Assembly (NCBI GenBank): GCA_044892525.1
Contig: CM097886.1
Location: 175,696,312 to 175,760,311, forward strand
Reading direction: 5' to 3'
DNA from: Schmidtea polychroa
Lineage: Eukaryota
DNA length: 64,000 bases
The translations under genes were made by a program, and so were the position numbers. Under the pieces are notes generated by a model that was given only the letters and a program-made list of their open reading frames with translations, was not told where the DNA came from and ran no database searches. Positions 1-64,000 of this stretch are shown piece by piece; positions within the stretch are counted from its first letter, which is position 1; each line of letters begins with the position of its first letter.

Positions 1-3000
1 TGGATCTCGTATCGTTCCTCTCAATGTGTCTACAAGACCTTTTTCGATTTCTTCATCCAAAGTCAAATGTTTTGCGTCAGTTGAATATTCCATACTGATC
101 TTTTCTGATTCCGTTTGCTTTTCTTTATCTATTAGTTTTTTTTTGCTTCTTAGCAAAGCACTAATATTCTTACCGCTATCAAGCATTTCAGAAAGAGATA
201 CACTTTGTCCTTTCTCTGCATCATATATTGCGCTATTTTCTGCGTCAATTATTCCTCTTGCAATTGCTTCTTGTAATGACATTTCTTTTCCAGAAATTGG
301 ATCTCGTATCGTTCCTCTCAATGTGTCTACAAGACTTTTTTCGATTGCTTCATCCAAAGTCAAATGTTTTGCGTCAGTTGAATATTCCATACTGATCTTT
401 TCTGATTCCGTTTGCTTTTCTTTATCTATTCGTTCTTTTTCGCTTCTTAGCAAAGCACTAATAGTCTTACCGCTCTCAAGCATTTCAGAAAGAGATACAC
501 TTTGTCCTTTCTCTGCATCATATATTGCGCTATTTTCTGCGTCAATTATTCCTCTTGCAATTGCTTCTTGTAATGACATTTCTTTTCCAGAAATTGGATC
601 TCGTATCGTTCCTCTCAATGTGTCTGCAAGACCGTTTTCGATTGCTTTATCCAAAGTCAAATGTTTTGCGTCAGTTGAATATTCCATACTGATCTTTTCT
701 GATTCCGTTTGCTTTTCTTTATCTATTAGTTCTTTTTCGCTTCTTAGCAAAGCACTAATATTCTTACCGCTATCAAGCATTTCAGAAAGAGATACACTTT
801 GTCCTTTCTCTGCATCATATATTGCGCTATTTTCTGCGTCAATTATTCCTCTTGCAATTGCTTCTTGTAATGACATTTCTTTTCCAGAAATTGGATCTCG
901 TATCGTTCCTCTCAATGTGTCTACAAGACTTTTTTCGATTGCTTCATCCAAAGTCAAATGTTTTGCGTCAGTTGAATATTCCATACTGATCTTTTCTGAT
1001 TCCGTTTGCTTTTCTTTATCTATTCGTTCTTTTTCGCTTCTTAGCAAAGCACTAATATTCTTACCGCTCTCAAGCATTTCAGAAAGAGATACACTTTGTC
1101 CTTTCTCTGCATCATATATTGCGCTATTTTCTGCGTCAATTATTCCTCTTGCAATTGCTTCTTGTAATGACATTTCTTTTCCAGAAATTGGATCTCGTAT
1201 CGTTCCTCGCAATGTGTCTACAAGACTTTTTTCGATTGCTTCATCCAAAGTCAAATGTTTTGCGTCAGTTGAATATTCTATACTGATCATTTCTGATTCC
1301 GTTTGCTTTTCTTTATCTATTCGTTCTTTTTCGCTTCTTAACAAAGCACTAATATTCTTACCACTCTCAAGCATTTCAGAAAGAGATACACTTTGTCCTT
1401 TCTCTGCATCATATATTGCGCTATTTTCGGCGTCAATTATTCCTCTTGCAATTGCTTCTTGTAATGACATTTCTTTTCCAGAAATTGGATCTCGTATCGT
1501 TCCTCTCAATGTGTCTACAAGACCTTTTTCGATTGCTTCATCCAAAGTCAAATGTTTTGCGTCAGTTGAATATTCCATACTGATCTTTTCTGATTCCGTT
1601 TGCTTTTCTTTATCTATTCGTTCTTTTTCGCTTCTTAGCAAAGCACTAATATTCTTACCGCTATCAAGCATTTCAGAAAGAGATACACTTTGTCCTTTCT
1701 CTGCATCATATATTGCGCTATTTTCTGCGTCAATTATTCCTCTTGCAATTGCTTCTTGTAATGATATTTCTTTTCCAGAAATTAGATCTCGTATTGTTCC
1801 TCTCAATGTATTTACAATACCTTTTTCGATTGCTTCATCCAAAGTCAAATGTTTTGCGTCAGTTGAATATTCTATACTGATCTTTTCTGATTCCGTTTGC
1901 TTTTCTTTATCTATTCGTTCTTTTTCGCTTCTTAACAAAGCACTAATATTCTTACCGCTCTCAAGCATTTCAGAAAGAGATACACTTTGTCCTTTCTCTG
2001 CATCATATATTGCGCTATTTTCTGCGTCAATTATTCCTCTTGCAATTGCTTCTTGTAATGACATTTCTTTTCCAGAAATTGGATCTCGTATCGTTCCTCT
2101 CAATGTGTCTACAAGACCTTTTTCGATTGCTTCATCCAAAGTCAAATGTTTTGCGTCAGTTGAATATTCCATACTGATCTTTTCTGATTCCGTTTGCTTT
2201 TCTTTATCTATTCGTTCTTTTTCGCTTCTTAGCAAAGCACTAATATTCTTACCGCTCTCAAGCATTTCAGAAAGAGATACACTTTGTCCTTTCTCTGCAT
2301 CATATATTGCGCTATTTTCTGCGTCAATTATTCCTCTTGCAATTGCTTCTTGTAATGACATTTCTTTTCCAGAAATTGGATCTCGTATCGTTCCTCTCAA
2401 TGTGTCTACAAGACCTTTTTCGACTGCTTCATCCAAAGTCAAATGTTTTGCGTCAGTTGAATATTCTATACTGATCTTTTCTGATTCCGTTTGCTTTTCT
2501 TTATCTATTCGTTCTTTTTCGCTTCTTAGCAAAGCACTAATATTCTTACCGCTCTCAAGCATTTCACAAAGAGATACACTTTGTCCTTTCTCTGCATCAT
2601 ATATTGCGCTATTTTCTGCGTCAATTATTCTTCTTGCAATTGCTTCTTGTAATGACATTTCTTTTCCAGAAATTGGATCTCGTACCGTTCCTCTCAATGT
2701 GTCTACAAGACCTTTTTCGATTGCTTCATCCAAAGTCAAATGTTTTGCGTCAGTTGAATATTCCATACTGATCTTTTCTGATTCCGTTTGCTTTTCTTTA
2801 TCTATTCGTTCTTTTTCGCTTCTTAGCAAAGCACTAATATTCTTACCGCTCTCAAGCATTTCAGAAAGAGATACACTTTGTCCTTTCTCTGCATCATATA
2901 TTGCGCTATTTTCTACGTCAATTATTCCTCTTGCAATTGCTTCTTGTAATGACATTTCTTTTCCCGAAATTGGATCTCGTATCGTTCCTCTCAATGTGTC

Positions 3001-6000
3001 TACAAGACCTTTTTCGATTGTTTCATCCAAAGTCAAATGTTTTGCGTCAGTTGAATATTCCATACTGATCTTTTCTGATTCCGTTTGCTTTTCTTTATCT
3101 ATTCGTTCTTTTTCGCTTCTTAGCAAAGCACTAATATTCTTACCGCTCTCAAGCATTTCAGAAAGAGATACACTTTGTCCTTTCTCTGCATCATATATTG
3201 CGCTATTTTCTGCGTCAATTATTCCTCTTGCAATTGCTTCTTGTAATGACATTTCTTTTCCAGAAATTGGATCTCGTATCGTTCCTCTCAATGTATTTAC
3301 AAGACCTTTTTCGATTGCTTCATCCAAAGTCAAATGTTTTGCGTCAGTTGAATATTCCATACTGGTCTTTTCTGATTCCGTTTGCTTTTCTTTATCTATT
3401 CGTTCTTTTTCGCTTCTTAGCAAAGCACTAATATTCTTACCGCTCTCAAGCATTTCAGAAAGAGATACACTTTGTCCTTTCTCTGCATCATATATTGCGC
3501 TATTTTCTGCGTCAATTATTCCTCTTGCAATTGCTTCTTGTAATGACATTTCTTTTCCAGAAATTGGATCTCGTATCGTTCCTCGCAATGTGTCTACAAG
3601 ACCTTTTTCGATTGCTTCATCCAAAGTCAAATGTTTTGCGTCAGTTGAATATTCCATACTGATCTTTTCTGATTCCGTTTGCTTTTCTTTATCTATTCGT
3701 TCTTTTTCGCTTCTTAGCAAAGCACTAATATTCTTACCGCTCTCAAGCATTTCAGAAAGAGATACACTTTGTCCTTTCTCTGCATCATATATTGCGCTAT
3801 TTTCTGCGTCAATTATTCTTCTTGCAATTGCTTCTTGTAATGACATTTCTTTTCCAGAAATTGGATCTCGTATCGTTCCTCTCAATGTGTCTACAAGACC
3901 TTTTTCGATTGTTTCATCCAAAGTCAAATGTTTTGCGTCAGTTGAATATTCCATACTGATCTTTTCTGATTCCGTTTGCTTTTCTTTATCTATTCGTTCT
4001 TTTTCGCTTCTTAGCAAAGCACTAATATTCTTACCGCTCTCAAGCATTTCAGAAAGAGATACACTTTGTCCTTTCTCTGCATCATATATTGCGCTATTTT
4101 CTGCGTCAATTATTCCTCTTGCAATTGCTTCTTGTAATGACATTTCTTTTCCAGAAATTGGATCTCGTATCGTTCCTCTCAATGTGTCTACAAGACCTTT
4201 TTCGATTGCTTCATCCAAAGTCAAATGTTTTGCGTCAGTTGAATATTCCATACTGATCTTTTCTGATTCCGTTTGCTTTTCTTTATCTATTCGTTCTTTT
4301 TCGCTTCTTAGCAAAGCACTAATATTCTTACCGCTCTCAAGCATTTCAGAAAGAGATACACTTTGTCCTTTCTCTGCATCATATATTGCGCTATTTTCTG
4401 CGTCAATTATTCCTCTTGCAATTGCTTCTTGTAATGACATTTCTTTTCCAGAAATTGGATCTCGTATCGTTCCTCGCAATGTGTCTACAAGACCTTTTTC
4501 GATTGCTTCATCCAAAGTCAAATGTTTTGCGTCAGTTGAATATTCCATACTGATCTTTTCTGATTCCGTTTGCTTTTCTTTATCTAGTCGATCTTTTTCG
4601 CTTCTTAGCAAAGCACTAATATTCTTACCGCTATCAAGCATTTCAGAAAGAGATACACTTTGTCCTTTCTCTGCATCATATATTGCGCTATTTTCTGCGT
4701 CAATTATTCCTCTTGCAATTGCTTCTTGTAATGACATTTCTTTTCCAGAAATTGGATCTCGTATCGTTCCTCGCAATGTGTCTACAAGACCTTTTTCGAT
4801 TGCTTCATCCAAAGTCAAATGTTTTGCGTCAGTTGAATATTCCATACTGATCTTTTCTGATTCCGTTTGCTTTTCTTTATCTATTCGTTCTTTTTCGCTT
4901 CTTAGCAAAGCACTAATATTCTTACCGCTCTCAAGCATTTCAGAAAGAGATACACTTTGTCCTTTCTCTGCATCATATATTGCCCTATTTTCTGCGTCAA
5001 TTATTCCTCTTGCAATTGCTTCTTGTAATGACATTTCTTTTCCAGAATTTTGATCTCGTACCGTTCCTCTCAATATGTCTACAAGACCTTTTTCGATTGC
5101 TTCATCCAAAGTCAAATGTTTTGCGTCAGTTGAATATTCCATACTGATCTTTTCTGATTCCGTTTGCTTTTCTTTATCTATTCGTTGTTTTTCGCTTCTT
5201 AGCAAAGCACTAATATTCTTACCGCTCTCAAGCATTTCAGAAAGAGATACACTTTGTCCTTTCTCTGCATCATATATTGCGCTATTTTCTGCGTCAATTA
5301 TTCCTCTTGCAATTGCTTCTTGTAAAGACATTTCTTTTCCAGAAATTGGATCTCGTATCGTTCCTCGCAATGTGTCTACAAGACCTTTTTCGATTGCTTC
5401 ATCCAAAGTCAAATGTTTTGCGTCAGTTGAATATTCCATACTGATCTTTTCTGATTCCGTTTGCTTTTCTTTATCTATTCGTTCTTTTTCGCTTCTTAGC
5501 AAAGCACTAATATTCTTACCGCTCTCAAGCATTTCAGAAAGAGATACACTTTGTCCTTTCTCTGCATCATATATTGCGCTATTTTCTGCGTCAATTATTC
5601 CTCTTGCAATTGCTTCTTGTAATGACATTTCTTTTCCAGAAATTGGATCTCGTACCGTTCCTCTCAATGTGTCTACAAGACCTTTTTCGATTGCTTCATC
5701 CAAAGTCAAATGTTTTGCGTCAGTTGAATATTCCATACTGATCTTTTCTGATTCCGTTTGCTTTTCTTTATCTATTCGTTCTTTTTCGCTTCTTAGCAAA
5801 GCACTAATATTCTTACCGCTCTCAAGCATTTCAGAAAGAGATACACTTTGTCCTTTCTCTGCATCATATATTGCGCTATTTTCTGCGTCAATTATTCCTC
5901 TTGCAATTGCTTCTTGTAATGACATTTCTTTTCCAGAATTTTGATCTCGTACCGTTCCTCTCAATATGTCTACAAGACCTTTTTCGATTGCTTCATCCAA

Positions 6001-9000
6001 AGTCAAATGTTTTGCGTCAGTTGAATATTCCATACTGATCTTTTCTGATTCCGTTTGCTTTTCTTTATCTATTCGTTGTTTTTCGCTTCTTAGCAAAGCA
6101 CTAATATTCTTACCGCTCTCAAGCATTTCAGAAAGAGATACACTTTGTCCTTTCTCTGCATCATATATTGCGCTATTTTCTGCGTCAATTATTCCTCTTG
6201 CAATTGCTTCTTGTAAAGACATTTCTTTTCCAGAAATTGGATCTCGTATCGTTCCTCGCAATGTGTCTACAAGACCTTTTTCGATTGCTTCATCCAAAGT
6301 CAAATGTTTTGCGTCAGTTGAATATTCCATACTGATCTTTTCTGATTCCGTTTGCTTTTCTTTATCTATTCGTTCTTTTTCGCTTCTTAGCAAAGCACTA
6401 ATATTCTTACCGCTCTCAAGCATTTCAGAAAGAGATACACTTTGTCCTTTCTCTGCATCATATATTGCGCTATTTTCTGCGTCAATTATTCCTCTTGCAA
6501 TTGCTTCTTGTAATGACATTTCTTTTCCAGAAATTGGATCTCGTACCGTTCCTCTCAATGTGTCTACAAGACCTTTTTCGATTGCTTCATCCAAAGTCAA
6601 ATGTTTTGCGTCAGTTGAATATTCCATACTGATCTTTTCTGATTCCGTTTGCTTTTCTTTATCTATTCGTTCTTTTTCGCTTCTTAGCAAAGCACTAATA
6701 TTCTTACCGCTCTCAAGCATTTCAGAAAGAGATACACTTTGTCCTTTCTCTGCATCATATATTGCGCTATTTTCTGCGTCAATTATTCCTCTTGCAATTG
6801 CTTCTTGTAATGACATTTCTTTTCCAGAAATTGGATCTCGTACCGTTCCTCTCAATGTGTCTACAAGACCTTTTTCGATTGCTTCATCCAAAGTCAAATG
6901 TTTTGCGTCAGTTGAATATTCCATACTGATCTTTTCTGATTCCGTTTGCTTTTCTTTATCTATTCGTTCTTTTTCGCTTCTTAGCAAAGCACTAATATTC
7001 TTACCGCTCTCAAGCATTTCAGAAAGAGATACACTTTGTCCTTTCTCTGCATCATATATTGCGCTATTTTCTGCGTCAATTATTCCTCTTGCAATTGCTT
7101 CTTGTAATGACATTTCTTTTCCAGAAATTGGATCTCGTATCGTTCCTCTCAATGTGTCTACAAGACCTTTTTCGATTGCTTCATCCAAAGTCAAATGTTT
7201 TGCGTCAGTTGAATATTCCATACTGATCTTTTCTGATTCCGTTTCCTTTTCTTTATCTATTCGTTCTTTTTCGCTTCTTAGCAAAGCACTAATATTCTTC
7301 CCGCTCTCAAGCATTTCAGAAAGAGATACACTTTGTCCTTTCTCTGCATCATATATTGCGCTATTTTCTGCGTCAATTATTCCTCTTGCAATTGCTTCTT
7401 GTAATGACATTTCTTTTCCAGAAATTGGATCTCGTATCGTTCCTCTCAATGTGTCTACAAGACCTTTTTCGATTGCTTCATCCAAAGTCAAATGTTTTGC
7501 GTCAGTTGAATATTCCATACTGATCTTTTCTGATTCCGTTTGCTTTTCTTTATCTATTCGTTCTTTTTCGCTTCTTAGCAAAGCACTAATATTCTTCCCG
7601 CTCTCAAGCATTTCAGAAAGAGATACACTTTGTCCTTTCTCTGCATCATATATTGCGCTATTTTCTGCGTCAATTATTCCTCTTGCAATTGCTTCTTGTA
7701 ATGACATTTCTTTTCCAGAAATTGGATCTCGTATCGTTCCTCTCAATGTGTCTACAAGACCTTTTTCGATTGCTTTATCCAAAGTCAAATGTTTTGCGTC
7801 AGTTGAATATTCCATACTGATCTTTTCTGATTCCGTTTGCTTTTCTTTATCTATTCGTTCTTTTTCGCTTCTTAGCAAAGCACTAATATTCTTACCGCTC
7901 TCAAGCATTTCAGAAAGAGATACACTTTGTCCTTTCTCTGCATCATATATTGCGCTATTTTCTGCGTCAATTATTCCTCTTGCAATTGCTTCTTGTAAAG
8001 ACATTTCTTTTCCAGAAATTGGATCTCGTATCGTTCCTCGCAATGTATTTACAAGACCTTTTTCGATTGCTTCATCCAAAGTCAAATGTTTTGCGTCAGT
8101 TGAATATTCCATACTGATCTTTTCTGATTCCGTTTGCTTTTCTTTATCTATTCGTTCTTTTTCGCTTCTTAGCAAAGCACTAATATTCTTACCGCTCTCA
8201 AGCATTTCAGAAAGAGATACACTTTGTCCTTTCTCTGCATCATATATTGCGCTATTTTCTGCGTCAATTATTCCTCTTGCAATTGCTTCTTGTAATGACA
8301 TTTCTTTTCCAGAAATTGGATCTCGTATCGTTCCTCTCAATGTGTCTACAAGACCTTTTTCGATTGCTTTATCCAAAGTCAAATGTTTTGCGTCAGTTGA
8401 ATATTCCATACTGATCTTTTCTGATTCCGTTTGCTTTTCTTTATCTATTCGTTCTTTTTCGCTTCTTAGCAAAGAACTAATATTCTTACCGCTCTCAAGC
8501 ATTTCAGAAAGAGATACACTTTGTCCTTTCTCTGCATCATATATTGCGCTATTTTCTGCGTCAATTATTCCTCTTGCAATTGCTTCTTGTAATGACATTT
8601 CTTTTCCAGAAATTGGATCTCGTACCATTCCTCTCAATGTGTCTACAAGACCTTTTTCGATTGCTTCATCCAAAGTCAAATGTTTTGCGTCAGTTGAATA
8701 TTCCATACTGATCTTTTCTGATTCCGTTTGCTTTTCTTTATCTATTCGTTCTTTTTCGCTTCTTAGCAAAGCACTAATATTCTTACCGCTCTCAAGCATT
8801 TCAGAAAGAGATACACTTTGTCCTTTCTCTGCATCATATATTGCGCTATTTTCTGCGTCAATTATTCCTCTTGCAATTGATTCTTGTAAAGACATTTGTT
8901 TTCCAGAAATTGGATCTCGTATCGTTCCTCTCAATGTATTTACAAGACCTTTTTCGATTGCTTCATCCAAAGTCAAATGTTTTGCGTCAGTTGAATATTC

Positions 9001-12000
9001 CATACTGATCTTTTCTGATTCCGTTTGCTTTTCTTTATCTATTCGTTCTTTTTCGCTTCTTAGCAAAGCACTAATATTCTTACCGCTCTCAAGCATTTCA
9101 GAAAGAGATACACTTTGTCCTTTCTCTGCATCATATATTGCGCTATTTTCTGCGTCAATTATTCCTCTTGCAATTGCTTCTTGTAATGACATTTCTTTTC
9201 CAGAAATTGGATCTCGTACCGTTCCTCTCAATGTGTCTACAAGACCTTTTTCGATTGCTTCATCCAAAGTCAAATGTTTTGCGTCAGTTGAATATTCCAT
9301 ACTGATCTTTTCTGATTCCGTTTGCTTTTCTTTATCTATTCGTTCTTTTTCGCTTCTTAGCAAAGCACTAATATTCTTACCGCTCTCAAGCATTTCAGAA
9401 AGAGATACACTTTGTCCTTTCTCTGCATCATATATTGCGCTATTTTCTGCGTCAATTATTCCTCTTGCAATTGCTTCTTGTAATGACATTTCTTTTCCAG
9501 AAATTGGATCTCGTACCGTTCCTCTCAATGTGTCTACAAGACCTTTTTCGATTGCTTCATCCAAAGTCAAATGTTTTGCGTCAGTTGAATATTCCATACT
9601 GATCTTTTCTGATTCCGTTTGCTTTTCTTTATCTATTCGTTCTTTTTCGCTTCTTAGCAAAGCACTAATATTCTTACCGCTCTCAAGCATTTCAGAAAGA
9701 GATACACTTTGTCCTTTCTCTGCATCATATATTGCGCTATTTTCTGCGTCAATTATTCCTCTTGCAATTGCTTCTTGTAATGACATTTCTTTTCCAGAAA
9801 TTGGATCTCGTATCGTTCCTCTCAGTGTGTCTACAAGACCTTTTTCGATTGCTTCATCCAAAGTCAAATGTTTTGCGTCAGTTGAATATTCCATACTGAT
9901 CTTTTCTGATTCCGTTTGCTTTTCTTTATCTATTCGTTCTTTTTCGCTTCTTAGCAAAGCACTAATATTCTTACCGCTCTCAAGCATTTCAGAAAGAGAT
10001 ACACTTTGTCCTTTCTCTGCATCATATATTGCGCTATTTTCTGCGTCAATTATTCCTCTTGCAATTGCTTCTTGTAAAGACATTTCTTTTCCAGAAATTG
10101 GATCTCGTATCGTTCCTCGCAATGTATTTACAAGACCTTTTTCGATTGCTTCATCCAAAGTCAAATGTTTTGCGTCAGTTGAATATTCCATACTGATCTT
10201 TTCTGATTCCGTTTGCTTTTCTTTATCTATTCGTTCTTTTTCGCTTCTTAGCAAAGCACTAATATTCTTACCGCTCTCAAGCATTTCAGAAAGAGATACA
10301 CTTTGTCCTTTCTCTGCATCATATATTGCGCTATTTTCTGCGTCAATTATTCCTCTTGCAATTGCTTCTTGTAATGACATTTCTTTTCCAGAAATTGGAT
10401 CTCGTACCGTTCCTCTCAATGTGTCTACAAGACCTTTTTCGATTGCTTCATCCAAAGTCAAATGTTTTGCGTCAGTTGAATATTCCATACTGATCTTTTC
10501 TGATTCCGTTTGCTTTTCTTTATCTATTCGTTCTTTTTCGCTTCTTAGCAAAGCACTAATATTCTTACCGCTCTCAAGCATTTCAGAAAGAGATACACTT
10601 TGTCCTTTCTCTGCATCATATATTGCGCTATTTTCTGCGTCAATTATTCCTCTTGCAATTGCTTCTTGTAATGACATTTCTTTTCCAGAAATTGGATCTC
10701 GTATCGTTCCTCTCAATGTGTCTACAAGACCTTTTTCGATTGCTTCATCCAAAGTCAAATGTTTTGCGTCAGTTGAATATTCCATACTGATCTTTTCTGA
10801 TTCCGTTTGCTTTTCTTTATCTATTCGTTCTTTTTCGCTTCTTAGCAAAGCACTAATATTCTTACCGCTCTCAAGCATTTCAGAAAGAGATACACTTTGT
10901 CCTTTCTCTGCATCATATATTGCGCTATTTTCTGCGTCAATTATTCCTCTTGCAATTGCTTCTTGTAATGACATTTCTTTTCCAGAAATTGGATCTCGTA
11001 TCGTTCCTCGCAATGTGTCTACAAGACCTTTTTCGATTGCTTCATCCAAAGTCAAATGTTTTGCGTCAGTTGAATATTCCATACTGATCTTTTCTGATTC
11101 CGTTTGCTTTTCTTTATCTATTCGATGTTTTTCGCTTCTTAGCAAAGCACTAATATTCTTACCGCTCTCAAGCATTTCAGAAAGAGATACACTTTGTCCT
11201 TTCTCTGCATCATATATTGCGCTATTTTCTGCGTCAATTATTCCTCTTGCAATTGCTTCTTGTAATGACATTTCTTTTCCAGAAATTGGATCTCGTACCG
11301 TTCCTCTCAATGTGTCTACAAGACCTTTTTCGATTGCTTCATCCAAAGTCAAATGTTTTGCGTCAGTTGAATATTCCATGCTGATCTTTTCTGATTCCGT
11401 TTGCTTTTCTTTATCTATTCGTTCTTTTTCGCTTCTTAGCAAAGCACTAATATTCTTACCGCTCTCAAGCATTTCAGAAAGAGATACACTTTGTCCTTTC
11501 TCTGCATCATATATTGCGCTATTTTCTGCGTCAATTATTCCTCTTGCAATTGCTTCTTGTAATGACATTTCTTTTCCAGAAATTGGATCTCGTATCGTTC
11601 CTCGCAATGTGTCTACAAGACCTTTTTCGATTGCTTCATCCAAAGTCAAATGTTTTGCGTCAGTTGAATATTCCATACTGATCTTTTCTGATTCCGTTTG
11701 CTTTTCTTTATCTATTCGATGTTTTTCGCTTCTTAGCAAAGCACTAATATTCTTACCGCTCTCAAGCATTTCAGAAAGAGATACACTTTGTCCTTTCTCT
11801 GCATCATATATTGCGCTATTTTCTGCGTCAATTATTCCTCTTGCAATTGCTTCTTGTAATGACATTTCTTTTCCAGAAATTGGATCTCGTACCGTTCCTC
11901 TCAATGTGTCTACAAGACCTTTTTCGATTGCTTCATCCAAAGTCAAATGTTTTGCGTCAGTTGAATATTCCATACTGATCTTTTCTGATTCCGTTTGCTT

Positions 12001-15000
12001 TTCTTTATCTATTCGATGTTTTTCGCTTCTTAGCAAAGCACTAATATTCTTACCGCTCTCAAGCATTTCAGAAAGAGATACACTTTGTCCTTTCTCTGCA
12101 TCATATATTGCGCTATTTTCTGCGTCAATTATTCCTCTTGCAATTGCTTCTTGTAATGACATTTCTTTTCCAGAAATTGGATCTCGTACCGTTCCTCTCA
12201 ATGTGTCTACAAGACCTTTTTCGATTGCTTCATCCAAAGTCAAATGTTTTGCGTCAGTTGAATATTCCATGCTGATCTTTTCTGATTCCGTTTGCTTTTC
12301 TTTATCTATTCGTTCTTTTTCGCTTCTTAGCAAAGCACTAATATTCTTACCGCTCTCAAGCATTTCAGAAAGAGATACACTTTGTCCTTTCTCTGCATCA
12401 TATATTGCGCTATTTTCTGCGTCAATTATTCCTCTTGCAATTGCTTCTTGTAATGACATTTCTTTTCCAGAAATTGGATCTCGTATCGTTCCTCGCAATG
12501 TGTCTACAAGACCTTTTTCGATTGCTTCATCCAAAGTCAAATGTTTTGCGTCAGTTGAATATTCCATACTGATCTTTTCTGATTCCGTTTGCTTTTCTTT
12601 ATCTATTCGATGTTTTTCGCTTCTTAGCAAAGCACTAATATTCTTACCGCTCTCAAGCATTTCAGAAAGAGATACACTTTGTCCTTTCTCTGCATCATAT
12701 ATTGCGCTATTTTCTGCGTCAATTATTCCTCTTGCAATTGCTTCTTGTAATGACATTTCTTTTCCAGAAATTGGATCTCGTACCGTTCCTCTCAATGTGT
12801 CTACAAGACCTTTTTCGATTGCTTCATCCAAAGTCAAATGTTTTGCGTCAGTTGAATATTCCATACTGATCTTTTCTGATTCCGTTTGCTTTTCTTTATC
12901 TATTCGTTCTTTTTCGCTTCTTAGCAAAGAACTAATATTCTTACCGCTATCAAGCATTTCAGAAAGAGATACACTTTGTCCTTTCTCTGCATCATATATT
13001 GCGCTATTTTCTGCGTCAATTATTCCTCTTGCAATTGCTTCTTGTAATGACATTTCTTTTCCAGAAATTGGATCTCGTACCGTTCCTCTCAATGTGTCTA
13101 CAAGACCTTTTTCGATTGCTTCATCCAAAGTCAAATGTTTTGCGTCAGTTGAATATTCCATACTGATCTTTTCTGATTCCGTTTGCTTTTCTTTATCTAT
13201 TCGTTCTTTTTCGCTTCTTAGCAAAGCACTAATATTCTTACCGCTCTCAAGCATTTCAGAAAGAGATACACTTTGTCCTTTCTCTGCATCATATATTGCG
13301 CTATTTTCTGCGTCAATTATTCCTCTTGCAATTGCTTCTTGTAATAACATTTCTTTTCCAGAAATTGGATCTCGTATCGTTCCTCTCAATGTGTCTACAA
13401 GACCTTTTTCGATTGCTTCATCCAAAGTCAAATGTTTTGCGTCAGTTGAATATTCCATACTGATCTTTTCTGATTCCGTTTGCTTTTCTTTATCTATTCG
13501 TTCTTTTTCGCTTCTTAGCAAAGAACTAATATTCATACCGCTATCAAGCATTTCAGAAAGAGATACACTTTGTCCTTTCTCTGCATCATATATTGCGCTA
13601 TTTTCTGCGTCAATTATTCCTCTTGCAATTGCTTCTTGTAATGACATTTCTTTTCCAGAAATTGGATCTCGTACCGTTCCTCTCAATGTGTCTACAAGAC
13701 CTTTTTCGATTGCTTCATCCAAAGTCAAATGTTTTGCGTCAGTTGAATATTCCATACTGATCTTTTCTGATTCCGTTTGCTTTTCTTTATCTATTCGTTC
13801 TTTTTCGCTTCTTAGCAAAGAACTAATATTCTTACCGCTATCAAGCATTTCAGAAAGAGATAAACTTTGTCCTTTCTCTGCATCATATATTGCGCTATTT
13901 TCTGCGTCAATTATTCCTCTTGCAATTGCTTCTTGTAATGACATTTCTTTTCCAGAAATTGGATCTCGTATCGTTCCTCGCAATGTGTCTACAAGACCTT
14001 TTTCGATTGCTTCATCCAAAGTCAAATGTTTTGCGTCAGTTGAATATTCCATACTGATCTTTTCTGATTCCGTTTGCTTTTCTTTATCTATTCGTTCTTT
14101 TTCGCTTCTTAGCAAAGCACTAATATTCTTACCGCTCTCAAGCATTTCAGAAAGAGATACACTTTGTCCTTTCTCTGCATCATATATTGCGCTATTTTCT
14201 GCGTCAATTATTCCTCTTGCAATTGCTTCTTGTAATGACATTTCTTTTCCAGAAATTGGATCTCGTATCGTTCCTCTCAATGTGTCTACAAGACCTTTTT
14301 CGATTGCTTCATCCAAAGTCAAATGTTTTGCGTCAGTTGAATATTCCATACTGATCTTTTCTGATTCCGTTTGCTTTTCTTTATCTATTCGTTCTTTTTC
14401 GCTTCTTAGCAAAGCACTAATATTCTTACCGCTCTCAAGCATTTTAGAAAGAGATACACTTTGTCCTTTCTCTGCATCATATATTGCGCTATTTTCTGCG
14501 TCAATTATTCCTCTTGCAATTGCTTCTTGTAATGACATTTCTTTTCCAGAAATTGGATCTCGTACCGTTCCTCTCAATGTGTCTACAAGACCTTTTTCGA
14601 TTGTTTCATCCAAAGTCAAATGTTTTGCGTCAGTTGAATATTCCATACTGATCTTTTCTGATTCCGTTTGCTTTTCTTTATCTATTCGTTCTTTTTCGCT
14701 TCTTAGCAAAGAACTAATATTCTTTCCGCTATCAAGCATTTCAGAAAGAGATACACTTTGTCCTTTCTCTGCATCATATATTGCGCTATTTTCTGCGTCA
14801 ATTATTCCTCTTGCAATTGCTTCTTGTAATGACATTTCTTTTCCAGAAATTGGATCTCGTACCGTTCCTCTCAATGTGTCTACAAGACCTTTTTCGATTG
14901 CTTCATCCAAAGTCAAATGTTTTGCGTCAGTTGAATATTCCATACTGATCTTTTCTGATTCCGTTTGCTTTTCTTTATCTATTCGTTCTTTTTCGCTTCT

Positions 15001-18000
15001 TAGCAAAGCACTAATATTCTTACCGCTCTCAAGCATTTCAGAAAGAGATACACTTTGTCCTTTCTCTGCATCATATATTGCGCTATTTTCTGCGTCAATT
15101 ATTATTCTTGCAATTGCTTCTTGTAATGACATTTCTTTTCCAGAAATTGGATCTCGTATCGTTCCTCTCAATGTGTCTACAAGACCTTTTTCGATTGCTT
15201 CATCCAAAGTCAAATGTTTTGCGTCAGTTGAATATTCCATACTGATCTTTTCTGATTCCGTTTGCTTTTCTTTATCTATTCGTTCTTTTTCGCTTCTTAG
15301 CAAAGAACTAATATTCTTACCGCTATCAAGCATTTCAGAAAGAGATACACTTTGTCCTTTCTCTGCATCATATATTGCGCTATTTTCTGCGTCAATTATT
15401 CCTCTTGCAATTGCTTCTTGTAATGACATTTCTTTTCCAGAAATTGGATCTCGTATCGTTCCTCTCAATGTGTCTACAAGACCTTTTTCGATTGCTTCAT
15501 CCAAAGTCAAATGTTTTGCGTCAGTTGAATATTCCATACTGATCTTTTCTGATTCCGTTTGCTTTTCTTTATCTATTCGTTCTTTTTCGCTTCTTAGCAA
15601 AGAACTAATATTCTTACCGCTATCAAGCATTTCAGAAAGAGATACACTTTGTCCTTTCTCTGCATCATATATTGCGCTATTTTCTGCGTCAATTATTCCT
15701 CTTGCAATTGCTTCTTGTAATGACATTTCTTTTCCAGAAATTGGATCTCGTACCGTTCCTCTCAATGTGTCTACAAGACCTTTTTCGATTGCTTCATCCA
15801 AAGTCAAATGTTTTGCGTCAGTTGAATATTCCATACTGATCTTTTCTGATTCCGTTTGCTTTTCTTTATCTATTCGTTCTTTTTCGCTTCTTAGCAAAGC
15901 ACTAATATTCTTACCGCTCTCAAGCATTTCAGAAAGAGATACACTTTGTCCTTTCTCTGCATCATATATTGCGCTATTTTCTGCGTCAATTATTCCTCTT
16001 GCAATTGCTTCTTGTAATGACATTTCTTTTCCAGAAATTGGATCTCGTACCGTTCCTCTCAATGTGTCTACAAGACCTTTTTCGATTGCTTCATCCAAAG
16101 TCAAATGTTTTGCGTCAGTTGAATATTCCATACTGATCTTTTCTGATTCCGTTTGCTTTTCTTTATCTATTCGTTCTTTTTCGCTTCTTAGCAAAGCACT
16201 AATATTCTTACCGCTCTCAAGCATTTCAGAAAGAGATACACTTTGTCCTTTCTCTGCATCATATATTGCGCTATTTTCTGCGTCAATTATTCCTCTTGCA
16301 ATTGCTTCTTGTAATGACATTTCTTTTCCAGAAATTGGATCTCGTATCGTTCCTCTCAATGTGTCTACAAGACCTTTTTCGATTGCTTCATCCAAAGTCA
16401 AATGTTTTGCGTCAGTTGAATATTCCATACTGATCTTTTCTGATTCCGTTTGCTTTTCTTTATCTATTCGTTCTTTTTCGCTTCTTAGCAAAGAACTAAT
16501 ATTCTTACCGCTATCAAGCATTTCAGAAAGAGATACACTTTGTCCTTTCTCTGCATCATATATTGCGCTATTTTCTGCGTCAATTATTCCTCTTGCAATT
16601 GCTTCTTGTAATGACATTTCTTTTCCAGAAATTGGATCTCGTACCGTTCCTCTCAATGTGTCTACAAGACCTTTTTCGATTGCTTCATCCAAAGTCAAAT
16701 GTTTTGCGTCAGTTGAATATTCCATACTGATCTTTTCTGATTCCGTTTGCTTTTCTTTATCTATTCGTTCTTTTTCGCTTCTTAGCAAAGAACTAATATT
16801 CTTACCGCTATCAAGCATTTCAGAAAGAGATACACTTTGTCCTTTCTCTGCATCATATATTGCGCTATTTTCTGCGTCAATTATTCCTCTTGCAATTGCT
16901 TCTTGTAATGACATTTCTTTTCCAGAAATTGGATCTCGTACCGTTCCTCTCAATGTGTCTACAAGACCTTTTTCGATTGCTTCATCCAAAGTCAAATGTT
17001 TTGCGTCAGTTGAATATTCCATACTGATCTTTTCTGATTCCGTTTGCTTTTCTTTATCTATTCGTTCTTTTTCGCTTCTTAGCAAAGAACTAATATTCTT
17101 ACCGCTATCAAGCATTTCAGAAAGAGATACACTTTGTCCTTTCTCTGCATCATATATTGCGCTATTTTCTGCGTCAATTATTCCTCTTGCAATTGCTTCT
17201 TGTAATGACATTTCTTTTCCAGAAATTGGATCTCGTACCGTTCCTCTCAATGTGTCTACAAGACCTTTTTCGATTGCTTCATCCAAAGTCAAATGTTTTG
17301 CGTCAGTTGAATATTCCATACTGATCTTTTCTGATTCCGTTTGCTTTTCTTTATCTATTCGTTCTTTTTCGCTTCTTAGCAAAGCACTAATATTCTTACC
17401 GCTCTCAAGCATTTCAGAAAGAGATACACTTTGTCCTTTCTCTGCATCATATATTGCGCTATTTTCTGCGTCAATTATTCCTCTTGCAATTGCTTCTTGT
17501 AATGACATTTCTTTTCCAGAAATTGGATCTCGTACCGTTCCTCTCAATGTGTCTACAAGACCTTTTTCGATTGCTTCATCCAAAGTCAAATGTTTTGCGT
17601 CAGTTGAATATTCCATACTGATCTTTTCTGATTCCGTTTGCTTTTCTTTATCTATTCGTTCTTTTTCGCTTCTTAGCAAAGCACTAATATTCTTACCGCT
17701 CTCAAGCATTTCAGAAAGAGATACACTTTGTCCTTTCTCTGCATCATATATTGCGCTATTTTCTGCGTCAATTATTCCTCTTGCAATTGCTTCTTGTAAT
17801 GACATTTCTTTTCCAGAAATTGGATCTCGTATCGTTCCTCTCAATGTGTCTACAAGACCTTTTTCGATTGCTTCATCCAAAGTCAAATGTTTTGCGTCAG
17901 TTGAATATTCCATACTGATCTTTTCTGATTCCGTTTGCTTTTCTTTATCTATTCGTTCTTTTTCGCTTCTGAGCAAAGCACTAATATTCTTACCGCTCTC

Positions 18001-21000
18001 AAGCATTTCAGAAAGAGATACACTTTGTCCTTTCTCTGCATCATATATTGCGCTATTTTCTGCGTCAATTATTCCTCTTGCAATTGCTTCTTGTAATGAC
18101 ATTTCTTTTCCAGAAATTGGATCTCGTACCGTTCCTCTCAATGTGTCTACAAGACCTTTTTCGATTGCTTCATCCAAAGTCAAATGTTTTGCGTCAGTTG
18201 AATATTCCATACTGATCTTTTCTGATTCCGTTTGCTTTTCTTTATCTATTCGTTCTTTTTCGCTTCTTAGCAAAGCACTAATATTCTTACCGCTCTCAAG
18301 CATTTCAGAAAGAGATACACTTTGTCCTTTCTCTGCATCATATATTGCGCTATTTTCTGCGTCAATTATTCCTCTTGCAATTGCTTCTTGTAATGACATT
18401 TCTTTTCCAGAAATTGGATCTCGTATCGTTCCTCTCAATGTGTCTACAAGACCTTTTTCGATTGCTTCATCCAAAGTCAAATGTTTTGCGTCAGTTGAAT
18501 ATTCCATACTGATCTTTTCTGATTCCGTTTGCTTTTCTTTATCTATTCGTTCTTTTTCGCTTCTTAGCAAAGAACTAATATTCTTACCGCTATCAAGCAT
18601 TTCAGAAAGAGATACACTTTGTCCTTTCTCTGCATCATATATTGCGCTATTTTCTGCGTCAATTATTCCTCTTGCAATTGCTTCTTGTAATGACATTTCT
18701 TTTCCAGAAATTGGATCTCGTACCGTTCCTCTCAATGTGTCTACAAGACCTTTTTCGATTGCTTCATCCAAAGTCAAATGTTTTGCGTCAGTTGAATATT
18801 CCATACTGATCTTTTCTGATTCCGTTTGCTTTTCTTTATCTATTCGTTCTTTTTCGCTTCTTAGCAAAGAACTAATATTCTTACCGCTATCAAGCATTTC
18901 AGAAAGAGATACACTTTGTCCTTTCTCTGCATCATATATTGCGCTATTTTCTGCGTCAATTATTCCTCTTGCAATTGCTTCTTGTAATGACATTTCTTTT
19001 CCAGAAATTGGATCTCGTACCGTTCCTCTCAATGTGTCTACAAGACCTTTTTCGATTGCTTCATCCAAAGTCAAATGTTTTGCGTCAGTTGAATATTCCA
19101 TACTGATCTTTTCTGATTCCGTTTGCTTTTCTTTATCTATTCGTTCTTTTTCGCTTCTTAGCAAAGCACTAATATTCTTACCGCTCTCAAGCATTTCAGA
19201 AAGAGATACACTTTGTCCTTTCTCTGCATCATATATTGCGCTATTTTCTGCGTCAATTATTCCTCTTGCAATTGCTTCTTGTAATGACATTTCTTTTCCA
19301 GAAATTGGATCTCGTACCGTTCCTCTCAATGTGTCTACAAGACCTTTTTCGATTGCTTCATCCAAAGTCAAATGTTTTGCGTCAGTTGAATATTCCATAC
19401 TGATCTTTTCTGATTCCGTTTGCTTTTCTTTATCTATTCGTTCTTTTTCGCTTCTTAGCAAAGCACTAATATTCTTACCGCTCTCAAGCATTTCAGAAAG
19501 AGATACACTTTGTCCTTTCTCTGCATCATATATTGCGCTATTTTCTGCGTCAATTATTCCTCTTGCAATTGCTTCTTGTAATGACATTTCTTTTCCAGAA
19601 ATTGGATCTCGTATCGTTCCTCTCAATGTGTCTACAAGACCTTTTTCGATTGCTTCATCCAAAGTCAAATGTTTTGCGTCAGTTGAATATTCCATACTGA
19701 TCTTTTCTGATTCCGTTTGCTTTTCTTTATCTATTCGTTCTTTTTCGCTTCTTAGCAAAGAACTAATATTCTTACCGCTATCAAGCATTTCAGAAAGAGA
19801 TACACTTTGTCCTTTCTCTGCATCATATATTGCGCTATTTTCTGCGTCAATTATTCCTCTTGCAATTGCTTCTTGTAATGACATTTCTTTTCCAGAAATT
19901 GGATCTCGTACCGTTCCTCTCAATGTGTCTACAAGACCTTTTTCGATTGCTTCATCCAAAGTCAAATGTTTTGCGTCAGTTGAATATTCCATACTGATCT
20001 TTTCTGATTCCGTTTGCTTTTCTTTATCTATTCGTTCTTTTTCGCTTCTTAGCAAAGAACTAATATTCTTACCGCTATCAAGCATTTCAGAAAGAGATAC
20101 ACTTTGTCCTTTCTCTGCATCATATATTGCGCTATTTTCTGCGTCAATTATTCCTCTTGCAATTGCTTCTTGTAATGACATTTCTTTTCCAGAAATTGGA
20201 TCTCGTACCGTTCCTCTCAATGTGTCTACAAGACCTTTTTCGATTGCTTCATCCAAAGTCAAATGTTTTGCGTCAGTTGAATATTCCATACTGATCTTTT
20301 CTGATTCCGTTTGCTTTTCTTTATCTATTCGTTCTTTTTCGCTTCTTAGCAAAGCACTAATATTCTTACCGCTCTCAAGCATTTCAGAAAGAGATACACT
20401 TTGTCCTTTCTCTGCATCATATATTGCGCTATTTTCTGCGTCAATTATTCCTCTTGCAATTGCTTCTTGTAATGACATTTCTTTTCCAGAAATTGGATCT
20501 CGTATCGTTCCTCGCAATGTGTCTACAAGACCTTTTTCGATTGCTTCATCCAAAGTCAAATGTTTTGCGTCAGTTGAATATTCCATACTGATCTTTTCTG
20601 ATTCCGTTTGCTTTTCTTTATCTATTCGTTCTTTTTCGCTTCTTAGCAAAGCACTAATATTCTTACCGCTCTCAAGCATTTCAGAAAGAGATAAACTTTG
20701 TCCTTTCTCTGCATCATATATTGCGCTATTTTCTGCGTCAATTATTCCTCTTGCAATTGCTTCTTGTAATGACATTTCTTTTCCAGAAATTGGATCTCGT
20801 ACCGTTCCTCTCAATGTGTCTACAAGACCTTTTTCGATTGCTTCATCCAAAGTCAAATGTTTTGCGTCAGTTGAATATTCCATACTGATCTTTTCTGATT
20901 CCGTTTGCTTTTCTTTATCTATTCGTTCTTTTTCGCTTCTTAGCAAAGCACTAATATTCTTACCGCTCTCAAGCATTTCAGAAAGAGATACACTTTGTCC

Positions 21001-24000
21001 TTTCTCTGCATCATATATTGCGCTATTTTCTGCGTCAATTATTCCTCTTGCAATTGCTTCTTGTAATGACATTTCTTTTCCAGAAATTGGATCTCGTATC
21101 GTTCCTCGCAATGTGTCTACAAGACCTTTTTCGATTGCTTCATCCAAAGTCAAATGTTTTGCGTCAGTTGAATATTCCATACTGATCTTTTCTGATTCCG
21201 TTTGCTTTTCTTTATCTATTCGTTCTTTTTCGCTTCTTAGCAAAGCACTAATATTCTTACCGCTCTCAAGCATTTCAGAAAGAGATACACTTTGTCCTTT
21301 CTCTGCATCATATATTGCGAAATTTTCTGCGTCAATTATTCCTCCTGCAATTGCTTCTTGTAAAGACATTTCTTTTCCAGAAATTGGATCTCGTATCGTT
21401 CCTCGCAATGTATTTACAAGACCTTTTTCGATTGCTTCATCCAAAGTCAAATGTTTTGCGTCAGTTGAATATTCCATACTGATCTTTTCTGATTCTGTTT
21501 GCTTTTCTTTATCTATTCGTTCTTTTTCGCTTCTTAGCAAAGCACTAATATTCTTACCGCTCTCAAGCATTTCAGAAAGAGATACACTTTGTCCTTTCTC
21601 TGCATCATATATTGCGCTATTTTCTGCGTCAATTATTCCTCTTGCAATTGCTTCTTGTAATGACATTTCTTTTCCAGAAATTGGATCTCGTACCGTTCCT
21701 CTCAATGTGTCTACAAGACCTTTTTCGATTGTTTCATCCAAAGTCAAATGTTTTGCGTCAGTTGAATATTCCATACTGATCTTTTCTGATTCCGTTTGCT
21801 TTTCTTTATCTATTCGTTCTTTTTCGCTTCTTAGCAAAGCACTAATATTTTTACCGCTCTCAAGCATTTCAGAAAGAGATACACTTTGTCCTTTCTCTGC
21901 ATCATATATTGCGCTATTTTCTGCGTCAATTATTCCTCTTGCAATTGCTTCTTGTAATGACATTTCTTTTCCAGAAATTGGATCTCGTATCGTTCCTCTC
22001 AATGTGTCTACAAGACCTTTTTCGATTGCTTCATCCAAAGTCAAATGTTTTGCGTCAGTTGAATATTCCATACTGATCTTTTCTGATTCCGTTTGCTTTT
22101 CTTTATCTATTCGTTCTTTTTCGCTTCTTAGCAAAGCACTAATATTCTTACCGCTCTCAAGCATTTCAGAAAGAGATACACTTTGTCCTTTCTCTGCATC
22201 ATATATTGCGAAATTTTCTGCGTCAATTATTCCTCTTGCAATTGCTTCTTGTAAAGACATTTCTTTTCCAGAAATTGAATCTCGTATCGTTCCTCGCAAT
22301 GTATTTACAAGACCTTTTTCGATTGCTTCATCCAAAGTCAAATGTTTTGCGTCAGTTGAATATTCCATACTGATCTTTTCTGATTCCGTTTGCTTTTCTT
22401 TATCTATTCGTTCTTTTTCGCTTCTTAGCAAAGCACTAATATTCTTACCGCTCTCAAGCATTTCAGAAAGAGATACACTTTGTCCTTTCTCTGCATCATA
22501 TATTGCGCTATTTTCTGCGTCAATTATTCCTCTTGCAATTGCTTCTTGTAATGACATTTCTTTTCCAGAAATTGGATCTCGTACCGTTCCTCTCAATGTG
22601 TCTACAAGACCTTTTTCGATTGCTTCATCCAAAGTCAAATGTTTTGCGTCAGTTGAATATTCCATACTGATCTTTTCTGATTCCGTTTGCTTTTCTTTAT
22701 CTATTCGTTCTTTTTCGCTTCTTAGCAAAGCACTAATATTCTTACCGCTCTCAAGCATTTCAGAAAGAGATACACTTTGTCCTTTCTCTGCATCATATAT
22801 TGCGCTATTTTCAGCGTCAATTATTCCTCTTGCAATTGCTTCTTGTAATGACATTTCTTTTCCAGAAATTGGATCTCGTACCGTTCCTCTCAATGTGTCT
22901 ACAAGACCTTTTTCGATTGCTTCATCCAAAGTCAAATGTTTTGCGTCAGTTGAATATTCCATACTGATCTTTTCTGATTCCGTTTGCTTTTCTTTATCTA
23001 TTCGTTCTTTTTCGCTTCTTAGCAAAGCACTAATATTCTTACCGCTCTCAAGCATTTCAGAAAGAGATACACTTTGTCCTTTCTCTGCATCATATATTGC
23101 GCTATTTTCTGCGTCAATTATTCCTCTTGCAATTGCTTCTTGTAATGACATTTCTTTTCCAGAAATTGGATCTCGTACCGTTCCTCTCAATGTGTCTACA
23201 AGACCTTTTTCGATTGCTTCATCCAAAGTCAAATGTTTTGCGTCAGTTGAATATTCCATACTGATCTTTTCTGATTCCGTTTGCTTTTCTTTATCTATTC
23301 GTTCTTTTTCGCTTCTTAGCAAAGCACTAATATTCTTACCGCTCTCAAGCATTTCAGAAAGAGATACACTTTGTCCTTTCTCTGCATCATATATTGCGCT
23401 ATTTTCTGCGTCAATTATTCCTCTTGCAATTGCTTCTTGTAATGACATTTCTTTTCCAGAAATTGGATCTCGTACCGTTCCTCTCAATGTGTCTACAAGA
23501 CCTTTTTCGATTGTTTCATCCAAAGTCAAATGTTTTGCGTCAGTTGAATATTCCATACTGATCTTTTCTGATTCCGTTTGCTTTTCTTTATCTATTCGTT
23601 CTTTTTCGCTTCTTAGCAAAGCACTAATATTTTTACCGCTCTCAAGCATTTCAGAAAGAGATACACTTTGTCCTTTCTCTGCATCATATATTGCGCTATT
23701 TTCTGCGTCAATTATTCCTCTTGCAATTGCTTCTTGTAATGACATTTCTTTTCCAGAAATTGGATCTCGTATCGTTCCTCTCAATGTGTCTACAAGACCT
23801 TTTTCGATTGCTTCATCCAAAGTCAAATGTTTTGCGTCAGTTGAATATTCCATACTGATCTTTTCTGATTCCGTTTGCTTTTCTTTATCTATTCGTTCTT
23901 TTTCGCTTCTTAGCAAAGCACTAATATTCTTACCGCTCTCAAGCATTTCAGAAAGAGATACACTTTGTCCTTTCTCTGCATCATATATTGCGAAATTTTC

Positions 24001-27000
24001 TGCGTCAATTATTCCTCTTGCAATTGCTTCTTGTAAAGACATTTCTTTTCCAGAAATTGGATCTCGTATCGTTCCTCGCAATGTATTTACAAGACCTTTT
24101 TCGATTGCTTCATCCAAAGTCAAATGTTTTGCGTCAGTTGAATATTCCATACTGATCTTTTCTGATTCCGTTTGCTTTTCTTTATCTATTCGTTCTTTTT
24201 CGCTTCTTAGCAAAGCACTAATATTCTTACCGCTCTCAAGCATTTCAGAAAGAGATACACTTTGTCCTTTCTCTGCATCATATATTGCGCTATTTTCTGC
24301 GTCAATTATTCCTCTTGCAATTGCTTCTTGTAATGACATTTCTTTTCCAGAAATTGGATCTCGTACCGTTCCTCTCAATGTGTCTACAAGACCTTTTTCG
24401 ATTGCTTCATCCAAAGTCAAATGTTTTGCGTCAGTTGAATATTCCATACTGATCTTTTCTGATTCCGTTTGCTTTTCTTTATCTATTCGTTCTTTTTCGC
24501 TTCTTAGCAAAGCACTAATATTCTTACCGCTCTCAAGCATTTCAGAAAGAGATACACTTTGTCCTTTCTCTGCATCATATATTGCGCTATTTTCAGCGTC
24601 AATTATTCCTCTTGCAATTGCTTCTTGTAATGACATTTCTTTTCCAGAAATTGGATCTCGTACCGTTCCTCTCAATGTGTCTACAAGACCTTTTTCGATT
24701 GTTTCATCCAAAGTCAAATGTTTTGCGTCAGTTGAATATTCCATACTGATCTTTTCTGATTCCGTTTGCTTTTCTTTATCTATTCGTTCTTTTTCGCTTC
24801 TTAGCAAAGCACTAATATTTTTACCGCTCTCAAGCATTTCAGAAAGAGATACACTTTGTCCTTTCTCTGCATCATATATTGCGCTATTTTCTGCGTCAAT
24901 TATTCCTCTTGCAATTGCTTCTTGTAATGACATTTCTTTTCCAGAAATTGGATCTCGTATCGTTCCTCTCAATGTGTCTACAAGACCTTTTTCGATTGCT
25001 TCATCCAAAGTCAAATGTTTTGCGTCAGTTGAATATTCCATACTGATCTTTTCTGATTCCGTTTGCTTTTCCTTATCTATTCGTTCTTTTTCGCTTCTTA
25101 GCAAAGCACTAATATTCTTACCGCTCTCAAGCATTTCAGAAAGAGATACACTTTGTCCTTTCTCTGCATCATATATTGCGAAATTTTCTGCGTCAATTAT
25201 TCCTCTTGCAATTGCTTCTTGTAAAGACATTTCTTTTCCAGAAATTGGATCTCGTATCGTTCCTCGCAATGTATTTACAAGACCTTTTTCGATTGCTTCA
25301 TCCAAAGTCAAATGTTTTGCGTCAGTTGAATATTCCATACTGATCTTTTCTGATTCCGTTTGCTTTTCTTTATCTATTCGTTCTTTTTCGCTTCTTAGCA
25401 AAGCACTAATATTCTTACCGCTCTCAAGCATTTCAGAAAGAGATACACTTTGTCCTTTCTCTGCATCATATATTGCGCTATTTTCTGCGTCAATTATTCC
25501 TCTTGCAATTGCTTCTTGTAATGACATTTCTTTTCCAGAAATTGGATCTCGTATCGTTCCTCTCAATGTGTCTACAAGACCTTTTTCGATTGTTTCATCC
25601 AAAGTCAAATGTTTTGCGTCAGTTGAATATTCCATACTGATCTTTTCTGATTCCGTTTGCTTTTCTTTATCTATTCGTTCTTTTTCGCTTCTTAGCAAAG
25701 CACTAATATTCTTACCGCTCTCAAGCATTTCAGAAAGAGATACACTTTGTCCTTTCTCTGCATCATATATTGCGCTATTTTCTGCGTCAATTATTCCTCT
25801 TGCAATTGCTTCTTGTAATGACATTTCTTTTCCAGAAATTGGATCTCGTACCGTTCCTCTCAATGTGTCTACAAGACCTTTTTCGATTGCTTCATCCAAA
25901 GTCAAATGTTTTGCGTCAGTTGAATATTCCATACTGATCTTTTCTGATTCCGTTTGCTTTTCTTTATCTATTCGTTCTTTTTCGCTTCTTAGCAAAGCAC
26001 TAATATTCTTACCGCTCTCAAGCATTTCAGAAAGAGATACACTTTGTCCTTTCTCTGCATCATATATTGCGCTATTTTCTGCGTCAATTATTCCTCTTGC
26101 AATTGCTTCTTGTAATGACATTTCTTTTCCAGAAATTGGATCTCGTACCGTTCCTCTCAATGTGTCTACAAGACCTTTTTCGATTGCTTCATCCAAAGTC
26201 AAATGTTTTGCGTCAGTTGAATATTCCATACTGATCTTTTCTGATTCCGTTTGCTTTTCTTTATCTATTCGTTCTTTTTCGCTTCTTAGCAAAGCACTAA
26301 TATTCTTACCGCTCTCAAGCATTTCAGAAAGAGATACACTTTGTCCTTTCTCTGCATCATATATTGCGCTATTTTCTGCGTCAATTATTCCTCTTGCAAT
26401 TGCTTCTTGTAATGACATTTCTTTTCCAGAAATTGGATCTCGTATCGTTCCTCGCAATGTGTCTACAAGACCTTTTTCGATTGCTTCATCCAAAGTCAAA
26501 TGTTTTGCGTCAGTTGAATATTCCATACTGATCTTTTCTGATTCCGTTTGCTTTTCTTTATCTATTCGTTCTTTTTCGCTTCTTAGCAAAGCACTAATAT
26601 TCTTACCGCTCTCAAGCATTTCAGAAAGAGATACACTTTGTCCTTTCTCTGCATCATATATTGCGCTATTTTCTGCGTCAATTATTCCTCTTGCAATTGC
26701 TTCTTGTAATGACATTTCTTTTCCAGAAATTGGATCTCGTATCGTTCCTCTCAATGTGTCTACAAGACCTTTTTCGATTGTTTCATCCAAAGTCAAATGT
26801 TTTGCGTCAGTTGAATATTCCATACTGATCTTTTCTGATTCCGTTTGCTTTTCTTTATCTATTCGTTCTTTTTCGCTTCTTAGCAAAGCACTAATATTCT
26901 TACCGCTCTCAAGCATTTTAGAAAGAGATACACTTTGTCCTTTCTCTGCATCATATATTGCGCTATTTTCTGCGTCAATTATTCCTCTTGCAATTGCTTC

Positions 27001-30000
27001 TTGTAATGACATTTCTTTTCCAGAAATTGGATCTCGTATCGTTCCTCTCAATGTGTCTACAAGACCTTTTTCGATTGCTTCATCCAAAGTCAAATGTTTT
27101 GCGTCAGTTGAATATTCCATACTGATCTTTTCTGATTCCGTTTGCTTTTCTTTATCTATTCGTTCTTTTTCGCTTCTTAGCAAAGCACTAATATTCTTAC
27201 CGCTCTCAAGCATTTCAGAAAGAGATACACTTTGTCCTTTCTCTGCATCATATATTGCGCTATTTTCTGTGTCAATTATTCCTCTTGCAATTGCTTCTTG
27301 TAATGACATTTCGTTTCCAGAAATTGGATCTCGTATCGTTCCTCTCAATGTGTCTACAAGACCTTTTTCGATTGTTTCATCCAAAGTCAAATGTTTTGCG
27401 TCAGTTGAATATTCCATACTGATCTTTTCTGATTCCGTTTGCTTTTCTTTATCTATTCGTTCTTTTTCGCTTCTTAGCAAAGCACTAATATTCTTACCGC
27501 TCTCAAGCATTTCAGAAAGATATACACTTTGTCCTTTCTCTGCATCATATATTGCGCTATTTTCTGCGTCAATTATTCCTCTTGCAATCGCTTCTTGTAA
27601 TGACATTTCTTTTCCAGAAATTGGATCTCGTATCGTTCCTCGCAATGTGTCTACAAGACCTTTTTCGATTGCTTCATCCAAAGTCAAATGTTTTGCGTCA
27701 GTTGAATATTCCATACTGATCTTTTCTGATTCCGTTCGCTTTTCTTTATCTATTCGTTCTTTTTCGCTTCTTAGCAAAGCACTAATATTCTTACCGCTCT
27801 CAAGCATTTCAGAAAGAGATACACTTTGTCCTTTCTCTGCATCATATATTGCGCTATTTTCTGCGTCAATTATTCCTCTTGCAATTGCTTTTTGTAATGA
27901 CATTTCTTTTCCAGAAATTGGATCTCGTATCGTTCCTCTCAATGTGTCTACAAGACCTTTTTCGATTGTTTCATCCAAAGTCAAATGTTTTGCGTCAGTT
28001 GAATATTCCATACTGATCTTTTCTGATTCCGTTTGCTTTTCTTTATCTATTCGTTCTTTTTCGCTTCTTAGCAAAGCACTAATATTCTTACCGCTCTCAA
28101 GCATTTCAGAAAGAGATACACTTTGTCCTTTCTCTGCATCATATATTGCGCTATTTTCTGCGTCAATTATTCCTCTTGCAATCGCTTCTTGTAATGACAT
28201 TTCTTTTCCAGAAATTGGATCTCGTATCGTTCCTCGCAATGTGTCTACAAGACCTTTTTCGATTGCTTCATCCAAAGTCAAATGTTTTGCGTCAGTTGAA
28301 TATTCCATACTGATCTTTTCTGATTCCGTTTGCTTTTCTTTATTTATTCGTTCTTTTTCGCTTCTTAGCAAAGCACTTATATTCTTACCGCTCTCAAGCA
28401 TTTCAGAAAGAGATACACTTTGTCCTTTCTCTGCATCATATATTGCGCTATTTTCTGCGTCAATTATTCCTCTTGCAATTGCTTCTTGTAATGACATTTC
28501 TTTTCCAGAAATTGGATCTCGTATCGTTCCTCTCAATGTGTCTACAAGACCTTTTTCGATTGCTTCATCCAAAGTCAAATGTTTTGCGTCAGTTGAATAT
28601 TCCATACTGATCTTTTCTGATTCCGTTTGCTTTTCTTTATCTATTCGTTCTTTTTCGCTTCTTAGCAAAGCACTAATATTCTTACCGCTCTCAAGCATTT
28701 CAGAAAGAGATACACTTTGTCCTTTCTCTGCATCATATATTGCGCTATTTTCTGCGTCAATTATTCCTCTTGCAATTGCTTCTTGTAATGACATTTCTTT
28801 TCCAGAAATTGGATCTCGTACCGTTCCTCTCAATGTGTCTACAAGACCTTTTTCGATTGCTTCATCCAAAGTCAAATGTTTTGCGTCAGTTGAATATTCC
28901 ATACTGATCTTTTCTGATTCCGTTTGCTTTTCTTTATCTATTCGTTCTTTTTCGCTTCTTAACAAAGCACTAATATTCTTACCGCTCTCAAGCATTTCAG
29001 AAAGAGATACACTTTGTCCTTTCTCTGCATCATATATTGCGCTATTTTCTGCGTCAATTATTCCTCTTGCAATTGCTTCTTGTAATGACATTTCTTTTCC
29101 AGAAATTGGATCTCGTATCGTTCCTCTCAATGTGTCTACAAGACCTTTTTCGATTGCTTCATCCAAAGTCAAATGTTTTGCGTCAGTTGAATATTCCATA
29201 CTGATCTTTTCTGATTCCGTTTGCTTTTCTTTATCTATTCGTTCTTTTTCGCTTCTTAGCAAAGCACTAATATTCTTACCGCTCTCAAGCATTTCAGAAA
29301 GAGATACACTTTGTCCTTTCTCTGCATCATATATTGCGCTATTTTCTGCGTCAATTATTCCTCTTGCAATTGCTTCTTGTAATGACATTTCTTTTCCAGA
29401 AATTGGATCTCGTATCGTTCCTCTCAATGTGTCTACAAGACCTTTTTCGATTGCTTCATCCAAAGTCAAATGTTTTGCGTCAGTTGAATATTCCATACTG
29501 ATCTTTTCTGATTCCGTTTGCTTTTCTTTATCTATTCGTTCTTTTTCGCTTCTTAACAAAGCACTAATATTCTTACCGCTCTCAAGCATTTCAGAAAGAG
29601 ATACACTTTGTCCTTTCTCTGCATCATATATTGCGCTATTTTCTGCGTCAATTATTCCTCTTGCAATTGCTTCTTGTAATGACATTTCTTTTCCAGAAAT
29701 TGGATCTCGTATCGTTCCTCTCAATGTGTCTACAAGACCTTTTTCGATTGCTTCATCCAAAGTCAAATGTTTTGCGTCAGTTGAATATTCCATATTGATC
29801 TTTTCTGATTCCGTTTGCTTTTCTTTATCTATTCGTTCTTTTTCGCTTCTTAGCAAAGCACTAATATTCTTACCGCTCTCAAGCATTTCAGAAAGAGATA
29901 CACTTTGTCCTTTCTCTGCATCATATATTGCGCTATTATCTGCGTCAATTATTCCTCTTGCAATTGCTTCTTGTAATGACATTTCTTTTCCAGAAATTGG

Positions 30001-30434
30001 ATCTCGTATCGTTCCTCTCAATGTGTCTACCAGACCTTTTTCGATTGCTTCATCCAAAGTCAAATGTTTTGCGTCAGTTGAATATTCCATACTGATCTTT
30101 TCTGATTCCGTTTGCTTTTCTTTATCTATTCGTTCTTTTTCGCTTCTTAACAAAGCACTAATATTCTTACCGCTCTCAAGCATTTCAGAAAGAGATACAC
30201 TTTGTCCTTTCTCTGCATCATATATTGCGCTATTTTCTGCGACAATTATTCCTCTTGCAATTGCTTCTTGTAATGACATTTCTTTTCCAGAAATTGGATC
30301 TCGTACCGTTCCTCTCAATGTGTCTACAATACCTTTTTCGATTGCTTCATCCAAAGTCAAATGTTTTGCGTCAGTTGAATATTCCATACTGATCTTTTCT
30401 GATTCCGTTTGCTTTTCTTTATCTATTCGTTCTT
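1..30434. repeat. Coding tandem array, 297-bp unit, 102 complete units plus a partial unit in window
   Basis: The motif tggatctcg lies at 1, 298, 595 ... and at 30295 (= 1 + 102 x 297), so there is no net indel. Units differ only by scattered substitutions. Confidence 0.98.
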
Positions 30435-31080
30435 TATATTTTAGTTCCTTTTCTTTTTTTTCGAAAGTTAGATATTTTCTCTTTCTTTTTTCTTCTTTGT
30501 ATTCTGAACTATTATCGTCATCGAATAATATTCTTGGTTTTATGATATCATCTGCTAAGTTTATTTTTCTTTTCTTTTTTTCTTTTTCGTTTTTATTTTC
30601 TTCCTCATTTTTTACGTTTTCTCTGGCTAAATACTCTTGTGTTATCTCTATAATATCTTTTAATGGAATATTGTTCCTTAATAATATTTGCAACGATACT
30701 ATATTTCCACTTCGTATTTCACGAAATAACGTTTTCTCTTCATCTATTAGATTTTCTTTTAAAGCTTCATACAAACATTTTATTTTTCCAGTTTTTGCCA
30801 GTTTTATTGTCATATTTTTTGGATTAATCAATTTTTGTTTCAATGCCGTTATTAAATTTATTTTTCTCTCAGTTCTATCATTTTCCTCAATAGTTATTGT
30901 TTCAGTTAATTTAGCAAATAATATTTCCTCTGATGTATCTTGTATTGGAATATATGAATATAAAAATGATGATAAAATATTTTCACTTTCCTTCAATTCA
31001 GGTTTATTTAATAATTTATATTTATCATTTATTATATTTAATAAATCATCTACATCATTTGTAACATTAGACAAATTTCG
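1..31080 (-). CDS. Giant coding exon (at least 10,360 codons, 3' end outside window): about 215 unique residues, then 102+ tandem 99-aa plectin-like modules
   Basis: Acceptor ttttatttttaaAG at 31081-31082, phase 0, matches the phase-0 donor at 31707. The frame reads RNLSNVTNDVDDLL... and then LRGTIRDPISGKEMSLQEAIARGIIDAENSAIYDAEKGQSVSLSEMLESGKNISALLRSEKERIDKEKQTESEKISMEYSTDAKHLTLDEAIEKGLVDT repeated. None of the variants I translated creates a stop. Confidence 0.9.
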
Positions 31081-31707
31081 CTTTAAAAATAAAAATAAAA
31101 TTAATTATGAACTATTATTTATTTATTTTTCTTACTCAAAAATAGAGCTACAGATATTTAATTTCCCCTAGAATTCTGTATGTCGTTTTTATCGCGACAA
31201 AATTTTATTAGTAATCTGTAGCAGGGTGAGATGAAGAATTCTTTCTTTATGAATAGAGAACTTTGTTAAAAACGTCATAGCTAAAGTTCTTTTCCATCAA
31301 AGTTAACAAGTTGTATAGAAGAGAAAGTATCTAAGACAATTTTGCAATTGCTCAACCGTAACAATGAAAATAAATATCCCTAATTTAGAATTACAATTAT
31401 TATGGTAATAGTATTTGTAGTTTCCCCTTAAATATTGCACCGAAGCAGGCTGGGAACCAAATAAATGCAGAGTGCTATTGGGAGAGCTGTAATTATTTAT
31501 CCTATTATATTTTGGTTTTCTTATTTCTGTAGCTTTATTTTTTATAATATAAATGATAAAAGTGTATCCAAATAAAAATATTCACTTTGCTAGATATAAA
31601 TTTGTCGAACAAAAATTTTTACGAAAATATCTTACCATTATCAATTAGTAACCTTAATAACACGGATACACTTTCGGAAAAAAATTAAAAAAATTAATTT
31701 TAATTAC

Positions 31708-34700
31708 CTGATTGATTTCAATTTGATTTTTATTGTTGTCAGTTTTGATTGGAATCTCATGATCCAGATCCATTGAGGTTGAGGTGATAATAAATTCTTC
31801 GAAATTTATATTTTCGTTTGGCTTTTGAGAAAATACCCTCAATACATTCTCTGGAAGACTTTGTGGAATTGAAAAATTCATCTCCTCTTCAATCGTTCGT
31901 ATGTGTACATTTGTAAACGGACACGACAGTGGCATATATTGTCGGGTTTTCATTATTGCGTGCAATAGTCCGTGTTGCAATGCTTCAGACAGAGTTGAAA
32001 TTTCGTTGGTTTTGTGATTGATGTACGTTGAGTCGATTATGTTGATGACTTGCTTGTCAATGGCCTCCTGGTATGTGATCAACTGGTTGATTCGTGGATC
32101 ATAAACACTGATTATTTGATAATTATCATGTCGCTTGTTTAGATTCTCAAAGTATAATGATCTGTTTGTTAGAGTTATAATCGTAGCAAACACCGAACCG
32201 TTTTCCAGACCATTGATCAGTGTTGTAGATTTGCCAGTTTTCGGATCGTTTATGAGCTGATTGATTGGATCAATTTGATTTTCTGTAAGCATTTGATTTG
32301 TCAGCTTTGCAGTTACACCGACACCTTTGTGAACGTAATAGTAGTTGTGAACGACACAATTTCTTTGGATGATTTTTTCATCTGCTGGTTCATTGTTACT
32401 TTCATTCACAATCAACCCCATTTTTACACTTTCCTCCCAACTATAGCTGTTATTATTGGTAGCACTTCGAATCATGTTTTCAACTGGATCATAAATGTTT
32501 TCTTTAATAGCTTCTTCCAAATTCAATTTTTTTCCGGTATTGGGATTGATAATGAATAATTGAGTGTTATTATTTTCAGTATTGGATCCTGTTAATGATG
32601 TGATATTCGACGTCAATGATTCATTTGTAGATAATTTTGGAGATTTTAATCTTAGGCTATGCGCATTTTCCATGTTATAGTCAGGTTCTGTTTCCAATGT
32701 CGTTATTCTTTCATTGATAGACATTAATAAAGGAAGATCTTGACGAATGGAAGCGTCTTTTACAGTTTGAATTAATTTTGAATCCTGATCATCTCCGAAA
32801 TAGTTTCTTTTAATTGATTCTAAAGTTTTTGTTGTTTTAGTATCGACAAATTTATCTTCGTTTGGTATTTCTAGTGTTTTATTTTGAACAATGTTTTGAA
32901 CATCAGTCATGTATACTGTTACATTGGACTGTGGATGATCTAGTATATTTTTTGCTAAGGCCTCTTCGACACCATAAACGTTATCATTTCTTGGATCACA
33001 AAAAGTATTTGTCTTCAAATCAATGTAACCTTGTTCTAGGGCTTCTTCGAAGGTGATTTTGTTTTTGTCAGTCGGTACAAATTCTGGAAAAAGATCTTCA
33101 TTGATGGCATCGTTTAAAGTAATAATATGCCCATCATTGTCCTTAATTTCACATCGAATAGGATCGAATAAGCCATTTTCAATGGCCTCTCTTAAACAAA
33201 TATGCCTTCCATTATCAGGGTGTTTTAACATTGATCTATCAATATCTATACTATTACTATTAATAGCTTCATTCAAAGTCATAGAAACTTCACTATTTGG
33301 AAATGTAACAATGCCAGAATCAAAATCGACTAGTCCATGGGTGATTAAATCATTCATTGTCGGTAATTTTATTTCAAGCTTTTCTGTTAACACAAACCCC
33401 AAGTCTTCGGCTTCATTCATAGTTAAGACTTGATTGGATTTTGTATTCCAGAAATTTTCAAATTTTCTATCCACCAAACCTTTTTCAATGGCATCCATTG
33501 GTGAGATTATTTCTCCGGAAATTGGATCTTTAAACCCGACGATTTTCAACTCATTATTCAAGGATTTCACTTCTTCGTCAATCGCTTCAATATATCCCGA
33601 TAAAATCGCTTCATTGATCGGAATATCGATTACAAATCCAAAATCATTGATTATTTTATAATTCCCGCTCAAATGATCGATTATCCCATCCTCCACTGCC
33701 TGTCGAGCCGACACCCACTCTTTTGTGATTGGATTAAACACCGAACTAATTGAATAGGATTTGATTTTCTCGGATTTTATCGTTTTAATTTCAATTACTT
33801 TTTCTTTGCTCTTTTCATTATTAGTTTGAATAAAGTCGGCATCGATTGCATCAGTAAATGAGTAGTATATTCTATCCTTTTCATGGTAATACATTCCCAT
33901 GTCGTCATTGATGAAATTTCTTTTTCGAGCTTCATCCAATGAAATATATTCGTTTCTTTGTGAATCATAAACGCTCGTAATTGTTTGATAAAGTTTTCTA
34001 TTTTCAAAAAGATTGCACTCGGTCTGGTCGATATTGATTGCGATTTCATCGATGGAAATTGAAAATTTAATCAAAGGACATGTGAGAAAAACGATCCGAT
34101 TGTATTGATTTTCAGTGATGATTTTGTCATAATATGCTTCATTGATCGACATGAACTGATTGTTTGATCGATCAAAGATTTGACCGGTTTTGATGTCGAT
34201 CAGGTTTTGATTGATCGCTTGAAGGATTGTTAATTTTTCGTTTTTCTCATTCGTTATTCCACAAAATACCGTTAAATCTTTTAGTAAACTTTTCGAGATG
34301 AATTTGTTTTCGTAAGCCTCTTTCAATGAGAACTGTTCGTTTGTGATTGTGTTGATAAATTTCTCGCATTTAATGTCAATAACTCCCAGCTGAATTGCGC
34401 CGAGAAGTGTTAACTTTTGTGTGAGATTCGGATGAATGATGTCTTGATTCGGACCGGAAACAAGGCTTTCGTTCAATTTAATAAAGCCTTTATTAAATGC
34501 GTCAAGAAATGAGAATTTCGGTTTGTTTTTGTCAATGATAATTTTCCCGTTCTCGGTGACCAGACCTTTTTGCACAGCTTCAAATAGAGAGATTTTCTGG
34601 GAGAAATTTGGTTTGATACTGAATTCACTGTTGCCATCAATCATTCCCCTTACTAATGCTTCGCTGATTGAAGATTTCTGATTGTTTATGTCTACTAAAA

Positions 34701-35724
34701 ATGGAAATTCATCTTTCTCCAATACGATCTGTAAAATCGAGATGGGCTTCGATAAAATGCCTTCCTGGCGAGCGTAATGTATAGGAATATATGAATTTCG
34801 ATTGTGATCGAAAATGTTTCCTGATTCCGGATCGAAAAATTTATTATTAACTGCTTCTTTCGTTGTTAGGTGAAAAGAGTTTTCACTAGGATCAACGAAT
34901 AATATCTCTGAAATATCATCATTGATATATTGGTATCGAATGGCGTCGGTGTATTTCAACTCGGTATTTGTAATTGGATCAAGAAATTTTATATGTTTGT
35001 CTGAAATCGGATTGAACAAATTCAAATCTACTGAATCTGAAAGACTTAGTAGAGGGGGCTGGATTTTTAATTCTTTTGGTGAATAAATGGCCGAAATAAC
35101 TGTGGGAGGGGAATGCAACAATTCAATAGATGAGATCATTAAACAGTTCAAATAGCCACCGACTTTTCTATCAACAATCTGTGAATTGACAGCTTTCGAA
35201 ATGGTCAAGGGTTCGAAGAAACAATCGACATTGAAAGTTCCATTGAAAATATTGAAAATGTTTAATTTCATCATGTCAATAATAGAGAGTTTTTCACATT
35301 TGTTAAATATTCTCAACTCAGAAAGAATGTTGTAGGTTTTTCTCATTATGATTCCGTCTTTTAAAGACTCTTCCAATGTGGACGACTGCATTTCATCGGA
35401 GGCATTCGGTGAATTCGGATTCAATTTGATTATTCGACAACGGAAACAATCTCCGACAGATATTGGAGAAATAGTTTCGGATAAGAGATTGGAGAAATAC
35501 CAAAGATTTGATAATTGGCAACGACTTAAGTTTGAAATGATTTCAATCGAATCTTCTTGGAAGGATTGTTTGGTTGATTTATCAAAAAAGATTTCAGAAT
35601 TTTCTTCAATCTCGCTCAGTTCTCGGAATCTGTTGATTTCGACATTTTCCGTTTTAAATGTATGAATTCTTTCCGGTTTCTTCGAGGATTTCGTTAAAAC
35701 AGGTCTCGCTTGATCGGAAAGATT
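31708..35724 (-). CDS. Plectin-repeat (plakin repeat domain) exon, 4,017 bp / 1,339 codons, phase 0/0
   Basis: Acceptor aaatAG at 35725 and donor CAG|GTAATT at 31707. Many plectin-repeat motifs, e.g. DPISGEIISPMDAIEKGLVD, LTILQAINQNLIDIKTG, ICLREAIENGLFDP. Corresponds to track ORF 31654..35424. Confidence 0.93.
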
Positions 35725-35778
35725 CTATTTATTAGAAAAAATTAACAATAATGTTTTATCAAACGTTTCTAAATATAC

Positions 35779-35979
35779 CTTTTGGCATTCAGTCAATCTT
35801 TCATATAATAAATCTGATAGATTATTAAAATCGTTGTTGAGCTTCTTTATTTCACATGATACCCAATCATGGGCATTTTGAATACGACTCCTTTTCGTGT
35901 ATCCGAAATAATCTTGATTACTACCACCAATTTGACTTTGTATTTCATTGTGATAGTTTTTGAATATGTCTTCATATTT
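35779..35979 (-). CDS. Spectraplakin exon (rod to plectin-repeat linker)
   Basis: Acceptor ttacAG at 35980 and donor AAG|GTATAT at 35778. Reads KYEDIFKNYHNEIQSQIGG...LTECQK, phase 0/0. Confidence 0.85.
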
Positions 35980-36105
35980 CTGTAAGAAGAGAGAATTATT
36001 GATATTGTATTTGCATATTAATGTTTTATTTAGAATTCTGGATATCAGAAGTACTCAAGAAGAAGCCGTTACTAGAGGGCTTCTGGTCGCATTTTGTTGA
36101 CTTCG

Positions 36106-36108
<3 letters not shown>

Positions 36109-36194
<86 letters not shown>
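36109..36194. repeat. (TA)n microsatellite
   Basis: 86-bp perfect TA run in an intron. Confidence 0.98.
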
Positions 36195-36196
<2 letters not shown>

Positions 36197-36820
36197 TATC
36201 CAAAGATATGTAATGCAATAGGATATTGGATCTTTTAAGTAAAGCTTTGGTTTGAATAAAGAAAAACTAGTCTCTGGAGTAGATGACTTAATAAACAAGG
36301 ATGAAGTGGAAACAATCCTAAAAAGTAATTTGGAAATCTAAGATTAGGCAAATATGGGAAATTCAACCTATTAACTGTATTAATAAAAATTATAGTATTA
36401 AATTCAAAAAAATTCAAAGAGAAATTTATACTTTCATTGAAGGATATATTTATTTTGGTGGCCTGTCAAAATGGGGCAGGACAGAAAAATTATACAGTTT
36501 TGAATAAGTTTATTTTGCTTAGGAATTTTGTCATAGAAACTCTTTTATATAGTTTTTAAAGGAGAAGTTTTGAATAGAAGTTAAGCATGAGCAGAGTTTG
36601 AATGTAATTGGACTACGATTTTTCTAAAAAAGTAATAAAGTGGTTGTGTAAAGCAAAAATATTTATAAGTTCTCAAATTCAAAAAAAATCAGCTAAAAAT
36701 TTTAGAGGTATATATTTTTTTCCAATAATTTTAGTCTGGGAGTTACTCAAATTTTTCTTTGGAAAAATCTGTCAAAATAAACAAAAAGACTCCATTGTGT
36801 GTTCAAGGTTTAAATGTACC

Positions 36821-36824
<4 letters not shown>

Positions 36825-36878
<54 letters not shown>
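36825..36878. repeat. (TA)n microsatellite
   Basis: 54-bp perfect TA run in an intron. Confidence 0.98.
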
Positions 36879-36879
<1 letters not shown>

Positions 36880-37109
36880 TCATCAAACTTACAATTGACC
36901 ATATACGAATATTCAACAATTTAGAATTCTTAAACAAACTGATCAATAAATGTTACTTGAGTATGACGGTAGAGTATATCTGTAGATTCAATGAGCATTA
37001 TTAACGTAATATTAACTCAATATTAATGTAAGTAGTTATAATACACGCCTGACAAAGTGTAACTGAATTCTAATAGGTGATTTATTCCACATTTTCTTAT
37101 TTTTAATAA

Positions 37110-37237
37110 NNNNNNNNNNNNNNNNNNNNNNNNNNNNNNNNNNNNNNNNNNNNNNNNNNNNNNNNNNNNNNNNNNNNNNNNNNNNNNNNNNNNNNNNNNN
37201 NNNNNNNNNNNNNNNNNNNNNNNNNNNNNNNNNNNNN
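37110..37237. other. Assembly gap (N run)
   Basis: 128 Ns. Confidence 1.
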
Positions 37238-37321
37238 ATTTTATTAATATTATTATAATAAAGTGTTTATATATTATAAATTTTAAAATAATATTTAAAA
37301 AAATATAAATCAATAAATTAC

Positions 37322-37574
37322 CTGTAATAAATTCAAGAAATATGTGGCGGATTTATTGATTTCATCGATTTCTGGTTTGTATTTATTGATTTCTAATTGA
37401 AAATTATTGATTTTCTTCATCAACGATTCAATATTTTTAGACTCAAAGACATTATTTGGAATATTAATCTGGGATTTCACAGTCGTTTGCAGGCCAATAA
37501 TCCATGCTTGAATGGTTTTCAACTCATTTTTCAACCCCAAATATTGGTTGCTGCACTCATTCACGTGACTCAAT
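37322..37574 (-). CDS. Spectraplakin exon (spectrin-like repeat)
   Basis: Reads LSHVNECSNQYLGLKNELKTIQAWII...LLQ. Phase 2 acceptor, phase 0 donor CAG|GTAATT. Confidence 0.87.
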
Positions 37575-37622
37575 CTAGAAACAAATTTGTTTTTATCTCA
37601 CGAAACTATTAATTTTACTGAC

Positions 37623-37819
37623 CGTTTTTTTATTTGATTTTTTAATAATTCATAACGATATTCGACTGATTTCAATTCTTTCTTTAATTTTTGAATATCC
37701 TCATACGAAACATCTTTTTGGTTTTGTCTGCCAGTCGTAACGGCATTAATTAGTTGATCTAAATTCGTAGGAACTTCTTTAAGATTTCCCACCACTGAGG
37801 AAATGGTATCTTGAGCAGC
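37623..37819 (-). CDS. Spectraplakin exon (helical rod)
   Basis: Reads AAQDTISSVVGNLKEVP...QIKKR. Flanked by 46- and 48-bp GT-AG introns with matching phases. Confidence 0.85.
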
Positions 37820-37865
37820 CTAGATGCGATTGAATTCAATATATGACAATATCTAGTTGATTTAC

Positions 37866-38168
37866 TTCTAATTGTGCAATGAGGATTTTTATTTGATCAA
37901 TCCCAGCGGGAAACGATTCGTTCTGGTTGATGAGAGTCAACTCCATTTCACAGATCACTTGATCTATTTCATCCAATTGACTGAAGAATACTTCAGTTGA
38001 TTTCAGCTTAATAACAAACATGTGAGCTTCATTCCATAATTGTTCCCATAAATCTATCATTTTCTCTAATTTCGCTTTCAGTGCCACTGTTTCAGACATT
38101 CCATTTTTGACGAATAAAATCAAATCGTTAACCTGGGGCTCATAATTCTTTAGATTGTTTTCGAATTC
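37866..38168 (-). CDS. Spectraplakin exon (plakin domain C-terminal spectrin repeats)
   Basis: Reads EFENNLKNYEPQVNDL...LWEQLWNEAH...IAQLE, phase 0/0, GT-AG. Confidence 0.87.
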
Positions 38169-38600
38169 CTATAGAAAAATTTTATCGATAAATCAAAAAA
38201 TCTTTTATTATAATTTTTACACAGGTTAAATTTACATAAACTGGAAACTAAAACTTCTGTTTTCTTTAAGTCTAGTCTAACATTGTAGTTATATATTATA
38301 TGATACATTGGGTCAATTAGGTTAAAAAATGAAGACGTTTGGTATATCATATAGAGGTCTATAGAGGCCCTGAACGACATCAAAAGTGGTCACTGATCAA
38401 TGTATGAAACTTAATTAAAGTCCTCCTAGTCTATTATATTGATATCATATATTTATAATTTATTCCGGGACCCATTTAAGCTGTTCTTTACTACATTTCT
38501 TTTTCATTTCTTCGTATATTATTTTGGTTGCGAATAAAAGAGGTAAAAATAATTTGTTTAGCGGAATGCACTAAAATCGAAAAAATATTATGATAATAAT

Positions 38601-38831
38601 CAGGGCTGGCTGTGGTTTTGTGGGGTCTCAGGAAAATATTATATGCGGAGTCCGTAAAAGACATGTAAAAAACAACCTTAATGAGTGAGATGTTAATGCA
38701 GGAAAAGACCTACGTAAAAAACGTTGCATTTTGTGTCAAAAACTTGCCCTAGCTACCGATAATTGTTAGAAATAAGAAAGTGCGGTGCTTCGGGAAAAAT
38801 CCCCGAAGTGCCGACCTCTGGGCAGGCTCTG
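38601..38831. mobile_element. Degenerate hAT-type MITE
   Basis: Ends CAGGGCTGGC ... GCAGGCTCTG (7/10 inverted match); flanks ataataat / ataatagt (7/8 TSD). Confidence 0.55.
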
Positions 38832-39616
38832 ATAATAGTTATCAGGTACTCCTTAATGCAAAATAACTAGTACAATAATTCTCTATTTTTCGATACACAG
38901 GTGTATTAAAATTGTCGTTTTAAAGGCATTGGTAACAGGTAAAGATTTCATTTTAAATATTTTATTATACAGAAAATGAACTACATCCAATTATATTTAT
39001 TATAATTTTTTCTCTTGTAGAAATAATATTTTCTGTTTTAAATATGCTGTAAAATTTCGGTGTTTTTTTCCAGCCTAATATGAAGATTATTCCAATCTAC
39101 GTAACTATATTCTATTTTGTAATTTTTCAATGTCAAAACTTCTGTTTCTTATTCCATCTTTCGAAAATGTGTTGAAATCTTCGGATAATGATCATTCCGT
39201 CATATATTCCTGCTGTTATATAGTTAAAATAATAGTTTAATTTCAAAAATAATATTACATTTATTCATATATAAAATATATAAACATGAAGTACAATTCT
39301 TAAATAAAAAAACATTTTCTTCTAGATTTTTTCTCTGCAAAATCTTCATTGGTAACTTTAGAAATGTGTTATATTAAATATAATATGTAATATGATTAAA
39401 TACTTCTTTACTTACATTACATAAATATAATAATCTGCAAATAATTAAAAGATGTTATAAGATTTTATAATAATAATACAAAATTTGGGACCCCCGCCAG
39501 TCGGGCCTTAGGCTTCAGCCTTGTCATCCTAAGGGTAAATCCAGGCCTGCCTACATAGAAGGATTACTAACCCAAACATATTTGATGTTATTTATATGAA
39601 AAATATGTAAGCGTAC

Positions 39617-39955
39617 CTTATGTTTACAAACTTGTTCTTCCAATAAATCCACATCTAAAACCACAGGGCTTGCCAACTTGATTCTGAGTTCTTGTAACAT
39701 TTTCGTAAAAACGCTGATTAAATCATCCAATTGCAAGTCGACACTGGTGAAAGATTCCCGATTGACTGATTTCACCGGTGATGATGATTGGTTATTGACT
39801 GTGCGCATTTGCACAGAAAATACAGTACTGTGCGCCAATTCCGCAAATCTTGCGTTACATTGATTCAAAGCCAAGTAGAATTTGTTGATTTCATTCTCAT
39901 CGATATTTGCACATTTTAAATCCAATATTAACCGATTTGCATCTTGATTTAATAT
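39617..39955 (-). CDS. Spectraplakin exon (plakin domain)
   Basis: Reads ILNQDANRLILDLKCAN...EEQVCKHK, phase 0/0, donor AAG|GTACGC. Confidence 0.87.
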
Positions 39956-40016
39956 CTTAACAAAAATATAATTGAGTTTTTCAATGATTTATTTATGAAT
40001 AAAAATTAATTTGTAC

Positions 40017-40493
40017 TTCAACGATTTTCTGACGATGAGCCGGTTCGAGATTACAAAAGTCTTCCGGAGTCCAATTTTTTACTATATCCATGGTTGAAAA
40101 GAGAACCTGCTCTCGAAGTTGTAGTTCTCTTTTCGTCCACAGATCTTTGAGAAATGTAAAATGAGAATCAAGAGTGATGGCAGTTTGAGATGCCTGTGGA
40201 GATATATCTGTTATGAGAAAACAAATCGCTGGAGCATTGAATGTTTCGTTTTTATTGTTGCAAACCCTCCACATGTTATGTCCCGAATTATTGGTAAGTT
40301 GTAATAATTCACCTTCTGTAAACTGTCTCGTGTAAAAATCGGGATTTTCTTTACTTGAACAAATTGCTTTCACATTCACTCTTTTTTCTGGTAGAATTGA
40401 AGTCGTTCGGAGCGATAAAGCTGAAACACTCTGACTGATTGCAATGATTCGGTTAACGGTTTCTTTGTAATCCTCAACTGTCTCCAACATATC
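40017..40493 (-). CDS. Spectraplakin exon containing the plakin-domain SH3
   Basis: Reads DMLETVEDYKETVNRII...VNVKAICS...TEGELLQLTNNSGHNMWRVCNNKNETFNAPAICFLI...IVKNWTPEDF, matching the plakin SH3 insertion. Phase 0/0. Confidence 0.92.
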
Positions 40494-41533
40494 CTTTTAA
40501 AAGAATAATATATAATAATACATGGAGCAAATATAAAAAGATAACGTGTATATGGGAGGAGTATTTGTTCCCTGATAAGGTTTTAATAAATTAATAAATA
40601 ATATACAACTTCGGTAAATTTACCGTAGAATTTTCGAAACGTAGGAACTTTCAGCATTTACAAGGTACTCATTCTATACAAATATAAATCTAACAGAAGC
40701 ATCCACGTATTATTAATTTTTAAAATTTGAAATATTTCTAAGACATTTTGAATAAAGATTTTTATATTAGAATGATATATTAGAGTGATATATTAGTGTA
40801 AGTCTCTGAATGAAGCACATCAGTGCTTATCAGTGCCAGGAAGAATCGGTTATTGTTGGTACCACATTATTTAGCAGATTTTCAAAAAAAGGAAGAATAA
40901 AGAATGTCTAGACCATCTGGAAATATACTACTTCTAGATTCAATCATAACTAGGAATAAAAAATGGATCCTTTTCAATAATTACGCCTTTACCGACTACA
41001 AAGTTAACTAACTTAGAAAATATAAGCTTAGAAAACTCGTTTATTATTAAAGATCCAACACTATAGTAATACAACGTTCGACCACACGTGTCACACCAAC
41101 TATTTGGAAAAATCAAACAATTCTACTGGGAACGTGTTATAGTTTAAAAATTTATAATCCAACATAATATTTTTGATTCTTGGTGAAAATGATAAAACCT
41201 TTTCGAAATAAGATTATCATTTGTCATGAAGTTTAATTAATATACCTCCCGATGACTTTGCAAGTGCTATAAAAAGTTCCATAACTAGAATTTTCTCAAA
41301 ACCTAGACAAAAACTACATGTAGATATGTATAGAGGGTTTACCAGTTCAGTCAGTTAGAATGTTTCAATGATTTCTAGAGGGCCTACTTCCTTAGTAAAA
41401 GAAATAATAGAACTTTTTGTAAAATATATTGATAATATATAGAGAATCAAGTAGGCTCATTTGACACAAAATATTAATATTTTAGAGATTCACAATAGAT
41501 AAATAAAAATAAAAAACATATGAATGTCACATT

Positions 41534-41913
41534 NNNNNNNNNNNNNNNNNNNNNNNNNNNNNNNNNNNNNNNNNNNNNNNNNNNNNNNNNNNNNNNNNNN
41601 NNNNNNNNNNNNNNNNNNNNNNNNNNNNNNNNNNNNNNNNNNNNNNNNNNNNNNNNNNNNNNNNNNNNNNNNNNNNNNNNNNNNNNNNNNNNNNNNNNNN
41701 NNNNNNNNNNNNNNNNNNNNNNNNNNNNNNNNNNNNNNNNNNNNNNNNNNNNNNNNNNNNNNNNNNNNNNNNNNNNNNNNNNNNNNNNNNNNNNNNNNNN
41801 NNNNNNNNNNNNNNNNNNNNNNNNNNNNNNNNNNNNNNNNNNNNNNNNNNNNNNNNNNNNNNNNNNNNNNNNNNNNNNNNNNNNNNNNNNNNNNNNNNNN
41901 NNNNNNNNNNNNN
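41534..41913. other. Assembly gap (N run)
   Basis: 380 Ns. Confidence 1.
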
Positions 41914-42216
41914 TAAAGCTAAAAATTAGTCAAATTAGTGGAATTCTAAATGCCATTTTTCATTATAGTGCCTTTTAGTGCCGGTTGAAGGCGTCTAGTT
42001 CTAAAATATGTTTCACCAACTCGTATTCATAGTTGAACATTTGTAGACTTTGGTAAGGTAATGCTCCTATTTGCCTCTTTCTCTTCTCACTAGGTTGAGG
42101 CACTGTTTATAAAAAAATACAATTGTAAAGTTACATATCATACATGTAAAATTATGGAACCCAAGAAATTATAATGATGACATAAGATAATATAAACTAA
42201 ATTCGAAATATTTTAC

Positions 42217-42438
42217 TCGAATTTCACGATTTAATATCTCTCCTTCGTCAAGTCCGACTCCTAGCGGTCGAAAAAATCTGGAATTTAGTTGATTTGTCAA
42301 TTCTAAAATTGCATTGTCTGCTTCGTTAGCTTCATAAAAGAATTGTTCGTAAATAGCTAAACATTCCAAATGCGTCTTCAAACAATGAGTCAAATTTAAT
42401 ATCCACTGCCATTCACTTTTCAGGATACCCAGTGATTT
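42217..42438 (-). CDS. Spectraplakin exon (plakin domain)
   Basis: Reads KSLGILKSEWQWILNLTHCLKTHLECLAIYEQFFYEANE, matching the conserved plakin 'LQTQWSWxLQLCCCIExHL..Y.QFF' segment. Confidence 0.93.
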
Positions 42439-42496
42439 CTATAATGAGAACATTGGCATAGAAACGTCTTTAAAATGTTTTATATTGTCAACCAAC

Positions 42497-42601
42497 CTGA
42501 ATATAATTTGCCGCCGAGTGATTATTGATGGTCAGAGTTGTTCCAACGGCAATCGTTTCGTTGATACTCGTTTCTTTCATTTCCAATTCATCAATCAAAT
42601 T
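42497..42601 (-). CDS. Spectraplakin exon (plakin domain)
   Basis: Reads NLIDELEMKETSINETIAVGTTLTINNHSAANYIQ, matching plectin-type 'LMRELE.KE...L....HPA'. Phase 0/0. Confidence 0.9.
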
Positions 42602-43830
42602 CTAAATTTCAACAATGAAAAACCAATGTCAAGTTTAATAAAAAAAGAAAAAATTCACACGTCACCAATAAAAATCAAACAATTTCCCCATAATATATCA
42701 ATATCTCACCTGAATATCAATATAAATATTCTAGATAAATAAAAGGATAAACTGGTAAATATTTATAATTGGTAAAATTATATTCTATATCTATACTTAG
42801 TTTGGTAAATAGATTTATTTTGTACTTTTTTGTATTATATTTCTTCATAGTATGTGGGTAACTCTATTTGTTTACGGAGGAAGCACTCTTAACAATTCCA
42901 GAACTAGGGTTCCACCCAAGAGAGATTTTGTAAGAATAATAAGGAAAACATTTAATAATCTTTTCAAATGGTCACAAAACACGTTGTACCGAAAATTCAT
43001 GTTAAATAGAAAACACACTATTGTAAGAATGAAAATAAACAAAATTGTAAATGAAGATGAAATAAAGGGTTAAGAAGTTAAAAAACTACATTGAAAATTA
43101 GTATTCATTTAATATCCCTTTAACAGTAGCTTACTTATTTTATCTATTTTAAAATTATTACATTTAATTTATTTATATAACTTCAAGAATTTCTTTCTTT
43201 AACAAGGAATTTAGGGGAAATCTTCAAAATCTTCCGAAATTTTAAATGGAATTGTATCGAAACATTTTAAGCTCCTTGAAATATGTTTTAAAATAAATTG
43301 AAATCAAAATCACTTGAAAATGGCAGTTCCGAAAATTTGTGAATATCAAAAAAACATCGATATATTTACTGATTCATAGTCAAGCTTTTTAATAAATATG
43401 TCAATTGAAAAGAATTAGGAGGTGAAATTTGTAAAAAGTTCATATAATAATTAAATAAATGTTTATATATTTGATTTTTTTGAATTCCATGATACATTGA
43501 GATAAAAACATTTTTAATTCAAAAATAATTAATATTTGCCTTAAAAATTAATTTATTAAATAAGTATTTATGTAAACGCGATTCGTCGTAACAATAAATT
43601 TTACTGCTGTTTTGAAATGTTTTATTTATTTTTTCTTAAATATTTAATAACTTATAATAGAACGCGTCTCACTCGATAAAACCAAATTAGAGTTTTATTA
43701 TATAAATTCCATGTGTCATGTTTGTATGTTTCATTTATTTGTTATACCATACTTTTACAACTATTTTAATTTTGCAGAAGTAATTGCTAACGAATTTTCA
43801 GCACTCGTGTATTATTTATAATATAAATTA

Positions 43831-44045
43831 CCGTATTAGCCCGAATATAACGCGACAATTTTTAACATTTTATTTTTATTAAATTTTGGTTTAAATTAAT
43901 TAAATTTATTGTCATGAATATAATCTATGTATTACTTTTAATTACCTAACCAAACGCTTATCTAATTGAATATCCCTTAATTTTAATTGTTTTATGAGTA
44001 TTTGTTTTCTAATTTCGGGGTCGCGTTATATTCGGACTAATACGG
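43831..44045. mobile_element. Tc1/mariner-superfamily (Tc2/pogo-like) MITE
   Basis: 26-bp TIR CCGTATTAGCCCGAATATAACGCGAC with 1 mismatch; TA on the left and CA on the right. Confidence 0.85.
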
Positions 44046-44247
44046 CATTTATTATTTTGTTATAATATAAGCGGTTTTAAAAGAATGCAACATGTTGTAA
44101 AGATGTTATTGAACGTAACAAAATTTTCGACACATAGTTAAACTAGATTGTTGCCTGTGATATATTATTATTTTTTTTCTTGTTTTATTATAGGAATTGT
44201 TGCAAACTGAAACCAGATGTAGTGTCTAAATTACATTGATTTAAGAC

Positions 44248-44478
44248 CAGGGGTGGCCAACTTGTTTTAACTTGCGATCGACTTTGGCATTATAAAATAA
44301 ATACTGATATACCAAGTATAAAAAATGAACGAGTTAATAAATAAAATAATTGATTTACAGAAAGAACTTAAAATGTTTTTAAATACAATTATTTTAAAAA
44401 ATTAAGAAATGGCATAACTTTCAAATAATTTGAGATTGACCAAAAATAGTTCGGCGATCGACTTGTTGGCAATCTTTG
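44248..44478. mobile_element. hAT (Buster-like) MITE, degenerate
   Basis: CAGGGGTGGCCAAC ... GTTGGCAATCTTTG (10/14); subterminal GCGATCGACT at both ends; flanks tttaagac / atttagac. Confidence 0.7.
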
Positions 44479-44507
44479 ATTTAGACTATATCAGTCACAT
44501 TGATTAA

Positions 44508-44753
44508 CCCTTTCTAAGGTGGTGGCAATATACTGTACACCATTTTAAACTAATAAAAATATCTAAGTGTAACACTGTCGGTAATCATTTTTACTTTTGG
44601 TACAACTACTGACATATATTGAGCCACAAGAGAACAAATTTATAGTATTTGAAACCGTAGATGAGTTTTTTTATGATCATTTGTAACTATATAATTATTA
44701 TTAATAAACTTTGAGTTTTACATCACTTTTAGTTTCCTTTGCCTTAAAAAGGG
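44508..44753. mobile_element. piggyBac-type MITE
   Basis: TTAA-CCCTTTCTAAGG ... CCTTAAAAAGGG-TTAA (11/12 TIR, TTAA on both sides). Confidence 0.8.
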
Positions 44754-45354
44754 TTAAATTTAGTTTTAATTTAACATTACTTTTTTTTGTAACATCGGCT
44801 TTGTTTTCATTTATCTTCATTTAGTTTTTGACTATATATAAATGTTTTTTATTTAACACAAATAATTGGCACTGTCTTTGTCAACAACACTTGAAAAATG
44901 AAGTTAAATAGAAAACATTTATCTCTAATTTAAATATGAATAAAGATAGATGAAATCGTTAATAATTTAATGATAATTTTCATTTTATTAATTTAATAAG
45001 AATTTTTTTAATATTTTTTTGTAATTCTGAATATAAAATAACATCTTTAGTTGAATAAGTATATGAGGATTTTGTTCAACATTTTGATTGGTTTCTGAAT
45101 GTGTTTTTATTTATTCTATAGTTGTATAATAATTCAACTTTTGGCAAAAATTTTAAATATAAACTTACATATTTCAATGGCCTTGAATATGTCTAATATT
45201 CGTGAAATTGAAACATTCATAATTTTATTTTACAATTTAAAACGAACTTCTAATTTAATCTGAAATTGTGTGTATTTTTTATTATAGAAATTTTATGAAA
45301 TCGTACTTTTGTGCATTAATTTTTTTCCCCGTTACTTTTTTTATTCGCTTATAT

Positions 45355-46242
45355 AAGTGGTATTCAAACCCTAGGATTCCGCAACAAATTTTATACGTAT
45401 TTTTTAAGCTTTAAAAATTTTTTGTTTAATATTTATTAATATAGATTAAAATATTTATTTAAGCTTTTTATTAGGGTTGCCAACTTTTGATTCGACCAAA
45501 AGCGTATTCAAATTTCTTTTAACCATATAGTAACAAAAATGACAAATAATTGCAATAAATAAAAATTGAGATAAAATAAAATAAATAAAATAGATAAATA
45601 AAATAATCAACAATTAATAAAACTTAAACAAAATTAATAATTAATAAAATTATATATTTTACTTTTTAATTTCTACATCTCAAAAATTAATTTTCAAAAT
45701 ACAGGAAATATCACATTGTAATTATGACAGTTTTTCTGGAAATTTCAAGTAAATTTAAATATGAATTTGGAAAACATTCTGCCGTTTCAATTTGGAAAGC
45801 AATTTTTTTTACACTATCGAACCAAAAATTGACGATATTTTTATCCCAGTAAGCTAAAAGCGCATTTTTTCGTATATCTATGAAAAGCGTGCGTATAACG
45901 TATAAATGTTTGTTTTTTGCACGAAAAGCGTAGGTTACGCTTCAAAAGCGTACAGTTGGCAACCCTACTTTTTATATTTGTAAAATATTGTATAAAAAAA
46001 TTAATGGAAAAGAGCTTAAAGACTAAATAAGTAAATATATCAAAACATCGATATATTTATTGATTTATAGTCTTCAAGCTCTTTTCTATAAATACAATGG
46101 AAAAAAAATCAGTTGTGAAATTGGAAAAAAAGTTCTTATAATATTAAAAAATTAAACTTATATTTTTAAAAGTTAATTAGGGTTCCGCAAAAAAAATTTT
46201 TGTAAAAGGGTTCCGCGAGTATATAAAGTTTAAAGACCACTG
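45355..46242. mobile_element. hAT MITE (outer element of a nested pair)
   Basis: Perfect 8-bp TSD GCTTATAT (45347-45354, 46243-46250); TIR aAGTGGTATTCAAAC / GTTTAAAGACCACTG. Confidence 0.8.
45472..45967. mobile_element. hAT MITE (inner element of a nested pair)
   Basis: Perfect 13-bp TIR TAGGGTTGCCAAC, perfect 8-bp TSD CTTTTTAT, and repeated subterminal AAAAGCGT motifs. Confidence 0.92.
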
Positions 46243-46388
46243 GCTTATATTATTAACTCTAAACTCAGATTTAATGAAATTGACGCTCTTATTGCAAGTT
46301 GATTTACTCCTTGATGACCTATTTCCTCTGAAAATTGATAAAACGTGTGTTAGAAATATTAAAAAATCGATTACCAACAAATATTTAC

Positions 46389-46553
46389 CTTGAATTTTTC
46401 TTGCTTTTCTGAAAGTTTTATTGATTCTGTATCGAACCATTGCCAATTAATTTGTTGATCTTCTTTTGTTTTTATCCATGCAATACTTTCGTTGGATTTT
46501 TTAAGGAACTCTAGGAATGATTTGAAATCTACGTCGATTTTTGAACAATTCGA
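46389..46553 (-). CDS. Spectraplakin exon (plakin domain)
   Basis: Reads SNCSKIDVDFKSFLEFLKKSNESIAWIKTKEDQQINWQWFD, matching 'L..F...A..EL.WL.EKEEEE...DWSD'. Confidence 0.9.
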
Positions 46554-46609
46554 CTATGAAAATTAAAAATGAAATGAAGTGCATCTTGAAAAGAAACAGA
46601 AAAATTTAC

Positions 46610-46687
46610 CCATAATTCATTAAATTTAGTCCTCAAGTCATTTTTCGATTGATAAAAATCCATATCCATTTGATATTGATTTTCGGA
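46610..46687 (-). CDS. Spectraplakin small exon
   Basis: Reads SENQYQMDMDFYQSKNDLRTKFNELW. Phase 0/0 between 49- and 56-bp GT-AG introns. Confidence 0.8.
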
Positions 46688-46736
46688 CTAAATGGAAAAT
46701 CGTTCAAATAATCAATAAATTGTACTAGAACTTTAC

Positions 46737-46819
46737 TTCTAGAATCATTTTGAATTCGTCAACAGAATCCTTTATTTCATTAAATGTTGCTGAGAATCTT
46801 TCATAAGTTTTATTCAAAT
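46737..46819 (-). CDS. Spectraplakin small exon
   Basis: Reads DLNKTYERFSATFNEIKDSVDEFKMILE. Phase 1 acceptor, phase 0 donor. Confidence 0.82.
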
Positions 46820-46876
46820 CTAAATTCAAACAAAAACAAAATATTAACAAATAATGAAATTTAAAATAACACTTTC

Positions 46877-47356
46877 NNNNNNNNNNNNNNNNNNNNNNNN
46901 NNNNNNNNNNNNNNNNNNNNNNNNNNNNNNNNNNNNNNNNNNNNNNNNNNNNNNNNNNNNNNNNNNNNNNNNNNNNNNNNNNNNNNNNNNNNNNNNNNNN
47001 NNNNNNNNNNNNNNNNNNNNNNNNNNNNNNNNNNNNNNNNNNNNNNNNNNNNNNNNNNNNNNNNNNNNNNNNNNNNNNNNNNNNNNNNNNNNNNNNNNNN
47101 TGAAATTGATTTCACTAATGACAGCACATTTTTCATCGATCCAGTTTTTCCATTTATTTNNNNNNNNNNNNNNNNNNNNNNNNNNNNNNNNNNNNNNNNN
47201 NNNNNNNNNNNNNNNNNNNNNNNNNNNNNNNNNNNNNNNNNNNNNNNNNNNNNNNNNNNNNNNNNNNNNNNNNNNNNNNNNNNNNNNNNNNNNNNNNNNN
47301 NNNNNNNNNNNNNNNNNNNNNNNNNNNNNNNNNNNNNNNNNNNNNNNNNNNNNNNN
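46877..47356. other. Two assembly gaps flanking a 59-bp duplicated island
   Basis: Ns at 46877-47100 and 47160-47356. Bases 47101-47159 are identical to 47357-47415. Confidence 0.97.
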
Positions 47357-47565
47357 TGAAATTGATTTCACTAATGACAGCACATTTTTCATCGATCCAG
47401 TTTTTCCATTTATTTAAACTTGAATAGAGCACATTTTCCCCAATATCCATTGAATGGGTTGGTGTATATTGACGGCGACTGACTAATCCTGAGCTTAGTG
47501 TGGGAGGAGATAATTTTTCAAATTTCTTTTTCACTTTATCAATTTTTCCATTTATATTGATTATT
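47357..47565 (-). CDS. Spectraplakin exon; its 3' end and donor are lost in an N gap
   Basis: Reads IININGKIDKVKKKFEK...LNKWKNWIDEKCAVISEINF and then runs into Ns. Phase 2 acceptor at 47566. Confidence 0.85.
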
Positions 47566-47616
47566 CTAAAAGAATATTTCAATGAAACTAAATTTAATAA
47601 CAGTTTATTTTCTCAC

Positions 47617-47777
47617 GTTCTATAATGCTGATCAGCTGGGTAACCGTCGCGCTTCAATTCTTGCACAGAGATTATCATGTTGTTGATTTGATTTTCACAA
47701 TCATACAATTCTTTGCTGATCGAGGCAAGATATTCGTTCATTTCCTTTGTTGGAGTTTTCGGCATTGGATAAGAAAT
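47617..47777 (-). CDS. Spectraplakin exon (plakin domain)
   Basis: Reads ISYPMPK...LYDCENQINNMIISVQELKRDGYPADQHYRT, matching 'L...D..IR.LF.DVQ.LKDGRHPQ.EQ.YR'. Confidence 0.88.
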
Positions 47778-47989
47778 CTAAAAATTTATTGAAAAATCAA
47801 ATATAATCATTATAATCAATTTTAAATGATATAATTAAAGGGTTTTTAGAATTTTTTTTTACTTTATTAAAGATGTCTGAAGAAAATAAATAATTTACTG
47901 TACCAAAAATGAAATACATTCTAAATATATTTTAATAATAAAAAGCAAAATATCAATTGCAGATTTTCTTATCTCTTTAACTTAGGATA

Positions 47990-48153
47990 CAGTAAAATCT
48001 TTTTCTACACGGTCTTTTTTTACACGATTTTGCCGAAAATCATGTAAATAATTAAAAAAAAATTTTGGAATTCGTGTTAAATCAAAAATAACGTGTAAAA
48101 AAATTTAAAATTTCTTCTTATTTATCAAAATCGTGTAAAAAAAGATTTTACTG
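47990..48153. mobile_element. pogo/Tigger-like (Tc1/mariner) MITE
   Basis: TA-CAGTAAAATCTTTTTCTACACG ... CGTGTAAAAAAAGATTTTACTG-TA (21/22 TIR, TA TSD). Confidence 0.88.
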
Positions 48154-48311
48154 TATTTAATTGCTTGCCTCAAGGTGCGATTTAATGATCAAATAGATAT
48201 GTAAATCATAGTTGATCGGAAAATATTTTTAAAAAATCAATATTAACATAAATGCACTAAAATTAATTCTTTTAATAAACAAAATTTAAAAACTTCTAAG
48301 AAAAAAATTAC

Positions 48312-48521
48312 CTTTCGAATTTTTGATTCAATTTCCTCCACCGTATTCGTTAGAGTAGCGCACTCGATATCGAGCGAAACACTGATTTTCTCTGACCGCT
48401 GGACTTTTTTACTTTCGTTTGTTAATATTAAACTTTTCTCTTTAGAATTTGTTTCAAATTTTGACCAAAGCGTTGAAATCATATGAAATTTTCTTTGGTT
48501 TTCATTATTCGTATCGATTTT
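48312..48521 (-). CDS. Spectraplakin exon (first spectrin repeats)
   Basis: Reads KIDTNNENQRKFHMISTLWSKFETNSKEKSLILTNESKKVQR...IRK, phase 0/0. Confidence 0.87.
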
Positions 48522-48569
48522 CTAAAAGATATTAAAGAGAAATAATCAATAGAATTATTGTGAAATTAC

Positions 48570-48850
48570 AGATATTTCGTCAAAGAGACGACAAAATGAT
48601 TCGTATTGTTTTAAATATGTCGCATAGTTATTTTCCAGTCGGGTCTGATTGAAGTCGATATGGAAATCATTGCGATCGAAATCATCGTTGAGTTCTTCGA
48701 GTGCTGAATTCAAATTCGCATACAAATCGGCATATTGATTTCGGAATTGATAGATCTTCTCTTCGATGTCATCTTCTTTTGGATTCATTTCAAACAACGA
48801 TGCCACATATGTCATCATTGATTTTTCATCGATGATTCCACTCAAAACGT
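48570..48850 (-). CDS. Spectraplakin exon: end of CH2 and start of plakin domain
   Basis: Reads DVLSGIIDEKSMMTYVASLFEMNP, the canonical CH2 C-terminus. Phase 1/0. Confidence 0.93.
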
Positions 48851-48898
48851 CTACAAATCAATTTTCACTTTATAAAATTGATTTTTGATTGTTTTTAC

Positions 48899-49014
48899 CT
48901 TCGGGTTCAATAATTTTTGGAACACCCAATTCCTTTTGAGCAGTATTGAAGGCCATTTCTAAATTTTGTTGAGCAGTATTTTTGGAAATCGATTTCAAAT
49001 CAATTAAATCTGGT
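48899..49014 (-). CDS. CH2 exon
   Basis: Reads RPDLIDLKSISKNTAQQNLEMAFNTAQKELGVPKIIEPE. Phase 2/1. Confidence 0.95.
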
Positions 49015-49074
49015 CTAAAAATATTGAAATAATCAATAAAATTGTGACTCAATAAAAAATGCAATTTAATTAAC

Positions 49075-49241
49075 CTTTTTTTATGAATTAGTGCCAAAAA
49101 TGCTTTTCCGTCTTTCCAGCTTGATGAGAAATTTTCTATATTTATATCAGGATAATCTTCAAGAGCTTTTCTAGACCACTGAAGTAGAATTTGTTTGATA
49201 GATAAATCGTCTGATTTACTCGATTGTACAATATCTTTAAA
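49075..49241 (-). CDS. CH2 first exon
   Basis: Reads FKDIVQSSKSDDLSIKQILLQWSRKALEDYPDINIENFSSSWKDGKAFLALIHKK. Acceptor ttttttcAG at 49242, phase 0. Confidence 0.95.
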
Positions 49242-49352
49242 CTGAAAAAAAACAAATAAAATTTTTAATAAATTATAAAATTTTTATTAATTATTGTAGA
49301 GGAAAAAATTAAAATTAATCAACAGAACAAAACCGAACTTGAAAATACTTAC

Positions 49353-49424
49353 AGATTTGTATTTGTATTTCGACAATGAGTCTGGCCTATTAGTAATTTG
49401 AAGGGTGTTATTTGTTGATTTCAT
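49353..49424 (-). CDS. Candidate alternative first coding exon (MKSTNNTLQITNRPDSLSKYKYKS), CH1-less isoform
   Basis: ATG with A at -3, 24 open codons and consensus donor TCT|GTAAGT in phase 0, 111 bp from the phase-0 CH2 acceptor. No transcript evidence. Confidence 0.6.
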
Positions 49425-50411
49425 GTTGAAAAATATTATAAATCGATCAAAAATTTATTAAAAAATTCACATTTTCAACTCAACATGGTTAAAAAAAATT
49501 TCTATAGAAATCTAAAAACATTGCACATGTTTAAAAGAATCGATTGATTTCATTCACCAATCAGAACTCCTCAATCACATGTGTGTGTGTGTTTGCATGC
49601 GTATACGTGTGTGTCAGAGTCTATGGATTGGTTCTCTGAGACTTCTGGAATAGAATTTAAGAAAACTTTCTTAGCAAAATAATAATAATTCTTTTTAAAA
49701 ATAAATAATTGTAAAATTTATTAAAAATAAAATCAATAAATAATAAATCAATTGAAAAAACTTACATATAATCAATTTGATAGAAATTAATGAATTTTAA
49801 ATAATAAATTGATCAAAAATTGAATGCTAAACAAAAATGATGAGTTCGATATTTAAAGATCAAACAACACGCCAAAATGATCACAAAACAACCTATTAGC
49901 ACCAGTGTGCTGATTTTCAGCATTAATATCAATAAATTAATGAGTAGACTTGTGCAAATTAGATCAGTGATGCATTTTGCTGGCTTTCTATTGGTTTATT
50001 TATTATTGTTATAATTATTATTTAGATTGTTATTAGAGTTGTTATTTATTTATTGCTTGCTTACCAAAAGGCCGTATATCAATAGTAACCATCAAACTTT
50101 GTTGTGTATCTTGGGATAATTAAATGTTTCGGCTCAAACATTCTAATATGTCGCCCGGTTTCAGTAATTTAGTAAATCAATCCGATTTTAAAATAATTGA
50201 TATTATTTACTCTCTAGCACTACCACTACACTTTTTGTGTTACATATTGAAAATTGAGGCCGTTTGAAATTTGGGTAACTGATAAGACATATATTATATC
50301 CTCCAATAATAAAATCCTGATTATGTCCATAGATATTTTTTATTAATTAAATATTCAAAATTTTGTTTTTAATTGTCATGAAATATTCTTGACAATTTAG
50401 AAGTGGGAAAA

Positions 50412-53110
50412 TGTCTATCACGGAAAACCAATATCAAACTAAGATGTGCTGAAAGTTTTGTTTATTACGTGTAATTTTCCCTCATTTTGGAATCGTTAAC
50501 AACCCGTAACACTAAGCGTTTTAAAAATTTTTTTGAGACGTATTTCAACAGTCAAATGATTTGGTCATTTATGATAAAATAAATTTCTGTGTATTATTTG
50601 GTTTCTACTTGTTAATAGTTGTCTTTTAGTCTATTTAAGTCAAACTTTTTGATCCCTATCACTTTAGTAAAAATATAAGGAATGTGCAGATTGCTAGTCT
50701 TCACGTGTTTAACAGAAGTCTGGCTTGATGGTGACAAATTCTTAATACTAGGCCTCTATACATAAAGTTCAGATTTAATTATGATAAAATATTCTGATAA
50801 AATTTGGTAGATAATTTACAAATATAAGAAAGATAACTATTATACTTTCCATTTTGGTTAAGCATAATTAACGACAAACAATATAAGGCTTGATATGATA
50901 TATGAAGGATGCCGCTTTGTTTCTTGATGATGGCAGATTACTAGGATAAGACGTCACTCACGGTCTAGTGCTTGTTTTATTACTCTGTACAGCACCATCC
51001 ATTTATACCCGGATCATAGATTTTATATTTTGCGTATAGCTAATAGCATATATACCAGGGATGGGCAAGTGCAGCTCTTTGATGAGGTCTGTGTCTCCCA
51101 TTGAGATCTGTTGTGGCTCTTTGTAATACGGGGGAAACCTGTATTTTGCTCTCGATGACCTCATGCGTGCCCACTCCTGCTATATACCATACATCTTTTG
51201 ATTTGATGTTTTGAATTTGATGATCAGGACCAGTAAAAACTTTTAACGCAAATAAAATGATTTGTCTCTTGTTTATTGACTTCTTTTTTTAAAATAAAAT
51301 GTAGTTATTTACTTTAGAAAGTACTACTTCTCTTACTGATAACTAAATTTGACCTTGTTGAGTAAATGATTGCTATACAATTGGAAAATTAGGCATTATA
51401 ACCCCTTAAAGAACTATAATCACCCACCAACGCGTTATTGGTTATTGATTATTAATCAAACTTATCAATAAATGAAAGATTGCGATCCAATATGAAATTG
51501 AGCACATGTAATATTCAAGATCTTTATGTATGGGCTTACATGTGTAAATACGACAATAATTATATAATTTATTTTGATAAATTTATCTATTGGTCAAATA
51601 CGAGATATTTGTGAATGGTGGTAATGTGAACAGATTATGAATGTGAAATTTCAAATGTATCAATGTAACTCTTTACATTGATTTAGTTATTTAGTTATTT
51701 CGTTATTTATTTAGTTATTTCGCACATTCAAAAGTTTTTTTCTATTTTTTAAAAATATATTTACCTAGAAAAATCTATATTTAAAGTCATTGCATATCTA
51801 GGTGACACATACCTATATTTTAAGTAGGTTTGGATCAGTTCATATATGATAGAAATGATGATCTATGTATTATCTATAGATATAACAATATTCATAAGAG
51901 TTACAATAATTCCATTGTGTTGATCAATGTCTACGGATCAGCAAAAAAAAATAATTAAATTGAATTTGAAATGTGAAATGTGAGTTAGTTGAATGGTATT
52001 GAACCAGGTTTAATTTAAGAGAACAGCAGGGGTCGTAATTGTTATGTATTGAGATGCAATTAATTATTAAATTAATAATTAAAGTTTATATTGCTAGTTT
52101 ATATTGCTGGTTCTATATTTTGCACATTATTTATTTTTTAATTTGTATAAATCGGCCCGCAAAAGATTCTAGATTAACAAAGAGGCCTGTGTTGTGATTT
52201 GGGTTGGGTAGGCCTGGTGTATTATATTGATCTTTTATGTTTATAATTTTTTCTGTTTTCTATCTTTTTCCCTTTCGATATAAAAATTTAATAGCCAAAG
52301 TTCAATGAAAAACTAACCACACTACCAATAAAAGAGATTACTACGCAACGCAATCTTGAAATATATATCGTCTGGATTAAAATTCTTTTTCAGTAAAATT
52401 ATTCATAATTATAAGAATGAAATGAAATTGCCCATTTTTATTAATTAATTAAAGGTATCTTAAACAATTTATTTAATAGCACAAAGCACTATGCACCTGG
52501 ATATAATTATTAATATTTATTTAATTATCAAAATAAATTGTAAATAGTTAGGAATAGAATCAATATTACAAATACTTAAACAGTATAACTGTTTTTGAGT
52601 AATTAAGTGCATTTTATTATACACGGAAAGTTCGTCCAACTTTTTCAACATATGCATATAAGATTTTTATCTGTGTCAAAAGCTTAACCAGAAATGAATC
52701 TTGTTAAAAAAGGCATTCCCAAGAAAGATTAGCAAAATTTATGTTACTGCGACTCGTATTTAAATCTGGACTTTATGTATAGAGGCCTAGTATTAAGAAT
52801 TTGTCACCATCAAGTCAGACTTTTGTTAAGCATATGAAGACTAGTAATTTCCACATTTCTTTCTTTTTACTTAATGGGGATAATAAAGTTTGACTTAAAA
52901 AGACAACAATTAACATGTTGAAACCAAATAATACACAGAAATTTACTTTATAATAAATGACCAAATCATTTGACTGTTGAAATACGTTTCAAAAAAAATT
53001 TAAAACGCTTAGTGTTACGGGTTTTTACCGATCCCAGAATGAGGAAAAAACATCCGATTTGTATGTTTTAGTTTGATATTTCTCTTAATATTGATAATCT
53101 GTGATAGATA
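50412..53110. repeat. Long imperfect inverted repeat (core arms about 50501-50778 and 52760-53023); possibly a long-TIR DNA transposon
   Basis: The arms are reverse complements, including a perfect stretch of about 45 bp (TTGATGGTGACAAATTCTTAATACTAGGCCTCTATACATAAAGT). Weaker similarity extends outward to TGTCTATCAC / GTGATAGATA. No TSD found. Confidence 0.85.
51056..51179. mobile_element. Small hAT MITE inside the inverted-repeat spacer
   Basis: CAGGGATGGGCA ... TGCCCACTCCTG (10/12); flanks atatatac / ctatatac. Confidence 0.7.
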
Positions 53111-54267
53111 TTTATTGGGTGTAAATGAACACTCGTACTTAGTGTTATCATATCAATGTTAAACAATTTTTGTAACCAGAGAAAATTTTTTCATAATTTT
53201 ACCCAATTAATATTAATAATTTAGCATAACAACAAATTGTAATGATTTTGGGTCTTGGATAGTGTAAATCGGTCAAAAAATTATTCGAAAGAATCGATTT
53301 TTTTGTAAATTATTTGAATTAGTAAAGCATACTTTTTAATATGTTAATGATTTGATTTTAAAATAAAATTAACAATTAAAAATTTCACATAAATCATTAT
53401 TAATTAAACAACTCAAAAACCATGATAAAAATGAATAAAAATCACGTTAAGTTTAAGTAAATATTTACTTATTTTCTCAAATATCATGTAATTATAAAAT
53501 TTTATGTGAAAAAACAAAAATTAACAAAGAAAATTGTGAATAGTTTAATAAGTAGTATTGTTATTAATCATTAATAATGTTCAAAATAGATCTTAGCAGA
53601 ATCGGCAATAGAATTTCCTTATTGGTTATCGTAAAGGTTAATTCTATTGGTTGATTAAATTTTACATTTCATGCGATATGTTAACTAAAAATTTGATTCT
53701 AAATTTATTGCAATTGGTCGATTTTATCATCAGCTTTTTTTATTCATTTCATGATTTCAGCATTAATAAATTATTGATTAATAAATTTATTATTTTCAAT
53801 AGAGATAACAAATAAATTCAATTGATCAAAAAAATATCTATCATTTGTGTGATGTTTTCAAAAGACTAAATTTATTAGGCTATGAGAAAATTTTTAAAAT
53901 ATTATTTCTATTTTTAGAAACAATCTGCCAACGGCATCGTAGAAAATCACTGATGTAAAACAATGTCTGTGGTATATCAAAATAAATATTTAAATAATTA
54001 ATATAATTGATTTGAATTCATTCAGAAAAATGATTGATTTTAATTAATTTATTAAATTATTATAAATTAAAAACTAGACATTTTTATCATTACTGTTCAA
54101 TTATTAATAATTAATAATTTTAAAATTGTCCCTATCAATCTTTAATTTTTTAAATCAATTTTATTGGTTTCCAATATCAATGTTTTTGTAAATTGATTTA
54201 AATCGATTATCCAAATAAAAAAATCAATTCTGTCGATAATTGACAGTTATAAAAATTTATGACTTAC

Positions 54268-54405
54268 TTGTGGTTTTGATATCTTCTTCGATATACGATT
54301 GGCAATTAGACGACAGGCACAAATAATAATCAATCCCACAGAAAATGTCCAAAACCCGAAAACGATTATATTACTCCAAATGAATTCATATTGTTTCGCA
54401 TACAT
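54268..54405 (-). CDS. Candidate alternative first coding exon encoding a transmembrane helix (MYAKQYEFIWSNIIVFGFWTFSVGLIIICACRLIANRISKKISKPQ)
   Basis: ATG directly after an in-frame TAA, 46 open codons, a hydrophobic stretch followed by basic residues, and consensus donor CAA|GTAAGT in phase 0, compatible with the CH2 acceptor. Confidence 0.65.
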
Positions 54406-55337
54406 TTAAGGAGGAAAAAAGGTAATTTTTCTTTCCAGCAAGAAAATAAATTAATAAAATAAGAAAAATGTTAGGTAGTTGACAATGATAGACGATTCGA
54501 ACGGAAACTGTTTTTAACAAATTAAATATTATATAAGAAATGCGTACAAGGATAGTGATGTTTGTAATATAGTACTGATAAGTTTGTGTATGCCAGTACA
54601 AATTAGCACTAAGTATGTGTGTGTGCGCGCGTTGGTGCAAGCGTATATGTGTTGTAATAGTAGAGACAAGGCATGCATGTAAATCATGGAATACAGCGTT
54701 ACGCATAGACTTGTCTGAAAAAGAATAGTTGTTCAATTGTGTGGTTGTCCATTGTATACGGCTATGCTTATGAAAACTTTTTATCAATTTAAGGATTAAC
54801 CATTTAATTGTATTTTTTTTATTAGACAATGACCAAAATATTTCTAATTGAAGGTAAATAATTTTTAATCAGATATGCTCTACTTACTATTGTAAATATA
54901 TTTTAACTAATCATATTTGATAAATTAGAAAAATTATTGATTGTGTAATTTTGTTTTCGACGAGAATTCAATATAAATAAAAAAATTATATTATTTTTAA
55001 TTGATTTTTTAAACTATTTATATGAATTTAATAGTTTATCAAAGTCCAACATATTAGCTGTACGATAGGTTAATGAATTAATTCGTTTGACTGTTTAATG
55101 ACTGACCCCTTCCGTGCAGTTTGCGTTCCATAATGCTTGAATTCTATTGAAAAATTATTTGGTACTTAAGGAAAATCAAAATAAAGATTTGTTCAATGTT
55201 CATTATATGACACTTTATATTAGTAATTTCTTAAGAAATATATAATCTGTCTCAATTTTTGAATTTCTAGACAATATTAAGCCAGTGGTGGATTTGGGTT
55301 ATGTTACGCGGAGGCTGAGAGAATGTTATGGGCCAAC

Positions 55338-55426
55338 CAGGGATTCGGAGCGGAGCGGAGCAGGAGCGCTTACTAATGGAGCGGTGTCTGGAGCGGAGCG
55401 TTTTTAACCACCGCTCTGAATCCCTG
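55338..55426. mobile_element. 89-bp hAT-like MITE with GGAGC internal repeats
   Basis: CAGGGATTCGGAGCGG ... CCGCTCTGAATCCCTG (15/16 TIR); TSD degenerate. Confidence 0.7.
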
Positions 55427-55849
55427 GGGGCGATATCAAAATTTAAAATATAATTTTTCTGAGAATTTAATAAATAATAATTACTAGCCCTATTCGAGTA
55501 CTTTCACAAGAATCAACAATCTAAACAAAGACTTTAAAATTTTAAGAATGTATATACAATGTATATCCAAATAATTTATTTAATAAACTAAGTAAGAAGT
55601 AAGTTTTTAAAAAATACTTTCTGTGTGAATTCATTGAAGCAAAACGATTTATCATCTGTTCAATTAAAAATAATGCTAATTAAAATAGACGTTCGTTAGT
55701 CATTGTTGGTTGCATTGTTGTCATTTCAGTAGTAGAAGTTCTAACGAGAAGAGTCAAGCAGATATTATATAATATTGAGATTTATTATATACATTTATAA
55801 AAAAACACTAACTCTTAGAACTTGTGACTTTTAGTGTATCCCTGGGAAG

Positions 55850-56667
55850 TAGGGACTGAAACCGAACCCGAACCCGAACCCAAAAACTCATGCAGGTTCG
55901 GGTTCATAAATTTAAAAAATTTATTCTGTTAATTTTTTTAAGAATAATAAAGAGGACAAAAAAGTAGTACAGTTTTCGTATTCGTTAATGTTGCCTAGCT
56001 TATTTTCTTTACTACAATACAAAATACAAATAGTAAAGTTTCTCGTGTTCATTAATGTTTCCTAACGATTATGTTTTTATTATTATTTGGAATTTTGACT
56101 TTCTATGATTAAAGTTTAACAATAATCATTATTAATCAATAAACATGTTTTTTTTGTTTGTTAAATTCTATATTAAGAAGAGGATATTCTTGAAGAAGTT
56201 TTAAAGAAAGAAAAGTTTTTTCAAATTAATTCGGAAAATATAAATTCCACATCTTTCATTGATAGTTCAGTTAAAAATAAGATGGAAATATACGAAAATT
56301 ATCCAAGGCTAGCAAAAGAAAAAAGTATTTTAGAATTTTGGGAGCAATATAAAATACAAACACCTTTACTATATCAGGTTTTGCAATATTTGCAATCCCT
56401 GTTACGCAAGTAAGCGTAGAGAGGGCTTTTTCAGCTTTAAAATGTATACTATCACCACAACGAGCAAATCTAACAGAAGAGAACTTAAAAAATATTTTAA
56501 CTGTTAAATTAAATGAAAAATTTTGGAAAAATAAATAAAAGATAGGGCTTTTTTTTCGAAATTTTGAACCCGAACTTGAACCCTGGACCGAACCTGAACC
56601 CGAACTTTTAATTTTGATTAACCCGAACCTGAACCTGAACCCAATATTTTCCGGGTTTCAGTCCCTG
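55850..56667 (+). mobile_element. Internally deleted hAT transposon
   Basis: TIR TAGGGACTGAAACC / GGTTTCAGTCCCTG, perfect 8-bp TSD CTGGGAAG, and CCGAAC subterminal repeats at both ends. Confidence 0.93.
56176..56538 (+). pseudogene. hAT transposase C-terminal dimerisation-domain relic (frameshifted)
   Basis: ILEFWEQYKIQTPLLYQV, then a frameshift to AIFAIPVTQVSVERAFSALKCILSPQRANLTEENLKNIL, the hAT 'P.T.V..ER.FS....R..L' motif. Confidence 0.88.
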
Positions 56668-57137
56668 CTGGGAAGTACCATTTTAATCAAAATCCGTATC
56701 TGTACTATATTTTTTTAATGCAAATTCTTTGAATTATTATATAGACGTCAACCCACATCTATAATATAAACATACATTTTATTATATACAACTAGACTGT
56801 TACAAGCAATAACACCTAAAGGAAAAAACAAACGAAAGATTGAAAGTATGTGTTCATTCATCCTAGATATTGTCAGGCATACTTTAATGTAGCATGTTGC
56901 AATCGTGTCTTATCTACATACATAGACATATGATAATTTTGTGCATCTTTCAACTAATTATTCAACTGAAAGAAAAATTTATTCAAGTGGTTTAATTAGA
57001 AAATTTAAGTTTGTACTAATAAAAGAAAATTATCCTACCCCCATTTTCGACAAAAACCTTTTCTTTATGTAGTATTTGAAGATTGAAATAAGAACAAAAC
57101 TTTTAAAAGAACATCTTGAAAATACTTTTCGGATAGC

Positions 57138-57608
57138 CATGGGTACCGGCAGGATTTTTTGAAAGGTGGTGCAGAATAAAACAAGGTCTTTGGGAGGAGA
57201 ATTATGTCAAATCATTTTAGTCACCTCAAATTATTTTCCAGAAAATCGGACCTCCACGAGACCCAAATAATAACTAATAGACTATTTTGGTTGAAATTTT
57301 CGAATATAGACTGCAGTCTACTGACCTACAGTAGTATTGTACTGTATAAAATTCAACACTAAGATTTTAATACTTCTAAATTTTTCATGCTGGAAACATG
57401 TTTATTACACATGCTAAAATTATTTCAAAACAAACGAACGCACGCACGCAAAAATTATGCGTGAGTTCGTGCGTTGATGGATGATGAGTGGCTCCATTGA
57501 CATATTACGATTTATAACGTTTTGTATCGTTTGGTGAAACCAATATTGTATTGTATTATTTAGGAAATTAAAGGTGGAGCACTTGCACCTCCCTGCCGGC
57601 TGCCCATG
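57138..57608. mobile_element. hAT-like MITE
   Basis: CATGGGTACCGGCAGG ... CCTGCCGGCTGCCCATG inverted ends; flanks cggatagc / cgcataac (6/8). Confidence 0.7.
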
Positions 57609-58675
57609 CGCATAACTTCTACGCCTATCAAACTACATTTAGATGCAGAGTCAGTCTTAATAAATATGGCACTGCGGCGGGATTTTTATTCGCAAATTCA
57701 TTACATCAAATTAATCATAAAAACATTTAATTGCTTTAATAATTTATTTAATGAAAATTTTAAAAATTAATAATTAAATATCTTATTTAGATGATACAAT
57801 TTAATCAAATTAAAAATGTGATTAGATTAAAATTTGCTTTCCGACCCACTTTATCGGTAAAGTATTAAAATGAAGAAATTGATGCTTCCAACACTATCAA
57901 TCCGATTAGGTAGTGTTTCTACATGAAGCCGCATATCCTTGCCCCTCCGCCCTAAAGCTTACTCCCTATATGTACCAATATTCAAGAAAATTAAATACAG
58001 ATTTATTATACACGCAAAAATTCCATATACAACCCACAAGATTCAAAAGGACACCCATTCTTTGAAAGCTTATTCTTTTAATTTCTAAATTATATAAATT
58101 TTTTAATTAATCTTTCAAGTTTAGTTTCTGGTAAGCAAAAACTAAGTCGTTTTGTAAACCTTAAAGAAAATATGTAAAGTAATAAAATATCGTTATTTAT
58201 AATTGTGAATGAAAAATTCAACATTTGATAAACTTAAATAGCAATATAAAAATATTTAAAATTATTGCAATTTCCTCTGTCAATTGCTGTTAAACAAATA
58301 ACTAGGTCATATGTAAAAAGTAAAATATTAAATTAAAATATTATTTTAATTTGTAAAATAAAATGAAATCGGTAAAAGAATGAAATGTTAAAATTAGCAA
58401 TAAAATCTTTTATCTATTTCACCATTAACTTTTTTTCAGTTTCAAATACATTTTCATTATTTTTTTATTAAACTATAGATCAATATTTTGTTTATTGGCT
58501 AAATATAAATCAAAATATTTATCAACTGTCTAATAAGAAAGAAATAAGGATTAAGTAAAATATTTAAATATTTAACATGTTATAAACATTAAATAGAAAA
58601 TTTAATAATTAAAAATAAATTTAAATAATTTTATTAATTAATATAATCAAATTCTAATTAAACATCAATATTTAC

Positions 58676-58768
58676 CTGAAAGAAAAGAATTATTATCCAA
58701 ACAAGTCCGAGAGTTAATTTTGGATTGCCATCAACTAGATCTTCAGCATGAATGTTTACTAGTTTTAT
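58676..58768 (-). CDS. CH1 C-terminal exon
   Basis: Reads [31 protein letters not shown], the hallmark actin-binding-domain motif. Phase 0/0, CAG|GTAAAT donor. Confidence 0.96.
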
Positions 58769-60780
58769 CTGAATATATTATTGACAATGAATTGTTGTGA
58801 TAACAACTGATTCATTATGTATACAATAATCAGACACAAATTTGTTTATATTTATAGTGCATAATTTCTACTAATGAAAATTAATCGATGAAATTAAAAT
58901 ATAAATAAGTTTGTCATTTTTATGGGTCCTTCAGTCAGGGGCATCGTTGTTACTTTTGCATCCATTACAAAATTGTAATCGTTGATTATTTATTTTTTAA
59001 AGTAATGTAATACCGGTTTTCTACCTTGAACGAGTCCTTTAATTTGTCAAAAGAGGTTGAGGATTTTTGGATTCCCTCCACCTAGTTGACAATTGTCAAA
59101 CATTTAAGAATATATCCCTGTAATACAATTATGTAAAAACAATTACCAAAATCAAATTTGAATTTTCAAAACGTGTTAGGGATGATTCCACGACAATTTA
59201 CGGAACAAAAAAAAATTCTAAAAAATCGTATATAAGTACTAGATGTAAATAAGAATTTAAGACGCTAAGAAAAAGATTAATATTTGAAGTTTTAATCAAG
59301 ATAACTATATGGGAATATCATTGTGTAATATTAAATTTAACCTTCGCAATAATTATCTTTTGGTTTCACCTTTGATCTTTTTTTTAATTCAATAATTTTC
59401 ATATTAATATTTGTAAGACTATTGATCAAAACAATATATAAGGTACACGATATTTCGACATAGTCATTATCAAATGTGTATTCGCAATATCGATATTTTA
59501 CTGCGAATTATCGTTTTTAGCTTTTTCTGTGAATTGGTGGGATTCGGTATGGATAGATTAGATTACGGAAAACAACATGATAGGAAGGGATTTGGCAAAA
59601 AAACGTTCAAGAAAGTTCGAATAGCAATATAATGTGGAAAACAGAAAAAAAATTTAAATAATTTAATTAAGGAAAATCTGAGTTGGAAAAACAAGAAAAA
59701 AGCAAATAACATGGATTTCGGAGAGCTATTATCATGATAAGTGAAACTCCCAACCAAATCATTAATTATTTACGATGACAGATACATGAATTGTAAGGAC
59801 AGATTATCTGAAGTATACAAAGAAAATTCAGACTTAAGAAATTTGGTATTTTATCTCAGGTAAAGAAAAAGAAAATGCGAGTAGACTTAGAGGGAAATTG
59901 AATTTCTTCAAATTAATTAGTAGAAAGCTAAAAGAAAACAGAAAGGATCAATTCGAGTAAAGGAAAACCTATAACATCTAAAAAGATGACATATTGTTGT
60001 AAAATGCGCAGAATGTTCACATTTTTAGGCGAAACCCATCAAATAATTAAATCGTCTATTTAGACAGTGTACGTTTTACTCATAGTTTCTAATAATAGCT
60101 GAATATGTTAGGGGTGTCTTTATCTATTGAATTTAAAGAATACGAGTAGTAGTTAAAACCCAATAATCTAATAATACATTATTTACTAAAATATATTATT
60201 TCGAATTCATTTGTTATCAATGAACTAACAATCGTAAATTCAATGTATTTATTTTACAAGTCTAGCACGGATTAACTAAGTTGTATCAATAGCACTTTGC
60301 ACTCATGCACTATGAAAATATATGTAAAAAAATAGTTGGACTAAAATAATCAGTTGAGTTACAAATACCGAAAATGGTCTTCAATACCGTTCATTGTGTG
60401 ACTAGATAAAGTTCAGAGACAATGAACTATGAATAATGACTTAGAAGGGATAAAACAATGACATCAAAATAAAAAAAGAATAGGAAAATGTAGATTTATA
60501 AATATGTATATATAAATATATGTATATTATAAAAATGTAGATCATATATTATTTGTAAGCAGAAAAACATGTATATATAGTACGTGCACCAAAGATGTTT
60601 AAAGGTTTTGGAAGAGAATACACTGTGCTACTGCTAAGCCACTGACTGGTAAGCCAAAGGTATCAATTTGATTGATAAGGTACGGAATATCCAATCAGAT
60701 TAAAACTTATAGCCCTTAATTCAAGTCACTGATTATAAACATAATTTAGGGAGTATTTGTCAATCCATTGACACGTCATT

Positions 60781-61140
60781 GATTTAATCAGAGAATTATT
60801 AATTTGCATTGATAATGATCAATCTTTGCATGGACCTTGGGTTATTTTGGATAACGCCACAATACATAAACCTATTGATGCGAGGAGCCTGTTTGTGAAT
60901 TCAGAAAGATGCTCGGTAAATTTCTTATCCCCTTAATCGTATATGCTCAATCCAGTCGAGCAAGTCTTCTCAAAAATCAAGTTTTTCGTTAAAGACAGAC
61001 TTGCCCATAAGCAAAAACAATACTCAAAGTCTTGTTGGGTTGATGAATATGGCGCTTGAAACTTTAACTTCTGAAAATTTGAACAACCATTTTGAACACA
61101 CTGTTCGAAATATTTCACTGGCCTTAGTCAATCATATTTT
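60781..61140 (+). pseudogene. IS630/Tc1/mariner DDE transposase relic (second D and E visible, 35-residue spacer)
   Basis: VILDNATIHK...FLSP*SYMLNPVEQVFSKIK, with a premature TAA at 60934-60936 where the motif usually has Tyr, and a downstream frameshift. Confidence 0.88.
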
Positions 61141-61230
61141 ATATCTTATTTAATTTATTTTTCTTTATCTTTTACTTATTATATTGTAAAAATATATTAA
61201 TTTTATAAATAGTTGAATCGATTATGAAAA

Positions 61231-61233
<3 letters not shown>

Positions 61234-61291
<58 letters not shown>
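61234..61291. repeat. (TA)n microsatellite
   Basis: 58-bp perfect TA run about 40 bp from the CH1 donor. Confidence 0.98.
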
Positions 61292-61295
<4 letters not shown>

Positions 61296-61332
61296 CATTA
61301 AGTACGAAGAAAAGAAAATGAAAGAAACTTAC

Positions 61333-61410
61333 ATTTTGAGAACGCAAGAAATCGAGAACCGTGTTAATATTTTCTAAGCAATGAAATCTCGAAAGCGCAT
61401 TTTGTGTGAA
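61333..61410 (-). CDS. CH1 middle exon
   Basis: Reads FTQNALSRFHCLENINTVLDFLRSQN, matching 'MRFH.LQNV..AL.FL...'. Phase 0/0, donor AAT|GTAAGT. Confidence 0.92.
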
Positions 61411-61529
61411 CTGAAAATATAAAAAATACATTATTTATAATCTACTGTCTAATTTTCAATAGTATAACAATGTTAACATTTAAATAAAATATATTTGAAG
61501 TTTTATGTAATTACAATTTTTCTTTTAAC

Positions 61530-61610
61530 CCTCTTTTTGTGTACATAAGAAGCCCACTCAGCAGGGGGCAATCCGAGAAAAGGCCAATGGGAGTGACTAA
61601 ACCAATCCAT
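61530..61610 (-). CDS. Weak candidate alternative first exon (MDWFSHSHWPFLGLPPAEWASYVHKKR)
   Basis: GC-richer open frame with an ATG and a phase-0 donor AGG|GTTAAA, 119 bp above the CH1 middle exon. No family similarity recognised. Confidence 0.3.
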
Positions 61611-62635
61611 GGTTACTCTTTTGGACAAGCAACAGGACGACTTCTCTTGAGGTATATGCAATATATCGTAATCACTTGAAGAAAAACTATGATTTTGTGA
61701 ACACAAATGGATTTATCCCACTATCAAAATTATCAAATTTCAACGTGTGACTTAATTCATATTGCATTGCTTAAAATTAAAGGTTTTTCCAAAAAAGACT
61801 AAGTTATATTTTCAAAAATTTATTATTTTTTATTCGTGTTAAGTGAAGAAAAATTACATATAACTTTACACATTTTACATTACAAATTAAAAAAAAATAT
61901 ACAACTTTTTTAATTTATTAATTTAACACCATGAGTAAGGGTTTTGAATTAATTGTGGTGCATAATAAATAACTCATATCTTTATATTTAGATGAGGTTA
62001 TGGGTAAAGAAATTTTGTATAGATGTGATAATTGAATGTAGTTCCGAAGTTTTAAATTATGCAGTTGATTTCATAGATGCTTTATAAAATAGCTTCTATG
62101 GTTGATTTCTTAAAAACCACATCCAGTATATTTTCAACCAAATATATTTTTATTCCTGCAAGTTTTTAATTTCTTTTTAAAAAGATCTTCTAGTTCGTTG
62201 TTGAAATATCTTCGCGCTTCATTCGACTAAGTATAAGTTTTCTTTTACGGCACTTGTTAGATTGTGTGGATCGAGTATTAATTGTATCGATTTAAATTAA
62301 TTAAAGATTTGAAATTCAAATATTTATTCTTATTCACAATATTCAAACAAGAGGATTATTTTACGCCATCAATATTTTGATCAAGATTACGTCAATCTAC
62401 AATCATTCTATTAATTTAAATTACATAATTATATTATAATTATACTTACATTATAATTATACTTACATTTAAATTATTAATATAATATTTCCAATTATTA
62501 TTAACATACCATACTTATGATTTCGAAATTAATTAATACACAATAATGTTCTGGAGCATACAAAAATTTAATTTCCGTAGTGCCATTTTAATGAGTTTGA
62601 AATCTTGATTGTTTGGTAAATATGAATATCTAGAT

Positions 62636-62968
62636 CAGGGCTTCTCAAAGTGTGCTCCGCGGAGCCCTGGGGATCCGCGAGCTAACTCAAAGGGCTCCAT
62701 GGATCCCATAATCAAATTTGAAATAAAAATTATAAATTTAAATCACCTAAAAATTAACTTATAATTATTATTAATTCATTTATCAAATTAATTTGTTATT
62801 TTGAAATATTCAGATTTACTTAATTTAAATTAAAAATATTTGTATCTCTTAACTCAACATAGTGCGCTACGCCTACTACATGGTTTCTCAAAGTGTGCTC
62901 CGCGGAGCCCTGGGGATCAGCGAGTTAACTCAAAGGGTTCCACAGCCCAAAAAGTTTGAGAACCGCTG
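62636..62968. mobile_element. hAT (Charlie/Buster-like) MITE with an internal direct repeat of about 57 bp
   Basis: CAGGGCTTCTCAAA ... TTTGAGAACCGCTG (12/14); flanks atctagat / atctaaat; TTCTCAAAGTGTGCTCCGCGGAGCCCTGGGGATC occurs twice. Confidence 0.85.
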
Positions 62969-64000
62969 ATCTAAATAATAAAAACTTATAGTCAATAGTT
63001 TCTACATTATTACCATTGAGCTGAACTATTTTTAACCTTTTTAGAGCCAATTTTATATTTCTATTTTGCTCTTTACACATGTAATTATACGTTATAATAT
63101 GTTTTTGCGTAGTAACATTGTCGCAACGGTTTCATCTCAAACATACATAAATGCTTCATTATCGTGAAAATTACATATTTCGCTTGTAATATGCAATTGA
63201 AACTTGTAACTTTGGATAAGGAAGAGTTTTTGGAAATCAAAAAATAAAGCGAAATTCAGCTTATTTTAGATGAGCTTCATGTTCTTCGCTAAGTTTTTCT
63301 TTTTCTTCGATGCTATCGAATGATTTAATATTCACTATTTACATTTAATAATATAAAAGTCAAACATTTTTTAATATTGTATTCAGTGTAGATGTATTTT
63401 CTATCTAGATTATTGTATAATTGTTTTGATGACTTGAAAAATTTTGAAAATATGTTTTTACAGCATCAATTTCCACTGGATTGGTTTGTCTCTAGATCCA
63501 TTAATATGGCCAAGTAAATCTATGCCAATTTCATCTTTACGAAAATCACGGTTCAGACATCCCAATTTATATTATAAGTATTTCATAAAATTTCTTTGCA
63601 TACGCCATGCTTTTTTCATATGAATTCACAATTCTTCCTTTTCTCACGACCTATGAGCCGTATTTCTATAAATAAAATCTTCGATATTGTATAATAACTC
63701 AAAATAATTAAATTATTTATAACAGGTTTGCTTTCAGAAGTGTTGTTATTGTCTCACATGTTACATAAACAATATTTATAATATTAAATCTAATGTTCTT
63801 ATCAAAATATCGGAAGTTGTACACTTATAATAACAATTAAACTGTAAGAATAATTTCACTAATAAGTACGTTAGAAAAGCAAAAAAAGCAACAACAACTA
63901 GGTACTCATACCGCCAACTTTGCTTTAATCCAACTTACATCACTAGCAAAATAAATATTTGCATACTCTGGTAAGTAGAAAAACTTTAACTACCCTAATA

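What the first reader, a model, noticed from the sequence alone, without database searches (positions are those of the whole stretch)
1..31080. Hidden exon of at least 31 kb: a spectraplakin with 102+ tandem 99-aa plectin-like modules, missed by the ORF track
Seen: the minus-strand frame is open from a phase-0 acceptor at 31080 to the window edge. It splices in phase to the upstream plectin-repeat exon and contains 102 indel-free 297-bp units. Established: spectraplakins (Drosophila Shot, vertebrate MACF1b/dystonin-b, C. elegans VAB-10A) carry plectin repeats in large exons. The largest well-known human coding exons (TTN exon 363, MUC16 exon 3, AHNAK) are roughly 17-22 kb. Inference: this is an unusually large, recently amplified, minisatellite-like exon that would give a protein of more than 12,900 residues with a very long modular spacer or multivalent scaffold. 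I do not recognise such an expansion in described plakins.
Basis: partly seen in the sequence, partly recalled or inferred. Interest (0 to 1): 0.92.

Follow-up and report, generated by a model that had tools for sequence, protein, structure and literature searches.

The report
Giant 47-kb plakin-repeat exon in spectraplakin
A cytoskeletal linker gene (a spectraplakin) in this AT-rich, probably planarian genome carries one 47.4-kb coding exon made of 157 nearly identical 99-residue plakin-repeat modules; it is transcribed, kept open by selection and can be skipped by splicing, so the gene may make a protein of roughly 23,000 residues.

Summary
The minus-strand frame is open from window 31104 past the window edge. 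With flanking DNA, the exon runs from acceptor 31080 to a GAA|GTAAGT donor at window -16316 (C2:175679995). That is 47,397 nt, 15,799 codons, phase 0 at both ends: a 210-aa lead-in, 157 indel-free 99-aa units and a short tail.

- **Family:** the units hit Pfam Plectin. The locus has the full spectraplakin order: CH, SH3/spectrin plakin domain, plectin exon, giant exon, spectrin rod, EF-hand, GAR.
- **Copy number:** 103 distinct unit variants, 155 genomic copies of a unit 28-mer (all here), and roughly 140-220x contig depth in DNA-like runs argue against assembly inflation.
- **Selection:** no stop among 106 variant events (6.1 expected, P≈0.002). The antisense open frame has 4 (4.2 expected).
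- **RNA:** RNA-like runs cover lead-in and unit but not the intron. One RNA contig joins donor 31708 directly to the first rod exon, so the exon is an optional cassette.
- **Not shown:** the 31708→31080 junction; the tool masks that site.

Closest precedents are Drosophila Shot's 10.5-kb plakin-repeat exon and single-exon epiplakin. The scan's reader of the adjacent window noted the same array's continuation.

The parts
1..31080 (-). In-window part of the giant exon. The whole exon runs from window 31080 to window -16316 (C2:175727391..175679995): 47,397 nt, 15,799 codons, phase 0/0.
   Evidence: Open frame; acceptor at 31080; donor GAA|GTAAGT outside the window.
1..30450 (-). 297-bp (99-codon) tandem array. 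About 102.5 units lie in the window, 157 in all, with no indel. Each unit is a roughly 65-aa plakin-repeat module plus a roughly 30-aa charged helical linker.
   Evidence: TRF; register and unit count; Pfam Plectin 98 bits for 3 units; AF2 model with pLDDT 85.
30451..31080 (-). Unique 210-aa lead-in of the giant exon, containing degenerate plakin-repeat-like motifs and a K/E-rich stretch.
   Evidence: Translation. Covered by contigs of RNA-like runs X7 and X12, whose intron depth is 0. A few distant plakin-repeat proteins have their best-matching stretch beginning in query residues 60-164, inside the lead-in.
31081..31707 (-). 627-nt GT..AG intron between the upstream plectin exon and the giant exon.
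   Evidence: Sequence. Depth is 0 in RNA-like runs X7 and X12 but full in DNA-like runs X2 and X5.
31708..35724 (-). Upstream plakin-repeat exon, non-repetitive. Its donor at 31708 is used in RNA.
   Evidence: Pfam Plectin 135.7 bits; 92% identity to P0001; X7 RNA contig of 8,325 nt.
35725..35778 (-). 54-nt mini-intron, spliced out in RNA.
   Evidence: Joint 35724->35779 (CT..AC on the + strand) in the X7 contig.
35779..35988 (-). 5' piece of the plakin-repeat exon region, upstream of the mini-intron.
   Evidence: X7 contig; tblastn with P0001.
37322..46844 (-). Plakin-domain exons (SH3_10 and spectrin repeats), at approximately 37322-37819, 37857-38168, 39632-39961, 40014-40496, 42217-42438, 42497-42601 and 46389-46844.
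   Evidence: tblastn with P0001, 93-97% identity except about 56% for the 46389-46844 piece, which adjoins the masked N runs. P0001 carries PF17902 and PF00435.
48873..49283 (-). Calponin-homology (CH) domain exon of the actin-binding region.
   Evidence: PF00307, 65 bits; genome scan hit at C2:175745097-175745510.

Best explanation
This is a genuine, alternatively spliced giant cassette exon of a spectraplakin gene. It was created by recent tandem amplification, and is kept uniform by ongoing homogenisation, of a 297-bp unit that encodes a small plakin-repeat module plus a charged helical linker.

When the exon and the 257-codon tail exon after it are included, about 16,000 residues (the exon alone is 1.75 MDa, pI 4.8) are inserted between the plakin domain/first plectin exon and the spectrin-repeat rod. 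That gives a CH...GAR protein of very roughly 22,000-23,000 residues. When they are skipped, a conventional Shot/MACF1-type spectraplakin results.

The insert is most likely a very long, acidic, beads-on-a-string spacer or multivalent scaffold, with a contour length of the order of 1 micrometre. It would set the distance between the actin-binding end and the microtubule-binding end. It is unlikely to be a set of canonical intermediate-filament-binding plakin repeat domains (PRDs).

Shown: the anatomy, the family, transcription of lead-in and unit, the skipping isoform, the copy number, and selection for an open frame. Inferred: use of the 31080 acceptor and the -16316 donor, translation, the total protein size, and the mechanical spacer role.
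For: Anatomy: open frame of 15,814 codons; exon 47,397 nt, phase 0/0; 157 units without indel.

Family: Pfam Plectin in the units and the upstream exon; sequence similarity to desmoplakin and envoplakin PRDs; the top fold matches are plakin-repeat structures, though weak.

Spectraplakin layout on one strand: CH, SH3_10/spectrin, spectrin repeats, weak EF-hand and GAS2 at 69 bits downstream.

RNA:
- Run X7 has spliced contigs, with the 54-nt intron removed and intron depth 0. It therefore behaves as RNA.
- X7 holds the lead-in at depth 11.7 and the unit at 7,260, about 47 per copy, against 30.6 for the neighbouring exon.
- X12 holds the lead-in at depth 47-216 with intron depth 0.
- An X12 contig starts exactly 2 nt upstream of the 31080 acceptor. 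That is where a de Bruijn contig should break if a spliced predecessor ending in AG exists (inference).
- Poly-T loose ends placed before 30147 and 30449 on the + strand suggest a minus-sense RNA; one poly-T end (behind 30420) points the other way.

Skipping isoform: the X7 contig joins 31708 to the exon starting at window -17587.

Selection: 0 of 106 variant events create a stop in the sense frame (6.1 expected, P=0.002), against 4 observed and 4.2 expected in the antisense open frame; there are no indels.

3' end: the GTAAGT donor, the mini-intron and the tail exon are conserved in a distant relative, where the reading frame changes across the mini-intron.

Array in another species or strain: P0008 has 11.3 units of 99 aa with 6 fixed consensus differences, indicating concerted evolution with the frame kept.

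Copy number: 103 distinct unit sequences. A unit 28-mer occurs 155 times in the genome, all in this array. Unit-to-flank contig depth is about 204x in run X5 and 140-220x in X2.

Structure: the AF2 model of two units has compact modules with pLDDT above 90, joined by a 29-residue helix. The module has net charge -6.
Against: - No read or contig was seen crossing 31708|31080, -16316|-16371 or -17141|-17587. The tool masks 31075-31140.
- In X7 the long contig passes from donor 31708 straight into the rod exon without breaking, so inclusion from that donor is at most a minor form in that sample.
- All runs were Logan contigs whose RNA or DNA label is a guess. Contig depths are not a reliable measure of expression or copy number.
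- Missense variation among units is nearly neutral (dN/dS about 0.8).
- No protein of this size, and no protein containing the lead-in, exists in the searched libraries.
- There is no protein-level evidence.
Confidence: 0.72

Rival explanations
1. The array-containing exon acts as an alternative 3'-terminal coding exon. The 54-nt mini-intron after it is not removed, translation stops at the TAG eight codons past the GTAAGT, and the product is a rod-less, GAR-less isoform ending in plakin repeats, like VAB-10A or BPAG1e.
For: An in-frame TAG lies 24 nt after the donor. In C. elegans the plakin-repeat exon encodes an alternative C-terminus (PMC2173965). No RNA junction from the array tail to downstream exons was seen.
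Against: The donor, mini-intron and following tail exon are conserved in a distant relative, where the frame shifts across the mini-intron, so splicing is needed there. The tail exon is open for 257 codons, in phase, and ends at a good donor in phase with the rod exon. The first AATAAA/ATTAAA signals lie about 1 kb downstream, after the tail exon. A 54-nt intron is demonstrably spliced elsewhere in this gene.
Confidence: 0.1
2. The array is an exon-derived coding-like minisatellite sitting in a 49-kb intron. It is transcribed, as a stable intronic, separate or antisense RNA, but is not translated as part of the spectraplakin. The open frame is a leftover of very recent amplification.
For: The only junction seen skips it. 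dN/dS among units is about 0.8. Units are 98% alike, so there has been little time for decay. No matching giant protein is in the public libraries. Unit depth in RNA is out of proportion to lead-in depth.
Against: The absence of stops is significant against an internal antisense control, and there are no indels in 46.6 kb. Both exon borders are canonical and phase 0. The lead-in and tail are unique sequence with coding character, and the tail is conserved. The neighbouring intron has zero depth while the array's per-copy depth equals or exceeds exon depth. A related species or strain keeps the same 99-aa frame with 6 fixed differences.
Confidence: 0.13
3. The length of the array is an assembly artefact, caused by over-expansion or mis-joining of a much shorter repeat.
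For: Near-identical 297-bp repeats are hard to assemble, and only contig-level depth was available, which the tool warns is not a copy number.
Against: There are 103 distinct unit sequences and many unique neighbour combinations, which fixes a lower bound near 100 copies. The unit 28-mer occurs 155 times, all in this one array and nowhere else in 781 Mb. Two DNA-like runs from different studies show unit-contig depth of about 140-220 times the flanks. The array-to-tail and unit-to-unit junctions are reproduced in those runs.
Confidence: 0.04

Closest known systems
Drosophila Short stop (Shot) plakin-repeat exon and 'gigantic' isoforms (Roper and Brown 2003, PMC2173965)
   Same: A spectraplakin locus with one very large exon of plakin repeats, placed between the plakin domain and the spectrin rod. 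Its inclusion is controlled by alternative splicing. The repeats are not organised as canonical 4.5-repeat PRDs. Inclusion gives a much longer protein.
   Different: Shot's exon is 10,497 nt with 33 diverged repeats and an 8,846-aa isoform. Here the exon is 47,397 nt with 157 near-identical 99-aa units (about 390 repeat motifs), shows concerted evolution, and predicts an isoform about 2.5 times longer. Shot's exon use has cDNA and in situ support; here the junctions are not yet seen.
Epiplakin (EPPK1)
   Same: A plakin built from tandem plakin-repeat modules encoded in a single huge exon. Repeat number differs between species, probably also within species, and is hard to determine by standard sequencing (PMC8782857).
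   Different: Epiplakin consists only of full PRDs, has no other domains and has no alternative splicing. From my own knowledge it has 13-16 PRDs and is roughly 500-725 kDa. Here the modules are smaller (about 2.5 repeat motifs), acidic and 157 in number, and they sit in an optional exon of a CH...GAR spectraplakin.
Vertebrate MACF1b / dystonin-b and C. elegans VAB-10A
   Same: Spectraplakin isoforms that carry plakin repeats through alternative exon use. In VAB-10A the repeats form an alternative C-terminus (and my own knowledge).
   Different: Those repeats are a handful of diverged PRDs, not a homogenised array. No comparable tandem amplification has been described for them.
Giant repetitive coding exons of secreted proteins: Chironomus Balbiani-ring genes, spider aggregate spidroins, MUC16 (own knowledge, not checked here)
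   Same: Exons of tens of kilobases made of near-identical in-frame tandem units that evolve in concert.
   Different: Those encode secreted structural or glue proteins of low complexity. This one encodes folded cytoskeletal modules in an intracellular linker and is an optional cassette.

Membership tests
Spectraplakin (Shot/MACF1/dystonin/VAB-10 type) | N-terminal calponin-homology actin-binding region | tested here: met
   PF00307 scores 65 bits at window 48873-49283, minus strand. Only one CH domain was found in the window; a second, CH1, was not located.
Spectraplakin (Shot/MACF1/dystonin/VAB-10 type) | Plakin domain (spectrin repeats with embedded SH3) | tested here: met
   P0001 maps at 93-97% identity to most exons between 37322 and 46844 (about 56% for the 46389-46844 piece, which adjoins masked Ns) and carries PF17902 (SH3_10) and PF00435.
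Spectraplakin (Shot/MACF1/dystonin/VAB-10 type) | Spectrin-repeat rod followed by EF-hands and a GAR/GAS2 microtubule-binding domain | tested here: met
   Spectrin scores 36.9-50.7 bits in three downstream exon pieces. GAS2 scores 69.4 bits at C2:175648101-175648217. EF-hand is only weak, at 18 bits and below the cut-off.
Spectraplakin (Shot/MACF1/dystonin/VAB-10 type) | All domains joined in one transcript | tested here: inconclusive
   One 8.3-kb RNA contig joins upstream exons and the plectin exon to the first rod exon. Continuity from CH to GAR, and inclusion of the giant exon, were not seen.
Plakin (plectin) repeat, Pfam PF00681 | Sequence match to the 38-39-aa repeat above the curated cut-off | tested here: met
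   98 bits for 3 units and 110 bits for lead-in plus units, against a cut-off of 20.5. The genome scan found 87 matches over the cut-off, all inside this array. The PDB sequence match to desmoplakin has E = 9.6e-8.
Canonical plakin repeat domain (PRD; desmoplakin/envoplakin type, IF-binding) | 4.5 repeats packed into one globular domain | tested here: not met
   The AF2 model shows roughly 65-aa modules (about 2.5 repeat motifs) separated by a 29-residue helix. Foldseek ranks PRD structures first, but only at E = 6.5e-3 and TM below 0.2.
Canonical plakin repeat domain (PRD; desmoplakin/envoplakin type, IF-binding) | Basic groove that binds intermediate-filament rods | tested here: not met
   The module has net charge -6 and the unit -7; the exon product has pI 4.76. 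Binding itself cannot be tested here.
Alternatively spliced cassette exon | Symmetric phase, canonical sites, and both skipping and inclusion forms seen in RNA | tested here: inconclusive
   Phase 0/0 and canonical AG and GTAAGT sites. The skipping form was seen directly. Inclusion is supported only by exon-like RNA coverage and contig break points.

The most novel reading that the evidence does not exclude
The included isoform is a roughly 23,000-residue, 2.5-MDa spectraplakin. Its 1.75-MDa, strongly acidic array of 157 module-plus-helix units would act as a micrometre-scale molecular tether or ruler between actin-anchored and microtubule-anchored ends, for example in epidermal, muscle-attachment or adhesive cells. 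Its length would be tuned by unequal crossing-over, so copy number would vary between strains. At 47.4 kb it would be among the largest, possibly the largest, coding exons described in an animal, and one of the largest proteins after titin.
Probability: 0.4. Interest if true: 0.82.

Novelty: new variant of a known kind. Interest (0 to 1): 0.7.

Why it matters
If the exon is translated, it pushes the known size range of cytoskeletal linkers and of coding exons well beyond current examples. It also gives a natural "length series" for asking how linker length matters in spectraplakin function. The organism appears to be a planarian (an inference), where RNAi against the unit versus the common exons is easy.

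It is also a clean case of concerted evolution inside a folded-domain protein. Missense changes drift while the reading frame is policed.

Practically, it shows that gene annotation and ORF tracks miss such exons. The protein libraries searched here hold only an 11-unit fragment (P0008).

Tried and rejected
- **Junction test with read laying:** the tool masks 31075-31140, and all runs were contigs rather than raw reads. The 31708->31080 junction could therefore be neither confirmed nor refuted.
- **Protein search with lead-in plus one unit:** no hit in the allowed length range.
- **Protein search with the tail exon:** only a distant genomic relative (P0155). This helped with conservation but not with RNA junctions.
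- **Exhaustive representative search:** one close fragment (P0008). All other hits are ordinary plakin-repeat proteins at 41% identity or less. There is no giant counterpart.
- **Pfam on the antisense 8,408-codon frame, the lead-in alone and the tail exon:** no family. The antisense ORF is rejected as a by-product of the repeat.
- **Higher-order repeat periodicity:** there is no fixed higher-order period, only local multi-unit duplications (runs of up to 5 identical units at lags of 4-11).
- **Fold search against PDB:** only weak matches. This is usable as evidence that the modules are not canonical PRDs, but not as strong evidence of fold identity.
- **Literature searches:** nothing on planarian spectraplakins, amplified plakin repeats or record-size exons.
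- **Organism name:** not established. A planarian such as Schmidtea is my inference from 32% GC, a 781-Mb genome in a few very large chromosomes, and the pattern of public runs.
- **dN/dS between species:** could not be computed, because no DNA is available for P0008.
Full report
**1. Observation**

The window is 32% G+C. On its minus strand, one frame is open from 31104 to base 1, which is 10,368 codons. Tandem Repeats Finder reports a single array at 1-30435: period 297, 102.5 copies, 98% matches, no indels. Printed in a 99-residue register, the translation shows the same unit throughout.

The donor is CAG|gtaatt at 31708/31707. The acceptor is tttttaaag|CGA at 31081/31080. Both are phase 0.

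**2. True extent**

The window is G000:C2:175696312-175760311. A genome scan with Pfam Plectin reported an open frame of 15,814 codons for every hit.

I fetched the flanking DNA. The frame runs on for 16.3 kb beyond the window edge and reaches a TAG at window -16340. Eight codons before that stop there is a consensus donor, ATT GAA|GTAAGT, in phase 0.

The exon therefore spans window 31080 to -16316 (C2:175727391-175679995). That is 47,397 nt, exactly 15,799 codons, symmetric in phase. It consists of:
- a unique 210-aa lead-in;
- 157 units of 99 aa without a single indel, the last unit diverging after about residue 90;
- a short unique tail.

**3. What follows the exon**

The 54 nt after the donor contain the TAG and end in ttttctcag. 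The frame then reopens for 257 codons and ends at AAG|GTAAAT, phase 0. A 445-nt intron leads to an exon starting GGT GAT GCT (GDAPNVAKKYIEMV...) at window -17587.

This "tail exon" has no Pfam family. It has one homologue, P0155, at 38% identity, on a 1.3-kb Logan contig of a distant relative. In that contig the end of the preceding exon (...HHLFHYEEDSPVVSE|GTAAGT) and the tail exon lie in different frames. They are separated by a short GT...AG stretch. The donor, the mini-intron and the tail exon are therefore conserved, and in the relative they must be spliced. A 54-nt intron inside the upstream plectin exon (35725-35778) is removed in RNA of this organism, so introns of this size are functional here.

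**4. The gene**

The upstream 4.3-kb exon (31708-35988) and the units both hit Pfam Plectin, at 135.7 bits and at 98 bits for three units.

P0001, a 2,205-aa UniParc protein 92% identical to the upstream exon, maps onto exons between 46844 and 31705. It carries SH3_10 and spectrin domains. It ends in intron-like sequence after 31708.

The other domains are:
- a CH domain at 48873-49283;
- downstream exon pieces with spectrin repeats over the cut-off;
- a weak EF-hand;
- a GAS2/GAR domain of 69 bits at C2:175648101.

All lie on the minus strand in the canonical spectraplakin order. The gene spans more than 100 kb.

**5. RNA evidence (contigs only)**

Run X7 behaves as RNA. It has no depth on the 627-nt intron, and the 54-nt intron is spliced out. 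It contains an 8,325-nt contig that covers upstream exons and the plectin exon, and then continues for 28 nt that are not the intron and not the giant exon. Those letters occur once in the genome, at C2:175678697-175678723, which is the start of the first rod exon. Donor 31708 is therefore used, and one isoform skips the giant exon and the tail exon, an intron of about 49 kb.

The same run holds the lead-in (30430-30990) at depth 11.7. It holds unit contigs at about 7,260, roughly 47 per copy, against 30.6 for the neighbouring exon and 0-0.16 for the intron. Run X12, from the same study as X7, holds the lead-in at 47-216 and the unit at much greater depth, again with zero intron depth. Its contigs carry poly-T loose ends, two of which (before 30147 and 30449) are placed as expected for internal oligo-dT priming on a minus-sense RNA; a third (behind 30420) points the other way.

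An X12 contig begins exactly 2 nt upstream of the 31080 acceptor. A de Bruijn contig should break at that point if two predecessors both ending in AG exist, for example the intron and an exon ending in CAG. This is my inference, not a direct junction.

The tool masks 31075-31140, so the junction 31708|31080 was not testable.

One quantitative mismatch remains unexplained. In X7 the array's per-copy depth is at least equal to the flanking exon depth, although the contig through donor 31708 does not break there. Internal priming on the A-rich linker, another 5' exon, or extra copies in that strain could account for it.

**6. Is the copy number real?**

- Among the 157 units there are 103 distinct DNA sequences. 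The mean pairwise difference is 5.2 nt. There are local multi-unit duplications but no fixed higher-order period.
- A conserved unit 28-mer occurs 155 times in the 781-Mb assembly, all on this strand in this array.
- In DNA-like runs from two other studies, unit contigs are about 204x (X5) and 140-220x (X2) as deep as the unique flanks. The unit-to-unit and array-to-tail junctions are also reproduced.
- Contig depth is only a rough guide, but everything agrees with about 150-200 copies.

**7. Is it coding?**

The 155 core units carry 106 distinct variant events: 26 synonymous and 80 non-synonymous. The dN/dS ratio is about 0.8.

By count, 5.7% of possible single-base changes would create a stop in the sense frame. 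That predicts 6.1 stops, and none is seen (P = 0.002). The antisense frame, which also happens to be open in the consensus unit, has 4 stops against 4.2 expected. No indel exists in 46.6 kb.

Missense change is therefore nearly free, while frame-breaking change is removed. This is what one expects if the exon must be read through to reach the downstream domains. The antisense ORF has no Pfam match.

**8. Relatives**

An exhaustive search of 1.84 billion representative proteins found one close relative, P0008 (UniParc, 1,124 aa). It has 11.3 units of 99 aa at 88% identity. Its units share six residues that differ from the consensus here (R3T, S17L, K29H, I37M, M57I, E92K). This is the signature of concerted evolution with the period and the frame preserved.

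All other hits are ordinary invertebrate plakin-repeat proteins at 41% identity or less. Many of them have modules spaced about 90-105 residues apart. No giant counterpart, and no protein containing the lead-in, is present.

**9. Structure and likely mechanism**

An AlphaFold2 model of two units, built with a 92-row alignment, has mean pLDDT 85. Each unit forms a compact hairpin-helix module over residues 28-93 (pLDDT above 90). The modules are joined by a 29-residue E/K-rich helix, and pTM is 0.52, so the relative orientation is not fixed.

The best fold and sequence matches in the PDB are the plakin repeat domains (PRDs) of desmoplakin, envoplakin and periplakin. Global superposition is poor, however. 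The modules are not packed as 4.5-repeat PRDs, as was also noted for Shot (PMC2173965).

The module is acidic (net -6). The exon product is 1.75 MDa with pI 4.76. I therefore favour a long, charged, beads-on-a-string spacer or scaffold. My estimate is about 7 nm per unit and about 1.1 micrometres in all (inference). I do not favour 157 intermediate-filament-binding sites.

With the N-terminal part (more than 2,170 aa), the tail exon (257 aa) and a rod/GAR part of about 4,000-4,500 aa (a rough sum of open pieces), the inclusive isoform would have about 22,000-23,000 residues (inference).

**10. Comparison and novelty**

- **Shot.** It has a 10,497-nt plakin-repeat exon with 33 repeats at the same position. 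Inclusion is by alternative splicing and gives 8,846-aa isoforms.
- **Epiplakin.** It is encoded by one exon of tandem plakin repeat domains, whose number varies between species and probably within them.
- **Flatworm spectraplakins.** Plakin repeats in them have been noted in a survey (PMC9145010).
- **Literature.** I found nothing on planarian spectraplakins or on arrays like this one.

The kind is therefore known. The scale, the homogeneity, the small acidic module and the optional-cassette arrangement make this a new variant.

**11. Earlier notes of this scan**

Other notes mention repeated-exon arrays in other plakin genes of this genome. I did not test those.

**12. Verdict**

This is a real 47.4-kb, 157-unit, transcribed exon in a spectraplakin gene, kept open by selection, and it is an alternative cassette. 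Confidence is 0.72 that it is included in a translated mRNA. The missing piece is direct evidence for the junctions and for the protein.

Noticed in passing
window 35725-35778 (minus strand): A 54-nt GT..AG mini-intron inside the upstream plectin-repeat exon is spliced out in an RNA contig of run X7. A second 54-nt candidate mini-intron follows the giant exon, at window -16317..-16370.
   Followed up: partly
window 5945-31168 (+ strand): The antisense frame of the array is open for 8,408 codons (plus 1,683 and 296 more), has no Pfam match, and carries stops at the neutral rate. It is a by-product of the repeat and a trap for ORF-based gene finders.
   Followed up: yes
There is no significant Pfam match (only a chance-level hit at E = 0.075), and its link to this gene was not tested.
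   Followed up: no
G000: C3:85677512, C4:64251178, C1:179370860-179371099, C1:227151515-227151749: Four further GAS2/GAR-domain loci exist in the genome besides this gene. The genome therefore has several spectraplakin or GAS2-like genes. Other scan notes report repeated-exon arrays in some plakin genes.
   Followed up: no
L020:2138-2508 and L020:3116-3677 (window about -37500 and -36600); L018:3356-3601 and L018:7338-7735: Long trinucleotide microsatellites (runs read as poly-Y/L/I/N/V/C) lie within and beyond the rod-region introns.
   Followed up: no
L018:870-2040 (window about -58000 to -59100, minus strand): Open frames of 187-235 codons lie beyond the 3' end of the gene. They look like a transposase-type insertion (my impression, not scanned).
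   Followed up: no
window 30430-30990 against 31708-35724: The X7 RNA contig differs from the window at 12 of 561 positions in the lead-in, but at only 18 of about 4,000 in the upstream exon. The lead-in seems to vary more between strains or haplotypes.
   Followed up: no
runs X18-X22, X13, X24, X25: RNA-like runs labelled as three other organisms hold 6-19% of the sampled 31-mers of lead-in plus one unit. This suggests that near-identical units are expressed in related species.
   Followed up: no

Follow-up and report, generated by a model that had tools for sequence, protein, structure and literature searches.

Known spectraplakin N-termini and the present locus

Spectraplakins connect the actin, microtubule and intermediate-filament systems, and where they act is decided by their N-terminal isoforms.

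Isoforms that start internally and retain only the second calponin homology domain (CH2) have been described in all spectraplakins (bioRxiv 10.1101/122010; PMC3352950). In these type-3 or C-type forms, which include Shot C-type, MACF1a3 and dystonin-a/b3, CH1 is lost and actin binding is therefore weak (bioRxiv 10.1101/122010; PMC3352950). Dystonin-a/b3 carries a putative myristoylation motif before its single CH domain (PMC6975176), while dystonin-a/b2 has a transmembrane (TM) domain ahead of the full actin-binding domain (PMC6975176; PMC3352950). A preliminary description of the locus studied here had invoked dystonin-a2 as a precedent. It correctly placed the TM leader before a complete CH1 and CH2 (PMC6975176), but the perinuclear targeting that it took as established has been both reported and disputed (bioRxiv 10.1101/122010).

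Here, we analyzed a 64,000-nucleotide stretch of Schmidtea polychroa DNA (the window; all coordinates are window positions) that carries a spectraplakin gene on its minus strand. Between the CH1 and CH2 exons lies a short open frame, 54268..54405, which encodes a hydrophobic leader. We see an even chance that the gene truly uses it as an alternative first coding exon.

The candidate resembles the type-3/C-type isoforms in that it lies between the CH1 and CH2 exons and would supply a private leader in frame to CH2. Their leaders, in contrast, are hydrophilic or lipidated, whereas the candidate leader would be a membrane-spanning helix. The resemblance to dystonin-a/b3 is functional only, as the candidate lacks its Met-Gly motif (it begins MYAKQ). 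With dystonin-a2/b2, the candidate would share an isoform-specific N-terminal hydrophobic helix that anchors a giant cytoplasmic linker at internal membranes. However, the dystonin helix precedes a complete CH1 and CH2, whereas the candidate exon is downstream of all CH1 exons and can join CH2 only. No sequence similar to the candidate leader was detected: a phmmer search of 1.84 billion representatives gave 0 matches.

Because CH2-only isoforms and dystonin-a/b3 are known, the concept of a membrane-associated giant plakin that lacks CH1 is not new. If the exon is real, the novelty would lie in a membrane-spanning helix at the position that replaces CH1, in a flatworm, and without recognizable homology to the vertebrate leaders.

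The spectraplakin gene and its CH1-CH2 intron

The host gene was identified by Pfam matches to spectraplakin domains within the window; the C-terminal EF-hand and GAR domains lie beyond it. The last CH1 exon (IKLVNIH...ILFFQ; 58676..58768, minus strand) covers PF00307 profile positions 78-108 of 109 and ends at a phase-0 gtaaat donor. CH2 is encoded by two minus-strand exons, 49075..49241 and 48899..49014, which are separated by a 60-nt intron and match PF00307 with an E value of 8.5e-18. The first of these opens with a phase-0 acceptor (cag|FKDIVQ), the would-be splice partner of the candidate exon.

The CH1-CH2 intron spans 58675-49242 (9,434 nt), and the candidate exon lies inside it, about 5 kb from CH2. 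The earlier placement of the exon between the last CH1 exon (58676) and the first CH2 exon (49241) is thus correct in all coordinates. The intron contains no Rfam family and no tRNA.

Downstream, a giant exon matches PF00681 (plectin repeats). Its minus-strand frame is stop-free for 10,368 codons (1-31104) and runs off the window edge, and within it a 297-bp plectin-repeat unit (99 aa) is repeated in tandem 102.5 times at 98% identity. Runs of N lie in or beside coding exons of the plakin-domain region at 46877-47100 and 47160-47356, and further runs lie at 37110-37237 and 41534-41913. The genome as a whole comprises 781 Mb, with four very large contigs and a non-coding GC content of 24-30%.

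A candidate membrane-spanning leader exon

Reading of the minus strand from 54405 to 54262, together with its translation, bears out the start codon, the 46 codons and the phase-0 donor of the preliminary description. The ATG occupies 54405-54403, and the frame continues for 46 codons to ...ISKPQ at 54268. Directly after codon 46, a GTAAGT donor (54262..54267, phase 0) follows, one of only four GTAAGT on the minus strand of the intron. Since the CH2 acceptor is also in phase 0, a splice from 54268 to 49241 would be in frame. Left unspliced, the frame reaches a stop 6 codons past the donor and makes a 52-aa ORF. An in-frame TAA lies immediately 5' of the ATG and bars entry into the frame from further 5'. 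We also considered the candidate as an internal exon and rejected this reading because of that TAA and because an acceptor anywhere upstream would bring stops into the CH1 reading frame.

The predicted leader begins with MYAKQYEFI, followed by an apolar core of 19-22 residues (helix at about residues 10-31) and a basic tail. The hydrophobic segment, IIVFGFWTFSVGLIIICAC, has a mean Kyte-Doolittle (KD) value of 2.46 over 19 residues, and its simple sum on the Hessa scale is -2.1. The putative helix has the length and hydrophobicity needed to cross a membrane. Its flanks carry a net charge of about +1 on the N-side and +5 on the C-side, and the tail has five basic residues. The hydrophobic segment with basic residues behind it, as first described, is therefore present. 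The N-out/C-in orientation that had been proposed from the positive-inside rule agrees with the predicted flanks, whose charge bias fits this topology.

A second candidate leader and sister-species gene models

The preliminary description overlooked a second candidate CH2-only leader exon in the same intron. This exon (MKST...KYKS; 49353..49424, minus strand) has 24 codons and a GTAAGT donor in phase 0, and it lies 111 nt 5' of CH2 exon 1. The two candidate leaders share intron, strand, GTAAGT donor, phase and CH2 acceptor, and a related rare element lies upstream of each. The MKST leader differs in being hydrophilic and 24 residues long and in its closeness to CH2 (111 nt, against 5 kb for the TM exon). 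It also has upstream ATGs and small upstream ORFs within 45-60 nt of its start codon, and it is represented in a sister-species gene model.

That model, P0001 (UniParc UPI000604AB3E, 125 aa), comes from a close relative and splices MKST...KYKS straight into CH2 exons 1 and 2. Its leader differs from that in the window by 4 changes in 24 residues, which is compatible with weak or no constraint. The end of P0001 is a retained intron. A query with the CH2 region returned P0001 only, while a query with the 1356-aa exon returned a second model, P0004 (2205 aa; 92% identical over that exon). P0004 contains PF17902, PF00435 and PF00681 and begins downstream of CH2, and its initial M is intronic sequence upstream of the exon near 46725-46850. 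Both models look like fragmentary gene predictions. This means that the MKST leader is supported at the level of a model only, and that the start codons of these models are no evidence of real N-termini.

Upstream region and a shared rare element

The 266 nt that abut the start codon of the TM exon (54406..54671, minus strand) contain no ATG, the nearest upstream ATG being at 54674-54672. The sense strand of this stretch is C-rich and G-poor. Long ATG-free runs are typical of real 5' leaders, and we regard 54406..54671 as a candidate 5' UTR and core promoter. A gap of 266 nt or longer precedes 2.1% of background ORF starts and makes up 1.6% of ATG-to-ATG gaps.

About 230 nt 5' of the TM-exon ATG is an element of roughly 45 nt (ACACATATACGCTTGCA, then a CG/CA run; 54615..54661, minus strand). 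A second copy (ACACGTATACGCATGCA plus a CA run; 49579..49620, minus strand) lies about 185 nt 5' of the MKST start codon, that is, on the same strand and at a similar distance from its leader. The element common to both leaders, ACACRTATACGCWTGCA plus a CA run, has the consensus ACAC[A/G]TATACGC[A/T]TGCA followed by a CA-rich run. An exact search of the 781-Mb genome with the 17-mer pattern gives 4 matches, which represent 3 independent loci; the sites upstream of the two leaders account for 2 of the matches. The other two copies are on contig C2 at 151.82 and 152.23 Mb, within a duplicated locus whose copies are 99.9% identical. The 12-mer core of the element occurs 37 times in the genome, compared with 24 times for a reversed control, which makes it a rare sequence rather than a general promoter motif.

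Beyond the element of about 45 nt, comparison of the two leader modules found no colinear similarity, and we rejected a duplicated leader module for want of wider colinearity. The shared element links the two modules without proving function. Both the shared motif and the ATG-free stretch, which are at most indirect hints of an internal promoter, were spotted post hoc.

Database and read-word searches

Searches for relatives of the leader peptide were blank throughout. No word-sharing relatives were present among the 25-80 aa proteins of a library of 5.8 billion proteins, the phmmer search described above returned nothing, metagenome contigs gave no match, and the peptide belongs to no Pfam family. 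Exact look-up of the 52-aa ORF found no recorded product. Exact look-up of P0001 likewise gave no match, and its comparison with metagenome sequences retrieved distant CH proteins only. As these libraries seem nearly devoid of planarian sequences and transcripts, the blank searches carry little weight.

Four DNA runs and eight RNA-like runs carry the same species label. In the best of the RNA-like runs (X6), 0.04 of the 623 sampled words are present. Were only the CH2 exons and the beginning of the following exon covered, 26 of 623 words would be expected (244 word positions x 0.106); with either leader, the predicted share is about 0.07-0.08. The word share in X6 is close to that of the CH2 exons alone, a weak hint that the TM leader is probably not assembled in this run.

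Chance expectation and alternative explanations

Open frames that look transmembrane are common in this genome. In 466 kb of strand, 482 ATG ORFs are 40 codons or longer; 50 of these (about 10%) reach a KD19 of at least 2.0, and TM-likeness alone is thus no evidence beyond chance. Far fewer frames start with an ATG, stay open for at least 30 codons and have a GTRAGT donor in any phase, with 13 in 464 kb of strand. Three of these have a KD of at least 1.6; one is the candidate exon and another is a simple ATT repeat.

We then modeled chance with a 4th-order Markov chain trained on local non-coding DNA, from which 12 Mb were simulated. A phase-0 ATG frame of at least 30 codons that ends at GTAAGT occurs at 4.7 per Mb of strand. 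With an added KD of at least 2.0, the rate is 0.17 per Mb with GTAAGT and up to 1.1 per Mb with a broad donor set. The count from the 464 kb is in agreement with the simulated rate. For the 9,434-nt intron at KD of at least 2.0, the expectation is 0.0016 with GTAAGT, 0.0024 with GTRAGT and 0.010 with the broad donors; summed over the introns of the gene within the window, it is at most about 0.04. If the hydrophobicity criterion is dropped, the expectation for the CH1-CH2 intron is still only 0.044. The whole intron holds only three phase-0 ATG-to-donor candidates, among which the TM exon is the longest and has the consensus GTAAGT. The full combination of features is unlikely by chance in the CH1-CH2 intron.

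The exon has a GC content of 0.33, compared with 0.19 downstream, which is exon-like and no more than expected of long open frames here. In codon and synonymous-codon log-odds, the candidate falls in the middle of the null distribution, and the real small exons of the gene are not separated from random ORFs either.

One alternative is that 54268..54405 is a chance ORF in an AT-rich intron and is not transcribed as a first exon. T-rich codons would account for the hydrophobic residues and A-rich codons for the K, N and R, and one of the few GTAAGT would by luck lie in phase close to where a 52-codon ORF ends. The abundance of transmembrane-like random ORFs is in line with this, and at the simulated rate hundreds of such candidates would occur genome-wide, some of which a scan of many windows would surface. 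A peptide that has no homologue in the libraries searched, codon usage that gives no signal, a GC content expected for any long open frame and an X6 word share accounted for without the exon all point the same way. However, the expectation is only 0.002-0.01 in the intron and at most about 0.04 over the intronic sequence of the gene in the window, the 266-nt ATG-free leader has a p of about 0.02, and the rare element is found at 3 independent loci in 781 Mb with 2 of its copies upstream of the two leaders. Altogether, we consider a chance origin quite possible, but we lean against it.

The sequence could also be transcribed and used otherwise: as a nested small membrane-protein ORF of 52 codons, as a rare or non-productive first exon, or as what is left of a promoter or enhancer from a duplicated leader module, with MKST as the functional CH2-only leader. 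The unspliced ORF, which closes 6 codons after the donor, does encode a single-pass peptide of 52 aa, though no exact product of it is on record. The element upstream of both leaders hints that the two modules have an origin or regulation in common, and one of them could suffice functionally, but further colinear similarity that would back a duplication is missing. MKST is the leader in P0001; however, P0001 and P0004 look fragmentary and thus do not establish MKST as the sole leader. We regard these other uses as improbable.

A predicted membrane-anchored, CH2-only isoform

If 54268..54405 is instead a first coding exon, an internal promoter in the CH1-CH2 intron would drive it, and its donor at 54268 would be spliced to the CH2 acceptor at 49241, following the type-3/C-type logic of an internal start and a CH2-only N-terminus. 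The 46-residue leader would function as an uncleaved signal anchor with N-exo topology, inserted co-translationally. About 9 residues would then be outside or luminal, followed by one helix and a basic juxtamembrane stretch, and everything from CH2 onward would be cytoplasmic. This cytoplasmic part would comprise CH2, the plakin domain, the spectrin rod and possibly the plakin-repeat exon; in principle, the linker of a flatworm membrane isoform may include an exon of more than 100 plakin repeats. The product would be a linker isoform that is integral to a membrane and binds actin weakly. Its transcription, splicing, membrane insertion and target membrane are steps that we infer. In favor of this reading are the complete sequence anatomy, the low chance expectation in the intron, the ATG-free stretch, the single-copy exon and flanks, the rare element upstream of both leaders and strong precedent within the family.

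The preliminary description had proposed such a TM-CH2-plakin. The sequence it calls for, namely start, frame, donor, phase, helix and charge, is in place, but its framing needs revision in that a membrane-tethered single-CH form exists in dystonin-a/b3 (PMC6975176) and the MKST leader was missed. Tentatively, and with somewhat more doubt than not, we suggest a flatworm spectraplakin isoform in which a signal-anchor exon replaces CH1 and which may have evolved independently of the dystonin-a2 TM leader and the a3 lipid anchor.

Should this be true, a TM CH2-only isoform in an invertebrate would mean that direct membrane anchoring of these giant proteins arose more than once. The 138-nt isoform-specific exon would also offer a handle on membrane tethering in an animal in which RNAi is routine. 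If the exon is unused, it serves as a warning that TM-like ORFs abound in AT-rich genomes.

Repeats in the CH1-CH2 intron

The candidate exon is single copy in the 781-Mb genome, and the surrounding 800 bp are also unique. Neither the exon nor its flanks derive from a transposable element, though other parts of the intron carry dispersed repeats. These include an 80-bp GC-rich element at 55340-55430 (at least 40 copies, spread over all four large contigs), a repeat of about 820 bp at 55847-56690 (at least 40 copies) and one of about 145 bp at 51040-51204 (at least 40 copies). The intron also contains an inverted pair, 52754-53049 and 50475-50784, whose arms are 86% identical and lie about 2 kb apart.
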